In this document: one piece after another, positions 1 to 64,000 of the stretch
Layout of the letters: every line of letters begins with the position of its first letter
How positions within the stretch are numbered: position 1 is the stretch's first letter
NCBI RefSeq assembly: GCF_026571515.1
Contig: NW_026860174.1
Location: 1-64,000, forward strand
Source of the DNA: Ruditapes philippinarum
Taxonomy: Eukaryota
Reading direction: 5' to 3'
Length of the DNA stretch: 64,000 bases
Made by a program: the position numbers and the translations under genes
The notes under the pieces: model-generated
What the model was told of the DNA's origin: nothing
Database searches by the model: none
What the model saw: the letters and a program-made list of their open reading frames with translations, nothing else

Positions 1-1612
1 ATTTTTCTCTATATTTTTATGTGAATGTGATATTGTGACAAAGTGTAACTTCAATCTAGGTCATGCTAGGACTTTTAATTTGGTCTCATTTTGTAACTAT
101 TATAGAAATACTATATACCTGTACCCCCTTTCATGGGGTCACATTTCTTTATTTTTTGTCTATTTTGGGTTATTCTGACAGGGGCGGCCTTTTCTCTATA
201 TTTTCATGGGAATGTGATATTGTGACAAATGTTACTTCCATCTAGGTCAAGCTAGGACTTTAAATTTGGTCTCATTTTGTAGATATTATATATAACTACA
301 TACCTGTACCCCCTTTCATGGGGTCACATTTCTTTATTTTTTGTCTATTTTGGGTTAATCTGACAGGGGCGGCCTTTTCTCTTTATTATCATGGGAATGT
401 GATATTGTGACAAATGTTACTTCCATCTAGGTCAAACTAGGACTTTAAATTTGGTCTCATTTTGTAACAATTATATAGGACTATATACCTGTACCCCCTT
501 TCATGGGGTCACATTTCTTTATTTTTTGTCTATTTTGGGTTAATCTGACAGGGGCGGCCTTTTCTCTTTATTTTCATGGGAATGTGATATTGTGACAGAG
601 TGTTACTTCCATCTAGGTCAAGCTAGGACTTTAAATTTGGTCTCATTTTGTAGATATTAGAGAGTACTACATACCTGTACCCCCTTTCATGGGGTCACAT
701 TTCTTTATTTTTCGTCTATTTTGTGTCATACTGACAGGGGCGGCCTTTTCTCTATATTTTTATGTGAATGTGATATTGTGACAAAGTTTAACTTCCATCT
801 TGGTCATGCTAGGACTTTTAATTTGGTCTCATTTTGAAGCTAATATATAGTTCTACATACCTGTACCCCTTTTTATGGGGTCACATTCTTTATTATTTGT
901 CTCTATTGGGTTAATCTGACAGGGGCGGCCTTTTCTCTTTATTTTCATGGGAATGTGATATTGTGACAAAGTGTAACTTCCATTTAGGTCAAGCTAGGAC
1001 TTTAAATTTGGTCTCATTTTGTAACTATTATAGAATACTATATGGGGTCACATTTCTTTTTTTTTTGTCTATTTTGGGTTAATCTGACAGGGGCGGCCTT
1101 TTCTCTATATTTTCATGGGAATGTGATATTGTGACAGAGTGTTACTTCCATCTAGGTCAAGCTAGGACTTTAAATTTGGTCTCATTTTGTAACTATTATA
1201 TAGGACTACATTACTGTACACCCTTTTATGGGGTCACATTTCTTTATTTTTTGTCTATTTTGGGTTATTCTGACAGGGGCGGCCTTTTCTCTTTATTTTC
1301 ATGGGAATGTGATATTGTGACAGAGTGTTACTTCCATCTAGGTCAAGCTAGGACTTTAAATTTGGTCTCATTTTGAAGCTATTATATAGTACTACATACC
1401 TGTACCCCCTTTCATGGGGTCACATTTCTTTATTTTTTGTCTATTTTGGGTCATACTGACAGGAGCTGCCTGTATACTATATTTTTATGTGAATGTGATA
1501 TTGTGACAAAGTTTAACTTCCATCTAGGTCATGCTAGAACTTTAAATTTGGTTTCATTTTGAAGCTATTGCATAGTACTACATACCTGTACCCCCTTTTA
1601 TGGGGTCACATT
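1..1612. repeat. Tandem satellite, ~185-bp monomer, ~8.5 copies visible, truncated by the window edge
   Basis: The motif GGGGCGGCCTTTTCTCT recurs at ~181, 366, 551, 736, 922, 1090 (monomer with a deletion) and 1276, with a diverged copy at ~1461. ORFs 63..245 and 1131..1376 are translations of the repeat. Confidence 0.95.
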
Positions 1613-2511
1613 TCATACATGATTGTAAACTTTAACTTGTGTTTCAACTTTTGCGAAAGATATTGTCTGTATGATTGCTTTTACATGAACCGCTTTAATT
1701 AAAATGTAAGATCATGTTTACGGTAGTATGTGATTGTGTTAAAATGAGGAATTGTTGAATAAATCTTACTGAAATTTATTGTGAGTATTTTTTGTAAACC
1801 AAAGAAGACTCCAACCCATGGTTATTGTTCTCGGGACAGTAATTAGTATACTGAGCAAGCACATTATTATAGTAACAATTGATATTTAATCCAAATGTTT
1901 ACTTAAATAAGGTGCTTTCTAATTGGATTGATAACTGATCTATTAGCAAGACAGATGATGAGATCAATGAAAAAAAACCACAGTGCATTGTGATGTTACA
2001 ATCCACCCCAGTAAATGTGTTACAAAGCAGAAATTTATAATATTAAAGACAGAGATAAATGACACATCCTATCAAGTGACTGCATGCCTAGGTGTCCGAC
2101 AAGGCCTGATATAATTATTGTCACCAAGGATACAAATTTGATTTCAATTGCTTTATTATGCATCTGCTTTAAATAGCAATACAATACAAAGCTCATTTCA
2201 ATTGCTTTATTATGCATCTGCTATAAAAAGCAATACAATACAATACAAAGCTCATTTTCATCCGATGAATGAACCGTATATTAACAAAATCAAGTTATTG
2301 ACCTAAAAATCAATAGCAGTGTTTAACCGAGAGCTTATTGGTCGATAGCTCTGTAATTCTTATGAAACATAAAAAATACAAGGACAGGTAACTCAAAGTA
2401 CTATCGTTCGCTGTTATTGGTCGTTACGTTATCGGTCGCCAGTTTGTGCTTATTCAGAGAAAGACAAAAAAAAGAAATCCTGTTTACATTATTTAATGCC
2501 ATAGACCAGTA

Positions 2512-5500
2512 ATGTGCAATGTCTTCAACGGCTATGAACTCCTTCTTTTCAAGCGATTTAATCAACACCCAGAAGAATGGATAGAATGGAGGGAGAAACT
2601 GAAAGAAAGAGAAGAACAGGGAGTGGATAGTTTCGGGGTAAAATTATTATAAACAAAACAACAGAATTGTTTACTGTTTTATGATCATTGGTGGCATTTA
2701 AAAAAGTCATATGTAAATCCTGAGCTAGTCTTGCTAAATTTATCTTTCTGCATCTGTGAAACACGTCCACATTTGTATACTTGTTTCATGTCGTGACGTA
2801 AAGTCATAAGTGATGAAGATCCTATCTGTCCTATAAACTATCAAATTAGGATTTTCTTGAACCAAATTAAAAGAGACTTTTCTAAGCAACATATTCAGCC
2901 ATTCAGATACTAAGCCTTAGGGCATGCCACTGATTGGATGAAAGGATATTTATACAGCGCAAATTTTCAGTTGTTTGTCCCTTTGTATCATGTCCTTGGG
3001 GTAATAGGACATTTCGGACCATGGACGTTTCGGACCAGACACTTCGGACCAGATTTTGGGACACTTCGGACCATATTTCGGGACATATCGGACCAGATTT
3101 TTGGACATTTCGGACCATGTGTTGGACATTTCGGACCATGAGTTAGACACTTCGGAACATTGTTTTGTCAGATTATATATATTTTGCAATATAAATGAAG
3201 AAAATTAAGGAAAAAAACAACAACAAAAACAATACAAGCAATGTTTTGGTGACACACGTTTGCAAACAATTTATTATAAATTATATACAAAAAGACATGA
3301 CAAAATATAACTTTTTTTCAGTTTGTAAGCTATATAAGTTATGAAAATGATATAAATTTTAACACTGTTATATTGCAGCCTGGACATCAAATTTTTCACA
3401 AATAATTAATCCATTTGTTTGTTGTTTATTGTTGATTTAAACCGTACTTTAATCACATTTCCAATCAAACCAATCAATTTAAATATTTGTTGTCAAATTA
3501 GGTAAAAATTACAATACATACTTCATTAATTGTGTGAAAGGTGACACAAACGAGTTCTATTTAGCAATTTAAACGTGTGAAAAACTGCACTGACAAGGAT
3601 GTCGTTGTTCTTTATTACCTGCCAGAACACAATTTAACTTGGTAAAAATTAACTCTAAATGTATATAAATCAATTTCAAAACACCCTGAAATAACAAATA
3701 ATTATAATTATATTAAAAAGGAATAAATGGTCTGTTGAAAAAAAAGTTCTGGTCCGAAGTGTCCCCATCATGGTCCGAAATGACCATATCATGGTCCGAA
3801 ATGACCATCTCATGGTCCGATATGTCCCAAAATCTGGTCCGAAATGACCAAAAAATCTGGTCCGAAGTGTCTGGTCCGAAACGTCCGTGGTCCGAAATGT
3901 CCGTAATTCGTCCTTGGGCTGTTCAAAAAGGAAACCGGATGTTTCAGCCACAAACCAAATTGGCCCCAGTGCAAAATTGGGTCCATTGACGTTTCGGCCC
4001 TTTTCCATGAGACATTTTGGCCCTACTAAAGTCTGAAGTATACTGCAATTAAAATATGACACTTTAATTCATAATTTATTATCTTTTTATCTCTTGAGCT
4101 AATTAGATATATGTTAAATAATTAATGTTTCTAAAGGTGTAACAAACAATTTAGGCACTTTAATCCTTGATTTATAAAACAAACTGCAAAAAAACCCTCT
4201 GGATTTAGAAAGTTAATAGCAGTAATTCCTTAGAAAACATAATCTATTGATCTTAATTAAACTATTTAGATAAACGTTAATATTTTTCACAAAATCTTTT
4301 CATTTTCATTTTTTAATAAACTAATTAACTGTTTACAACTTTATGCTAATTTGTAGTTAGTAATATCACAGAAAAATTCTAAAGTTTAAAAAGAAAAAAA
4401 AAAACAAAAAACAAACAAACGTTTTATTATAATTTTGATAATATTTTTCAATTATTATTGTTATTAGATAATAATAGATGCTAAATGTTCGGTTACACAA
4501 TAAATTTAACTTACCAGAATCGGCCGAATTACCGGAATTGACCGGAATCAGCTGTGAATTACAGGAATCGACCTGTAACTTTGTTATTAGTAAATTTTTT
4601 ATGTTTTTTCTTGCATTTTTATAAAATATAAACAATATCAATGATTTATAAAAAGATTTTTGTAATTTATCATAAAATCGCTTTTGATTAATTTAACAAG
4701 AGATCTAATATCGGCGAGCTACTGCCAAACTGCCCAAATCGGCGAGGCATGACCGGAATCGGTCTGTTAATTTGTAATTGATATGCTATTAATATTCCGA
4801 TTTTAAATATAGAATAGACTTAAGCTTAATGGGGCCCATTTGGAGAAAGGCCGAAAAGTCTGTGGTTGAAACGTTTTGGGTAATTTGCGGCCGAAATGAC
4901 TCGAAATCATTCAAAAATACTTGGACTCTTATCCATTTCTGGATTTCCCTTTTTTCCCCTCCAAAATCCAATTGCCACCACTTTATGTGCGCTTTCACTA
5001 TTCCCTTTAAAGTGAAAAAAACACTGTCTGAGAGGTACTTTTCCAGGAGGTATTAAAAGTATTAACTGAAACCTCACATAGCCATTTGCAATTTTGGGTC
5101 ATATTTGTAGGTCTCTTTTATAGGTCCATAATTTTATCTTATTTCAGGATGTCCATTAGACCCTTGAAATGACTCTTTGACTCTTCAAATTTCCTAAAGG
5201 CCTGATTTGACCCTCTAAATTTGGAGGGTCACATTTTGATAAAATTATAGGGGTTTGACCTTGTAATTGGCAAAACTTTAAGTCCATACTGGTCAAAATG
5301 ACCTTCAGGTTTCCATTGCTAGTGGAACCCCTTCATATTTTTTACTTAATTGTTCCAGCTTTTCCAACTTATAATGCACATGGTACATGGAATAGTATTA
5401 ATCAGTGATTCAAAATTTTAACAAATTTTAATACATCATGCAAAATTCAGAAAATGGATAGTTTCAGGTATGTTGACAACATAAAAAAAGAATTTGTATG

Positions 5501-8500
5501 TCGTTAAGGCTTTCTTTTATTATAAGATGTAAAGAATAAGCTGCTTTTTTCAGGATATTCCCAGGGAATTGTGGTACTTGTCAGTGGCATTACACCAACG
5601 CCCGAGGTACTTGTTACAACTAGTCAGGGATGAGATTGAAAAAGAAAAAAAGCATTATCTTCGGAGAACTGGAGGTATTCATATTGTTTAAATTCTTTCA
5701 GTTTTGTTCGAGCTTTATACTTTAAATTAGATTAATTGGCTTGCATTTTTTCATGCACAAAACATCTGTTGTTGAAAATTTGTGATATTCTCCAAAGTCA
5801 AAAATAAATGGAAAAAGAAAATTAATAATGTGAGTTACAAATTAGTCATTAATATTGTAACTCTTTTTTACCAATCCCTGGAAATAATTGAGATTTTACA
5901 AAAAATTATGAAATGTTAGTAATAGTGTCCACTGGACTTTTAGACTATTAAAGTTACTAATTCACTAAGGTCATGCAGCACAACGTCAATCATGATAGGG
6001 TAAAATTCATTTTAAATTACATTACATTTGACAAGGTTATCTAAAAACTAAACTTCTACAAAAGATTCAGTTGCCATCATTTTCTTTTATATACTTGAAC
6101 TGTATTTTGGATTGTGTTGTTATATTTTCAGAAACCCTTCTCACCACATACATTAATATGAATCACTTCACAGAGTTTCATCTCGACAGTATCTTCAAGT
6201 ATGGAGAAGACAACAAATTACCAAAAGAGGTTACAAATATGATATTATTGTTACTTTATCGTCTAAATTGTATATGTAGTAATGTAAGAACTGTAATGAG
6301 TATTTGGAGTCATTTGCTACAATTTTAGAAAATCCTGGCACAAGCTGACAATTATTTTAATATGTTCACGGTCTTAATCGCAATTTAAGCCGTGGTATGA
6401 TATAATATACAGTTGTTGATGATAAAAAGTTAAATAACTATGTCTATGGTAATAACTTATTTTGTAAGTTTGGCCTGAAGATAGGTTAAATATCAGATTC
6501 GCTAGGTCCATAGACTTGGACATTCACAAAAATTCTTAATACAATAACTGTTTTATTATATGACCCGTAATGACCAAGATGAAATTCTTCATAAGATATA
6601 TTTTCAAAGTTGTCTGATTTATATAAACTATTCTATTAATTATTGTTTATATTTTACAGATTTTCAAATGTGCCAATATTCGTTACCTTTCATTGAAGTT
6701 CAACTGTCTGTATGATATACCTCCGGATATAGGCCACCTCCAGAAGTTGAAATATCTTGCCCTCACAAACAACCGTCTACATGTGCAATCTATCCCTCAC
6801 ACATTAACTTTCTGTTCTAGTCTACGCACATTATTACTGGACAATAACTTACTGGATGCATTACCAGGCTTCCTCCTTCAGATGCCTAATATCGAGACCG
6901 TCCATCGGCATGGCAACCATAACTATTTCAAATCCACTTTTATGTGGTATCATACAGATGTATACTGCAGGATTATGCCGTTGACTGGAAATGTGCAGGT
7001 TTCGTGTAAAAAGCCATTCAAGCTATCATTCTGGGCCGCAAAAGCTTTGATAGGAGCTAAAAAGAACTTTTTTACAGATAAGAATGTTGCACCAGTTTTG
7101 AAGGACTATATTTGTGATGTGTATGAACAGTTCAATATTTGCCAGAACTGTACAACTGCCTGTCTCAATAATAAACCAGGTAAAGTATATTGTTACCATT
7201 TAATTACATACATATACAGTGATTTTTTAGCTGATACATGTATAACAAAGGCCTGTAAAGGGCCCCTTCCCAATGAAAAATTTCTTTAAAATCATGCACT
7301 TTTCCTCAAAATCTGCACTTACACCAGCCTTTTACATGTTCTTCCCAACTTAGTTATTTGAATGATAATTCTTCCCAAAATCTAGAGACTTAATAGGCCT
7401 CTTCCCAATTAAGTGAGAAAATCCACCAATATTTTTTCCAAAATAGGATTAAATAAAGAACAGTAAATTTAAATCATAGTTCACTAAATCGTCCTGTCAG
7501 TGTTGGTCTCTGTAACTAAGTGGTGAAAGTTTTTGACTGCTTATTATTGAGGGACAACAAACTGTACATAAATAGTTGTGCAGATCTCTTATGTTATTGG
7601 TCTCTGTGAAGAAAGTTAGTTTAATGAAAACAATAATGGATCTGTGGATTGACTTGAGGATACTAGTAGTGTTAAATTTTGTTATCAGTTGATTTGTGAA
7701 ATATAAGTTGCAGGAAAATTAACAGTAGTATGATTAATATTATTAGTATAAAGATATCCTAACAGGTTGTATGCCCTAGTATAAACAGTTGAATGAAATT
7801 ATTAACCAGACCACAAAGCTCAGATTATGGAGCAAACAATTGTTTAAACACAACCAGAATTATAGCTATTAAAACTTATAATGAGTTTTGATATAGCACA
7901 ATTCCTTTCATTGAAGAAGAAAAGATACTGATTTAGCAGCCTGGTATATATATTATAGATTAAAATTGAGCCACGTCACGACAAAACCAACATAATGGTT
8001 TTGCGACCAGCATGGATTCAGACCAGCCTGCGCATCCGCACAGTCTGATCAGGATCCATGCTGTTTGCTATCAGTTTCTCTACTTGTAATAGGGTTGGTA
8101 AGCGAACAGCATGGATCCTGATCAGACTGCGCGGATGCGCAGGCTGGTCTGGATCCATGCTGGTCGCAAACCCATTATGTTGGTTTTGTCGTGACGCGGC
8201 TTATATTATCTGAAGTTAAAAACCTGACCTTAGAAACATTTGATATTACAATTGTCTATTTAACATGTATGACACTGTGTCATTTAAATTTAATAAGATT
8301 TGAACATTTATCAAAATGAAAAAAAATAGTTATTTTCATATTATTAGAAAAATGCATTACTTTTCATTTCAGGATTCAAGGTGATTACTTTTAAGAATCC
8401 ATATTTAGGAAACACTTGTGTGCCTTTCCAGCACTGGGTGTGCTCATTTGAATGTGCCAAAGCTCTTGAAGTTCCTGCCAGACATGAACAGATAGCCAAG

Positions 8501-8734
8501 GCTCGGGAACTTGACTCAAAGTATGAACACTACGTGCACGAGTGTCAGCGTGCGTTTTATAGATGTAAACGGAAGCAGAAGGTATTGTCATGTTTGTCGC
8601 CAGATGATATAGAGAGTGTATCGGACTGTGATAGTTATATTTCGGAGCCAACGAGTCAGCTGACTGACGAGTCGGACACTACTGATGAATCCGAGTCGAT
8701 TCAGACACAACCAAAGAACTGTATTATAATGTGA
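2512..8734 (+). CDS. LRR protein, LRRC58/LRRC28-like (LRRs + putative BC-box/cullin-box + Cys cluster), with C-terminal CaaX; ~408 aa, 5 coding exons
   Basis: Hand-joined exons 2512-2637, 5554-5674, 6132-6229, 6660-7179 and 8373-8734. All introns are GT-AG with compatible phases (0,1,0,1), giving an open 1227-nt frame: MCNVFNGYELLLF...DIPRELWY...ETLLTTY...IFKCANIRYLSLKFNCLYDIPPDIGHLQKLKYLALTNNRL...LRTLLLDNNLLDALP... LRR consensus LxxLxLxxNxL is present. The C-terminal PFKLSFWAAKAL...VAPVLKDYI...CQNC...VPFQHWVCSFEC resembles the LRRC58 tail. The protein ends CIIM*. The first exon is the least certain. Confidence 0.8.
3001..3909. mobile_element. Non-autonomous DNA transposon (Mutator/MULE-like MITE) with long, internally repetitive TIRs
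   Basis: GGACATTTCGGACCA subrepeats at 3007-3160 are mirrored by TGGTCCGAAATGTCC subrepeats at 3750-3902. A 9-bp direct repeat GTCCTTGGG flanks both ends (2992-3000, 3910-3918). It lies in intron 1 of the LRR gene. Confidence 0.85.
3930..4908. mobile_element. Second MULE-like non-autonomous element, adjacent to the first
   Basis: Degenerate TIRs built of TTTCGGCCC / GGCCGAAA units (3930-4022 versus 4830-4908). Near-identical 9-bp flanks GTTCAAAAA (3921-3929) and ATTCAAAAA (4909-4917). Confidence 0.65.
7968..8202. mobile_element. Palindromic (hairpin) MITE in intron 4 of the LRR gene
   Basis: ~100-bp near-perfect inverted arms (GAGCCACGTCACGACAAAACCAACATAATGG... / ...CCATTATGTTGGTTTTGTCGTGACGCGGCTT) around a ~30-bp spacer. 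Confidence 0.9.
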
Positions 8735-9137
8735 TATTACTCTGTTATGAAAAACAAACCTAATGAAGTGTTAATATATATTTCTATTAAGGTATTAACA
8801 CCAATAAGTGGAAGTGTGTACAATTTGGTAAATTTCGTCACTTTCGGTGTTGATCTGTTTATTTACAACACGACAAGATGTTTTGTTGGTATTGATTGTT
8901 TATTTTAAGTTTATCATCTATGGACAGTAACAAAAAATATGCCATTTTTTCTTAAGCAAATATTGGTTGCAATAACTTGTTTAAATTTTTTTCCAAAGCA
9001 TAATTTTTTACAGGGTTAGGTATGGTATACATATATTATTATTGGAAACACTAGTTTCAATTTAAGATTCAGATGGGGAAATTTTGTTAATTTACACAGA
9101 CTGCATAATATTATATTACAAAATAATTTATTAACAT

Positions 9138-9484
9138 CATTTCCCTGTTACATATGCATTGGAAAATATAGATATTGGGATACTGTACTCTTCATTGTAG
9201 ATGGTAGATTTTTGTTGCATTGATTAATAACAAAAGAGAATTTCATTCTCTCGACCATATATCAGTTTGCATTTATTTAATTATAATTTCAGTTTTTCCA
9301 GAGCATAGGTATTTGTTAGCCTCATTTCCCTGTTATATTTGCATTGGAAAATATAGATATTGGGATACTGTACTTTTGTAGATGGTAGATTTTTGTTGCA
9401 TTGATTAATAACAAAAGAGAGTCTCATTCTCTTGACCATATATCAATATGCATTTATTTAGTTCCTTTTCAATTTTTTCAGAGC
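9138..9484 (+). repeat. ~185-bp direct tandem duplication downstream of the LRR gene (probable 3' UTR)
   Basis: CATTTCCCTGTTA...GCATTGGAAAATATAGATATTGGGATACTGTACT...TTTTCCAGAGC occurs at ~9138 and again at ~9323. Confidence 0.85.
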
Positions 9485-10030
9485 CAGTAACACATATTAT
9501 CTGTTTTAATTATCATATTTGTGGTTATTTTTCATTTTTTTCATTCTTGCTTTATTTTCATACATTACAGAAATAAGAAAATTGTCATGGTGCGGCTCAT
9601 ATGTTTTGTGTAAAACCACTTCATGAAAATGGTATATTTAGTAATTATTTATATTATTCATTCTTGAAAATAATACATTTTTGTCATTATACAATGTTAT
9701 ATAAGCACAAGTTTAAAAAAATTAAAGAATTAAGTTCAGTAATAATTATTATGATTATCAATTGTTTTTAAAGTTTTTTGAAGAAATGTCTGGATAATTT
9801 ATTTTGTTTTTTCTGTGAAGATATTGTATAGTTTCAAAGTACTAAAATCAAATTAGTGTCAAAAATGATAAAATTAACCAGTTCATTATTCCACTTGTCA
9901 GGTTCATAATTCCACATGTTAAGGAATGTTAAAAAAATACCTCTCAGAAATGTGAATGAATTGCTTTACTAATCAGCTGATATTATTTCTTTTATTAAAG
10001 TTGCATATTTCTATCACATCCTGTTCCTTT

Positions 10031-10318
10031 TTAGCTTGACTATTTTACACACCAGGGCGTCAGCGTTAGGCTTTGGCTCAGTTTTCGCATGTAAGTTGGT
10101 ATCTCCAAGACCACTGAAGGGAATAGGTTGGCATTTTACATTATTTGAGAGCATGATAGAAGGTCACTATACATGCCCATAAGCCAATAACTCTAACATG
10201 GATTTTGACAGAATTAAGGCCCTTTTTGAACAATTTTACATTATCAAGACTCTTGTTTAACTACATGTATCCAGCTCTGAGAATAGTCAAGCAAGCTCTC
10301 CTACCTACTGCTCTTGTT
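10031..10318 (+). mobile_element. Short Helentron-associated (HINE-like) non-autonomous element
   Basis: It starts TTAGCTTGACTATT, has the subterminal inverted copy AATAGTCAAGC at 10282-10292, and ends ...CTCTTGTT in a T-run. Confidence 0.55.
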
Positions 10319-10599
10319 TTTAAATGTAATAAATTAGTCAATTATGCTGCCATTTTCTGGCTTTATAATACATTATGTATTTGCTTGTGATAAAAAATTT
10401 GTTGTTATTTCATGTAGACTTGTATTTCATTCTATGTAATATGGTAAAGGGAACCTGTGTTAAACTTTTTTTTTAAAAATATAATGCTTCCCTTGAGTAG
10501 TTGAATACGAGTCTATCTGAAATAAGAACTTGTGTAATTATATATTTACAAAAGTGCTTTTGAATAGTGCGGAGTGTCAATTTAAAATTGACATAACAA

Positions 10600-11345
10600 T
10601 TGACATAACTACATGTTTATCATGTTGCTCCATTCTTTTCATGTTACATGTACACCACTATATTATTGTCATGTAACTATATTATTGTCATGTTACTATA
10701 TTATTGTCATGTTACATGTACATTACTATATTATTGTCATGTTATATGTACACTACCATATTATTGTCATGTTACATGTACACTACTATATTATTGTCAT
10801 GTTACATGTATACTACTATATAATTGTCATGTTACATGTACACTACTATATTATTGTCATGTTACATGTACACTACTATATTATTGTCATGTTACTATAT
10901 TATTGTCATGTTACATGTACACTACTATATTATTGTCATGTTACATGTACACTACTATATTATTGTCATGTTACTTTATTATTGTCATGTTACTATGTAC
11001 ACAACTATATTATTGTCATGTTACTATATTATTGTTCTTTTTATGTCATTCCATTCTTGTCTTGTTACTCCATTCTTTACTCCATTCTTTTCCTTTTACT
11101 CCATTCTTGTCCTGTTACTCCATTCTTTACTCCATTCTCTTACTGTTTACTCCATTTATGTCATGTTACTCCATTCTTTACCCCATTCTTGTCCTTTTAC
11201 TCCATTTATGGCATGTTACTACATTCTTTACATGTTACATTCTTTTTATGTCATTCCATTCTTGTCCTGTTACTCCATACTTGTCTTGTTACTCTATTCT
11301 TTACTCCATTGATATCATGTTACTACAAAATTGTCATGTTACTAT
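10600..11345. repeat. Minisatellite (20/30-bp units) grading into a related ~20-bp unit
   Basis: TATTGTCATGTTACATGTACACTACTATA units (10660-11030) change into CCATTCTTGTCCTGTTACT / CCATTCTTTACT units (11050-11310). The three overlapping long ORFs here are repeat artefacts. Confidence 0.92.
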
Positions 11346-11656
11346 TTTTTATTTTCTAGTGATGTTCAAATGAAACCTAAAAACATATTGAACTTTTTGT
11401 AATAACAAGAAATCCTGAATAATTCATGTTTGAGGTTTATATTTTTAGGCTTTTCATTGATATACTTTTAGTCACATTTGGTATTAACAAAAATGTAGTG
11501 AGATATTAATTTTTGAATTTTGTTTTATTTATTATATGTTTGTCAAATATTTCATGATATTTTCTCTTGAAATCCAGTAAATATTTAAGTTACACATTAG
11601 AATTTTGTATTATGGTTTCGGGATAGAAAACAAATTTTATGTTTAGCAACTTATTA

Positions 11657-12810
11657 TTAGTGCTCGCCAATTTTTTAAGCCAACCACCGACGAGGATTTT
11701 TCAAATTTTCAGGTTTCAAATCTTAATAGAACAGATTTTATATAAACTGGACGTTTTATATTATAAAACGCAAGTGGGCGGAGCTAAGTTTCGAAGAGCG
11801 CTAAAGTGCCATATACGCATGTGCAGAGATCTTGAAGTTTACTCCTCCTACTAATCAATATTTATGCATCATGTTTTTACAGTACACGCACATGTATATC
11901 GTCACTACGGCATATAATTAAAAAAAGAGGTTCATTGAAATGAAAACAGGCAAAATAACAGTTTTATTACTTATAAAACTTCAAGTCTATACCATTACTT
12001 AATACATCAGTGTACACATTTACTTATATTTCATTTTGACCTTATAAAATGCTATGAATCATGCAGGAACTCGCAAATTTGGCTCATTTATTTATATAAT
12101 TATCAGTAAGATATATATTTTTTTTTGTTTTCCAAAACGTTTTCTTCCAATGTTTCACAATTGATAAAATTTCGAAATCTTCATTGAAGAATTGACCGAG
12201 GAGATCGAAATCACCGCTATCATTTTGCGCCTCCTTATTGTCTGATTTACCTAGACAGAATGGGGGAATTAGCTATCCCGAAAATGTGTACCGCTACCGT
12301 GTTGTTGTTGTTGTTGTTGTTGTTGTTTTAAGTTTATTTTAGCTCGGCGCCGGAAATTCCATATGTCCGAGATCTCAGCGTCCATGCCGGTCCACTCTGG
12401 TAGTCTCATCGGGGACGTCTTTTTCATGCCGATCTTCCTAAGTCCTGTTCTTCGTTCGGTGGAGGAAGGACAATACCGGAAAAGCATCAAGTTCCGTGAC
12501 GGCTGCAAACAGGCGGTTGACATAAAACGGCTCTTGTTAGCGCCACCCTCCAGAGTTAGTCACGACAGGTCAACCAATCACCTCTGGTACTTAAGATGAC
12601 TTGACCTTGACCTGCCGTGTGCCTTCTCCGCGACGTGCACGCCTCTGGAGGGATTTGGAGAAGTTGCCCGCTACCGTCTTCCAAACATGGTTTATAATAT
12701 ACACATTTATGCTATCGTGTGACGTCACGCAGTGTGTTGGGCGGAAAAAAATTGGGCGGAGCACTAAGCCAAACTAAGCTACAGTCGCTTCGCAAGCTCC
12801 GCTCCTTTTT
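11657..12810. mobile_element. Non-autonomous element with (sub)terminal inverted repeats and a GC-rich internal segment (HINE-like)
   Basis: TTAGTGCTCGCCAATTTTTT at 11657 is inverted at ~12745-12767 (AAAAAAATTGGGCGGAGCACTAA), followed by a short GC-rich tail. It contains a (TTG)n microsatellite at ~12300-12327 and a GC-rich block at 12230-12690. Confidence 0.55.
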
Positions 12811-15152
12811 AGCTTTCTTATTTACGAAGAACACCCAATATGCACTCTAACCTATACATAGTAGTTTAGCTCACCTGAGCACAAATTATTGACTTAAGTT
12901 TGATTGTTAACAAACAAGGCTCTTTTCCTCTTTATTATAAGAGAACTTTGCAAATCTTATAAAATAGGCGAGCAATGCTGAGCCACCATGGCCGTCTTTG
13001 TATATTTTGATGTATAAGCAGACATATACATTTTTGTCATCATTAAAATAACTTTGCTTTCAACCTTAAAGAAACAACTAAACAATTAAACGTAATTTGT
13101 TATTGTTATAAAATGTGTCTTTCTTAGCATAAGATTTATGTGTAAAATTGAGACTGTTGCATATGCATGAAAGAAAATAACTTAATATATGCATGTAGTT
13201 GTTTTTATTTACTTTTTTGCTAAAAAAACAAATTTCAAGCATGTTAACATACTTCTCTATTTTTGCCACTAGAATCCTACATAGGCATTTGGCTGCAGAA
13301 GACGGGTATTAATTTAAAGAGTCACCACTGAGATTTTTTGACATGACCGGATTGAAAATATTTCTCTGTGATTTGTGTACCAATTAATGCAAGTCTGGAC
13401 CAATAATTTGTGTGCAAATTTTCAGATAATTTGGTCGCCCCCAGCAAAATTATTTTTATTGTGAAAAATAGCCCAGAATGAAGCGTTGAATTGCTTTCCA
13501 CTGAAATCCGCGTGGGAATCACACAAAATTGATTTTGAATTTAATTCTGAGTACAGTCTAAACCCGATTATTCGAATTGCTGGCGACTGAAAATTTACTC
13601 CGAATAATCGATGGATTCGAATAGTCGAAATCCGAATATTGTGATAGACAAAAACTACTCCATTTTGGCAAATTATAGCAAAACTATCGCTTACAACACA
13701 TTGTTTCGAGCAATTAATCGAGAAAAAATAGATATTTATGAAAAGATGCGTAAAAATAAGTTTTTATTGGTATTGAAAGCATAAATACTTGCATTTTATT
13801 CTACATTATGTATTCTTTGTTATCGCTTGCAAATTTTTCATTTTAAGTGCTTCACTTGATATTTGTAAGATTTTCAACTTTTATGTCTCATAGCAAGACG
13901 CTATTGTTACAAAAATGTCTCCATTGCATACAACAAAGCGATTTCTGGACTAATCTTTAGCTCATCTGAGCACGAATAGCACAGAGGTGTGCTTTTGTGA
14001 TTGGTATTTTGTAAATTGTTAAACTTTATATTTTGTATCAAAAGAAAAGTGTGGTTTAAAGATAAAATCAGTCTCTTATCAGCCCAAAATTTAATTTTCT
14101 AAATTTATGTGTCTAAACTGTTAAATATTTAAATATTTAAATTGCTTATCAATCCAATATTTAAACATTTTAAGTCTTAAATAAGCAATGAATCACCATT
14201 CTTTCTGCAAGTGAAAGAACTGGATCCGATCTTCCTTTCAGATTATTAATAAGAAATATTTTCCTTGCTTAATATTTAATCTAATAAATGATGATAAATG
14301 AGTAGACGCTAGAAAAAGTGAAAAGGAAATATTTGTCGAAAAAAAACTTGGTGTAAATATCAATGAGAGAAAGAAACTTCAAGAATAAAGATATTACCGT
14401 CAGAGGTTTAGCTAACCATTAAGGCATTCCCTATTTGCCAGTCTTGTTCTCGAAGATATCCCTATCCCCCCCCCCCCGCCCGAACTAACAATTTTAATTT
14501 CATGCAAGTGAAAGTTGTCGACAGGGTTGCTTTCATTGTCGGAGGCATCAAAAACACGGAGCGAGATTCGAACTTTAAAAGACGGTAAAACAACACTCGG
14601 ACCCCTGATCAAAAGAAACGATTTCCTGGCACAATAACCATAGGTTATTTTTATATTAACCGTGGTAGTAGTACACATACAAACATTCCAAAACGTTTAC
14701 AGCCATGTGATTTATGAATCGAACAAGTGAAAAGTTAAACGTTTACGGCCATGTGGATTTATGAATCGAACAAGTGAAAAGTTAAACTTACTATATTTTA
14801 TACCATGCAACATAAACACATTGCATTGTTACATGCAGTATTGCTTTCCGTGGCATTCTTAGGTATAAAATGCAAGCTTGATTTCACACCTCCATTCATC
14901 AGCTCACAAACAACCATGGAAAAATCACCCTAATACGGTAGTTATATGCCCTTCAATGATTAAGACATTACCCTTTATGTTATTGGGACACAATTTATCT
15001 CCGATAACAGAATAAGACCTTGTGTTCTTTTGGATTTGCTAAACAAAAAGGAACAGTTTTCCGTAAGAAAATGTGAAGAAGGAAACTTGGATATATTTTT
15101 GAAATCTTTTCGCTGTAATTTGAGAAGGTATCAAGGAACATCATTGCAAATA

Positions 15153-17366
15153 ATGCGTCGGTTTATATTGATTAGTTTACTATTTCATGTATATTTAACT
15201 GTACAAATATACTCCGGGCTTTTATTAGGAAATGATTGGTGTCGCGAAATGGATAACAAGTCGTTGGTGTGCAATAATAAAATACCCGAAAATATTCCAG
15301 ATGGGATAGAAAATGTTAAAATAATGAACATAGTACCAAAGGTAACGCATATAAAGAATGACAGTTTCTATGGAAACCAATGGGCACGTTTGAAAAGTCT
15401 TTGGATTGGAACGATGGATTATACAGAATCATATATACCGTGGTTAACACTATACAACAATACGTTCAGTAACCTATATGCACTGGAATCCCTTACTGTA
15501 TATATGCCAGCACTTGAACGCATTGAACGTGACGCATTTCGAGGTCTTGAAAATTTAACTGAGGTGAGTTTTATGGCGCTTGACAGAACGTCAGTGTATT
15601 ATTTATTTCTGGTTTTTGAGAACACTGAATCAATGCCAAACTTACAAACTTTTAGAGTTAATAAACTGAACATATTTTCAAAACCACCGATGACTTCAAC
15701 ATCACTGGACCGTAGGGTTTTTCAAGCTTTATCGTTGAGAAACATATCAGAAGTGCATATGACAGAATCATCTTTCGATGTCCTCGACTTCAAAGCCTCT
15801 TTGCTAGTATGCAATCAAATTCGATTTGTCAATGTTTCTCGCTCGACTATCATTAGAAATGTTAACAGAACGTCAACTCCTTGTTCGTCACTTGAAACTG
15901 TTCTCCTGACAAAGTTTCATAAGAAAAGTCAAACAACCCATCTTCATTATGAGAATGTTCGCTTAAAATGGAAGTTATATACCAAGTTTTATTATTTTAA
16001 AAAGGCAAAAAAGTTGAATATTGATTTTTGGTTCAAAGATGTTTCGACAATTAAAAACACCCATTTAACAATTGAAAGTCAAGCATTTCAACTGAAAGAG
16101 ATATCCATGCAAAATAATAAATTAAACTACATCGACTTAGTTCTTAGAACCAATATATCTGTCAACTTAGAAAAAGTTGAGCTACAAAGTAATGGTATCA
16201 GATATCTTAATGGTGGGTCATTCATATCTACGCCTTTATTGAAAACGTTGAATTTGTCGGATAATCAGTTATTCCAAATGCAAAGTCGCAACACATCGTC
16301 GTTTACGAAAGTATTCTTTTATCTAACAAAACTGCAAGTTCTTGATATTTCTTGGAATGAACTTACTTACATACCATTCAACACCTTTGACGAAAATAGT
16401 GAATTGCACGAATTATATATTAGAAACAACAATATGGGCCAAATAGCTCTTAATTCAAGCTTCACGTTGTCGATAGTTGATTTGAGGTTTAACAAAATTA
16501 GCTCCCTGAACGTAGTCAGTCGTCAATGGTTTGACGAAAATTTCAGTTTTCATTTCAATACGTCTAAGTTTGATGTCAATATCCAAGATAATCCGTTACA
16601 GTGCTCCTGCAGGAATCAAGACTTCGTGCAATGGCTTGTACACACACCGTTGATAAGAAACTCGTCCTATAAATTAGCTTGCTTTGACCACGAACATGCT
16701 GAAATAACGCCTCAGTTCAGTAATGACTTAAAGGAAGAATGTTTGCGGCCTATAATTATTAGAAACATAGCGCTAACTTCTTCAGTTGGGTTTGTTGCAG
16801 TTTCTTTACTTACATCTGCTGTTTTTGTCGTCTGCCGTCGTCACAGAAAACGAATTCTTAAAAATCGAACAATTGATGAAATAATTGCCCTAGTTCAGGA
16901 CGGAGCATATCAATTTGAATTTCCTGTGTTCGTGTCATACTGCAACGGTGATGTCGACTTGGTCATGGCACATATATATCAACCTCTAGTAAATCATTTT
17001 CGGGAAATATTTGACACACCAAGGGAGTTGGTATGTATTGGCGACCGCCATTTTACACCTGGACGTAGTATTTATCATGAAATTCATAGATGTCTGGAAA
17101 GCAGTGCAGTTATAATTACCGTTGTATCCAATGAATTTTGTCAGAGTCAATATTGTGTAAATGAACTGGAGCAGGCTTATGACTTGGGAAAGCCAATTTT
17201 GATGATTTTTGTGGACATGGTTGATGAAAATGAAATGACACCTATTATGAGACAATTATTCAAAAGGTACACGCGCGTGAATATGCGGATTATTGACGGC
17301 GAAGTTCAAATTGTGCCATGCTGGGACAGAATCTGCAGATCAATTCTCGAAATGTTGCCACGATAA
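15153..17366 (+). CDS. Toll-like receptor, single-cysteine-cluster type, intronless, ~737 aa
   Basis: The likely start is ATG 15153 (MRRFILISLLFHVYLTVQIYS, signal peptide); the ORF-track start at 15030 is a TTG. LRRNT (CREMDNKSLVCNNKIP), multiple LRRs (LEKVELQSNGI, LKTLNLSDNQL, LQVLDISWNEL), LRRCT (NPLQCSCRNQDFVQWL...C...C), TM helix (IALTSSVGFVAVSLLTSAVFVVC) followed by RRHRKR, and a TIR domain (FPVFVSY; CIGDRHFTPG BB-loop with Pro; VSNEFCQSQYCVNEL). Confidence 0.96.
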   Translation: MRRFILISLLFHVYLTVQIYSGLLLGNDWCREMDNKSLVCNNKIPENIPDGIENVKIMNIVPKVTHIKNDSFYGNQWARLKSLWIGTMDYTESYIPWLTLYNNTFSNLYALESLTVYMPALERIERDAFRGLENLTEVSFMALDRTSVYYLFLVFENTESMPNLQTFRVNKLNIFSKPPMTSTSLDRRVFQALSLRNISEVHMTESSFDVLDFKASLLVCNQIRFVNVSRSTIIRNVNRTSTPCSSLETVLLTKFHKKSQTTHLHYENVRLKWKLYTKFYYFKKAKKLNIDFWFKDVSTIKNTHLTIESQAFQLKEISMQNNKLNYIDLVLRTNISVNLEKVELQSNGIRYLNGGSFISTPLLKTLNLSDNQLFQMQSRNTSSFTKVFFYLTKLQVLDISWNELTYIPFNTFDENSELHELYIRNNNMGQIALNSSFTLSIVDLRFNKISSLNVVSRQWFDENFSFHFNTSKFDVNIQDNPLQCSCRNQDFVQWLVHTPLIRNSSYKLACFDHEHAEITPQFSNDLKEECLRPIIIRNIALTSSVGFVAVSLLTSAVFVVCRRHRKRILKNRTIDEIIALVQDGAYQFEFPVFVSYCNGDVDLVMAHIYQPLVNHFREIFDTPRELVCIGDRHFTPGRSIYHEIHRCLESSAVIITVVSNEFCQSQYCVNELEQAYDLGKPILMIFVDMVDENEMTPIMRQLFKRYTRVNMRIIDGEVQIVPCWDRICRSILEMLPR

Positions 17367-20300
17367 CTCAAATTTGAATCAGAAACATTTCTGATTTTAG
17401 AATGATACTTTATGACTTATGCGCAGCATTACACCGAAAAAAAATCCGTTTTCAAACTATTCTAAACATTGGACTGGAAAATTCGGAATGAAGAACTTTA
17501 TTCTTTTTGTGTAGAACAAATATACGAGATAACTGAAGAAATTGTTTCTGAATCGAATTTAATCCAAATCTTATTTTAAACATTTGGACTGTTAGAAATA
17601 ATTGCCAATATTTGGCATTTTCAATCTACGTTTTAACATTTTCGTGCCTTCATCATATCATTGACATCTATTCCAGTCATGTGTGTTTGCATATGACATG
17701 TGTGTGCTTGTTTTGTATTGTTCAAAACTTGTCATGTAAGTCTTTTAAGTAATTTCTTTATTATTTGGTGCGCCGTGTATGTCTCATCCTATCCATGAGA
17801 GCCAGTTACAAGTAACATATCAAGATACTCTTGCAATGTAACAAAACGAGATAACTAGATAAACAATTGAAGCTAGAAAGCCAAAAAATATATGTGGAGT
17901 CAGGTCAGACTGCAAGGATCAGGTGGCTAAGACCATGTAGGGGTATAAAACTGAAGTAACTCACGTTGACGGCTCGTTAACTATTGCGAATTTAATTCTT
18001 TTATTATGGAATTGTATCGGCTATACTTGTTTATTTGTATATCTTGTTTGATTTTTTCACGTTTTGCTTTTGATAAAACCGAAAATGTCAAATTTCTTTT
18101 AAAAATCAAATTAAATACATTGTTTCTTTTTTCTTTTATGCTGTTCTCTATCTTATTAAAATAAATTTTGCAATCTTGTTTAAGTTATATCAGCACTACG
18201 GGAAATGGATATCTCACATCAAATTTTATCTGTTTGGTATCATCATATCAATATATCATAGCTAATGTGTCAATTTTCGAAAATAAATAGCTTAAATAGA
18301 TTTGTAGATTAATCTAAGGTGCAGATTATGCAAACTTCTTTATCATTAAATATCAATCTTGTGATTAAAGGATTTTTTAAGCGTTACTGGTAGACGGAGG
18401 TCTCAGGTTCAAGTTTTTTTTTTCAAGTCTCAATATTTTATTTTCAAACTAGGTCTATAAGGGCATAGTGTTATAAACAGAAAATTATATAAACAAATGT
18501 GCATTATAACAACTAAAACTATAAACAAACCTGGTAGAAAACTATTGTTGTTTGACAAGTACAAAGATTAGACTTGGAATACTATTGTATGGCAAATAAA
18601 GAAAGTGACTAGAAAGTGACAAAAATATTACAGTCACACCAGAAAGATCAGTGACAAAAATACTAATGCAGTGACACAGTGCCATGGCATAATTACACAA
18701 TGGGGCATCTGAAGTTTTAAACTGTAACTACATCACGCAAATGCATGGCCAGCAATGATTATTGTCATAATGTGATTACAAATATGAATATTGTAAGGAA
18801 ACCTTAAATAAAGAAAGACAATACTTGACTATAAAGGTTTCACTTCAAGTGTTGCTCCGTTGGCGACAACGTTTTCCGCGGCAAATTGGTCATCCTAATA
18901 ATTTTATATCACAAAATGCATACAAAATCTGAAACAATTGTTTTACGCGTTACGTTGCAATCAGATTAAGATTAAGGATTTCAAGAATTTATACGAACAC
19001 TTATTTGAAATAAGAACAACACTTATCACTGGAATAGTCAGGCTTTTTCATTCTCATGCAACTTTTTGTTTTTTTAAGGTTTCTGCGTTTCGGCATTGAC
19101 ATTGCTTTTCTATATAATATGTGCTGATATGAAGTCACAATGTTCTATATCAATCGTAAACATTTCCCTTGAAGTTCGTTTTGATTTAAAACCTAAGAAA
19201 ATGCTTGAATATGTTTATATATGTTTCAAGTGTGTTTAATGATATCTCCCTTTTTGAACATGTAAAGTTCAATTACTTTGTCTTTTAATCTTTTTATATC
19301 TGTGCATACTATCTTAAATCAAATATAAATTGGAAAAAATGCGAGTTTTTCTTTTGTAATAAAAAAGTATATAGTGTATTTCTATACTGTAGAGACAGTT
19401 CAAACATTTCCTAGCTACTTTAATATTTTACATGCTCAATCAATGCTACGTGATCTCTGTATTATAATGAAGTACAGTAAATACATTAGATTATTATAAT
19501 CATTAAAATTATTATAAATGTGCATGTTTGATTCTATTGACACTCCGTACTTTACAGCACCCATAATTATTTGGTCAAACCGTGAATGTATTTTTTTAAT
19601 TGAAATGAAAAATGAATGAAGAAAAACCCCAAAGACTGACACAATTTAATGCCGTATTGATTGAAAGCATTTTGATAGCGGTTCCCATTTACTTAACCTT
19701 TTTCTTCAATGTTCAAATATTTCAATTCTAGTATAAAGTTTCGTAATCCTAACCGGAAGAAATTACAGTTTCATGAAAACTTCAACTTATTTGAGAAGAT
19801 TAGGTTAATGATCACTGTTATCAAACTGCTACATATTTATCATACGCTGATTAAATAAAGACAGCCTATTAGGATAAAAAGAAGACATTAACAAAATTGA
19901 TATGAATCTTTAATTTATGTCTGATTCGCAAAATAATTCATTGTGAAAGTTTCCTTGTACATGATTAGCCTTTAGTACACTGAGTGCTTGATCACAAGAG
20001 TTAGTTACATGATTTTATACATAGTTTCATTATCGGCTATGAAAAATCTAAACATTTAGAGATTTAGAGTAGATTTTTTAAGTCTTAGCTTGTGCTATTC
20101 ACAACTTAATCAAACGGGACTTTGTAGTTTCCTTTTTGGTAAAGACTAAATCACCATATAACTCGTCTGTTGCTGTTTCAGCTCAAGAGAGCCAATACTA
20201 GTACCAAAACTGGTAACACTATAGTTCTAAGATTAACAGTAACAATATTTCCCAAAATTATGTTCAAACAACGTAATAGTTTTGTAAACGTCACTGATGC

Positions 20301-20522
20301 TGTTTCGAAAAAAATATTTTTAAAACTACTTTTTGCGTGTCATAATCTATATGTGTTTCATTTGTTTCAAACATTTTAAATTGTATTTATCTATCAAGAA
20401 TATTTTTTATTAGAAGCGGTACAATAGTGTGTCGTGATGCGGTCAACGTGAGATGTCGGTAAGATAGTTAAGTCAAAAAACTTTTAAATGACTTCACTCG
20501 GATCAATATTTCCCAGAAGGTC

Positions 20523-20860
20523 GAGAACTATTCAGAGCTACTCAACCAATGGAGACAGAGAAACTGGCATACATGACTGTCTCCTATCGAAGTAGGAGTC
20601 CGAGGGTTCTGTTCACAATATGTGTGCTGACTGATTACAGCGATCGGATCCACTTGAGGACAATCAAGAGACTGAGTCAAGCTGCCGAGTGTGCGTCTAG
20701 CTGGCTGTGGAGAAGAGCTGGAAGCAGTCGACCTCCACACCGTAATACGGTCGGCCCACTCGCCAGCAGATATACATGGATAAGGGCCGAAACATCTATG
20801 ACGGCGAGCACCATGCATGCTTATGATGGAGGTTGGTCAGCAATCTAATAGCACGACAGG
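20523..20860 (+). mobile_element. 5'-truncated, decayed 3' end of an RLE-type non-LTR retrotransposon (HERO/NeSL-like)
   Basis: The translation ENYSELLNQWRQRNWHT*LSPIEVGVRGFCSQ..., then after a frameshift TIKRLSQAAECASSWLWRR, matches the C-terminal restriction-like endonuclease tail (PVEVGxRGF ... AExASxWLW) of HERO-type elements. Stops and a frameshift are present. Confidence 0.75.
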
Positions 20861-22576
20861 CAGGAAATCTACAGGGATCTACATTAGGTGCATTCCAGAT
20901 TTTATTATCTATTATTTATTAACTTATTTCAGTACAATCTCAAATAATCTCGCTCAATTTTGTTTACATAGGGTTTCGTTGCTGTTTGGAAGTCTACCTT
21001 TTTCAGTTTACAAAAGTCGTGATATGTGTAATTAACATAAATGTTGCTTATTATTTAATTCTATATTAAATGCCAATGGAATATTTACTCAAACAAGACC
21101 GGGTATTATGTGTAAGCTTTTATATATAGTGAAATTTCATTTCATTTATTCACGAGATGAAAAAAAAGATAAAACAATCCTACACAATAAAACAACGACA
21201 CCTTTTTTTTACTAATGCGATACTGCGTTTTTAAACCATCATCTTAAACATTAAAACCCTCTATCCAAGATTTCAGACAACATTTTCCAATTTAGCCGTA
21301 ACGATCAGTACAGTAATGTAAATGAGATGGCAATTCAGATATTAAGAACACTCATAAAAGAAAGCTTGCTTTGTTCAATAAAATAAATTATTTCAAACAT
21401 TCTTTACATTTACATAGTTTTTATATTGGCTTTTTTCACATTGAATCTCGTGGAGTATAATTTATATATTATTTTCAGTGACAGATTTTGATTTTTTTTC
21501 TAAATTTTAAAAATTGTACCGAACCTACCGCTTGCGTTTATATTGTGATTGGTTTTGTGAACATACATTTGATTTACATATTAAAATGGGACATTTATTT
21601 TAGTATTGATACAAACAAAAAATATGACTGTTGTCAGTTGATAGCAAGTTCTACAAATAGATCTTATAATGTCTGGATTTACATTTTATCTGTTAACATG
21701 ATTATGATTAAATGTGAGGAAGCACACTTGGACAAATGCAATAAACCTCTTATTATATTTCTCTTACTATGTACGATTATATAATTGTATATAGCAATGC
21801 TATACCAGTTGTATGCATAATACTAATACCGTAGTCAACGTATTTTCGACTCTGGCTTATAAATACAGAAGTAAATCAAAAGTAATTATGTGGCATAAAA
21901 TCATTTTATTAAATGGTCATGTATTCGAGTAAAGTTTCAACGAATGTTTGACTAATTTTATCAAAGTACTAATTAAAAACGGAAAATATATACAATGTAG
22001 TTTAATTTGTTTCGAAAACATTTTCCAAGCTTACAAATATTTATCACCAACAATTTAGTTCAACTGAAACATCAAGTACGATTTTACATTAATATGTAAT
22101 ATAGTGAAGAATGTTTAAAACAGGATAATGCATTTTCTATTTTGGGTGTTTATTTAGAAAAAAGCTTTTCGACGTTTGCGCACTGAGACGGTCATTTAGT
22201 AGTTTAAGTCCTTTATCGACGAAGGATATGTTGTGCTGTTGTTTTGTTTTTGTTTGTTTGTTTTTGTTTTTTTAAATTATCAAGATTGTTCTTTATTTTG
22301 ATGTATTGGTATTCTACATTTTTATTATCTTCTTTGCAGATGGAAAATATCAAAGTCTGATATGAATAACAAATGAATGTGCTAGTGTGAGTCTTGAATG
22401 TGCTCTCAAAATAGCACTCAAACAGTTTTAAATTATCACACTGCTGCGTTGTAACATGCTTGGTGATATCACCTATACTTTTTCGTTGGGTTGTTGTTGT
22501 TGTTATTTATCTTTTTTTGAAGGGGAAATTAGTTGTGGGGGAGTCAAAGCTAAGGTCCAGAAAGTCTTGATGTTAT

Positions 22577-22731
22577 CACAGGAGCTTGAAATTCTATCAA
22601 TAATCGCTCAAAAGTCCGATCTAAAAAAAAAATCCATACCTATATATAAAAAAAATATTTTATATATAGGTATGGATTTTTTTTTAGATCGGACTTTTGA
22701 GCGATTATTGATAGAATTTGAAGCTCCTGTG
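22577..22731. mobile_element. 155-bp foldback MITE with 7-bp TSD (P-element/Galileo-like termini CA...TG)
   Basis: An almost perfect palindrome CACAGGAGCTTGAAATTCTATCAATAATCGCTCAAAAGTCCGATC...GATCGGACTTTTGAGCGATTATTGATAGAATTTGAAGCTCCTGTG. ATGTTAT is duplicated at 22570-22576 and 22732-22738. Confidence 0.88.
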
Positions 22732-23278
22732 ATGTTATGTTCTAAGATAGTTTAATGACATTGAACTCTTGATATTGAACTTTTTATTGACATGTATCAA
22801 TTTTTTTTTTGTTAAATAAAACACCTAATTCATTGATTTAAACTAAACCCCATAGTAAGTAATTTATCAAACTGTAAACAATGTAGAACACATATTATAT
22901 TTTCTACAATGCAATTCAATATTGCATGTGTTGGGTTCTTTTTGGCTAATTTGTACAATATAATTCAATAAGTAAGAAATATAGTGAAAATAAAAGGGAA
23001 ATAACTGGAATTCCAGGTTTGATAATATGTCCGGTTTCAAATAATACCCAGTTAAGTGAATTATTTTGTACAAAAAAGCCAAAAAAGATCATAACCCATA
23101 AGTCTTGCATATTAAAGGTTTTTAAAAATAACACAAGTAACAGTTTATGAAAAAAGCGTTTATTAAAAATATAACTAGAGACGGTACTTATATTACAAAG
23201 CTGGATAGATATGGCACACAATCAGAAATGCAAGCTGAACATTGTGAGTGGCATGCAAAAAAATCCTCGTGAAATGTT

Positions 23279-25835
23279 TTATTTCTTGTATTTTGAATCC
23301 AATCCTTTGACGCGATATTTATTCGGATCTCCTCCGTTCCGTCCATGTCTGTTTGCTTCTTGATCAGCGTCTCTATCAGCACTACTGTCACCCTTGAGGG
23401 CACCGTAAACTTCGCGAAGATCACTGAAAATATAAATAATTTGTCCGTAAAATACAAATATTTACTTGAATGAAATCTAAATTAAAGTGTGTGTGTTTGT
23501 TTCCCCAGCGAATCTTTGGCTTGCATCCTTTAGAGCTCTCTCTAATAAGTAATTACGTGACAAATGATGATGTGTTAATTTATACGTTACTTCCTCATTT
23601 TTTTCTCACACAATAATTGACTTTCTTTGCTTTAAGATATGGGAGCTTAAATCAACAAGACAGTTAAAACATATTTTATCTAAATGTAAATGTTTATTTT
23701 TAATACTAATTGGTATACTACATTACTACACGTGGTCCAATTGTAAATTGAAGATGAGTTAAAATATACATGTATATTGTTTTAATATAAAGCTTGTGAT
23801 GAACCTACCAAAATTCAATATTAAAAACAAAATTAAGAACCGTTTACATTAAAAAAGGAATATTTTTCTTTTTGACGCGCCTGTTAATAGTACACTATTT
23901 TGTTAAACTCAAATGACGCCAAGTTGTATGGAACACAAAATACTACTTTGTTTACATCTTATTACTATGATACTTTTTGTCAATTTATTTCATATTTATA
24001 GCTATAATATTCAGATAAATCCCAAAAACCATGGTTTAAAAATTATATAATTCACGATTGCCCTTTCTAAAGAAGTAAGATTTATTTGTTTCACAGATAA
24101 AATGTCTCACCATTCCAAACATGCCGCGCATCGGATCGCGTTCGTACCGCAAATACATGTATTACGATCGCACATTGTTAACCTATTTTAAGTTTTATAG
24201 AATACAAACTTGATACCTGATAACTCTTGCTGCATGTCGTCCGCCAGTTCCATGTTGTGCGGCATCATAATTTCCCCTTGAGTGAAAATACTTGTCAGCA
24301 CCTATCGTGTTTGCTTCTTTCATGTCTCTGCAATAAATAAAATCATAGATGTATTTAAAGGTCATATTCTGTCATATAGCATATATACCTTTCCCGTTTT
24401 CTGGGCCATTTGTTTGGCGTTTGGCTGTGTACCTACTTATTAGGCGTAGTTAGTTTTCTACATCCATCAGTCACATTCGTGTCACGCAGATGGTGGTAAT
24501 GCATCTAATTAAAATACTATTCTATCGAAATGTCGCTACATTCAGGCCATCTTCAACATAGCCTATAGGAAAATATATCTGTGAATCAATGGACCTTCGT
24601 GTCTGAGTTATTAAGGTCACTGATAACTTGCGCCGAGCCCCTGTGGGTTTGAACAGGGACTTTAGGTTCTATAATTTGAAGAAGCTATCCTGCAGTCTTA
24701 TTGAATCAGTGGTTCTACTCAGGTACCCGTTCGTGCCTGAAATAATGCACTGATGGTCTCCTTAGGTCTTCCTCCACATTAAATGCTAGAAAGGTGCAAT
24801 ATAATCTTTACAGTGTCGGTTAGACTTAAAATCCCACAAGCCTGTGACTCTGAAACCTTGCAAAAAAACATATAATGCCGAGCGAAAAACATAAAGTCGT
24901 ACAGCGCATACTTTTGCGTTGACTCTAACATTCGTGTACGGTTTTGACACAGTCATTTTCTCTCTCCGAAATCATATGTTTGAATTTTCAAATCCTGATA
25001 TATACATTTTTGAGCATTTTATTGAATGGCCCTTTGAAAATATGAGTGCCATTTTAAAGTCACTTTATGCCGCTAATATATAAACACATGTATTCTTTAC
25101 TCTCAGACCCTCATATTTATGGTTTTGAATAGCACCGAGAACTCGTAAAAATATATCTTCTTTTACCTGAAAAAATTACGCATAGAGAAATTGAGGTCTC
25201 TCTCCATCAGTAAAGATAATCACCAATCTACGTTTACATTGTCAATGACTGGAAAGCAGACAGTAAAACAAACTTAAACTATATGCTGCTTATAATTAGA
25301 AATAAACATAACGATAAAAAACAAATTTTCCAATAAAATACTAAAACAGGTTGTATAAATATAAGTAACTGTAAGAACAAACGAAATATTACTTGTATGC
25401 CTTGAGCATAGCTTTCGCTCCGTTGTTCAACCCAGAAACGTAATCGCTGGCCTTATATTTTACTTCCTTCGCCTTATCTTTTACTTTGGAGGCGTACTCG
25501 CTCGCTTTATTCTTTACCTCTTTCGCTTTATCCTTTGCAGTAGAAACATATTCTTTTGCCTTATTTTTCACCTCATGTGCCCTATCCTTTACTTTGGAGA
25601 CGTACTCGCTCGCCTTATTCTTTATCTCTCTCGCTTTATCCTTTGCCCCGGAAACGAAATTGTTCACTTTATTCTTTACCCCGGAACCGTTATTACTCCC
25701 ACTGTTCGTACTACTGCCTCTGCTGCTGCTGCTGCTGCTACGACGGCTTCCTCCCCACCAGGCTTCTGACTCCCCGATAACAACCAACAAAGCCACGAAG
25801 AGCAGCAACACGCTCGCTTTGCCGATTACCCTCAT
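23279..25835 (-). CDS. SAA: Serum amyloid A family protein, copy 1, with N-terminal 5 x 18-aa amphipathic repeat expansion (~232 aa)
   Basis: Exons (minus strand) 25835-25393, 24327-24217 (111 nt) and 23423-23279 (145 nt); GT-AG, both introns phase 2. Signal peptide [25 protein letters not shown]. Core [47 protein letters not shown]...[29 protein letters not shown] carries the SAA signatures DKYFHxRGN and ANxxGRxGxDPN. Confidence 0.95.
24600..24836 (+). mobile_element. Decayed tRNA-derived SINE in intron 1 of SAA copy 1
   Basis: The central domain GTGGTTCTACTCAGGTACCCGTTCGTGCCTGAAATAATGCAC...GGTCTTCCTCCAC is shared with the younger copy at 56201-56432. Confidence 0.7.
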
Positions 25836-27561
25836 TCTTATGAACGTTTTCTAATTTCTAGTGATCGTGTAAACGTCAAGAAATCAAAATGAACAGTGAC
25901 AGTTGATTTGCTTATATTGAGCTATATATTTGTTTGTGCGCGCACACGTGTAACTGGCGATAAGGAAAACAGTTTAAGAAGGCTTGAAATTACAATTAAG
26001 CATTTTCTATACATGTACGTCCAATCAAGTTTGTTATTCTTAATTTACTGACTTGTTGTGCAAGATATGTACTTTAAACTTCCTAATCCAGACAATGTTT
26101 CTTAAAATCTGATTTATCCTTATAGCACAAAATAAAACCAATAAAAACTGCACACGGAGATATACATTAACGTAGAAGAGAGCATTTACTGATAGAATCA
26201 CGGGAGCAGACACCGTTATTGCGCGTTTTTTTCAATATTCGTGACTCGGGGCGTCCTATTACTGAAATGACGAGACCTGGTTATTTCAATGTCTATTGAC
26301 ATAGCACTAGGAAGGGGAAAGCCTGACAAAATGCTTTATAATTAAAAACACCAGAAAACAAAAGGTATAATTAATGAATTGTTAGACATTTTACACACAA
26401 AGTTACTGGTACCTTTCTTTATTTCCCTTTTTTATAAGTTGTATACTGTATCAATGTGAAAAATGCAAAAGAACAAGTAACTATAGTACTTAACAATGCT
26501 ATGAAACAGATAACACTATGTCAGTAAACATTAAAATAGATGTTTCCAATGCACATTGTTTCGCTTACCTATTGAACTTTGGTAGATATATCCTCCAAAT
26601 TTTGATTTTGTTGATTTTGAGATATTTTCTGAAGTCTGTTAGATATAGAAAGTGAGACGTTCAAAAGTCTGAGAACAATTTAACATCTCCAGGTCTGCTC
26701 CAAACTGTATGCTCCTGTTTTAAATTTTGAAAACTCAGTAACAGGGTCCAGTACTGACTTTATTTAAAAGTGTAAGTTGTTGAAGCCATTTTATAACAGA
26801 CTGGTACTACATGCACATCTGATAAAAATATTTATTTTAGCTTATTGTAACATTTCATCTCCTTACTAAACTTGAAACCACGGCTAAAACCTTGCTGCAG
26901 TGCACGATTTTATAGCCTAGCATGGGTTTGTAAATTGTTTTTTTTTATTTTTTATTTTATTTCGTCTACGTCAACTAAAATTAATGTTAATTTCAAATTA
27001 TTCATAAATCATTAGTAATGAAGATTCCTCATGAAATAATTTTAAAATCAAAGCACACTTGATGAGTGTTACTTTAAATTTGACCGTGATGCTTCTTCCT
27101 TGTAGTCAAGTCGACCTCATCATATTGGTGGTCTTTAACGAGGAAGTTGATATGTTGAAAGCTTTCCATGCAATTGGCTACTTATGAGAATGATGCAAAT
27201 AGAGGTTGTAAAATGAAATGCTCTTTCATGTTTTAGATTTCATGTTTTAGATAAAACAAACCTAAAATAGAGAAAAACGAAAACCTTAAAGAATGTCCAA
27301 AGTAAGTAATGGGAACAAATTAAGTAATTTTTGTTTGATAAATATGATATTTTTCAATTCCATAGTTTAAATATAGGAGTCGTTTTGGCTTATGTATACC
27401 ATATATTTCACTTGTAAATGAACGTTGTACAACAGTATATTACAATTTATGTTTCATTAAAAAGCGTTTATTACAGAGTTGGCAAAATATGTCACTATCA
27501 AAACATACGAGTAAACATTGCATATTTCGTAAGTGGGTAGCAAAAACGCGTTTTGGATGTT

Positions 27562-30097
27562 TTATTTTTTGTACTTTTTGGGCAGTCCTTCCGGACGATA
27601 CTTATTCGGATCTCCACCGTTACGGCCATGCTTATTGGCATTTTGATCAGCTGCTATGTCCGCGGCACTATCACCCTTGATTAATCCATAAACTTCACGG
27701 AGGTCACTGAAAATTATACATTTATATTTTCTTGAAATTATACAATGTATAAACACTTACATGTGACATACTGATATGAAATAAGATTTTAATATTTCAT
27801 ACCATTAATAAACATATACAATGTAAATGTTTCTATCGGGAATATTGATAAATGTTTTAAATCTTGAATGCATATCTTTTGTCAAGCGGTCATGGATTTA
27901 ACGACTATCAAAAAACAACCAAATCTCTAAGCTTAAAATTGAACAAAACGTTTTCCCAAAAAGTGATCCGTTGAAGTAACTGGATCAAATGACCAAGTGT
28001 CTAACAGAGATAAATAGGCCCTTATTCATCCAGTCTTGACCATACACCAGTATTAATCTAAATTATATTTATAAATGACCTTAAAGTTCATACATTGTCA
28101 AATATGAAAAGCTAAAATACACGAAGATACGATTGTCTTTTAATGTTATTTCAATATCAAGCGAAGAAATAAATTGAACTGCAAATCTTATGTAACTGCA
28201 AATATTGCAAGAAGTGCTTATAGTTTATGTGGCTCGTGTATTTTTTTCTTCTTTTTTGTTTCAGCCAAATTGTTCTACATCTGGTACACCTCTAATAAAC
28301 CAGTTCGTTTAAATTACTTCCTTTTTTGTCTCACAATTATTGATGTTTATTGTGATAAGTATGGTAGTGAGGATATTAGTTGAAAATGCTTTTACCTATA
28401 GGACTTTTTAAATATTACTTTTATACTAAATCTTGTTCCCCTTTTTTTAAACATTATTTATGTATTTCTCAGACCCCTCGTCGAAAGAAAAGTGTTTCAT
28501 TTTAATCATATAATTATTATAGGTATTTATTGACTAAAATGCGAAATTTAATAATAAAAGTGGTACTTAATATTTTCAAAGTCTAATTGTATCAAAACTA
28601 CACGTCAAAAGTATTTTTACAAGATAAATCTATATACTTTTAAGAAAATTTAGGCGGACACTCAAGACAGCCTCCCATTTTGGTTAGTTTTAGGCATATT
28701 TTGAATAAGCCTCTATAAGTAGCAAAATTGTCAAACAAGCTTTTAAATGAGTGGGGTAGGATAAAATTCTTATACATATTTTAAACATACCTGATGACCT
28801 TTGCCGCATGTCGTCCGCCAGTTCCATGTTTAGCAGCATCTGCATTTCCCCTTGCGTGAAAGTACTTATCAGAATTTTTCCAGTTTGCTTCTTTCATGTC
28901 ACTGTAATACATAGAGTTATAGATGTATTTTTATTTGATAAAACATTCTTATTGTATCATAATTTTGTCTGATTCTGAACCGATTTATAGCTATGTCTCG
29001 ATAATTGTCACAAATTGTCATGCAGATGGCGTTGGCGGATGAAATTATTTCAACGCGTTGCCCCATGATGCCAAGTAGTCTACTTAAACGTACTGTATTA
29101 GCAAACATACCCGTATGATGCCAAGTGAAAACATTGAGATTTGAAATTTGTCTTTTGACGTTTTGTCTCGATATATGCAAGTAACATAAACTCTAATCCC
29201 CTTTCAAAATTCAAAAGATTTTATTTGGTTCCACCGCTTGTTTTCTCGTTTAGGGCAAACGCATTTTATTACATAACATTCTTTTACGCCACTCGTCATG
29301 GAATGGCATGAAAGTGTCACACTGAAAGTTCTAAAATAATCGCCGTATGAACAAATCTGCTGATGTTTCTAAATTAAAATTTTCCTCATTTTCATGTTTA
29401 TATGTTTAATACTGCTTAAGCCGGTGCTAGATGGCGTGGACGGTATCTTGCAATTACAACTGCCTTCCATGAACAGGCTTATTTAAACCGAGCCTGCAAC
29501 ATTTTCAAAGCAATATGCTCTTGCGTTTACAATTTAAACACTACACGTTTTGCCCACATATATCAGTTTGACATAAAACAATAAGTGACATTTAATTCAC
29601 TTTATACGAATTCAGGAACAAATGTATACCAGACCCTTATATTATCCGTTATATTAATTTGTTCGAATTCACTAAAGAGTAAAAGTGCTTTTGACTGCAG
29701 AAGTCTTCATTCGATTCCCTGTTGCATTGTAGATGTGACTGGTAAAAACGATCAAAAATATTTTACATAAAATCATTGTTAAGCTGCATTTTACTAGAAC
29801 AAAACATTATATTAAATCAAATTTTATTACATACTACACAACAGCTAGGACTATGAATGTAAGATAAGTTAATTTACATAGAATGAAATATTACTTGTAA
29901 GCCCTGTGCATTTCCTTCGCCCCATTTATTACACCAGAAGCATAATCTTTTGCTTCTTGCCATGTGCTCCTACTGTTTTGGCTGCTAATGTCACGACCGC
30001 CTTCTCCCCATGCGTCCAACTGTTCGGCAACAGCTGACAAAGTCACGAAAAGCAGCAATATAAGTGTCATCTCAATCACGCTCATTCTAATAAACAT
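27562..30097 (-). CDS. SAA: Serum amyloid A family protein, copy 2 (~152 aa)
   Basis: Exons 30097-29895, 28901-28791 and 27706-27562 give [24 protein letters not shown]...[108 protein letters not shown]. An alternative start is ATG 30085. Confidence 0.95.
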
Positions 30098-30538
30098 TTT
30101 TCCTGCGAAGATGTTGGTGTCAAGAAACTAAAAGGAACAATATCGATTAATTAGTTTATTTTCATCGTGGCATATTTGCATATAAACAGTTTAGCAATTG
30201 ATTATCACATTAATATTTTACTCGCAAGTAAGATATCCTGCAAATAAAGTAAAGCATTAATTGTAAATAAGATAGATTATATATTTCATTAAATACATTT
30301 TTTCCTCTTACATAATTAAATGACGTATTAATTTTATTTTTCCGGAATTCAAAATTAATTGCATTTTGATGAATTAGTAAACCTTTCAAGATGCAATTTG
30401 CTATGAATGAGTGATATTAACATTGGATTAGAAAATAATACCCTAAGGACACATTAAATAATTATAAACAAAAGATGATCAAGGTTGAAATGTGAATAAA
30501 AGTATTTTGTCGAAGATTTGATAAATTACGACGTAAAT

Positions 30539-30761
30539 TTTGTTTGTTTGTTTGTTTGTTTCATTTAACGCCTTTTCCCAACAGTATTTCAGTCATATAG
30601 GCGGGTAGTTTCCTACCCATCGTTCCTGGAGAGTTACACCAATACTAGACTACCTTCCTCCGCGCTAAACTACCAAAGCATCTCCCGGGGATTGTACCCA
30701 CGCCAGAGAGGTAACTGGATTAGAAGTCATCGACTCTAACCCCTCGACCACGGAGGTGGTT
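30539..30761 (-). mobile_element. tRNA-derived SINE with 13-bp TSD upstream of SAA copy 2
   Basis: The minus strand has an A-box-like TGGTCGAGGGG, a B-box-like GGTACAATCC and an (AAAC)n tail. TTACGACGTAAAT is duplicated at 30526-30538 and 30762-30774. Confidence 0.88.
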
Positions 30762-30976
30762 TTACGACGTAAATGCAGTACACAAATGATGTTATTATAA
30801 ACAAAATGATCTTCTTGTTACATTTTACTGGTCCTTCGGGATCATTTATGCAAACACAATTGAGTGCTGAGAATTGTGTACCGCTCAAGCCGGTGCTAAA
30901 GGGCGTGAGGGATGTTGCGCTATTCATTATCCCTTTTTGTACAGACTCAATCAAAGCGAGTCTGCAATTCTCTTCT

Positions 30977-31290
30977 AATTTTGATGTGATTAATGCGTCC
31001 GAGGGATCACTTTGTTTCCAGATTTTTATACTTCACAACAGCTGGTGTCAAGTGCTGTGTGGCAGCTGTAAAAAGTTGCCCCATACTTCACTTCAGTGTT
31101 GTAATATTTTTCTGGTCCTTCGGGATCATTGATGCTTCCAAAGGAATCACGTTGTTTCCAGATTTTTTTATGTAATAATAGATTTTGTTGGAACTCTTGT
31201 TTTATGAGTTAAAATTATTACCTTATGTGGTCAGAATATAAAAATCTATGTAGAGAGTGATCCCTCGGAGGCATTAATAACAACAAAATT
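30977..31290. mobile_element. Small MITE-like element with ~35-bp imperfect TIRs
   Basis: AATTTTGATGTGATTAATGCGTCCGAGGGATCACT is inverted as AGTGATCCCTCGGAGGCATTAATAACAACAAAATT. Confidence 0.6.
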
Positions 31291-33781
31291 GCCTGAAATT
31301 ACATGAAATGACATTAAACATATAGTTAAACTGTTAAAAATCATATTCAAATTGTAAACTTGTTAAGGTTTCTATCAATCTATATAAGTCTTATTGCATA
31401 TCCTTAACTTTGTTAATTGTTCAACATATGTTCATACATTGAATGAATTTGTTTACCAATAATTATTTTTCTAACAATTTATACAATTTTAAAGTTATTG
31501 TTAATTGCACATCAACCTCAAACGTTTCGAGAGGTTAAACCCTTCTTGATCGAAGAGTTTGCAGTTTATTTTCTTAATCAACATATTATTCTTCATTTTT
31601 CCTACGCTATGTTTTTTTTTACAAATTGATTTCCAAAACAGATAGCTTTCCACAGTTATTTTATTTGATCAAACAATTATAGTTAAACTGTTACAATCAT
31701 GTTCAAATTGTAAACTTGTTATGGTTTCTAGCCATCTATATCGTATATGATTTTAAAATTATTCTTTCTGATGAATGCTTCAACTGTAACATTTTCGAAT
31801 TGTAAAAAAACTATGGCTTCTATCAATAGATATAATCTAAAAGATAATCTTTATAATAAATGTTTCGTATCATTCAAAAATATAGTTATACTGTTATAAT
31901 TATCATACAATTGTAAAATGTCTGTACCTGTTTTCTCCTTCAAATGTTTATTCCTTTTGAATTGAACGCTAAATAATTAACTTTAACTATTCATATTTTG
32001 AAATGTCTTGCATGTTTACTTGCCTTGGGGATATTGTCTTGTAATGCACAAAATCTGTATTGTCATCCAATTAACAATTTTATTAGTTGTCAAAAGCCAT
32101 AAAATTTAAAGTAATAAAATGCATCATGTTATTTACAGAATAACATAATTTTTTTAGACATTAAATGTTAAAACATTCAAAGCCATATTAAATAAGTTTA
32201 ATGCATACATATACATGTTATTTCAATATATGCGTGTCTAATTTATATGTAAATCATGACTAAAGGATGCTCTGTCTTAGACTTTTTTGTTGGTAATAGC
32301 AACTTAAACAATTTCACACATTTTATATTGATACGTTGCTCTGATTTAGAAACACTTTTTGTGTAAGATGATTTGATAAAATCTATTAATTTTCTTCATT
32401 TGAAACTAACTTTCTCAACCAATTACAAGAACAAGGTTTAATAACTCGGATTCCTAAACCAAATAAAAAATTATTAATATCGTCAAACTGGCGGCTTAAA
32501 AGACATCATTTTTGCCACGATTTAATGATAATATATTGCCAATGGTTGGGATTCTTTTAGTCAATTAGCCAAGGATCGAGGGTTCAAATTCGTCGCTCAG
32601 GTCATGATTATGTTTCCTCATATGACACCAGTACTTGTTTATTGCAGGAAGCGGAATTGAAAATGGTTAAAAAGCTACAATATTTTTCCATAATTGAGCA
32701 TAAATATAATTCATGAATTGTTTTCTTTCATTCTTTTTTATCGTGGAATCTGATGTTGGCTCATATTTAATATCCATTTAATTCTCTCTAATGAAAAAAA
32801 AGGCTAACTCATTTGAAATGTGATTATATGTTGTAACATCTGAAACAAAATATATTAGCCAGTACAAGTAAATAAAAACAAATAGCAAAAACAAACAAAA
32901 AAGCCCATAACACTCGTGGAACCTACATCGATTATTAAAGGAGCCTAAACTTTGGTTTTGAAAAAAAAAACACATACAATATAATAATATTTCTCAACAA
33001 ATTATGTATCAGTCTTCCTTTTCTGTATTCCATGTCCATTAATACTATGTATTCATGTCAAGTATATAATTCTAATTCCAGAAGAAAATTCATTTATGAA
33101 AATTTATACAAATTTTGAAAAAGCCCAAACAGACTTATTTTTCAGATTTTTAAGACTTTTGTGTGGAACCTATATCATATTTTAGTGACTTTTGCTAATC
33201 ATTGACCCGTGTCAGTGTTGTAGAAGTCCGAATAACTTATAACAATGTTAGCGTTTATTTCTACTCCCGGGTAGCTAAAATAAACTCAATCTCAGCGCTA
33301 CACTTACGATTGTACATAAAATCAAAATACTCAAGAAATAACTTTCAATTGAAACACAATTGACGATTGCTTCCTGGTGATTCTTCCCTGTAGTCAAGTC
33401 AACCTCATCATAAAAGTTTTTTTTTCCAAAACTAAGATCATGGAAGTTACGGTGTTAAAATCCTTTCATATAAGTGACTACTTAAACTTGAGACTGATGC
33501 AAGAACGGTTTACAAAATGAAAAAAAAAAAAAAGAAAAATAACAAAGATATTTCTTGCACATATCGATGCATCATCTTTTAAATGTACAACTTAGTCTGA
33601 AATTTCTATTTCAATACAAAAGTTAGTAATTAATATCTGAATACAGAACCAAAGTGTTAAAAATGAAGAATATTTAATTCATTTTGCAATGCAGTTCATT
33701 ATTCTACATGCAGGATACTTTCCGGCATATGTGTACTATATAATTTACTTTCATCTGATATAGAACAACAATTGCGTTTTA

Positions 33782-34525
33782 TTAGCTCACCTGAGCTAGC
33801 TCAGATCGTTATATGTCCGTCGTCTGTCGTCTGTCGTCCGTTCGTTAACACTCTAGCGGTCACATTTTTGCCTCAATCATCATCAAACTTTGTCAGGATG
33901 CTTATCTAGTTAATAGCTCGAATGAGTTAGAACATTGGTCGTCTCGGATGAAAAACTAGGTCACAGGAGATAAAAAGAAAAACCTTGTTAACACTCTAGC
34001 GATCACATTTTTGCCTCAATCATCATCAAACTTTGTCAGGATGCTTATCTAGCTGATAGCTCGGATGAGTTCGAACATGGGTCATTTCGGATGAAAAACT
34101 AGGTCACCGAAGCTAAAAATAGAAAAACCTTGTTAACACTCTTGCGGTCACATTTTGCCTCAATCATCATCAAACTTTGTCAGAATGCTTGTCTAGGTGA
34201 TAGCTCGGATGAGTTCGAACATGGGTCATCTCACATGAAAAACTAGGTCACCAGAGCTAAAAATAAAAAAAAAATCTTGTTAACACTTTAGTGGCTACAG
34301 TTTTGATCCAAGTAACCTGGAAATTGGTCTGAAAGTTTGTTTTGGTGATTTCTAGGTCAATTTCGAATATAGATCACCTGGGTAAAAAACTAGGTCACAC
34401 TGCTCAAATATGGATTCACACTCTTGAAGTCACATGAAACCTGGTCAGAATGCATGTCTAGGTAATTGTTTTGATGAGTTCGATGGGTCAGGTGAGTGAT
34501 CTAGGGCCATCAAGGCCATCTTGTT
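33782..34525 (+). mobile_element. HINE/'pearl'-type Helentron-associated element with central ~145-bp tandem repeats
   Basis: 5' TTAGCTCACCTGAGC, a GTCY-type microsatellite (GTCCGTCGTCTGTCGTCTGTCGTCC), ~4.5 repeats starting TTAACACT at 33845, 33988, 34133 and 34280, a subterminal inverted TCAGGTGAG, and a 3' stem-loop-like GGGCCATCAAGGCCATCTTGTT. It sits in a TT target. Truncated relatives occur at ~12866 and ~13957. Confidence 0.88.
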
Positions 34526-34596
34526 TAGGTAAAGCATACAGATAACAGATGTTTTTCAAGAAGCAGCAAAACACTTGGAATGTCAATTACTCTCAT
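34525..34596 (-). pseudogene. SAA: Ghost SAA gene: ATG and first 13 signal-peptide codons fused directly to SAA 3' UTR; the rest of the gene is deleted
   Basis: The minus strand reads ATG AGA GTA ATT GAC ATT CCA AGT GTT TTG CTG CTT CTT (MRVIDIPSVLLLL; copy 5 has [13 protein letters not shown]), then runs into sequence matching SAA 3' UTRs (plus strand TAGGTAAAGCATACAGATAACAGATG). 34600-35490 aligns by eye with the copy-5 upstream region 62960-63720, and 33240-33780 with SAA 3' flanks. Confidence 0.8.
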
Positions 34597-37312
34597 TCTT
34601 AAGATACAAAAATGACATATAACAATTAATTAGTTAGTTTTCGATGTTATAAGAGTAATCGATGACTAATGAAACACTTCAAAATGGTCGAAATGACAAT
34701 TTAGCATGTTTATTATGTCCAATCAAATATGTTTATTTTATCTTCCTGGCTTGTAGAACGCATTTGTGCATTTTGAATTTCCTGATAAACATAATATTGT
34801 TCGGAATCTCATTTGTCAGATTTATAATTACATAATATAACCAATAAAAAGAAGACTTATCGATATGTAAACAAAAGTGTGTGATTATCAGACGTCCGGC
34901 TATCCAAATCTGACCCGTATTGGCAAGATGCTTTTATAGATATTTGATTACTTTTTTCAAACACATATATCACAGTATAAGCGTTGACTCGTTTTTTTTC
35001 ACCATGCCTATAACAATTTTCTTATCAATTTTTATACATCAATTTCTATGTTCTTTTTCCAAGGTAAGTGAATAAGTTATTTGTCAAAGAATATAAAACT
35101 AAAAGTCTACACTCCAGATTGACACATTTGAAGTACTGATCATTTTAGACAAACCTTTTAAAAGACTACTGACTGAATAGCGAACAGTTCAGATAATGAT
35201 GAGACGATACGGATGTCTTTCTTGTTCTTGGTTTGCACTGGTCGAACGGTAGGGTATAATCTGTTACCACAAGCAATCTAAGAGTTTAACCCAAAAATGT
35301 TTTTATTCTTAAAACTCGAACGTTTTTATTTTTTGTTACTCCGTTACAGTTTCCGAAAAGGTATTCATTGCCCATGATTACAGCTGTATATATTCACCTT
35401 TTGTTTGCGGGTCAAAATTCAAGCAATATTATGTATTGTAGACAAAGTACGTTTTGCAACTTTGATGAGTAATTATTTCACCTTCAATGCTGCTATATTT
35501 GCGTTATAAGTCTCTAAACCTGCTCTTAATAAATTACACATTATAAAGCAAACATTTTCAATTTCTTCAGAGGAAAATTTGCATTTATTTCATAGACTAA
35601 AGGTGACTTTAAGATTTTAATTTAACCACGAAAAATCAATTTTAAAGTCATGTTTCTTTCTTCCTTTTTAAGTTTTAAGCTTTGACAACAGTCATTAAGA
35701 TGATTCAGAATCGTTAAATTGTTTTGTCACCAATAGGATTCATGACAGATAAAAGGACTTATCAAGTACCAAAAGTGGTTTGTAAAAACACATTTGAAAA
35801 ATACAACATAACACTTGTTTGCAATATGTTTTTTGTTTTTCCTTGGACTTTTGAGTAGATATCGCTCTACGGTATTCTCATGTTAAATACCCGACATTAA
35901 TTGGATGTTTTTTTCTTGCTTTTAATTTACTGAGTGAAAACGTTTTCGTAAATAAAAACGGCACTTTTATGTTTGTGATTATGACATATGTACAGGGTCA
36001 TCTGATGTCTTTTCATGTTTAATTTGTAATAAAATGTTCATATTTAAATTAGAGTACATTATGTCCATCACATAGGAGAAGATGTTCTGCCCATATTTTC
36101 TTATTTCCAAATTATTTTCCATTTTTGCTCTAAATAAAATTTTCTCTGCCTTTCAGTTGTATTGTTTCTACTGTTATTTTGTATCTTTTTTGTTGTTGCT
36201 TTTATCAACACAATTAATCAGCTGTTAATCTTAATTCATTATATTAGATAAATTCGTATCAATTAAGGTTCGCATTAACAATGCTGTAACTGGTTCAACT
36301 AAAATGAAACCGTGCTGCAATGTTTTATTTATATTTATTTTACGAACTCTAAGTTGAACATGCTTGTTTTTGTCGTCACGATTTAATGACCATATTTTTT
36401 CAAGGGTTATGATTTTTTTGTAGTGTCTGTCTCTCAGCTTAAGATCGTGAGTTTGAACCCTACTTGGGTCATGGCCATGTTTCCTGTGTTACACCAGTTC
36501 TTGTTAATTTAGGAAGCGGCCATGATAATGGTAAAATAAGCTACAGGATTTCTCCATAATATCCATAATCGACCATGAGGACGGTCGTTATGAAGATATG
36601 TGTACATTTTTATGATGACCGAAAATCGGCATTTTTTCAACAATTTCTTTTAATATTGTATATATATTTACATAAATATCAGGTTTATTTGTTTATAGCG
36701 GGTAACATTTTTGTTTTTACTTCTTATTTTTAAATTTAGTTTTAAATCAGTTGTATTCAAAAAAAAGTTTATGTTAGTATTTAATTATAAATTCAATGTG
36801 ATGACCCAGGCAGCGCGAATGAATTCAATCTAAGAGTTACACTTAAGGCTGTCTTTAGCATAAAATTCCTCAGGAAACAACTTTCACTTTAAATGATACT
36901 TTAAATTTCACCCTGGTGATTCTTTCTTGTAGTAAGGTCGACCTCATTTAATTGGTGTGTTTTTAATTGGTCAAGGAAATTAACTATGGTCAAGGAAGTT
37001 ATAATGTTGAAATCAAATGACATGTGTACAGTTATCTAAACTTTTATACCAAATAAGTAATGTATGTTCTGCAACGCAAATCATTATTTCATATACAGGA
37101 ATATTTTCGGCTTATGTTTACTATAAACTTCAGTTGCATATGAATTAAAGGATATATTACAGGTAACGTTTCATGAAAAACACTTTTATTCTAAGTAAAG
37201 CATACAAACAGATCAGATAATAGATGTATTACAGAGATTGCAAAATATTGCACATAGTCAAAATATACAAGTAAACAGTGCATACGATGTGAGTATGGTC
37301 TTTAAAGACGTT

Positions 37313-39930
37313 TTATTTCTTGTACTTTTTTGGTAGTCCTTTGGGACGATATTTATTCGGATCTCCTCCGTTACGTCCATGCTCATTGGCTCTTTGATCA
37401 GCTGCTCTGTCCGCGGCGCTGTCACCCTTGAAAAATCCATAAGCTTCACGAGCATCACTGAAAATTATGCATTTTTATTTTTGTGAAATTATACTCGTAT
37501 ATATTCACATATTACATATTGATACGAAAAATTATGATTTCAAAAGAATTAATATCATGGCGACATATGTGTTTGTCTAAATGATTTCAATTTTGAAATT
37601 GTTCTCCTGACAAGTTTAAAGTGGACATTACTTGAACGATTGTAAAAATAATTTATCTCTTTACATGAGTAAAAAAATCCCGAAAAAAATTGAGTCCGTT
37701 TCAACCTTTGAGCAGCTGGACACATTCAACTGATCAATGCTCACACAGTGAAAAAGGTTCTTAATTATCCAATTTTGACATCGACCATGCACTAGTGTTA
37801 AGCCAAATGTTATATATTAATGACCTAAAAGCTTATATATTGTCAAAAATGAAAAACTAAAATTGTAACTAGATACGATTGTCTTAAATATATTAAGCGA
37901 AAAAATAAATTGAACTGAAAATATTGCTTAAAGTTAAGGCGGCACATCTTGTTTTCTTTGTTGCAGCGAAACAGGTTCGCATCCAGTAACCTCTAATAAA
38001 CCAATTCGATTAATGTTTCTCACAATTATTGATGATCATTGCGATAAGATGATCCAAAAATGTAATAAGTATAGAAGTAAAGATCATCAATACAGTTAAA
38101 CATGCTTTTATCTAGACGGTTATTTAAATACTACCCCTTTCGTCTTTAAACATTATTTAGGTATTTCTCAGACCCGTCATGGACAGAGGGTGTTTCACTT
38201 TAATTATATATTTATTATGGACTAAAAATGACAAATATTGCAAATATGGTACTTGATAATTTCAAAGGCAGGCTTATGAAAAAAAAATTCACGATCAAAG
38301 TAATTTTGACGAGATAAATCAATAAACTTTTAAGAAAATTTAAGCATTTGAAGACAGCCTCTCATTTTGGTAAATTTTAGGGATATTTTGATTTAGCCTC
38401 TTAAAGTAACAAAATGGTCAAACAACATTACCAATACTTTATTCGGAAAACATAAATGCCTTGTACGATTTCTATGATTCAAATGGTGACTTGCATGGAA
38501 TCCATGATTCAAAAGTTGTCTTGCACGAAAATCATCTTTCGAAATGTGTATTGTACGAAATTCACTGCTCCAACTCAGTCGTGCATCGCTATAACATTAT
38601 AATTATGTACAGTGCTCAATCAGTATGATCTTTTTATAAGCTGTGTTACTCTCAAGTTCGTATTACACAGATAAGTAGTAAAAGTGAGAGTATTTTAGAG
38701 AATACATTTATAAGTGTTATAAGATTCAAGAGTACCTGATGAACTTCGCCGCATGTCTCCCACCAGTTCCATGTGTAGCGGCATCAGCATTTCCCCTTGC
38801 GTGAAAGTACTTATCAGAGTTTTTCCAGTTTGCTTCTTTCATGTCACTGTAAAAATAGAATCATTAATGTATTTTTGATTTGATAACTAACTGAATCCAT
38901 TTTCATACTTATTATATAAGATTTTGTCTTGTCTATAGCAGATAACTTCCCGTTCTCTGAACCGATTTATGGCTGTGCCTCGACCTACTGTAATACTTGA
39001 TATGATCTATTTGCGAAATTGGTGCAACAGTCACAAATTTGTCACGAAGATGGCGTTGGCGGATATAATCATATCACCGAAATGCTCCATAATTCCATGC
39101 AGTTGACTTAAACGTACCGGGTTTTTTTGGCAAACGTGCCTATGAATCTGTCCAAATGCAGATGTAGTGTCAAGTGAAAATAGTGAAGTTAAAGCAATAT
39201 GCTCATTAGTTCACAATTTACAAACAATCTGATTAAAATCAGCTATAAAATAACACACCGTTTGTACGGTATATATGAAAAACATACAATCTGAACTTTA
39301 GTCTGATTGCAATAAAGCAGAGACAGACAATGAACTCTTTAGATTGCTTAATTGGAATTTTCATGAAATGGTACATATACTTTTTGACTACATGTCAGTT
39401 TCACAATAGAAATAAGTGACGTTGAATTCACGGACAAATGTATACTAGACCCTTTGTCTTCATATTAATTGGTTCGAATTCCACCAAAGAGTAATAATGT
39501 TCTAACAATGTCTATCCCTATTGCATTGTAGATGTGACTGGAAAAACGATCAAACAAAATTTACATAAATTCAATGCTAAACTGCATTAAACTAGAACAA
39601 AACATGATAAATAAGATTTCAGTATATTCTTCATGTACACAACAACTTAGACTGTATTAATGTAAGATATGTAAAATTACTAAAACTGAAATATTACTTG
39701 TAAGCCCTTTGCATTTTTTTCGCCCCATTTATTACACCAGAAACATAATCTTTTGCTCTTTGCCATGCTCTGCCGATGCTGCTGCTGCTGCCGCCGCCGC
39801 CGCCGCTGCTGCTGCTGCTGCTTTCATGGTCTACTGCCAAAGTCGCCTCAAATTGCACTGCAGCAACCTTCAAAGTCACGAAAAGCAGCAATATAAAAGC
39901 CATGTCTGTCACCCTCGTTTTAATGAACAT
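37313..39930 (-). CDS. SAA: Serum amyloid A family protein, copy 3 (~162 aa)
   Basis: Exons 39930-39698, 38846-38736 and 37457-37313 give [24 protein letters not shown]...[126 protein letters not shown]. Confidence 0.95.
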
Positions 39931-41859
39931 CTTTCAGCGATGATGTCGTCAAGAAACCAAAATGAACTATAATGATTAATTAGTTTTTTATCGTGACATA
40001 TTTATGGCAACAGTTTTACACATAACCATCACGTTAGTTATATTATTAACTACTTCGATTTCGTGTGGATATGGTAAAAACAGATATTGTTAATAAGATG
40101 AATTACAGATCTTCCTCTGATTTAATAGATTTTTTGTTATATAAATGACGTAATATATTCATGTATCGATTATGACCTTAATATAAATTCAATATTAAAC
40201 AATTTTTACTATTTTTTAAAGAACTCAATATAAAACTTTTCATAAAGTAATGTTTATTAAGCTTTACAAAATGCAATTTGCTATGAATGAGTTGAATATA
40301 GCTTAGGATTAGAAAGTTATTACCTTTAGGGCAAATGAAATAATAATAAGCAAAACATGTTAAAATGGTTGACATAGGAATAATAATTGTGTCGAATATT
40401 TGATAATTTAGGCTGTAAATGCATTACACAATGGCATCATTATAAACATAGAGATCTTTTAAATATAACAATGCAATTTGTTGGAATAATAATATGATTT
40501 GAAAGTTATTATCTGTTGCATACCAACCTGTAATGTTTCGATGGGTTACACCCCTCCTTAAATCACATAAATTCTTCATTTTTCTTACAAAATGTTATTT
40601 ACAAATTGTTCTCCAAACACAGTGCTTTCCAAAGTTATTTTATTTGATAAATGCTTTGTATCAAACAAATATAGTTAAGCTGTTGCAATCATGTTCAAAT
40701 TGTGAACTTGTTATGGTTTCCTTCCATCTATATCCTATATGATTTTAAAATTATTATTATTTATTATTATTCTGATAAATGCTTCAACTGTGCCTTTTTC
40801 GAATTGTAAAATTGTTATGGTTTCTATCAATATATATAATCTAAAAGATAATCTTTTTGATAAATGTTTTGTATCATACAAAAAATATAGTTTTACGGTT
40901 TTGATTATCATACAATTGTAAAATACTAAATGCCTGTACCTGTTTTCTCCTTCAAATGTTTTTCCCTGTCGGATTGAACGCTAAATCAGCTTTAACTATT
41001 TATATTTTGAAATGTCTTGCAGGTTTAATTGCCTTAGGGATATTGTATTGTTATGCGCAAAATTTGTATTGTCATTCAAATTACGTTTAAAAAGTTGTCA
41101 ACAGCCATAAAGTGGAAACTAAAAAAATGCATCCTGTTATTTTGCATCATTTTGACGTATGTACAGTGGCACAAAGGTGACGTGTGTGTGTTTTTATTTA
41201 TCTCGTGCGTACGATAAACAAATACGCGTAAACAAAGATCAAGTAAAGATATACGTGAATACAGGTCTATAAATATTTTAGGGTATTGTAGTTTACCTAT
41301 TTTCAAAGATTAATTACCATTAATAACAACAATTTAAAAAGCAATTACAAATTAAGCATATGAAAACCTAGGAAGATGTATGTTACTATAAGGGTATAGC
41401 AATATGATAACGGGACCATAAGTTATTAAATGACTCAGGTTTGAATAACTTGGTGTGAGAAGAGAAATTTTGTCTTAATACAAGACCCAACTTGCGTTTA
41501 AGGATTAAAGATTGAAAACAACAACCAGAATTTCTTCATATTTTATTTATTAATAATTAGTTACCCTATGACAAAAACACAATATCGATTAGACGCAACG
41601 TTAAACCATTCGAAACCATATCGATTAACATTGAATACATAGGAAATATCTGTGCGTGCGTGAGCGTTTATGTGTTTATATATATGTAAATAATTTCACA
41701 CATTTTATTGATACTTTGCTCTGATTTAGTAATATTGTTTGTATAGAGTTAAACAAAAATATTTTTGATCTATTTTAGAGATCAGTTGATGAGTGCTTTT
41801 CTTGTTATCTTTTGAACAACTTACATGCACAATGTTTAACCATAAAACCATTTAAAAAT

Positions 41860-43560
41860 TTATAAATCTTGTCAAACTGGCGAGCAATAAGTGAAAATAT
41901 GAGATTACTTTATGGTGTGATAAAGTATGCAGACAAGAATGATAAACCGGGACTGTTATTCTTTGTTGAGTTTGGAAAAAGAAAATCGGTAACAAAAAAT
42001 ACAATTACGTATTTAAAACTTAAGATCTTTTTTAACTTTGGACAAACTAAATGGCATGGCTTGAATTAATTAACAAAGACCCACAAATTGCAAATTCTTC
42101 AATGGCCTATTAAATGTCTATTAAAAGAGGAGTACGACAAGGCTGTCAATTAACCGTACATTTTTATCTGAGAAATTGAATTTCTGTAAAAGCTATTAGA
42201 CAAAACAAAATTATTAAAGGATGTAGAATTAAAAATAGCCTCTTTGCTGACGATGCAACTTTACTATTAAATGGTATATTTGACCGCTTTGTATCAACCA
42301 TGTACATATTTGGACATTTTTCTATTTCCGCTCTTAAAACTTAATTACAAGAAATGTACAGTTCTCAGAATAGACTCACTAAATAACTTATATGATCTAA
42401 TTTACTGTAGAAAAAAATTGTACATTCGAATGTTCAACAACATTATGCATAACATTCCATTCTAAATGTGATTTTATAATTAAATTGGATTTTGAGAATA
42501 AATCAATCAATCTAAAGTAGATAAAAATAGATGCAGAGAAACAAATGGTAATTTTTTCGCCTTAAAGTTCTAAGTGATAAAATTATGGAAACAATTACAC
42601 AACACTGTTTTGAATCTATTCGGTACTCAAAAAGGGAGAAAGTTATTACTATACAAAACTTTGAATATGGATGATCGGATTGATTGGATATAAAAGACTT
42701 GCAAATTTTTATTAACTCAGTTAAATCAATCTAGGCCAAAAGGTTATTATGGATTGTGAAAGAAATAATAAAGAGGATTTTTAAATAGGTGGAACCGATT
42801 TATTCAAAAGTAATCTAAACACAAATGAATATACAGAAATTAAAATTAAAACATGACTACGGTCATGGAGTAAAAAAAAAAAAAAATTCACAAAATCTAT
42901 TATACCAAATTATTTAGCAAAATTTACAATTAAAAATAATGAATCTTTATATATATTTTTTTTCAAAAATGGAAACTTAATGTAGAAATATCAATCACAT
43001 TTAAGATTAAAGCTATTTTTTACACTAAAATAAAACAATTTAAATCTTTTGACCAGCTGAAAAAATATTTTAACATTCCTAATACATAGATATTTAAATT
43101 TTACAAACTAACTTTATCAATACCAAAAGAATGAAAACATGATATAATACACTGCCTGTAGAAATAAGCACTTTTAGTATCACAGAAAAAAAGAAATCGT
43201 CTCGTCCAATGTCAGTAAAAAGCTAACACAGATTCAAGAGCAAATGAGACTGTGACAACATTGCAAATAAATTTGAAAAAATGAATTTCCCCAAACAGAA
43301 TTTCAATGGCAAAGTATCTACGAAACGTTTGCAACACTTCAAAGATAATATTTTACGAAAGTTTCAACTTAATTTTTACACAGGGACATTGCAAAAACAC
43401 GTTTCTCCTTCAATGTAAATTTACCAAGTAAAGTCTTTGTGGTTGTTGCTGCATGGATATTGAAAGTATAAAGCATCTGTTCTGGAACTGGCAAACTGCA
43501 GACATTTTCTGGAGCAATCTATTCAAATGGCTAAATGAGATAGGAATAAGTGTATCGTAT
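41860..43560 (+). mobile_element. Decayed L1/Tx1-clade LINE ORF2 (reverse transcriptase) relic
   Basis: Fragmentary motifs in the expected order: NWR.IS / ENMRLLYGVIKY...PGLLFFVEF.K (41870-41980), KRGVRQGC (42123-42146), LFADDAT (42240-42260), and the C-terminal zinc-knuckle region ESIKHLFW (43462-43485). Many stops and frameshifts. A related fragment GLITRIPKPNK...NWR lies at ~32435-32495. Confidence 0.85.
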
Positions 43561-45895
43561 GGTAATTTTACATCTTTTTTCGCTCTTAAGAGCTAGATAA
43601 GACAACGTCATAATTTTTCCTTTTCTAAAAAAACCCCCCTACAAATAACAAACTCCAGACGTAAGTATTTAAAAATGAAGCAGTTAAACAGTTTAAAAAT
43701 TGAAAGATTTCTTTTTGCATTACAGAATGATATATTAGAAGACTTGAAAATTGCTGCATAATTTCTAATAGAATTTTTTCTAATTAAATTTTTATTATCT
43801 AAAATAATATCTGCATATAGAAAACCTACCAAAGCAGTTTATTTACACTTATTCCTTTTTCCTGTGTACTTGTAATTGGGGACTATACGCCGCTTTTCAT
43901 GGAATGGCACGGAAGTGTCACATTGAAGGTTCCATGATAACCGCCGTATGAACACATCTGCAGATGTTTCAAAATTCTAAATTTTACCATTTCATGTTTA
44001 AATGTTGAATTCTGCTTAAGGCGTGCTAGGGGGCGTGGACGGTAGTTTGCACTTTACAGTACCGTCCATGAACAGACTCGATCAAACCGAGCCTGCAACA
44101 TTTTCAATTTTGCCGTGTTGGGCTTTCTTTAGGGATTCTAATTTTCTCTATTTTAATAATATATATTTGATCTTCTTAACTTCATTTAATGTCTTAATTC
44201 CCCTACTTTCCCTATTTATAATCAACAACAGAAAGTATTTACAAACATAAAATGTTATATATTATCTACGTAAATGCTATAGTTGTAATATATGTGTTAT
44301 TGTAAGTGTTTACACAAGATAAATTAAATGAACAAAACAAAAAACAAAATGATTATGAAAATAAAAAAATATTCTCTTGATGTACCTGTATGATTTTCCT
44401 CTCTCTCTCTCTCTACGAACTCTTTATTTGCTGTACGCCTTAAGAAAATATTTAGAACTTTTTGGCGTTAACTATTTACCTGCTTGAACAGAAAGTGATT
44501 AGATTTGGCCACCAGTAAAGGCTGACTAGGCTCTATACTGTTGGTTGATTTAAATTCACATTTTAAAGTTCGCAGTATTGATAATGGACAGTTTTATAAA
44601 TAGAAGCTGAACAAGTCCATTTAAGAATTTCAGCATGTTTAGGCTGTCCTGTGACAATTATAACATGCCTTAGCCTACTGAATACTTCTCTATACTGGTG
44701 GTGTCTCCATTTTGGTATATTCATTAAGACGTTCCTGCATATTACAATGGATTAATGCATATTCAAAACGGGACAACCCATTACAAAAATAAAGCATGTT
44801 TAAGGGTTGAAGATGTGAATCTCGAAGTTTATTTGAGGTTAAATGACCAAAGTTAATAATGTACTTCAAGCATGTTTTATTTAAAGGGACTCCATTGATG
44901 TTTTTTGACATGGCGGGACTGAATTTTTTCGGAATAAATGTCCCGGTTGATGTAGGTCTAAACCAAAAGCCTTTGTGCAAAACTTTAGGGCATTCGCTTA
45001 CTCCGTTAATTATATTAAATGTACAAAATGACCCAAAATCGAAAAAGCGTTGCAACGTTTTACACCTCAAAAAAGCACAAAAAAACGATATTCAAGTATA
45101 TTTTGTACTATCTTTGCATATCTTTCTGTTTAAGGTGCCCAAGATTAATAATGAAAGAATTTAAATTTTTATGTCTTTCGGCTTTTAAACTTCGTTGAGT
45201 CCTTATAAATCTTTGATTACTTCGCAATATCAATATATATTTAACAGTTTGTGCACTAGAAAGCATATGACTTTTCTATAGTTATCACTTTCCCTGTCGT
45301 CACAATAAGTAAAACTCAAAATGTTACTCGTATTGAACTTCATTTCAAATGTTAATATAATTACTTTTTTAACAAGAACAGTGATTGAAAATAAAATGTA
45401 TACTGACACAACTGTAAGTGTAAAATTGTAATCAAAGTACAGAAATACCGATGGGCTGGATATCTGTCACTCTGTTTTACACACCTCTTTATGAACAGAA
45501 AAACACGGTACTATTTCATAAACGATGAACGTCATTTTGGTAAGCAGTTGGTAGTAGGATATTCGAATAACCAACTACCTACTAGCTGATTTTTAACACT
45601 CAACTATTTAACAGCTGGTGCTTGGTAATTCAATCCACTAGTAAAAGTATGTAATGTTCAAACACATCATACATTTTTTTAACACAGAATCAAGGAGGGG
45701 ACCTAGTTGATTGTTCGCGCGAATCCCCATCTACTCACCAGAATAGCATGGTTTACCCTCAAAACAGAAAGTATCTTTCCGAAATTAAACGGATGTATAG
45801 AAAGATAGGTGCGGTTTTCAACATTTAAACAAACTGTCTCCTTATGACCACAATGAGAGCCAGACTCGCGCGAATCGCCTAACTACCTACTAAAG

Positions 45896-46062
45896 GTACT
45901 ACTTATATTTTTGGAGGATACGTACGACTAATATGTTTTGGAGGATACGTACTGCTTATATATTTTGGAGGATACGTACTACTTATGTATTTTGGAGGAT
46001 ACGTACTACTTATATATTTAAGAGGTTACGTACCACTTATATATTTTGGAGGAAACGTACCA
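45896..46062. repeat. 27-bp minisatellite, ~6 copies
   Basis: GTACTACTTATATATTTTGGAGGATAC units; they translate as the WRIRTTYIF repeats of ORF 45933..46142. Confidence 0.9.
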
Positions 46063-48899
46063 TGGAGTGGTTTAGTGGAACTGAAAAAACAATACATACA
46101 TTGAACTTATACATTGATTTGTTTGTAAATATGAGCCTGTAAATAGAATGTTTAAGACGTAATATGACACTGTATGTGTTTGTATGTAATTTAGAAATGT
46201 GTTAAATATGTAGAAAAAAATATTTCTTTTTTTCCGTATTTTTTTATCTAAGATAAGTAACTTTGTTTGGTACATTTAACTGCATATAAAATATTATTGT
46301 TATTAATTATTTTGCCTCATTTAGTTCAGTTTAGTAAATAAAACTTAAAAATATTAGTTTTTTTATATTTGTTAATTGTGGTTTGTTGTTTCATTGTAAT
46401 CATGTTCATTTCATTTTAGAGCGTGTCTTATTATTATTGTTGTTAATTATTTCATTGTATGTTTAGTTCAGTTTAGCGCGTATAAATAAATCTTAATAAT
46501 TTATTTATAGATAATTGTGGTTTGTGTTTCATTGTACTCATGTCCATTTCAGTTAGGTGCTGTAAATAAAACTTATTTATTATCGTAAATTGTGGTTTGT
46601 TGTTTATTCTTCTTATATATTTGTATATTCATGGACGCAACGACGATTATTTTGAGATATGTGTACATTTTTTGATGACAGAGTTTAATTTGGAATAAGT
46701 TGGATTAACACAAACCAAAATGTTATGTCAAATGTGAAAAGAATAAACTCCTTCTCAAGGCTGCACGAACAGTTGGATTACAAATCATCACTAATGTTAG
46801 GGATCAATTCAATTCCTAGGCGGCTAAAATAAACTCAACCTTTTCGTTACACTTACAGTTGACCTTAAATCACAATTCTTTAGAAAGCACAATGGACGAG
46901 TGCTTTTGTTTTATTTTTCTCCTGATGAATCTTTATTGTAGTAAGGTCAAAGACATCATATTAGTGGTTTTTCTGTCTTCGAAACAAATGTTTGGTAGAC
47001 GAAGTACAACTTTGTTTACCTTTTGCAACTTTGATGAGTAGTTATTTCACATTCAATGCTGCTATATTTGCGTTATAAGCCTCTAAACCTGGTCTTAATA
47101 AGTTATTTTAACACATTATAAAGCTAAGGTTTTCAAATTCTTCAGAGTAAAATTTGCATTCATTTCGTAGACTAAAGGTGACTTTAAAATTTTAATTTAA
47201 CAATGAAAAATCAATTTAAAAGTCATGCTTTTTCTTCCTTTTTAAGTTTGAGCTTTGACAGCAATCATTTAGATGATTCATAATCGTTTAATTGTTTTGT
47301 CAACAATAGTATTCATTACAGATAAAAGGATATAAAGTATCAAAAGTGGTTTCTAAAAATACATTTGAAAAATACAACATAACAATTGTTTGCAATATGA
47401 TATTATTTGTTTTTCCTTGGACTTTTGAGAAGATGTCGCTCTACGGTATTCTCATGTTTAAATAACCGACATTTATTGCATGCTTTTTTCTTACTTTTAA
47501 TTAAATGAGGGAATACGTTTTCGTGAATAAAAACGGCACTTTTATGTTTGTGATTATGGCATATGTATAGGGTCATCTACTGTCTTTTCATGTTTAATAT
47601 GATGTCTTTTCAGGTTTAATTTGTAATAAAATGTTCATATTTTAATTAGAAAACATTATGTCCATTTTGCAAAACATCACATTGGAGAAGATGTTCTGCG
47701 CATATTTTTTTATTTCCAAATTCTTTTCCATTTTTGCTTTAAATGAAATTTACCCTGCCTTTCAGTTGTATTGTTTTCTTCTTTTTTGTTGCTTATTTTA
47801 TCAGCACGATTAATCAGCTGTTTATCTTAATTTATTACATAAGATAAATTCGTATCTATTAGGGTTCGCGTTTACAATGCGCTAACTGGTTCAGAACGAA
47901 ACCGTACTGCAATGTTTTATTTATATTTATATTACGACTCTTAGTTGAAAATGTTTTTTTATTTCGTTTGTTTGTTTGTTTGTTTTTATCACGATTAAAT
48001 GACCATTATATCAGGGTTATGATATTTTTGTAGTGTCTGCCTCTCAGCTTAAGATCGTGAGTTCGTACCCTACTTGGGTCATGGCCATGTTTCCTGTGTT
48101 ACACCAGTTCTTGTTAATTTAGGAAGCGGACATGATAATGGTAAATAAGCTACAAGATTTCTCCATAATGTCCATAATCGACCATGAGGATGGTCGCTTG
48201 GTAGATATGTGTACATTTTTATGATGACCGAAAATCATTTTTTAATATTGTATATATGTTTACATAAATATCAGATTTATTTGTTTAAAGAGGGTAATAA
48301 TTTTTGTTTTACTTCTTGTTTTTAATTTTAGTTTTAAATCAGTTGTATTCAAAACATAACTTATGTTAGTATTTAATTATAAATTCAATGTGATGTCCAA
48401 GGCAGCTCGGACGAGTTCAATCTTAGGGTAACACTAACGGCTTAACATAAAATTCCTCAGCAAATAACTTTCACTTGAAATGAAAATTGATGAGTGTTAC
48501 TTTAAATTTCACCCTGGTCATTCTTTTTTGTAGTAAGTTCAACCTCATCAATTGGTGTTTGTTTTAATTAACTATGGTCAAGGAAGTTTTAATGTTGAAA
48601 TCAATTGACATGTGTACAGTAATCTAAACTTTTATACCACATATTAAGCAATGTATGTTCTGCAATGCAAATCATTATTTCATATACAGGAATCTTTTCG
48701 GCTAATGTATACTGTAAACTTCAGTTGCTTATGAATCAAAAAATACATTACAGGTAATGTTTCATGAAAAAACACTTTTATTTTAGGTAAAGCATACAAA
48801 CAGATAAAAGATGTATTACAGAGATTGCAAAATATGGCACATAGTCAAAATATACAAGTAAACAGTGCATACGGTATGAGTGGAGTCATTTAAGACGTT

Positions 48900-51492
48900 T
48901 TATTTCTTGTACTTTTTTGGTAGTCCTATGGGGCGATATTTATTCGGATCTCCTCCGTTACGTCCATGCTCATTGGCTCTTTGATCAGCTGCTCTGTCAG
49001 CGGCGCTGTCACCCTTGAAAAATCCATAAGCTTCACGAGCATCACTGAAAAGTATGCATTTTTATTTTCGTGAAATTATATATATTCACATATTACATAT
49101 TGAAACGAAAATTTATGATTTCAAAAAAATTAATATCATGGCGACATATGTGTTTGTCGGAAATATTGATAAATGTTTTCAATCTTGAAATTGTTTCTCC
49201 TGACAAGTTTAAAGTGGGCATTACTTGAACGATTGTAAAAATAATTTATCTCTTTACATGAGTAAAAAAAATCCCGAAAAAATTGAGTCCGTTTCAACCT
49301 TTTGAGCAGCTGGACACATTCAACTGATCAATGCTCACACAGTGAAAAGGGTTCTTAATTATCCAATTTTGACATCGACCATGCACTAGTGTTAAGCCAA
49401 ATTTTATATATTAATGACCTAAAAGCTCATATATTGTCAAAAATGAAAAACTAAAATTGTAACTAGATACGATTGTCTTACATATATTAAGCGAAGCAAT
49501 AAATTGAACTGAAAATATTGCTTAAAGTTAAGGCGGCACAGCTTTTTTTCTTTGTTGCAGCGAAACAGGTTCGCATCCAGTAACCTCTAATAAACCAATT
49601 CGATTAATGTTTTTCACAATTATTGATGATCATTGAGATAAGATGATCCAAAAATGAAATAAGTATTGTAGTAAAGATCATCAATACAGTAAAACATGCT
49701 TTTATTTAGACGGTTATTTAAATACTACCCCTTTCGTCTTTAAACATTATTTAGGTATTTCTCACACCCGTCATGGACAGAAGGTGTTTCACTTTAATTA
49801 TATATTTATTATGGACTAAAAAATGACAAATATTGCAAATATGGTACTTGATATTTTCAAAGGCAGGCTTATGAAAAAAAATTTCACGGTCAAAGTAATT
49901 TTGACGAGATCAATCAATAAACTTTTAAGAAAATTTAAGCATTTGAAGACAGCCTCTCATTTTGGTAAATTTTAGGGATATTTTGATTTAGCCTCTTTAA
50001 GTAACAAAATGGTCAAACAACATTACCAATACTTTATTCGGAAAACATAAATGCCTTGTACGATTTTTATGATTTAAATGGTGACTTGCACGGAATCCAT
50101 GATTCAAAAGTTATCTTGCACGAAAATCATCTTTCGAAATGTGTATTGTACGAAATTCACTGTTCCAACTCAGTCGTGCATCGCTATAACATTATAATTA
50201 TGTACAGTGCACAATCAGTACGATCTTATTATAAGCTGTGTTTCTCAAGTTCGTATTACACAGATAATTGTAAAAGTGAGTGTATTTTAAAGGATACATT
50301 TATAAGTGTTATAAGATTCAAGAGTACCTGATGAACTTCGCCGCATGTCTCCCACCAGTTCCATGTGTAGCGGCATCAGCATTTCCCCTTGCGTGAAAGT
50401 ACTTATCAGATTTTTTCCAGTTTGCTTCTTTCATGTCACTGTAATACATAGAATCATAAAGGTATTTTTTATTTGATAACTAACTAAATCTATATTCATA
50501 CTTATTATATAAGATTTTGTCTTGTCTATAGCAGATAACTTCCCGTTCTCTGAACCGATTTATGGCTGTGCCTCGACCTACTGTAATACTTGATCTATTT
50601 GCGAAATTGGTGCGTTGTCACGAAGATGGCGTTGGCGGATATAATCATATCACCGAAATGCTCCATAATGCCATGCAATTGACTTAAACGTACCATTCTT
50701 TGGCAAACGTGCCTATGAATCTGTCCAAATGCAGATGTAATGTCAAGTAAAAATAGTGAAGTTAAAGCAATATGCTCATTAGTTCACAATTTACGAACAA
50801 TCTGATTAAAATCAGCTATAAAATAACACTACGTTTGTACGGTATATATGAAAAACATACAATCTGAACTTTAGTCTGATTGCAATAAAGCAGAGACAGA
50901 CAATGAACTCTTTAGATTGCTTAATTGGAATTTTCATGAAATGGTATTTTTTTGACTACAGTTCAGTTTCACAATAGCAATAAGTGACGTTGAATTCACG
51001 GACAAATGTATACTAGACCCTTTGTCTTCATATTAATTGGTTCTAATTCCACCAAAGAGTAATAATGTTCTTACAATGTCTGTCCCTATTGCAGTAGATG
51101 TGACTGGAAAAACGATCAAACAAAATTTACATAAATTCAATGCTAAACTGGATTAAACTAGAACAAAACATAATAAATAAGATTTCAGTATATACTACAT
51201 GTACACACAACTTAGACTGTATTAATGTAAGATAAGTAAAATTACTATAACTGAAATATTACTTGTAAGCCCTTTGCATTTTTCTCGCCCCATTTATTAC
51301 ACCAGAAACATAATCTTTTGCTCTTTGCCATGCTCTGCCGATGCTGCTGCTGCTGCTGCCGCCGCCGCCGCTGCTGCTGCTGCTTTCATCGTCTACTGCC
51401 AAAGCCGCCTCTAATTGCACTGCAGCAACCTTCAAAGTCACGAAAAGCAGCAATATAAAAGCCATGTCTGTCACCCTCGTTTTAATGAACAT
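48900..51492 (-). CDS. SAA: Serum amyloid A family protein, copy 4 (~161 aa)
   Basis: Exons 51492-51263, 50438-50328 and 49044-48900. Near-identical to copy 3, with linker [14 protein letters not shown] and C-terminus [12 protein letters not shown]. Frame and GT-AG sites are intact. Confidence 0.95.
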
Positions 51493-53379
51493 TTTTCAGC
51501 GATGATGTTGTCGTCAAGAAACCAAAATGAACTATAATGATTAATTAGTTTTTTATCGTGACATATTTATGGCAACAGTTTTACACATAACCATCAATTT
51601 AGTTATATTATTAACTACTTCGATTTCGAGTGAATATGGTAAAAACAGATATTGTTAATAAGATGAATTACAGATCTTCCTCTGATTAAATAGACAGACT
51701 TTTTGTTATATAAATGACGTAATATATTCATGTATCGATTATGACCTTAATATAAATTTAATATAAAACAATTTTTACTATTTTTAAAAAAACTCATTAT
51801 TAAACTTTTCATAAAGTAATGTTTATTAAGCTTTGCTATGAATGAGTTGAATATAGCTTAGGATTAGAAAGTATATTACCTTAAGGGCAACTGAAATAAT
51901 AATAAGCAAAACATGTTTAAATTGTTGACATAGGAATAATAATTGTGTCGAATATTTGATAATTTAGGCTGTAAATGCATTACACAATGGCATCATTATA
52001 AACATAGAGATCTCTTAAATATAACAATGCAATTTGTTGGAATAATTATATGATTTTAAAGTTATTATCTGTTGCACACCAACCTGTAATGTTTCGATGG
52101 GTTACACCCCTCCTTATCAAAGAGTTTGCCGTTTATTGTCTAAATCACATAAATTCTTCATTTTTCTTACAATATGTTATTTACAAATTGTTCTCCAAAC
52201 ACAGTGCTTTCCAAAGTTATTTTATTTGATAAATGCTTTGTATCAAACAAATATAGTTAAGCTGTTGCAATCATGTTCAAATTGTGAACTTGTTATGGTT
52301 TCCTTCCATCTATATCCTATATGATTGTAAAATTGTTATGGTTTCTATCAATATATATAATCTAAAAGATAATCTTTATGATAAATGTTTCGTATCATAC
52401 AAAAAATATAGTTTTACGGTTTTGATTATCATACAATTGTAAAATACTAAATGCCTGTACCTGTTTTTCCTTCAAATGTTTATTCCCTATCGGATTGAAC
52501 GCTAAATTAACTTTAACTATTTATATTTTGAAATGTCTTGCAGGTTTAATTGCCTTAGGGATATTGTATTGTACTGCACAAAATTTGTATTGTCATTCAA
52601 TTTACGTTTTAAAAGTTGTCAACAGCCATAAAGTGGAAAATAAAAAAAATGCATCCTGTTATTTTGCATCATTTTGACGTAGGTACAGTGGCACAAAGGT
52701 GACGTGTGTGTGTTTTTATTTATCTCGTGCGTACGATAAACAAATACACGTAAACAAATAACAAGTAAAGATATACGTGAATACAGGTCTATAAATATTT
52801 TAGGGTATTGTAGTTTACCTATTTTCAAAGATTAATTACCATTAATAACAACAATTTAAAAAGCAATTACAAATTAAGCATATGAAAACCTAGGTAGATG
52901 TATGTTACTATAGGGGTATAACGGGACCATAAGTTATTGAATGACTCAGGTTTGAATAACTTGGTGTGAGAAGAGAAATTTTGTCTTAATACAAGACCCA
53001 AATTGCGTTTAAGGATTAAAGATTGAAACAACAAACAGAATTTCTTCATATTTTGTTTTATTTATTAATAATTAGTTACCCTATGACAAAAACATAATAT
53101 CGATTAGACGCAACGTTAAACCATTCGAAACCATATCGAATAACATTGAAAACATAGGAAATATCTGTGCGTGCGTGAGCGTTTATATGTTTATATATAT
53201 ATGTAAATAATTTCACACATTTTATTGATACTTTGCTCTGATTTAGTAATATTGTTTGTATAGAGTTAAACAAAAATATTTTTGATCTATTTTAGAGATC
53301 AGTTGATGAGTGCTTTTCTTGTTATCTTTTGAACAACTTACATGCACAATGTTTAACCATAAAACCATATAAAAATTTA

Positions 53380-55030
53380 TAAATCTTGTCAAACTGGCGA
53401 GCAATAAGTGAAAATATGAGATTACTTTATGGTGTGATAAAGTATGCAGACAAGAATGATAAACCGGGGCTGTTATTCTTTGTTGAGTTTGGAAAAAGAA
53501 AATCGGTAACAAAAAATACTATTACGTATTTAAAACTTAAGATCTTTTTTAACTTTGGACAAACTAAATGACATGGCTTGAATTAATTAACAAAGACCCA
53601 CAAATTGCAAATTCTTCAATGGCCTTTTGTCTATTAAAAGAGGAGTACGACAAGGCTGTCAATTAACCGTACATTTTTATCTGAGAAATTGAATTTCTGT
53701 AAAAGCTATTAGACAAAACAAAATTATTAAAGGGTGTAGAATTGAAAATAGCCTCTTTGCTGACGATGCAACTTTACTATTAAATGGTATATTTGACCGC
53801 TTTGTAGCAACCATGTACATATTTGGACATTTTTCTATTTCCGCTCTTAAAACTTAATTACAAAAAATGTAGTTCTCAGAATAGACTCACTAAATAACTT
53901 ATATGATCTAATTTACTGTAGAAAAAAAATGTACATTCGAATGTTCAACAACATTATGCATAACATTCCATTCTAAATGTGATTTTATAATTAAATTGGA
54001 TTTTGAGAATAAATCAATCAATCTAAAGTAGATAAAAATAGATGCAGAGCAACAAATGGTAATTTTTTCGCCTTAAAGTTCTAAGTGATAAAATTATGAA
54101 AACAATTACACAACACTGTTTTGAATCTATTCGGCACTCAAAAAGGGACAAAGTTATTACTATACAAAACTTTGAATATGGATGATCGGATTGATTGGAT
54201 ATAAAATACTTGCCAATTTTTATTAACTCAATTAAATCGAGCTAGGTCAAAATGTTATTTGATAAAAAATAACCAGGGATTGTGAAATAAATAAAAACAG
54301 AGGATTTACAAAAAAATAGATGAAATCGATTTATTTTAAAGTAATCTAAACACAAATGAATATACAGAAATTGAAATTAAAAAATGACTACGGTCATGGA
54401 GTAAAAAAAATAATAAAAATTCACAAAATCTATTATACCAAATTATTTAGCAAAATTTACAATTAAAAATTATGAATCTTTATATATTTTTTTTCAAAAA
54501 TGGAAACTTAATGTAGAAATATCAATCACATTTAAGATTAAAGCTATTTTTTACACTAAAATAAAACAATTTAAAACTTTCGACCACCTGAAAAATTATT
54601 TTAACATTCCTTATACATAGATATTTAAATTTTACAAACTAACTTTATCAATACCCAAAGAATGAAAACATGAACTATAATACACTGACCAAACTTTAAC
54701 GCCTGTAGAAATAAGCACTTTTAGTATCACAGAAAAAAAGAAATCGTCTCGTCCAATGTCAGTAAAAAGCTAACACAGATTCAAGAGCAAATGAGACTGT
54801 GTAAAAGTACAAAGACAACATTGCAAATAAATGGGAAAAAATGAATTTCCCCAAACAGAATTTCAATGGCAAAGTATCTACGAAAACGTTTGCAACACTT
54901 CAAAGATAATATTTTACGAAAGTTTCAACTTAATTTTTACACAGGGACATTGCAAAAACACGTTTCTCCTTCAATGTAAATTTACCAAGTAAAGTCTTTG
55001 TGGTTGTTGCTGTATGGATATTGAAAGTAT
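53380..55030 (+). mobile_element. Duplicate of the decayed L1/Tx1-like LINE relic
   Basis: Same NWRAISEN, KRGVRQGC and LFADDAT fragments as 41860-43560; it was copied with the segmental duplication. Confidence 0.85.
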
Positions 55031-56200
55031 AAAACAAACTCCAGACATAAGTATTTTTAAAAGGAAGCAGTTAAACAGTTTAAAAATTGAAAGATTTGTT
55101 GATTACAGAATGATATATAAGAAAACTTTGAAAATTGCTGCATAAATTCTAATAGATTTTTTTCTAATTAAATTTGCATTATCTAAAATAATATCTGCAT
55201 ATAGAAAGCCTACTAAAGCAGATTAATTACCCTTTTTCCTGTGTATTTTATAATATATATTTGAGCTTCTTTACTTTATTTAATGTCTTTAATCATCTAC
55301 TTTGCCTATTTATAATCCACAACAGAAAGTTTTTACAAACATACAATGTTACATATTATCTACGTAAATGCTAAAGTTGATATATTTGTAAGTGGTTCCA
55401 AAAGATAAATTAAATAAATAAAACAGAAAAGTAATGATGAAAATATAAATTAAATATTCTCTGGTTGTACATGTATGTTTTTCATCTCTCTACGACCTCT
55501 TTATTTGCTGTACGCCTTAAGAAAATATTAAGAACTTTTTGAAGTTAAGAACTTACCAGCTGGAACAGAAAATGATTAGCCTTGGCCACCAGTAAAGGTC
55601 GACTAGGCTGTATACCGTTGAATTCACATTTTAAAGCTCCCAGAATTGATAATGGACAGTTTTATAAATAAAGGCTGGACAAGTCCATTTAAGAATTTTA
55701 GCATGTTTAGGGTTAAAACGTTTAAGTGCTGGTGACAATAATAACAGCCTTAGCCTACTGAATACTTCTCTATACTGGTGGTGTCTTCATTTTGGTATTT
55801 TCATATGGACGTCTCTGGATATTACAATAGACTAATGAATATTCAAAACGGGATAATCAATTACAAAAATAAAGCAATTTTAAGAGTTAAAGGTGTGAAC
55901 TCGAAGTTTATTTGAGGTTTTATTGACCAGAGTCAGAAATTATAAGTACTGAAATACACTCAAAGTCATTATATTATTATTTCAATTGACTATTTCTCAA
56001 ATTGACTATTGTGTCCTGATATTTTCCTTTTCCTCTTAATGAAATTTAGCCTGCCTTTCAGTTGTGTTGTTTTCTGTGGTTATTGTGGTCTTTCTTTCTT
56101 TCTTTCTTTTTCTTGCTCGTTTTATCAACACAATTAATTGGCCGTTTATTTTAGATAAATCATTTACTATTTAAGTACGTGTTACAATGCTTTTGCTGGT

Positions 56201-56432
56201 GATGTGAGGAAGCCATCCAGCTGGCTTACGGAAGGTCGGTGGTTCTACCCAGGTGCCCGCTCGTGCCTGAAATAATGCCCGGAGGGGCACCTGGGGTCTT
56301 CCTCCACCAATAAAGCTGGAAAAAAAATAGACGAAAAATCTCGGCGGGACGCTCTAGGATGTCCCGACTTGAGTGTACGGTCGCCCATATGGGCTTTTCG
56401 GCGGCGACCTTAAAAAAACGCATCAAAAAAAA
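56201..56432 (+). mobile_element. 5'-truncated SINE with 11-bp TSD
   Basis: Conserved central domain GGTGGTTCTACCCAGGTGCCCGCTCGTGCCTGAAATAATGCCCGGAGGGGCACCTGGGGTCTTCCTCCACCA and an A-rich tail. CTTTTGCTGGT is duplicated at 56190-56200 and 56433-56443. The paralogous site at ~36290 is empty. Confidence 0.88.
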
Positions 56433-57424
56433 CTTTTGCTGGTACAGCCGAAATGAAACCGTGCTGCAATGTTTAATTTATACGCATCCTCTAAATATCG
56501 TAACCTCTGAATTTCGAGTACCGGACAATTTCCTATGGCTACTTATGCTAAACATGCATAAACAATCCTCTGAAAACCGGACAGCAACTTAAGTGTAAAC
56601 TTTTTGAGCACTTTAATCTGGACTTTGATATACTCCCAACAGGTGACATGTTTAATAACCAGTTAATGATCATCTGTTTTTTAAATCAATGCAGGTGTGA
56701 AAACACTTGTCAGTGTGTTTATTTCTAATTGACAATTAAATTATAGCTCTTTCATCATAATTGTGTCTTGCCCTGTTTAGGTATAATTTTCCACAATGTT
56801 TTAATTAGTTCAGTTTTTTTATATAATTTAAAAATGTAAAAAAAATGCAAATCATTTGTTAAATGATTCCTGTTTCGCTTAATTTTTTTTATCTTGAAGC
56901 CATTTGGTTATTAACTTTATGCAAAAATAATAACAATTTATTCCATTCCATTATTTATATATTTCAAAAGCTAATTAAAAAGTTGTATTTCAGACAATAT
57001 GACAATTTGTTTTAATTTCTAATTTTCTGAATTATATTTATGAATTTACATAAGACATTTATTTAAATATGACTTATACAATAGGGTAGAAATATAAATA
57101 CAAAATGATTTAAACAAAGTTATTATTCAAACACATTTTAAATGTTGCAAAAAACCTCCCTCTGAAAACCAGACTTTTGGTAAAGTCCGTACAGAGTTTT
57201 TACTGGATTCATTTTACGGACCCTTAGATGGGAAATGTGAGTTAATCATTTTTGTTTTTTGGTCACGATTTAATGACCAATTTTTTCCAAGTGTTATGAT
57301 ATTCTTGTGGTTTAAGTGTCTGCCTCTTAGCTAAAGATCGTGAGTTCGTACCCTACTTCGGTCATGACCATGTCTCCTCGTATAACAGCAGTACTGGTTA
57401 ATTGCAGGGAGCGGACATGATAAT

Positions 57425-58929
57425 GCCGGCTCGCCACGGCGAGCCGGTATTACGGTAGGATTTTACTGAGAAACAACCTAAAACTCCGAAGCTATCCAAA
57501 AATTTAATCGAAGCTTGGCTTCCAGCTTTCTACAAAATTTATCTATCAGGGCTAGGATCCAAAATTATTTAGCCAATCAAATTTAATCTTACATAGCGTC
57601 AAAAAACCTTCAATTTTCACGCCATTTTTAAAAATCAGCAAGTATTGTTTTGAGCGCAAAGATATAATGATGATTAAAATGTTTGTCTTTATGAATTCTT
57701 TTCAATAAATCATATTTACACTGACTTCTGATTTAGCGATTTCACCTGTTTTCTCTGTAGTAAGTTTTCGTTTGGTTAATTAACATAAGTGTACATCTGG
57801 TTCTGTGCATTTTTTATTTTTTTCCTTTCTACCGGTCATTTTATTCTTTCCGGTATTTAGTGTATGTATTTACTGGCCGGGATCCGGGACGCCCGGGATC
57901 CGGGATCGTATGAGATATGGAGGAAAAACCTAATGAACTATATTTGTGTTGATTGTTGTCGTAATGAAAGGCCATTAAACGATAATTTTTTTATTGTATA
58001 TAATGAACGTTAAATTAATTTAACTTAGAATATAGATATATTTAGAGCTATTTATTAACAAACTTAAAATGCGGAAATCACAATACTTATAATTATATGC
58101 CTAATTAATTGGAAAAATCAAAGACTATTTTCTTGAATTGGTCAAATCCCGGGATCGCTATATGTTTAAAACGATCCCAGCTTTTCTGAAAACTATATAC
58201 TTGAACTGGCCAATCCGTGAGATCTATTTACATTTTAATACGATCCCGGCTTTTCTGAAAACTATATTCTTGAACTGGTCAATTCCCGGGATCCCTATAT
58301 GTTTTAATAGGATCCCGGCTTATCTGAAAAACATCTTCTTAGACTGGTCAATTTCCGGGATCCCTATATTTTTTAATAGGATCCCGGCTTTTCTGGCTGA
58401 ATTGATTGACAACTTGTGTTTACTTTAGGACTTGTGCATCTCATTCCAATACTAAATAACATACATGTATTACAACTTAATTTTGTATAAAGAGACATCT
58501 TTATGAAATCTACCTATCTAACATTTTGTGGTCAAGGTCAACAGGCCATATAGTAAATGTGCATAGACATAGGTTCTTCATTCTATCTGTTTACATGCAC
58601 CTTCATATATACTCATACTCATCTTGGTTAAACTGAGAGAACTTTATATGTCACTTTCAGTCAATGAGTTTAAGATTTTGAATTTACTGGCCCGAATTCC
58701 AGTTTTGAATTTATTCTACTAAATAATTAACAAAATTTTCTTAAATTTACACTGGCCTGAACTTATATACACTGGCCATCGGGCACCGAGCCAGTGTTGA
58801 CTTCACTTTTATTTTGATGTTCGCTGAAGTCTCTTCAGCTAACAGAACTGTCATTTTTACATTTAAACACACCCCTTGAAAAAAATTACGAAGCGAGTCG
58901 CTACTAGCTTTTTTAAAAGCTAACCTTGT
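57425..58929. mobile_element. ~1.5-kb insertion with a terminal GC hairpin and internal 69-bp tandem repeats (Helitron/Helentron-like)
   Basis: It interrupts CATGATAAT|GGTAAAATAAGCTAC, which is contiguous at ~36521 and ~48131. Hairpin AATGCCGGCTCGCC-AC-GGCGAGCCGGTATT at 57422-57451; GATCCC(A/G)GCT repeats at 58173, 58242, 58311 and 58380; ...GCGAGTCGCTACTAG near the other end. Confidence 0.7.
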
Positions 58930-59478
58930 GGTAAAATAAGCTACAAGATTTCACCATTATGTTTATGATCGAGCATATGTTAGGACGTTCGTTTGGTAGG
59001 TATGTGTATATCTTTATGATGACCGAAGATCGGTATATTTTCAACATGTTTTTAATATTGTATATATGTTAACCAAGATGTCAAATTAAATTGTTTATAG
59101 TTTATAGTACGTTATACGTTGTGTAGTTATAGAATCAATATAATGTCCAAGACAGCTCGAACAAGCATAATCATAGATTACTTTAGATTTTCCCTTGATG
59201 ATTCTTTCATGTAGTAAGGTCGACCTCATCATATTTGGTGTTTTTATTAACTAAGGTCATAGAGAAAGTTTATGTGAACTATAAACTTCTGTTGCATTTG
59301 AATTTAAGGATATATTACAAGTAACGTTTCATGAAAAAAAACGCTTTTATTGTAGGTAGAGCATATAGACAGAGAATAGATGTAATACAGAGTTTGCAAA
59401 ATATGGCGCACAGTCAAAATATACAAGTAAGCAGTTTATATATTGTGAGTGGAAAGTTACAACGTCTTTTTAGATGTT

Positions 59479-62400
59479 TTATTTCTTGTACTTTTTTGGC
59501 AGTCCTTTGGGGCGATATTTATTCGGATCTCCTCCGTTACGTCCATGCTCATTGGCTTTTTGATCAGCTGCTCTGTCCGCGGAGCTGTCACCCTTCAAAA
59601 ATCCGTAAGCTTCACGAGCATCACTGAAAATTATGAATTTTAATTTTCGTGAAAGTATATAAACATTCACATATCACATATTCATGCGACAAAATATGAT
59701 TTGAAAAAATTAATATCATAACCATTTACATATGTTTTTGTCGGAAATATTGATAAATGATTTCAATCGTTGCTTCTCCTGACAAGTTTAAAGTAGACAT
59801 TATATAAGTAAAACGATTGTAAAAACAACTTAATACCATAGCTTAAACATAATTTAAAAAAAAAATCCAAAAGGTCGAGTCATTTGAATTTTCACACTGA
59901 GAAAACACCATGATTTGAAAGTTAATTTATTGTTACAAATGAAAAGCTAAAATTGTATGATATATTATTGTCTTAATTTGGAGAAATAGAATAAACTGCA
60001 TACATTACGAAAAAATACTTATAGTTTAGATATCTTGTCTTCATAACCTCTGATCCCCTTTCAAAATTCCATTTTATTTAGTTCTCGTTTGGGGCACACG
60101 CATTTATTTTACTTTGGGACCATATGCCGCTTTTCATGGAATGGCACTTAGGTGTCACATTGAAGTTTCCATGATAACCGCCATATGAACACATCTGCAG
60201 ATGTTTCAAAATTCTAAATTGTGCCGGTTCAAGTTAAATGTTGAATTCTGCTTAAGAGGGGCTGTGGAGGTAGTTTGCACTTGACAGAACCGTCCATCGA
60301 CAGGCTCAATCGAACCGAGCCTGCATCATTTTCAATTTTGCCGTGCGCTTACTTTAGAGACTCTTATTTTCTCTAGTTTATCATTTTTTGCAACGAAACG
60401 TTGGTTCTCATCCAGTACAGGACTTTCTAATAAACCAATTCGATTAAATGGTGATCGAAGGAAAGGACTAAATTTGTAATTTTACTTCAATAACCGATGT
60501 CTATCCCTTTAAGACAATTATGTTAGAAATGATCAGCAATACAGTTAAACAGGTCTGTATCTAAACGTCTATTAAAAACTTTTGTACATACTATATTATA
60601 AAAAATTTACAAAGTTTTGATCCAAACACATACACTAGAAATTTATCATTCAAAATGTGTGGTGCACGAAATTACTGCTCAAAATATGTTGTTCATCATA
60701 TTAGCATATTGAGCAATGAGTACGATCTTATAGGGTCTTTTTTAAGTTCGTTTTATATAGATAAGAAGTAAGAATGTTTTAGAAGAATCATAAGTATAAA
60801 ATTTTATACCTGATGACCCTTGCTGCATGTCTCCCGCCAGTTCCATACTTAGCTGCATCTGCATTTCCCCTTGCGTGGAAGTATTTGTCCGAATTTTTCC
60901 AATTGGCTTCTCTCATATCACTGAAAAAAAGGTCAAAAATGCATTTAAAATTCAAAATGGGTCCAACACTCACCAGAGTGCCATACATACGGCTTTGACT
61001 GATGCAGTTTCCGCTGTTTTCTTTTTAACTTTATCAAATATGCATAGCACAATATTTTTCCACACATATAAACATTTTTAAAAATAACTCTAGCTATAAT
61101 CACCTGTTTTAAGTATAGTGTATATAGCTTTGTGAGGTCGTTAAACTGAAGAAAGATGATTCAGGCGCTGAATCCGGACATTAACAACAAGAAAATAATG
61201 TCTAAAGTCAAGCAAACTGACTTGTATCTTTATTTGTTTGGTCTTAGTCCTAAGCTGCAATGATAAGAAAAGGTAAATGAAAAGAAACGAAAAGCATACC
61301 TGATAAAGAAAGTCATTCATTTAAAATATATAAATTGTTTTACTATATCATTTTTTTGGCGTATTTCGTTAATTATCGGAACCGTTCAGTATTTCTGGGC
61401 ACTGTCTAGTATACATAAAGGTAACCACGTATGCCTAAAAACAGTACCCGGGACAACAATAACCCCAACAGCGTAATTATGTTACATGTAGTGACTTTAT
61501 CATAACCTATAGGTAAATGTATCTGTGACTCTGGCAAGTTGAGGGACACCAAAAAGTGCTAAACGACTGTAAAGTCGTCAGTCTTGCGTTCCCGAACAAA
61601 AAGTATGACGCATTCTCTCCGAAATCGTATGATATCTAGTTTTGACTTGTCAGACCCCGGTAAATTAACATATTTCACATTGCGACTGAATGTGTCATCA
61701 ACAATAAATAGTACAAATCTAAATTCACTTTATGCAAATGTAAGAACAAATGTATGATGACCTAGAGAAATCTAAAGTATTTCTTAAGTGAAACGTAAGT
61801 CTCCATTATCACCGTTTATATCTGTAACGTAGGAATGTAATAATAACGCAGGAATCGTACAAAATTAACGCCGAATTGGTGTAAATAGCGGTCGAAACGA
61901 GTTTACACGGTTAGTAAACGGACGAAACATTTTCATAATAAATCAAATAAAACAAAAGAATAAGCGCATATGGCTGCTATGACAAATATTTCCAGAAATA
62001 TGTTTTATTTTTAGAGATCGTTCGTGAGACATTTGCGATATACCTTGGTCATTTGCCAAACTACATATTGTACTATGTTCATATAATAGTAAAAAGTTGA
62101 TATTGTTTGTGAGATAACCAGCGTTGCTTTGGTTAAGCATTCATAAAATCGGCGTTACCTCGTAAAAATTGTCTAAGTCACACTAGTTGTTTGGTAATGT
62201 GTCAGGTATACCGAATTTCAAAACAATAATTTAATACTAGTATATGTGTAATTGTATTAACCTATATTGACAAAACACAAAACATCGCCTAAATACGATA
62301 ACCTGGTCGTCATTATCTTAAAAACCAAACACTTTCATTGAAATATTTTAATGAGATTAAAAATATGATGTCTTAACAACGGCTATCGTATGCGCTTTTT

Positions 62401-62925
62401 CAATTTTATTTACTTTGAAATATATTGGTTCATTTACTTACTGTGGTGCTCGTTTTGACCATGGGAATAACCATGGAATTGACCATGGGATTGCAAAATT
62501 CTGCGTTAATTCTGTACAATTCCTGCATTATTTTCACATGTATTCATTGCAGGATGTACCTGGTGATTATACACTTGCATAGTCTCTGGACTACTATGAA
62601 ACAAAATATATTTGAATTAAATTGTAAGCTGCATATTGCAATGACAAGATTTAAAAAATTAAATCTACACACCTCAGATCGTAACAGTGTTAGGTAAATA
62701 AATAAATGTACGAATGAAATATTACTTGTAAGCCTTGCGCATAGCTTTCGCTCCGTTCTTCACTCCTGAAACGTAATCTTTTGCTTTTTGCCATGTGCTC
62801 CTCCTGCTACTGCTGCTGCTGCTGCTGCTACGACTGCCTCCTCCCCACCATCCTTCTGACTCCTTGACAGCAACTAACAAAATCACAAGAAGCAGCAAAA
62901 CACTTTGAATGCCAATCACCCTCAT
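59479..62925 (-). CDS. SAA: Serum amyloid A family protein, copy 5 (~151 aa)
   Basis: Exons 62925-62726, 60920-60810 and 59623-59479 give [151 protein letters not shown]. The ORF-track start at 62964 is a TTG. Confidence 0.95.
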
Positions 62926-63006
62926 TCTACTCAACGTTGTATCCAGAGACGATATTGATGCCAAGATACAACAATGAACTATGGCAATTATTCAGTTAAT
63001 TTTCGG

Positions 63007-63013
63007 TTTTATA
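63007..63013 (-). promoter_or_regulatory. Candidate TATA box of SAA copy 5
   Basis: TATAAAA on the minus strand ~85 nt upstream of the ATG. TATA-like words sit at comparable distance upstream of copy 1 (~25925) and a shorter distance upstream of the ghost copy (~34648). The AT-rich background limits confidence. Confidence 0.45.
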
Positions 63014-64000
63014 AGCATAATCGATGACTAACGAAACACTTTGAAATGACCGAAATGATAAGTTAGCATTTTCAATATGCCCAATCGAATATGTTTTTCT
63101 TATCTTCCTGGCTTGAATAATGTTATTGTGTATTTTAACTTCCTGATACAAAAAATGTTGTTCAGAATCTCATTTGTCAGATTTATAAATGTGAAAGTAA
63201 AATGACAGAATGTAACCAAACAGAAGGCAAACTAATACAGATGTAAACAACAGTGTGGGATAATCACGCGTCTGGTCATCGAACTTTGACCGTATATTGA
63301 CAACATGCTTTTGGGACAAATATATCACAGAGTCAGCGTTAAATTGTAACAAGGTTAAAAAGCAGACAATGTACGCCATATATAAATATGATTTCATTCA
63401 ACAATATATCGATCTTCTAAAGAGTTTTTCTGATAAATATTTTTGAATCCGTTTTTATGATTTCTGTGCCGTGTGAAAGCCACTCCAATTTGGCACTGTT
63501 ATCTTTACAATATTGGAATATACTGAAAATTGGTGAATATATATTAATTGAACTTATTTAATGTTGTTCTTTTTTAGTTTCCGAAAACGGCACTCATTGT
63601 CCATAGAGTAGAAATTGTTTGTCTGTCATCAGAAAAGTTATGGTGATCCAATTCATAATTTACATTTTGATACTATGATAATACTCGTATTAGGAGAAAT
63701 TATTTCACATTCAATACTGGTAGCTCTAAACGGAGCTACTCATGAGTCATGACACATCAGTTAATTTATTACTTTATTACTGCTTAAAAAGGATTTTTTT
63801 TTTCAAAGTCGGTGTATATTCTATAACCAAATATACATGTACACAACAATCATTAGGATAATATAACCAAAAAGCCACAGAATCTATAAAAGCGGCAAGT
63901 ACAGACCATTATAATCTGGCACATCCGTTTTCTGATCATGGTCTGCACTGTACACTATTCAGTAAGTACATTTTTTTAATTTTCTCAAAAAATAGACAGC

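Follow-up and report, generated by a model that had tools for sequence, protein, structure and literature searches.

Does the tandem array of SAA genes in the clam Ruditapes philippinarum represent a lineage-specific expansion whose N-terminal parts diversified into a multi-isoform acute-phase/opsonin system, as a sequence-only reading had proposed, and what would its members do? We addressed this question in a 64,000-nt stretch of genomic DNA, here referred to as the window. The array itself is ordinary, in that it belongs to a known family and four of the five copies are in RefSeq, while the copy c1 is a modest new variant. We favour, with reasonable though far from full confidence, the reading that the cluster is a clam-lineage birth-and-death array formed by unequal crossing-over, that its products would be secreted SAAs that bind lipid upon infection or injury, and that c1 would be a specialised form.

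The window contains five co-oriented SAA genes on the minus strand (23279-62925), which we named c1 to c5 from low to high coordinate. All five have three coding exons: in c1, exon 1 (25393..25835), which encodes the leader, a Ser/Gly/Asn linker, a repeat helix and SAA helix 1, exon 2 (24217..24327) and exon 3 with the stop codon (23279..23423), the latter two supported by gene model and Pfam; 29895..30097, 28791..28901 and 27562..27706 in c2; 39698..39930, 38736..38846 and 37313..37457 in c3; 51263..51492, 50328..50438 and 48900..49044 in c4; and 62726..62925, 60810..60920 and 59479..59623 in c5. Every copy has an exon 2 of 111 nt and an exon 3 of 145 nt, all 10 introns are GT-AG, and the spliced frames are open and encode products of 232, 152, 162, 161 and 151 aa for c1 to c5. 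Based on Pfam, exons 2 and 3 separately pass the PF00277 cut-off in 10/10 cases (44.7-58.6 bits vs 30.8 bits), and the whole RefSeq proteins of c2-c5 score 126.5-132.9 bits. A profile of 60 SAAs matched exactly 15 open stretches in the window, i.e., five times three exons, but nothing in 20 windows with shuffled bases, arguing that the signal is not due to chance and that a sixth complete copy is absent; consistently, tblastn and the profile search revealed no sixth complete or opposite-strand SAA copy in the window. The leaders have a 9-residue hydrophobic core with a Kyte-Doolittle mean of 3.3-4.0, and other hydrophobic stretches are absent; based on hydropathy only, and with cleavage sites placed by eye, all five copies are predicted to have an N-terminal signal peptide. 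Together, the gene models and these leaders bear out the original description of five intact, co-oriented genes with equal internal exon sizes, open frames and signal peptides.

The same reading had suggested that the genes might be overlooked or fused by automated annotation. The c3, c4 and c5 products are identical over their full length to the RefSeq proteins XP_060606834.1, XP_060606835.1/836.1 and XP_060606837.1, and the c2 product agrees with XP_060606838.1 at 149/150 aligned residues, differing in the final residues where RefSeq ends the gene on a short alternative last coding exon near 27260 (approximately 27240..27261, minus strand). Annotation is therefore mostly not blind to the array: c2-c5 have separate models, and the suggestion possibly applies to c1, for which no record was among the matches returned by protein searches. 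Specifically, c1 was absent when its exon 1 was the query (two matches among 491 candidates of 80-258 aa) and among the best 120 of 263 matches to c5 (83-265 aa), its best identity among 280 database proteins compared was 78%, and the ESM Atlas gave no usable match to c1 exon 1 or the c1 helix. The search above 265 aa was insensitive (7/12 candidates, with c2 missed), and a longer or merged c1 model could escape it. The sole non-SAA match, a bacterial DUF883-type protein with 36% identity, was rejected as compositional. Two further R. philippinarum copies, XP_060606841.1 and 842.1, are located outside the window, on a contig for which the same length (120821) is listed.

Bivalve SAAs are less scattered than had been assumed, since named SAAs were retrieved from clams, oysters, a scallop, zebra mussel, crustaceans, echinoderms and amphioxus; bivalve SAA appears in the literature since 2014-2016 according to PMC8059625. 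Relatives compared here include SAAs of Mercenaria (XP_045187999.1), Dreissena (XP_052250023-25), Saccostrea (XP_062602231.1, XP_062610229/231.1) and Branchiostoma. Multiple copies per species are common among invertebrates, and PMC13093298 describes an expanded SAA-like family in Pinna nobilis. In a phylogeny with other mollusc SAAs, all five copies group with three further R. philippinarum proteins in a single clade (100/99) on a long stem (0.52), apart from the single Mercenaria sequence and the Dreissena sequences sampled, in support of the proposed lineage-specific expansion.

The clam copies resemble vertebrate acute-phase SAAs. The AlphaFold2 model of c5 (mean pLDDT 86.9) is an SAA four-helix bundle with a C-terminal tail, and in Foldseek it aligned to 4IP8, 4Q5G, 6PXZ and 6PY0 with TM scores (on target) of 0.92-0.95, human SAA1 and mouse SAA3 structures being the only matches (7/84) with E<=0.001. 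Identity to human SAA1 (4IP8) and mouse SAA3 (4Q5G/6PY0) is 55-58% over about 100 aligned residues. Because c5 alone was folded whole, the fold of c1-c4 is inferred from 74-98% exon identity. Vertebrate acute-phase SAA genes have four exons and three introns; each clam copy shows three coding exons, to which a non-coding first exon, visible only in transcripts, may add, and the last intron presumably falls at the vertebrate position. A leader peptide, an amphipathic helix 1 and clustered genes are in common, the clusters spanning 160 kb in human and 42 kb, with a pseudogene, in mouse as given in PMC6117975.

The clam copies differ from vertebrate SAA in having a Ser/Gly linker after the leader, as do the Mercenaria and Saccostrea SAAs, two extra C-terminal lysines, a more cationic character (net charge of the predicted mature proteins +6 to +21) and, in c1, the repeat helix. 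Helix 1 of c2-c5 has moments of 0.46-0.55 (shuffle p 0.0008-0.012); however, the apolar residues of the clam helix 1 are smaller than those in mammalian SAA and its mean hydrophobicity is below that of two of the three vertebrate controls, which may make for weak binding of lipid. A Gly-Pro-Gly-Gly motif between helices 2 and 3 is conserved in SAA, typical of the family and not required by the Pfam model. It is not kept in the clam, where Thr replaces Pro in 5/5 copies; Pro is present in 85/126 named relatives, indicating that the family tolerates change at this position. His replaces Trp in helices 3 and 4, and the usual helix 1 Trp is missing. The helix 3 position is the retinol-pocket Trp71 (mature Trp53), which is His in all five copies and Trp in 108/126 named relatives (4/126 did not parse there); His is found in eight of the 126, of which seven are from R. 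philippinarum and one from Dreissena. Five unnamed matches were left out of these counts. In the mouse SAA3 work of PMC6754605, this Trp matters most and W71S drops retinol affinity about 10-fold. Because of the His, retinol binding by the clam copies is predicted to be weaker than that of mouse SAA3.

The sequence-only reading had placed divergence mainly in exon 1, the coding length of which varies from 67 to 148 codons. Mean amino-acid identity is indeed lower in the leader (0.52) and helix 1 (0.73) than in exon 2 (0.85) and exon 3 (0.84); however, c3 and c4 complicate this picture because their exon 3 resembles c5 far more than the remainder of the gene does, arguing for a mosaic pattern rather than simply a diverging exon 1. 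In c3, 24/29 informative sites in exons 1-2 side with c2 and 19/23 in exon 3 with c5, and in c4 the counts are 24/29 and 20/23 (permutation p 0.0001). The flanks concur, being c2-like upstream and c5-like downstream, and both genes lie between c5 and c2; global intron alignment was uninformative for most copy pairs. Thus, c3 and c4 are mosaics that join a c2-like 5' part to a c5-like exon 3, and one unequal crossover followed by duplication would generate them at this location. In addition, a truncated sixth copy is present at 34557..34935 (minus strand), in which a c5-like upstream region (76%) leads into the initial 14 leader codons and no further exons follow.

Pooled dN/dS is below one in all alignable segments (leader 0.54, helix 1 0.24, exon 2 0.14, exon 3 0.22), with the leader aligned ungapped and the unalignable Ser/Gly linker left out, and the core of the copies is under purifying selection by this measure. 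Single pairs exceed one (c2-c5 leader, 1.53; c2-c3 and c2-c4 helix 1, 1.34 and 1.66) on 1 to 4.5 synonymous differences each, and the pooled leader and helix 1 values rule against positive selection on exon 1. Between c3 and c4, seven non-synonymous and two synonymous codon differences give no purifying signal. Most of the length change in exon 1 is located in the Ser/Gly run. Judging from these alignments, exon 1 variation reflects indels and relaxed constraint without detectable positive selection. The proposed N-terminal diversification is accordingly real as variation, but only the c1 repeats look built.

In c1, four 54-nt (18-residue) repeats at 25440..25655 (minus strand; helix start near 25679) are in register with SAA helix 1 and prolong it approximately fourfold to a 95-residue amphipathic helix. 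The helical moment is 0.39, which none of 5000 shuffles reached, and peaks at exactly 100 degrees; the last unit alone has a moment of 0.50 (shuffle p 0.0016). A single-sequence structure model has one helix of 98 residues (pTM 0.41), although AlphaFold2 tends to draw such repeats in this way. The units differ mostly at third codon positions (56/89 mismatches; pS 0.73, pN 0.17), a pattern by which the repeat helix is evidently under purifying selection. The repeats probably derive from the start of helix 1, which their unit ends match with 53-73% identity over 15-18 nt, a comparison made without a shuffle control. Among 121 sequences scored (10/131 did not parse), the c1 helix is the longest in register, with 104 residues by that measure, compared with 64 for the next and a median of 17. 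Saccostrea and amphioxus SAAs also have a helix 1 lengthened in register (41-64 residues), in one B. belcheri protein by 11-residue repeats; c1 stands apart by its 18-residue unit and its length. A search of 50% representatives gave 1163 matches, of which the best 150 were listed; of seven rows with a long N-terminus that were screened, three had no repeat helix by eye and four, with a mammal or mammal-like best match, were set aside.

Exchangeable apolipoproteins and perilipins are built from units of 11, 22 or 33 residues, and LEA and perilipin repeats are based on 11 residues. As in c1, apolipophorin-III, apoA-I and the perilipin 4 helix (described in PMC5889406) have a long repetitive amphipathic helix with small apolar residues and flanking lysines. 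In contrast, c1 has an 18-residue unit fused to an SAA core and scores below the Pfam cut-offs, both in full (ApoLp-III, 31.7 vs 36.3 bits; Apolipoprotein, 21.6 vs 90 bits) and as the helix alone (27.0 and 20.6 bits). The repeats are likewise below the LEA_1 cut-off (17.6-19.9 vs 25 bits), and no perilipin family model matched them in a Pfam-type scan. We suggest that the likeness is one of working rather than of membership and is likely convergent. The long helix may let this copy coat membranes or fat particles.

The alternative that survives best, and that we consider possible but doubtful, is that the copies are redundant and the array reflects neutral turnover or dosage only, with the N-terminal differences caused by Ser/Gly slippage and a tolerated repeat expansion, in which case there would be no multi-isoform system. 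The mosaic copies and the relic indicate ongoing turnover, diversifying selection was not seen, the c2-c5 cores are 81-98% identical per exon, and most of the exon 1 length change in these copies falls in a low-complexity run of low AlphaFold2 confidence. However, the c1 repeats hold frame, helical register and apolar face even though synonymous sites are near saturation, net charge is spread widely among the copies, and helix 1 is also lengthened in register in oyster and amphioxus SAAs.

Our best reading of function, by analogy with vertebrate SAA, is that the clam copies are secreted, cationic lipid-binding SAAs used in infection or injury. SAA binds lipid via helices 1-3 in the accounts of PMC10509712 and PMC6557629, although its original function is still termed enigmatic in the former. 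We propose that infection or injury would lead to secretion of the SAAs into haemolymph or mucus, where helices 1 and 3 would use their apolar face to bind and clear lipid such as membrane debris and bacterial lipids, with a likely bias to anionic surfaces due to the cationic charge; in c1, the lengthened helix 1 would act as an apolipoprotein-like surface helix with higher avidity for lipid surfaces. An R. philippinarum "serum amyloid a-3" probe, copy unspecified, was 19.53-fold up in haemocytes 72 h after Vibrio, as listed in PMC4234419. The rise was late rather than acute, and an acute-phase role, drawn from one published probe tied to no single copy, is plausible. For mussel gill, PMC7772429 lists an SAA transcript at -629.5-fold following bath infection; induction is thus not universal among bivalve SAAs. 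Within 1 kb upstream, none of the five copies has a strict NF-kB site, and one relaxed match occurs at c1; TATA-, C/EBP- and CRE-like words occur, but were scanned without a chance control and are not evidence.

Somewhat less probable than neutral turnover is that the SAAs act mainly on bacteria as cationic opsonins or membrane disruptors, the lysine-rich helix of c1 being the killing or binding part. Net charge reaches +21, the clam probe responded to Vibrio, PMC6117975 describes OmpA of E. coli as a ligand of human SAA1, which opsonises Gram-negative bacteria, and R. decussatus gill SAA is placed under "defense to bacterium" GO terms in PMC5712350. Against this, PMC7240019 traces several recombinant-SAA activities to bacterial contaminants. 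In the helical wheel, moreover, each c1 unit has a charge of just +2 to +3, acidic residues run along the centre of its polar face and its apolar face carries Ala/Val, which suggests a surface-coating rather than a lytic pattern. The lysines flank the apolar face and the polar face is acidic (helical wheel, moment and model), presumably the charge pattern of a class A helix.

It is unlikely that c3 and c4 represent allelic versions of a single locus that were assembled one after the other, which would reduce the true count in the window to four. The duplicated blocks that carry c3 (35448..44853) and c4 (47017..55933) differ at 467 of 8715 aligned bases (5.4%) and by 72 indels, near the species heterozygosity of 3.7-4% given in PMC9803972, and the coding sequences differ at 9/486 nt plus one codon. 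However, the window has no N gap, the 2164-nt spacer (44854-47017) matches neither flank beyond short repeats, the start-to-start distance of c3-c4 (11562) is close to that of c4-c5 (11433), the spacing of an array with similar units, divergence is 1.2% at the centre of the blocks and climbs to 9-13% towards their ends, and RefSeq keeps separate proteins, though merely following the assembly. Less likely still is a non-immune role of the cluster, and of c1 above all, in constitutive lipid transport or LEA-like membrane protection during air exposure of this intertidal clam: the weak ApoLp-III, Apolipoprotein and LEA_1 scores, the constitutive vertebrate SAA4 mentioned in PMC6117975 and the lack of strict NF-kB sites would fit, but any Lys/Ala-rich amphipathic helix scores in this way, as the YtxH and DUF883 models do with the c1 repeats, and the sole expression datum found for R. 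philippinarum SAA is infection-linked.

Returning to the lipid-binding birth-and-death array that we favour, we speculatively extend it, at a level of belief comparable to that for neutral turnover, to c1 being an expressed, seemingly unrecorded SAA turned exchangeable-apolipoprotein-like, with an SAA head and a 95-residue belt that would wrap lipid particles or bacterial membranes in haemolymph, to the oyster and amphioxus extensions being independent parallels, and to the His clade being a natural retinol-poor SAA. If so, invertebrates would have evolved apolipoprotein architecture from SAA repeatedly and independently, and the clam clade with His in place of Trp would isolate the lipid-scavenging function that has been proposed as ancestral. 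Because c3 and c4 differ at nine coding bases, clam aquaculture needs assays that tell the copies apart before it adopts "SAA" as a marker of infection. Altogether, the array is a natural series in which the fold is kept, the main retinol-pocket Trp is gone, charge varies severalfold and one form has a greatly lengthened helix 1, and the clam copies thereby allow a direct test of lipid scavenging versus retinol transport and opsonisation.

We found that the window holds five co-oriented, intact serum amyloid A (SAA; Pfam PF00277) genes on the minus strand, numbered c1 to c5 by increasing coordinate, so that c5 is transcribed first. Based on a motif scan and a splice-site search of the window, exons 1, 2 and 3 lie at 25835-25393, 24327-24217 and 23423-23279 in c1 (product 232 aa); 30097-29895, 28901-28791 and 27706-27562 in c2 (152 aa); 39930-39698, 38846-38736 and 37457-37313 in c3 (162 aa); 51492-51263, 50438-50328 and 49044-48900 in c4 (161 aa); and 62925-62726, 60920-60810 and 59623-59479 in c5 (151 aa). 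All copies share a 111-nt exon 2 and a 145-nt exon 3, all 10 introns are GT-AG, every reading frame is open, each leader has a hydrophobic core, and AATAAA follows each stop codon by 89-127 nt. Taken singly, exons 2 and 3 exceed the Pfam SAA cut-off in 10 of 10 cases; an SAA profile picked out 15 open stretches of the window, against none in 20 shuffled versions. Splice models, Pfam and the shuffled-window control thus uphold the five intact genes with 111/145-nt internal exons and leaders proposed in the sequence-only reading. Start codons have turned over: c1 and c5 start at a downstream ATG, c3 and c4 have ACG at that position and an ATG four codons upstream instead, and c2 carries both ATGs. 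A short conserved block 40-75 nt upstream of the ATG (e.g., 25880-25910 and 62965-62995) is present in all five copies and in a shortened sixth copy, the relic; it contains what we take to be initiator-like and AT-rich words and may be a core promoter.

In RefSeq, c3, c4 and c5 are identical to the R. philippinarum proteins XP_060606834.1, XP_060606835.1/836.1 and XP_060606837.1, respectively, and c2 and XP_060606838.1 agree at 149 of 150 aligned residues. The RefSeq model of c2 finishes on a short additional exon near 27260; in this 3' end (27569-27240, minus strand), a GT donor within the last codons leads to the short downstream exon and the conserved C-terminal Tyr is replaced, which may be genuine alternative splicing or an erroneous gene model. 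This GT donor is shared by c3 to c5 and absent from c1. A search with c1 exon 1 did not retrieve the c1 protein, which is also missing from the 120 matches listed for c5 and has at best 78% identity to any stored protein; a database model of c1 longer than 265 aa is possible, as the search at that size was insensitive. The concern that automated annotation could miss or merge copies therefore fails for the four copies with separate RefSeq models and may hold for c1. Because two further SAAs outside the window, XP_060606841.1 and 842.1, share the listed contig size (120821) and have neighbouring accessions, the cluster probably comprises at least seven genes; one more clam SAA (XP_060603361.1) is on a different contig.

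In a tree of 47 SAA core sequences, the eight clam sequences form one clade (support 100/99), nested with weaker support among Dreissena and Mercenaria sequences, and the oyster copies form a separate clade (96/93). This single clade supports the proposed lineage-specific expansion and, on the present sampling, places it later than the divergence from Mercenaria, with the caveats of a single Mercenaria sequence and a long stem. Divergence had also been described as concentrated in exon 1. Mean amino acid identity among c1 to c5 is indeed lowest in the leader (0.52) and the first SAA helix, helix 1 (0.73), compared with exon 2 (0.85) and exon 3 (0.84). Pooled dS is alike across segments (0.53-0.72), and dN/dS, from simple counting over ten non-independent pairs with the Ser/Gly linker between leader and helix 1 omitted, is 0.54, 0.24, 0.14 and 0.22, respectively. 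Because identity is lower and dN/dS higher at similar dS, we infer that exon 1 is under weaker constraint than the rest; pooled dN/dS outside the linker stays below 1 and gives no sign of positive selection in exon 1, so that the pattern is better described as relaxed constraint. The pair c3 and c4 differs by 7 non-synonymous and 2 synonymous codons plus a one-codon indel, too few for interpretation.

The c5 protein, modelled with AlphaFold2 on a 60-sequence alignment (mean pLDDT 86.9, low in the linker), matches the human SAA1 and mouse SAA3 crystals with TM 0.92-0.95 on target, and the sequence match to mouse SAA3 has an E value of 7e-32. Matches listed in a representative-protein search include many proteins of 200-2300 aa with a C-terminal SAA-like domain, presumably of the bacterial Rhs type. 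All five copies have an amphipathic helix 1, and the predicted mature net charge, with cleavage placed by eye, is +21, +6, +10, +9 and +16 in c1 to c5; a cruder cut gives +2 for rabbit, −1 for wood mouse, +6 for zebrafish SAA and +18 for one Saccostrea protein. Profile, fold, leader and helix 1 all place the copies in the SAA family, and two typical residues differ. In 5/5 copies, the loop between helices 2 and 3 has Thr instead of Pro, and helices 3 and 4 have His instead of Trp. The helix-3 Trp aligns by position with Trp71 of mouse SAA3, a residue whose substitution by Ser altered retinol binding the most (~10-fold; PMC6754605); among 126 named relatives, this position is Trp in 108 and His in 8 (7 clam, 1 Dreissena).

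Exon 1 of c1 contains four 54-nt repeats (25655-25440, minus strand), the 18-residue unit of which spans five turns of a helix. The hydrophobic moment, computed over 95 residues, has its peak at 100 degrees (0.39; 0/5000 shuffles as high), with Val/Ala/Ile and Tyr on one side, Lys along both edges and Asp/Glu opposite, and the apolar face continues in register into helix 1. A single-sequence model predicts one 98-residue helix (pLDDT mostly >90, pTM 0.41). Differences between units pile up at third codon positions (12/21/56 at first/second/third; pS 0.73, pN 0.17), arguing for past constraint on the repeats at the protein level. The ends of the units are similar to the DNA around the helix 1 start in c5 (53-73% over 15-18 nt, without a control), and the similarity suggests that the repeats arose by self-duplication of this segment. 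Repeat scores against the Pfam apolipoprotein, apolipophorin-III and LEA models were all under the cut-offs, and the ESM Atlas returned nothing usable for c1 exon 1 or the repeat helix. The boldest reading, c1 as an SAA-derived apolipoprotein, has a low probability. By an ad hoc measure of in-register helix length, scored for 121 of 131 sequences, c1 is longest (104), followed by Saccostrea (44-64) and amphioxus (41-44), with a median of 17. Based on these lengths, helix 1 lengthening is recurrent, with c1 the extreme within the sample; helix 1 was lengthened independently by 11-residue repeats in amphioxus (Branchiostoma belcheri) and as a non-repetitive helix in the oyster Saccostrea.

In vertebrate SAA, the concave apolar side formed by helices 1 and 3 binds lipid, and clearance of membrane debris has been proposed as a function (PMC10509712, PMC6557629). 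With gene structure, fold, amphipathicity, charge and constraint as the observed basis, we consider it reasonably probable that the clam SAAs are secreted, scavenge lipid in defence, favour anionic surfaces and bind retinol weakly, and that c1 would add a long surface-coating helix in the manner of perilipin 4 (PMC5889406). In haemocytes sampled 72 h after Vibrio alginolyticus, one Manila clam SAA probe, not assigned to a copy, was upregulated 19.53-fold (PMC4234419). In mussel gill, one SAA was downregulated 629.5-fold (PMC7772429), and in R. decussatus gill SAA is among the defence-annotated genes (PMC5712350). The rival explanations are not mutually exclusive. Neutral redundancy of the copies is possible at a lower level of likelihood. 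A direct opsonin or antibacterial role is unlikely. Human SAA1 is able to opsonise Gram-negative bacteria (PMC6117975), though some activities of recombinant SAA were traced to contaminants (PMC7240019). It is more improbable still that c3 and c4, the near-identical pair which we equate with copies 3 and 4 of the sequence-only reading, are haplotigs of one locus. Their duplicated blocks (35448-44853 and 47017-55933) differ at 467 of 8715 aligned bases, with 72 indels, and because this 5.4% is close to the species heterozygosity of 3.7-4% (PMC9803972), identity cannot settle the matter; however, the window has no N gap, the 2164-nt spacer between the blocks is unique, and gene spacings are equal (11.4-11.6 kb), all of which favour a true duplication. 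A non-immune role is the least likely.

The duplicates c3 and c4 are mosaics of a c2-like 5' part and a c5-like exon 3. In both, exons 1-2 are c2-like at 24/29 informative sites, while exon 3 is c5-like at 19/23 sites in c3 (Fisher p 4e-6) and 20/23 in c4 (Fisher p 7e-7; permutation p 0.0001 for the mosaic signal). At synonymous sites, both lie close to c5 in exon 3 (distance 0.11) and far from it in exon 2 and helix 1 (>1.1), and their flanks are c2-like upstream and c5-like downstream. Unequal crossing-over of c2 with c5 near intron 2 would leave exactly such a chimera between the two genes; the alternative is gene conversion affecting exon 3 together with its flank. The relic (34557-34935, minus strand) consists of a c5-like upstream region (268/351 bases) and 14 leader codons, and adjoins a 143-bp tandem repeat (33844-34271). 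A 70-190-nt element, either a small repeat or a regulatory element, recurs downstream of c2 to c5 (27021-27218, 36894-36966, 48449-48602 and 59178-59271) and at two gene-free sites (33266-33462 and 46793-46970). A dispersed element of ~280 nt is found in c2 intron 1 (29285-29508), c5 intron 2 (60042-60380) and the c3 block (43870-44155); it is absent from the c4 block and is therefore a usable marker to distinguish the two blocks.

Approximately 6 kb from c1 lies an intronless Toll-like receptor gene (14964-17366, plus strand) with an 800-codon frame and LRR_8 and TIR domains above cut-off; its linkage to the SAA cluster may be chance. Two probable exons at 6627-7289 and 8348-8734 (plus strand) encode a leucine-rich-repeat protein with a CaaX-like terminal motif, which we take to resemble LRRC58. 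Two arrays of a 14-23-nt unit (3007-3164 and 3750-3904), in opposite orientation and ~600 nt apart, are reminiscent of the termini of a foldback or miniature transposon. Tandem repeats occur at 3-1614 (period 186 nt), 10657-11301 (19-30-50 nt), 45896-46060 (27 nt) and 58124-58395 (69 nt), and several long entries on the ORF list consist of these repeats.

Rosani 2016 reportedly mentions a second SAA-like type. SAA genes lie in clusters in human and mouse (PMC6117975), a list of bivalve immune clusters that refers to Qu 2014 and Rosani 2016 includes SAA (PMC8059625), and Pinna nobilis has an expanded SAA-like family (PMC13093298). Our literature search, which did not reach the specialist Qu 2014 and Rosani 2016, turned up no study of this cluster or of SAAs with an extended N-terminus. 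Altogether, the clam array is a real, mostly annotated cluster of a known family, and its modest novelty lies in the mosaic origin of c3 and c4, in a clade with His in place of Trp, and in c1 with its long helix.

Follow-up and report, generated by a model that had tools for sequence, protein, structure and literature searches.

Tandem amplification of helix 1 in an SAA gene of Ruditapes philippinarum yields a putative apolipoprotein-like module

Genomic organization of SAA copy 1

The window analysed, a stretch of 64,000 nucleotides of Ruditapes philippinarum DNA (contig NW_026860174.1, positions 1 to 64,000), harbors five of the eleven SAA genes found in the genome of this clam, and the SAA array adjoins a TLR gene. 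Only one of the eleven, SAA copy 1, carries a repeat array. The gene comprises three exons with 232 codons (CDS 443 + 111 + 145 = 699 nt), in agreement with the ∼232-aa product expected in the first-pass annotation. Exon 1 contributes an ORF of 148 codons, from the ATG at 25835 to the GT donor at 25392, and exon 2 ends at 24217 with its donor GT at 24216-24215. The features of the gene are listed in Table 1.

Table 1. Features of SAA copy 1 and its upstream region (positions in the window)
Feature	Position	Strand	Evidence
ATG and signal peptide, residues 1-25	25761..25835	-	ORF; alignment with signal peptides of 30 SAAs
Signal-peptide helix, residues 3-23	within 25761..25835	-	AF2 prediction
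Trp-Trp-Gly mature start and Ser-rich low-complexity linker, residues 26-52	25680..25760	-	
Tandem units U1-U5, residues 53-142	25410..25679	-	TRF, unit table, paralogue homology, helical wheel, AF2
Final 17 nt of exon 1, helix 1 continued, phase 2 end	25393..25409	-	Contig joint at 25393
Intron 1, 1065 nt, GT..AG	24328..25392	-	Joint 24327->25393, CT..AC ends on + strand
Exon 2, coding for the last part of helix 1 and for helix 2 (SAA core)	24217..24327	-	PF00277; joints on both sides
Intron 2, 793 nt, GT..AG	23424..24216	-	Joint 23423->24217 in contigs of runs X1 and X2
Coding part of exon 3, with helices 3-4 and the C-terminal tail	23279..23423	-	PF00277
Stop TAA	23281-23279	-	End of exon 3 coding part
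Proximal upstream region / 5' UTR	25836..25940	-	Alignment of five upstream regions in the window

The signal peptide is predicted to be cleaved after Ser-Glu-Ala, the site having been placed by eye using the -3/-1 rule and by comparison with homologous bivalve SAAs, whose mature proteins start with 'WWG'. The linker that follows (residues 26-52) includes a CTG/CAG triplet run at 25720-25739 and was modeled by AF2 without secondary structure (pLDDT 47-55). A similar Ser-rich linker of variable length is present in other bivalve SAAs, and the Ser/Gly linkers of the clam SAA copies also differ in length. Another SAA of the same species was observed to contain a ∼150-aa linker of Ser/Thr/Ile-rich repeats.

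Membership in the SAA family

SAA ranks among the best-conserved acute-phase proteins in animals, and its primary function is debated, the proposals being lipid transport, opsonisation, antimicrobial action and retinol binding. The exons of copy 1 were scored apart, unjoined, against PF00277 (curated cut-off 30.8 bits). Exon 2 scored 56.1 bits (E 5e-15, profile positions 20-55) and exon 3 scored 44.7 bits (E 2e-11, profile positions 59-102), both above the cut-off, which bears out the SAA identity assigned earlier; a scan of the clam's own genome with the same profile gave 55.5 and 45.5 bits at the locus. The family-invariant residues of the SAA core blocks KYFH..RGN..DAA..GG..AA and ADQ.AN..GR.G are retained. 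Among the columns agreed upon by ≥90% of 30 SAAs, copy 1 deviates at four (S77A, A83S, P142V, and P146D). The tail motif Tyr-Arg-Pro-x-Gly-Leu-Pro is thereby lost, as each proline has been substituted; the first one is invariant in 30/30 SAAs, and the other clam allele has a Pro one position later. The loss of the tail prolines is a derived feature and provides no ground for removing copy 1 from the SAA family. Owing to this loss, the SAA core of copy 1 may not behave like that of a standard SAA.

Origin of the repeat array and its evolutionary constraint

Exon 1 contains five in-frame units of 54 bp (18 aa each) on the minus strand (25679..25410), which were read exactly as described in the first-pass annotation. 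Tandem Repeats Finder reported a period of 54 (68% matches, 3.8 copies) and a period of 108 (80-86% matches). In-register nucleotide identity between the units ranged from 59 to 83%, the closest pairs being U2/U4 (83%) and U1/U3 (72%), which points to a higher-order repeat of 108 bp with U5 placed after it. Comparison of each unit with the helix-1 DNA of paralogue 5 gave 29-39 matches over 54 positions, as against 16-19 (sd ∼3.5) for codon-shuffled sequences, and at most 0.1% of the shuffles reached the observed match. Hence, the repeats derive from SAA helix 1 itself, as had been proposed, with U5 as the ancestral helix-1 copy. An SAA paralogue aligned to residues 8-104 of mouse SAA3 (E 7e-32), and the repeated unit could therefore be placed at about SAA residues -1 to 16. 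Capture of the repeats from a bacterial gene of the DUF883 or LEA-like type was rejected, as all units show in-register homology to paralogue helix-1 DNA.

The array formed by tandem duplication of the 18 residues at the start of helix 1, which gave four extra copies and lengthened helix 1 from ∼32 to ∼105 residues. The likely order is from one unit to two, followed by a further duplication of the 108-bp double unit and then by divergence. Comparison of U1U2 with U3U4 gave a dS of 0.89 and a dN of 0.17, i.e., a ratio of 0.19 (21 synonymous sites); for exon 2 of the paralogues, dS was 0.43-1.31 and the ratio 0.12-0.33. The units are thus old and under purifying selection (dS ∼0.9, dN/dS ∼0.2). 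The array of the second allele differs by six synonymous changes and three changes that are conservative or compatible with the pattern. The array was found only once in the 1.41-Gb assembly, which contains no retrocopy of the gene, and none of the protein searches returned the repeat-array protein.

Transcript evidence

The joints 25393->24327 and 24217->23423, both with GT..AG borders, were present in assembled contigs from two runs of two studies (X1 and X2), whose nature as RNA is presumed as a guess; the former is the junction that had been anticipated from the DNA. The contigs of both runs span 25393-25707 gap-free. Since they join the exons and traverse the array, splicing connects the repeat exon with the SAA core, and it also follows from the gap-free coverage in both runs that the other allele has five units too. 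The sequence GTAAAG at the unit starts was considered as an alternative donor and rejected, as the contigs pass straight through the array; use of the first such site would also break the frame.

In run X1, the depth was 207 over the exon versus ∼9 over intron 1, and the joint 23423->24217 had a depth of 107 in X1 and 20 in X2 (111 nt on the shorter side). In X2, copy 1 reached a depth of 14-20 versus ∼7000 for a paralogue-derived contig at the shared exon-3 place. The expression of copy 1 is modest, which counts against the functional reading favored below. The raw-read RNA runs X21 and X23 contained few reads on the exons and no junction above the listing threshold, and they leave the weight of the contig evidence unchanged. 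All exon 2 reads of X21 were first-mate-on-plus, as would be expected of RNA from the minus strand if the library is stranded. In haemocytes of this clam, an unspecified SAA was upregulated after Vibrio challenge (PMC4234419).

Amphipathic register and predicted structure of the repeat region

A stretch of 18 residues corresponds to exactly five turns of an α helix, and all five units therefore keep the same face. The helical wheel reproduced the hydrophobic positions 1, 5, 8/9, 12, and 16 given in the first-pass annotation. Between 340 and 80 degrees, the columns were F/Y, V/I, A/V/L, A, A, and V, with Lys at 100, 120, 300, and 320 degrees and Asp or Glu at 220-260 degrees; the helix thus displays a narrow Val/Ala/Tyr stripe with flanking lysines and acidic residues opposite. 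The amphipathic moment was coherent over 90 aa and peaked at exactly 100.0 degrees per residue (z 5.9), and the net charge of the 90-residue array is +13. The five units have the class A amphipathic layout (basic interface, acidic centre of the polar face), which supports the view that they work like exchangeable apolipoproteins and does not denote membership among them.

AF2 modeled exon 1 alone with a single helix over residues 49-147 (pLDDT 93-95). The predicted continuity of this helix and the register of the wheel agree with the expectation that one amphipathic face is preserved over the five units. The ordinary paralogue P0001 was modeled with helices at 41-72, 78-90, 93-113, and 118-132 (pLDDT 86), i.e., with a helix 1 of 32 residues and the four-helix bundle expected for an SAA. 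It should be borne in mind that AF2 also assigns helices to many sequences that lack order in solution. The units are ∼40% charged, with a mean hydrophobicity of -0.4 and no hydrophobic run, and this composition weakens the suggestion that an amyloidogenic segment had been multiplied. The nonpolar face is mostly Ala/Val and so is weaker than that of typical membrane-lytic peptides, which argues against surface binding; the repeat region is closer to LEA-like or ElaB-like hydrophilic helices than to such peptides. Prediction of a complex of two copies of residues 49-148 gave a score of 0.01 in a run without controls, a value given no weight on either side.

Comparison with other SAAs and with amphipathic repeat proteins

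Acute-phase SAAs of bivalves were reportedly described by Qu et al. in 2014 for Crassostrea hongkongensis and by Rosani et al. in 2016 for Mytilus and Crassostrea. Copy 1 resembles bivalve SAAs in its three exons, signal peptide, conserved core and location in a tandem gene array, and the 'WWG' and Ser-rich N-terminus is common to copy 1, Saccostrea, Mercenaria, and other Ruditapes SAAs. It differs from other bivalve SAAs in the length of helix 1 (∼105 versus ∼27-32 residues), in total length (232 versus 121-168 aa), and in the replacement of the tail prolines (P to V, P to D). Parallels to the lengthened helix were found in the Saccostrea SAA-5-like proteins (P0105, P0108, and P0109), which have a 46-aa cationic amphipathic N-terminal helix, and in Branchiostoma SAAs (P0114 and P0272), which contain three 11-aa repeats in the same place as the clam array; the amphipathic moment of these extensions had a z of 3.3-3.9. 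Their additions amount to ∼20-25 residues, as compared with 72 in the clam, and their unit is 11 aa or none is clear, whereas that of the clam is 18 aa. Homology ties the clam units to helix 1 of the clam itself, so the oyster and amphioxus extensions are independent in origin, and the clam array is the extreme form of a trend that is milder in oyster and amphioxus SAAs. Entries of 200-440 aa annotated as SAA (fish, Pecten, mammal, and spider) were set aside as fused tandem genes or mis-models and not repeat architectures. The literature covered on clam, bivalve, mollusc, and amphioxus SAA, outside of which lies Rosani et al. (2016), contained no description of a repeat-bearing SAA. The earlier impression that no SAA of this kind had been described is nevertheless weakened by the Saccostrea and Branchiostoma proteins, in view of which the architecture is not without parallel.

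Tandem amphipathic helical repeats that arose by internal duplication are shared with apoA-I/A-IV/E (PF01442) and apolipophorin-III (PF07464), and as in exchangeable apolipoproteins, the clam lysines lie at the interface of the polar and non-polar faces, and acidic residues occupy the middle of the polar one. The Pfam scores remained below the cut-offs for both ApoLp-III (32.4 bits, cut-off 36.3) and Apolipoprotein A1/A4/E (22 bits, cut-off 90). Unlike exchangeable apolipoproteins, with which it has no common ancestry, the clam array has a period of 18 rather than 11/22 aa, lacks proline punctuation, and has a narrower apolar face of small residues. A sequence search of the PDB with the repeat region returned designed helical proteins and no match better than E 0.01; ApoC-I, ApoA-I, ApoE, and SHERP appeared at E 0.4-0.9.

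KDKA-type amphipathic repeats also occur in proteins of the ElaB/YqjD/DUF883, YtxH, and LEA types, in several of them with a period of 18 aa. DUF883/ElaB-YqjD (PF05957, cut-off 25.4) was matched by exon 1 with 27.2 bits and by the repeat region with 29.4 bits, over just 30 residues of low-complexity helix. YtxH (PF12732) was sub-threshold at 31.7 bits, as were LEA_1 (PF03760, 17.8-19.7 bits, cut-off 25) and LEA_4 (PF02987, 10.7-13.2 bits, cut-off 51.1). The apolipoprotein and LEA resemblance pointed out beforehand is thus reflected in sub-threshold matches, with DUF883 just above its cut-off. A HMMER search of 1.84 billion representatives yielded 92 matches, all KDKA-type repeat proteins, several having an 18-aa period. 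The bacterial matches P0002, P0015, and P0041 finish in a hydrophobic anchor, whereas the clam repeats run into the SAA core; unlike DUF883/ElaB-YqjD, the clam gene is eukaryotic, spliced and devoid of a C-terminal membrane anchor. The clam repeats, by contrast, were generated in place out of SAA helix 1, and the likeness to DUF883, YtxH, and LEA is read as convergence on a low-complexity helical pattern. Searches of NCBIfam gave only far-sub-threshold matches to long-helix proteins, and the ESM Atlas offered no usable look-alike of exon 1.

Proposed function and alternative explanations

In vertebrates, SAA is an exchangeable apolipoprotein of HDL, and its helix 1 comprises residues 1-27 (PMC9268363). 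Copy 1 probably represents a secreted, expressed SAA with an apolipoprotein-like module that putatively binds lipid or membrane surfaces. Its secretion is an inference, as are any binding to lipid or membranes, any role in immunity, and the antimicrobial or lipoprotein-scaffolding activity suggested in the first-pass annotation. The long cationic helix would lie flat on lipid or on anionic membranes, e.g., haemolymph lipoprotein or microbial envelopes, with an avidity for surfaces much above that of a single SAA helix 1, and the conserved SAA core would remain joined to it. A bolder version, in which the clam independently built an apolipoprotein-like, membrane-targeting effector from SAA, with a straight ∼15-nm cationic class A helix of high avidity on flat anionic surfaces, e.g., bacterial envelopes or large lipoproteins, is put forward tentatively and appears doubtful.

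The long helix might instead serve as an oligomerisation or spacer element and not as a surface binder. Helices with such an 18-residue (7+11) unsupercoiled hydrophobic stripe could pack into a straight coiled-coil bundle or stalk, which would tether several SAA cores to one another or keep the Trp-Trp/Ser-rich N-terminus at a distance from the core. The 4-3-4-4-3 apolar spacing maintained across 90 residues, the one uninterrupted helix predicted by AF2 and the oligomeric state of vertebrate SAA in crystals (PDB entries 4ip8 and 4q5g) agree with such a role. It is nevertheless unlikely, as the core positions are mostly Ala/Val/Tyr and not Leu/Ile, the net charge disfavors self-association, and the Lys-flanked stripe with acidic residues opposite is that of an apolipoprotein class A helix and not the e/g pattern of a coiled coil. 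It is highly unlikely that the repeat region is LEA-like or ElaB/YtxH-like, disordered in solution, and a stress protectant unrelated to lipid transport or immunity, which might act as a 'molecular shield' against desiccation, freezing, and osmotic stress in an intertidal clam. The low mean hydrophobicity, the KDKA-type character of the 92 HMMER matches and the Pfam matches to DUF883 (29.4 bits), YtxH (31.7), LEA_1 (19.7), and, weakly, LEA_4 speak for it. However, the signal peptide and intact SAA core, in an immune-type SAA array beside a TLR gene, do not accord with such a protectant, most characterised LEA proteins being intracellular, and the demonstrable derivation of the repeats from SAA helix 1 makes the family resemblance convergent.

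A neutral origin, i.e., a tolerated expansion in a redundant family member that does nothing beyond the other ten SAAs, exon 1 of these genes being merely liable to repeat growth, was weighed as well. Exon 1 is plastic across the family, with variable linker lengths and the one ∼150-aa linker in the same species, copy 1 lies far below a paralogue in X2 expression, and the conserved tail prolines are lost. On the other hand, units separated by a dS of ∼0.9 still keep the frame, the amphipathic register, and a dN/dS similar to that of the SAA core, the second allele has an equal number of units with mild non-synonymous changes outnumbered 3 to 6 by synonymous ones, and the independent N-terminal helix extensions of oyster and amphioxus suggest a recurrent advantage. 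This explanation is accordingly considered quite unlikely, and the reading of copy 1 as an SAA with a putative surface-binding, apolipoprotein-like module is preferred.

Since a lipid-binding helix was multiplied with the core kept, and single-helix paralogues are present in the same array, the locus offers a ready comparison for the role of helix 1. It provides an apolipoprotein-like repeat architecture produced by tandem duplication from a known ancestral segment, the steps of which are still legible in the DNA. If the bolder version is true, copy 1 would illustrate in a living animal how internal duplication gives rise to exchangeable apolipoproteins and, taken with the oyster and amphioxus extensions, lengthening of helix 1 would be a recurrent route to new function in invertebrate SAAs. 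The gene is apparently absent from the public protein sets searched and would therefore be missed when the immune genes of this clam, a species of commercial importance, are surveyed.

Upstream region and intron 1

The region 25836..25940 shows conservation across all five SAA copies in the window, has a TATA-like motif near 25925, and is traversed by contigs of runs X1 and X2; it is a candidate promoter region. The strict NF-kB consensus had 0 matches in the window (1.1 expected by chance). The high-depth piece of intron 1 gave no match in Rfam; a core of 40 nt within this intron (24710-24749) is matched by very abundant unrelated RNA reads.

SAA Gene Family and Structure of the Repeat-Bearing Gene

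All five SAA genes of the window lie on the minus strand, and the 1.41-Gb assembly contains eleven, eight on the contig of the window and three on another; the helix-1 array occurs only once in the assembly. Copy 5 corresponds to the Ruditapes philippinarum protein named serum amyloid A-3-like by NCBI, and the annotated SAAs on the contig of that protein have 151–168 aa. The repeat-bearing SAA (copy 1) was not among the matches of three protein searches, which together covered lengths of 81–457 aa in 5.8 billion proteins. Its coding length of 443 + 111 + 145 = 699 nt corresponds to 232 residues, and exons 2 and 3, scored separately, both exceeded the Pfam SAA cut-off of 30.8 bits. Re-reading of the array yielded five 18-residue units identical to those of the first-pass annotation.

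Features of the repeat-bearing SAA gene (copy 1)
Feature	Position	Strand	Remark
Exon 1 ORF	ATG at 25835 to GT donor at 25392	minus	148 codons
Signal peptide	residues 1–25	minus	
Trp-Trp-Gly mature start, then Ser-rich linker	residues 26–52		
Five in-frame 54-bp units	25679..25410, residues 53–142	minus	
Helix 1 remainder after unit 5	end of exon 1		six residues
Exon 2	24327..24217	minus	Pfam SAA, 56 bits
Exon 3	23423..23279	minus	stop TAA; Pfam SAA, 45 bits

Assembled contigs from two runs of the same species and of different studies (X1 and X2) contained the junctions 25393/24327, predicted earlier from the sequence, and 24217/23423, both with GT..AG ends on the minus strand, and one contig per run spanned the array stretch 25393–25707 without a gap. 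The repeat exon is thus spliced to the SAA core. That X1 and X2 are RNA is only a guess, but spliced DNA would imply a retrocopy, and the array is single in the assembly. The depth in X1 was 207 over the array versus ∼9 over the intron. Two RNA runs examined as raw reads lacked the depth for listed junctions; their few reads on exon 2 had the orientation expected of a transcript from the minus strand. Within intron 1, RNA reads and contigs piled up in very high numbers on a 40-nt core (24710–24749). The depth was in the thousands in both X1 and X2, and in X21, one of the raw-read runs, it was about 100 on each strand. The flanks of these reads and contigs did not match the window, and the core is therefore a piece of an abundant transcript or repeat located elsewhere; no Rfam family matched it.

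Origin, Age, and Constraint of the Repeat Units

Tandem Repeats Finder detected periods of 54 (68% matches) and 108 (80–86%) in the array. In-register nucleotide identity was 83% between units 2 and 4, 72% between units 1 and 3, and 59–63% between unit 5 and each of units 1–4. Taken together, these periods and identities point to an order in which the ancestral segment would have been duplicated once, the copies would have diverged to form a two-unit block, and this 108-bp block would then have been duplicated. Copy 5 has only one helix-1 segment, which unit 5 matched at 39 of 54 DNA positions, with plain homology that included the rest of exon 1. Units 1–4 matched the same segment in register at 29–32 of 54 positions, compared with 17–19 (standard deviation ∼3.5) for codon-shuffled controls, the observed value being reached by ≤0.1% of shuffles. 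The origin of the repeats from SAA helix 1 itself, proposed in the first-pass annotation, is supported by this homology. A foreign origin found no support despite a Pfam DUF883 match, since the units match the paralogue helix-1 DNA in register. Alignment of copy 5 with mouse SAA3 residues 8–104 (E 7e-32) placed the 18-residue unit at approximately vertebrate SAA residues −1 to 16, the N-terminal part of helix 1, which comprises residues 1–27 in human SAA (PMC9268363).

Comparison of the double unit U1U2 with U3U4 gave a dS of 0.89, a dN of 0.17, and a ratio of 0.19 over only ∼21 synonymous sites, and exon 2 of the SAA paralogues showed dS values of 0.43–1.31 and ratios of 0.12–0.33. As the dS of the array lies within the paralogue range, the array is about as old as the paralogue divergence, and its ratio, with the same few synonymous sites, suggests a constraint like that on the SAA core. 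The gap-free contigs indicated five units in the second allele too, with nine differences in the array, six of them synonymous; the other three replaced Arg by Lys, Thr by Ile at an interface position, and Tyr by Asn, the last a return to the residue of the other units. Among core positions with ≥90% agreement in 30 SAAs, all but four were kept in copy 1. Two of the four deviations are C-terminal tail prolines, one of them invariant in all 30 sequences, and their loss is a derived feature. At 23296 in exon 3, all four runs carried a different base, changing the residue after the lost prolines from Ser to Pro, and hence the reference may represent the rarer allele.

Predicted Structure and Proposed Function

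On a helical wheel (100 degrees) of the 18 columns, F/Y, V/I, A/V/L, A, A, and V fell at 340–80 degrees, invariant or near-invariant Lys at 100, 120, 300, and 320 degrees, and Asp/Glu at 220–260 degrees, an arrangement that is class A in Segrest's classification, as in exchangeable apolipoproteins. The coherent moment over all 90 array residues peaked at exactly 100.0 degrees, 5.9 standard deviations over composition-matched shuffles, and the amphipathic register claimed earlier is kept over all five units. The array has a net charge of +13 and a low mean hydrophobicity (−0.4). AlphaFold2 without an alignment predicted a single helix for residues 49–147 (pLDDT 93–95) and a disordered linker; an ordinary paralogue folded with 30 homologues showed a 32-residue helix 1 followed by three other SAA helices. 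Helix confidence of this kind, however high, does not prove the fold in solution; repeats of the apolipoprotein and LEA types often lack order before binding.

Copy 1 is probably a secreted SAA with its core kept, whose elongated class A helix would attach with high avidity to the surface of lipid or of anionic membranes; the structural part of this reading is very likely correct. A straight coiled-coil stalk or spacer is unlikely, being opposed by the charge of the array and its Lys-flanked stripe of small residues. Neutral expansion in a redundant paralogue is also improbable, as the selection data speak against it. The least probable alternative is a LEA-like hydrophilic protectant; an intact core, the presence of a signal peptide, and an immune-type neighborhood that includes a TLR-like ORF weigh against it. 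Overall, the observation made in the first-pass annotation was confirmed, and its interpretation was borne out only in part.

Comparison with Known Proteins

When the repeat region was used in a full HMMER scan of 1.84 billion representatives, 92 matches at E up to 0.001 were obtained. They are KDKA repeat proteins, either LEA-like or of the bacterial ElaB/YqjD type, and none has an SAA domain. Several share the 18-residue period of copy 1, and the likeness is read as convergence. Long SAA database entries, considered as possible repeat architectures, were mostly fused tandem genes or mis-models. Three genuine parallels came to light. Saccostrea SAAs (P0105, P0108, and P0109) possess a cationic, amphipathic N-terminal helix of 46 residues, in which the N-terminal portion of helix 1 has an extra helical stretch of ∼20–25 residues, and two Branchiostoma SAAs (P0114 and P0272) carry three tandem 11-residue repeats in the same portion of helix 1, likewise cationic and amphipathic. 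Another SAA of the same clam (P0294, 280 aa), its gene probably on contig C7877, represents a second, different exon 1 expansion: its Ser-rich linker has grown to ∼150 residues of Ser/Thr/Ile-rich short repeats, whereas helix 1, unlike that of copy 1, is single and normal. Repeat growth has thus recurred in exon 1 of invertebrate SAAs, and copy 1 is the largest helix-1 expansion among those found. The literature search returned no paper describing the copy 1, Saccostrea, Branchiostoma, or P0294 expansions; the earlier statement that no SAA of such architecture was described holds to that extent, tempered by the Saccostrea and Branchiostoma parallels.

Genomic Surroundings

A 778-codon ORF of the Toll-like receptor type (15030–17366, plus strand), combining leucine-rich repeats with a TIR domain, lies tail-to-tail with copy 1, its end ∼5.9 kb from the SAA stop. 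The ∼100 bp preceding the start codon (25836–25940) are conserved in all five SAA copies and, with conservation ending farther upstream, probably comprise the 5′ UTR and core promoter; a strict NF-kB consensus was absent across the whole window. About 550 bp downstream of the copy 1 stop codon, a near-perfect hairpin (22575–22733) has 57-nt arms (98% complementary) around another inverted repeat, which is perfect over 28 nt; the structure resembles a palindromic, MITE-like element.
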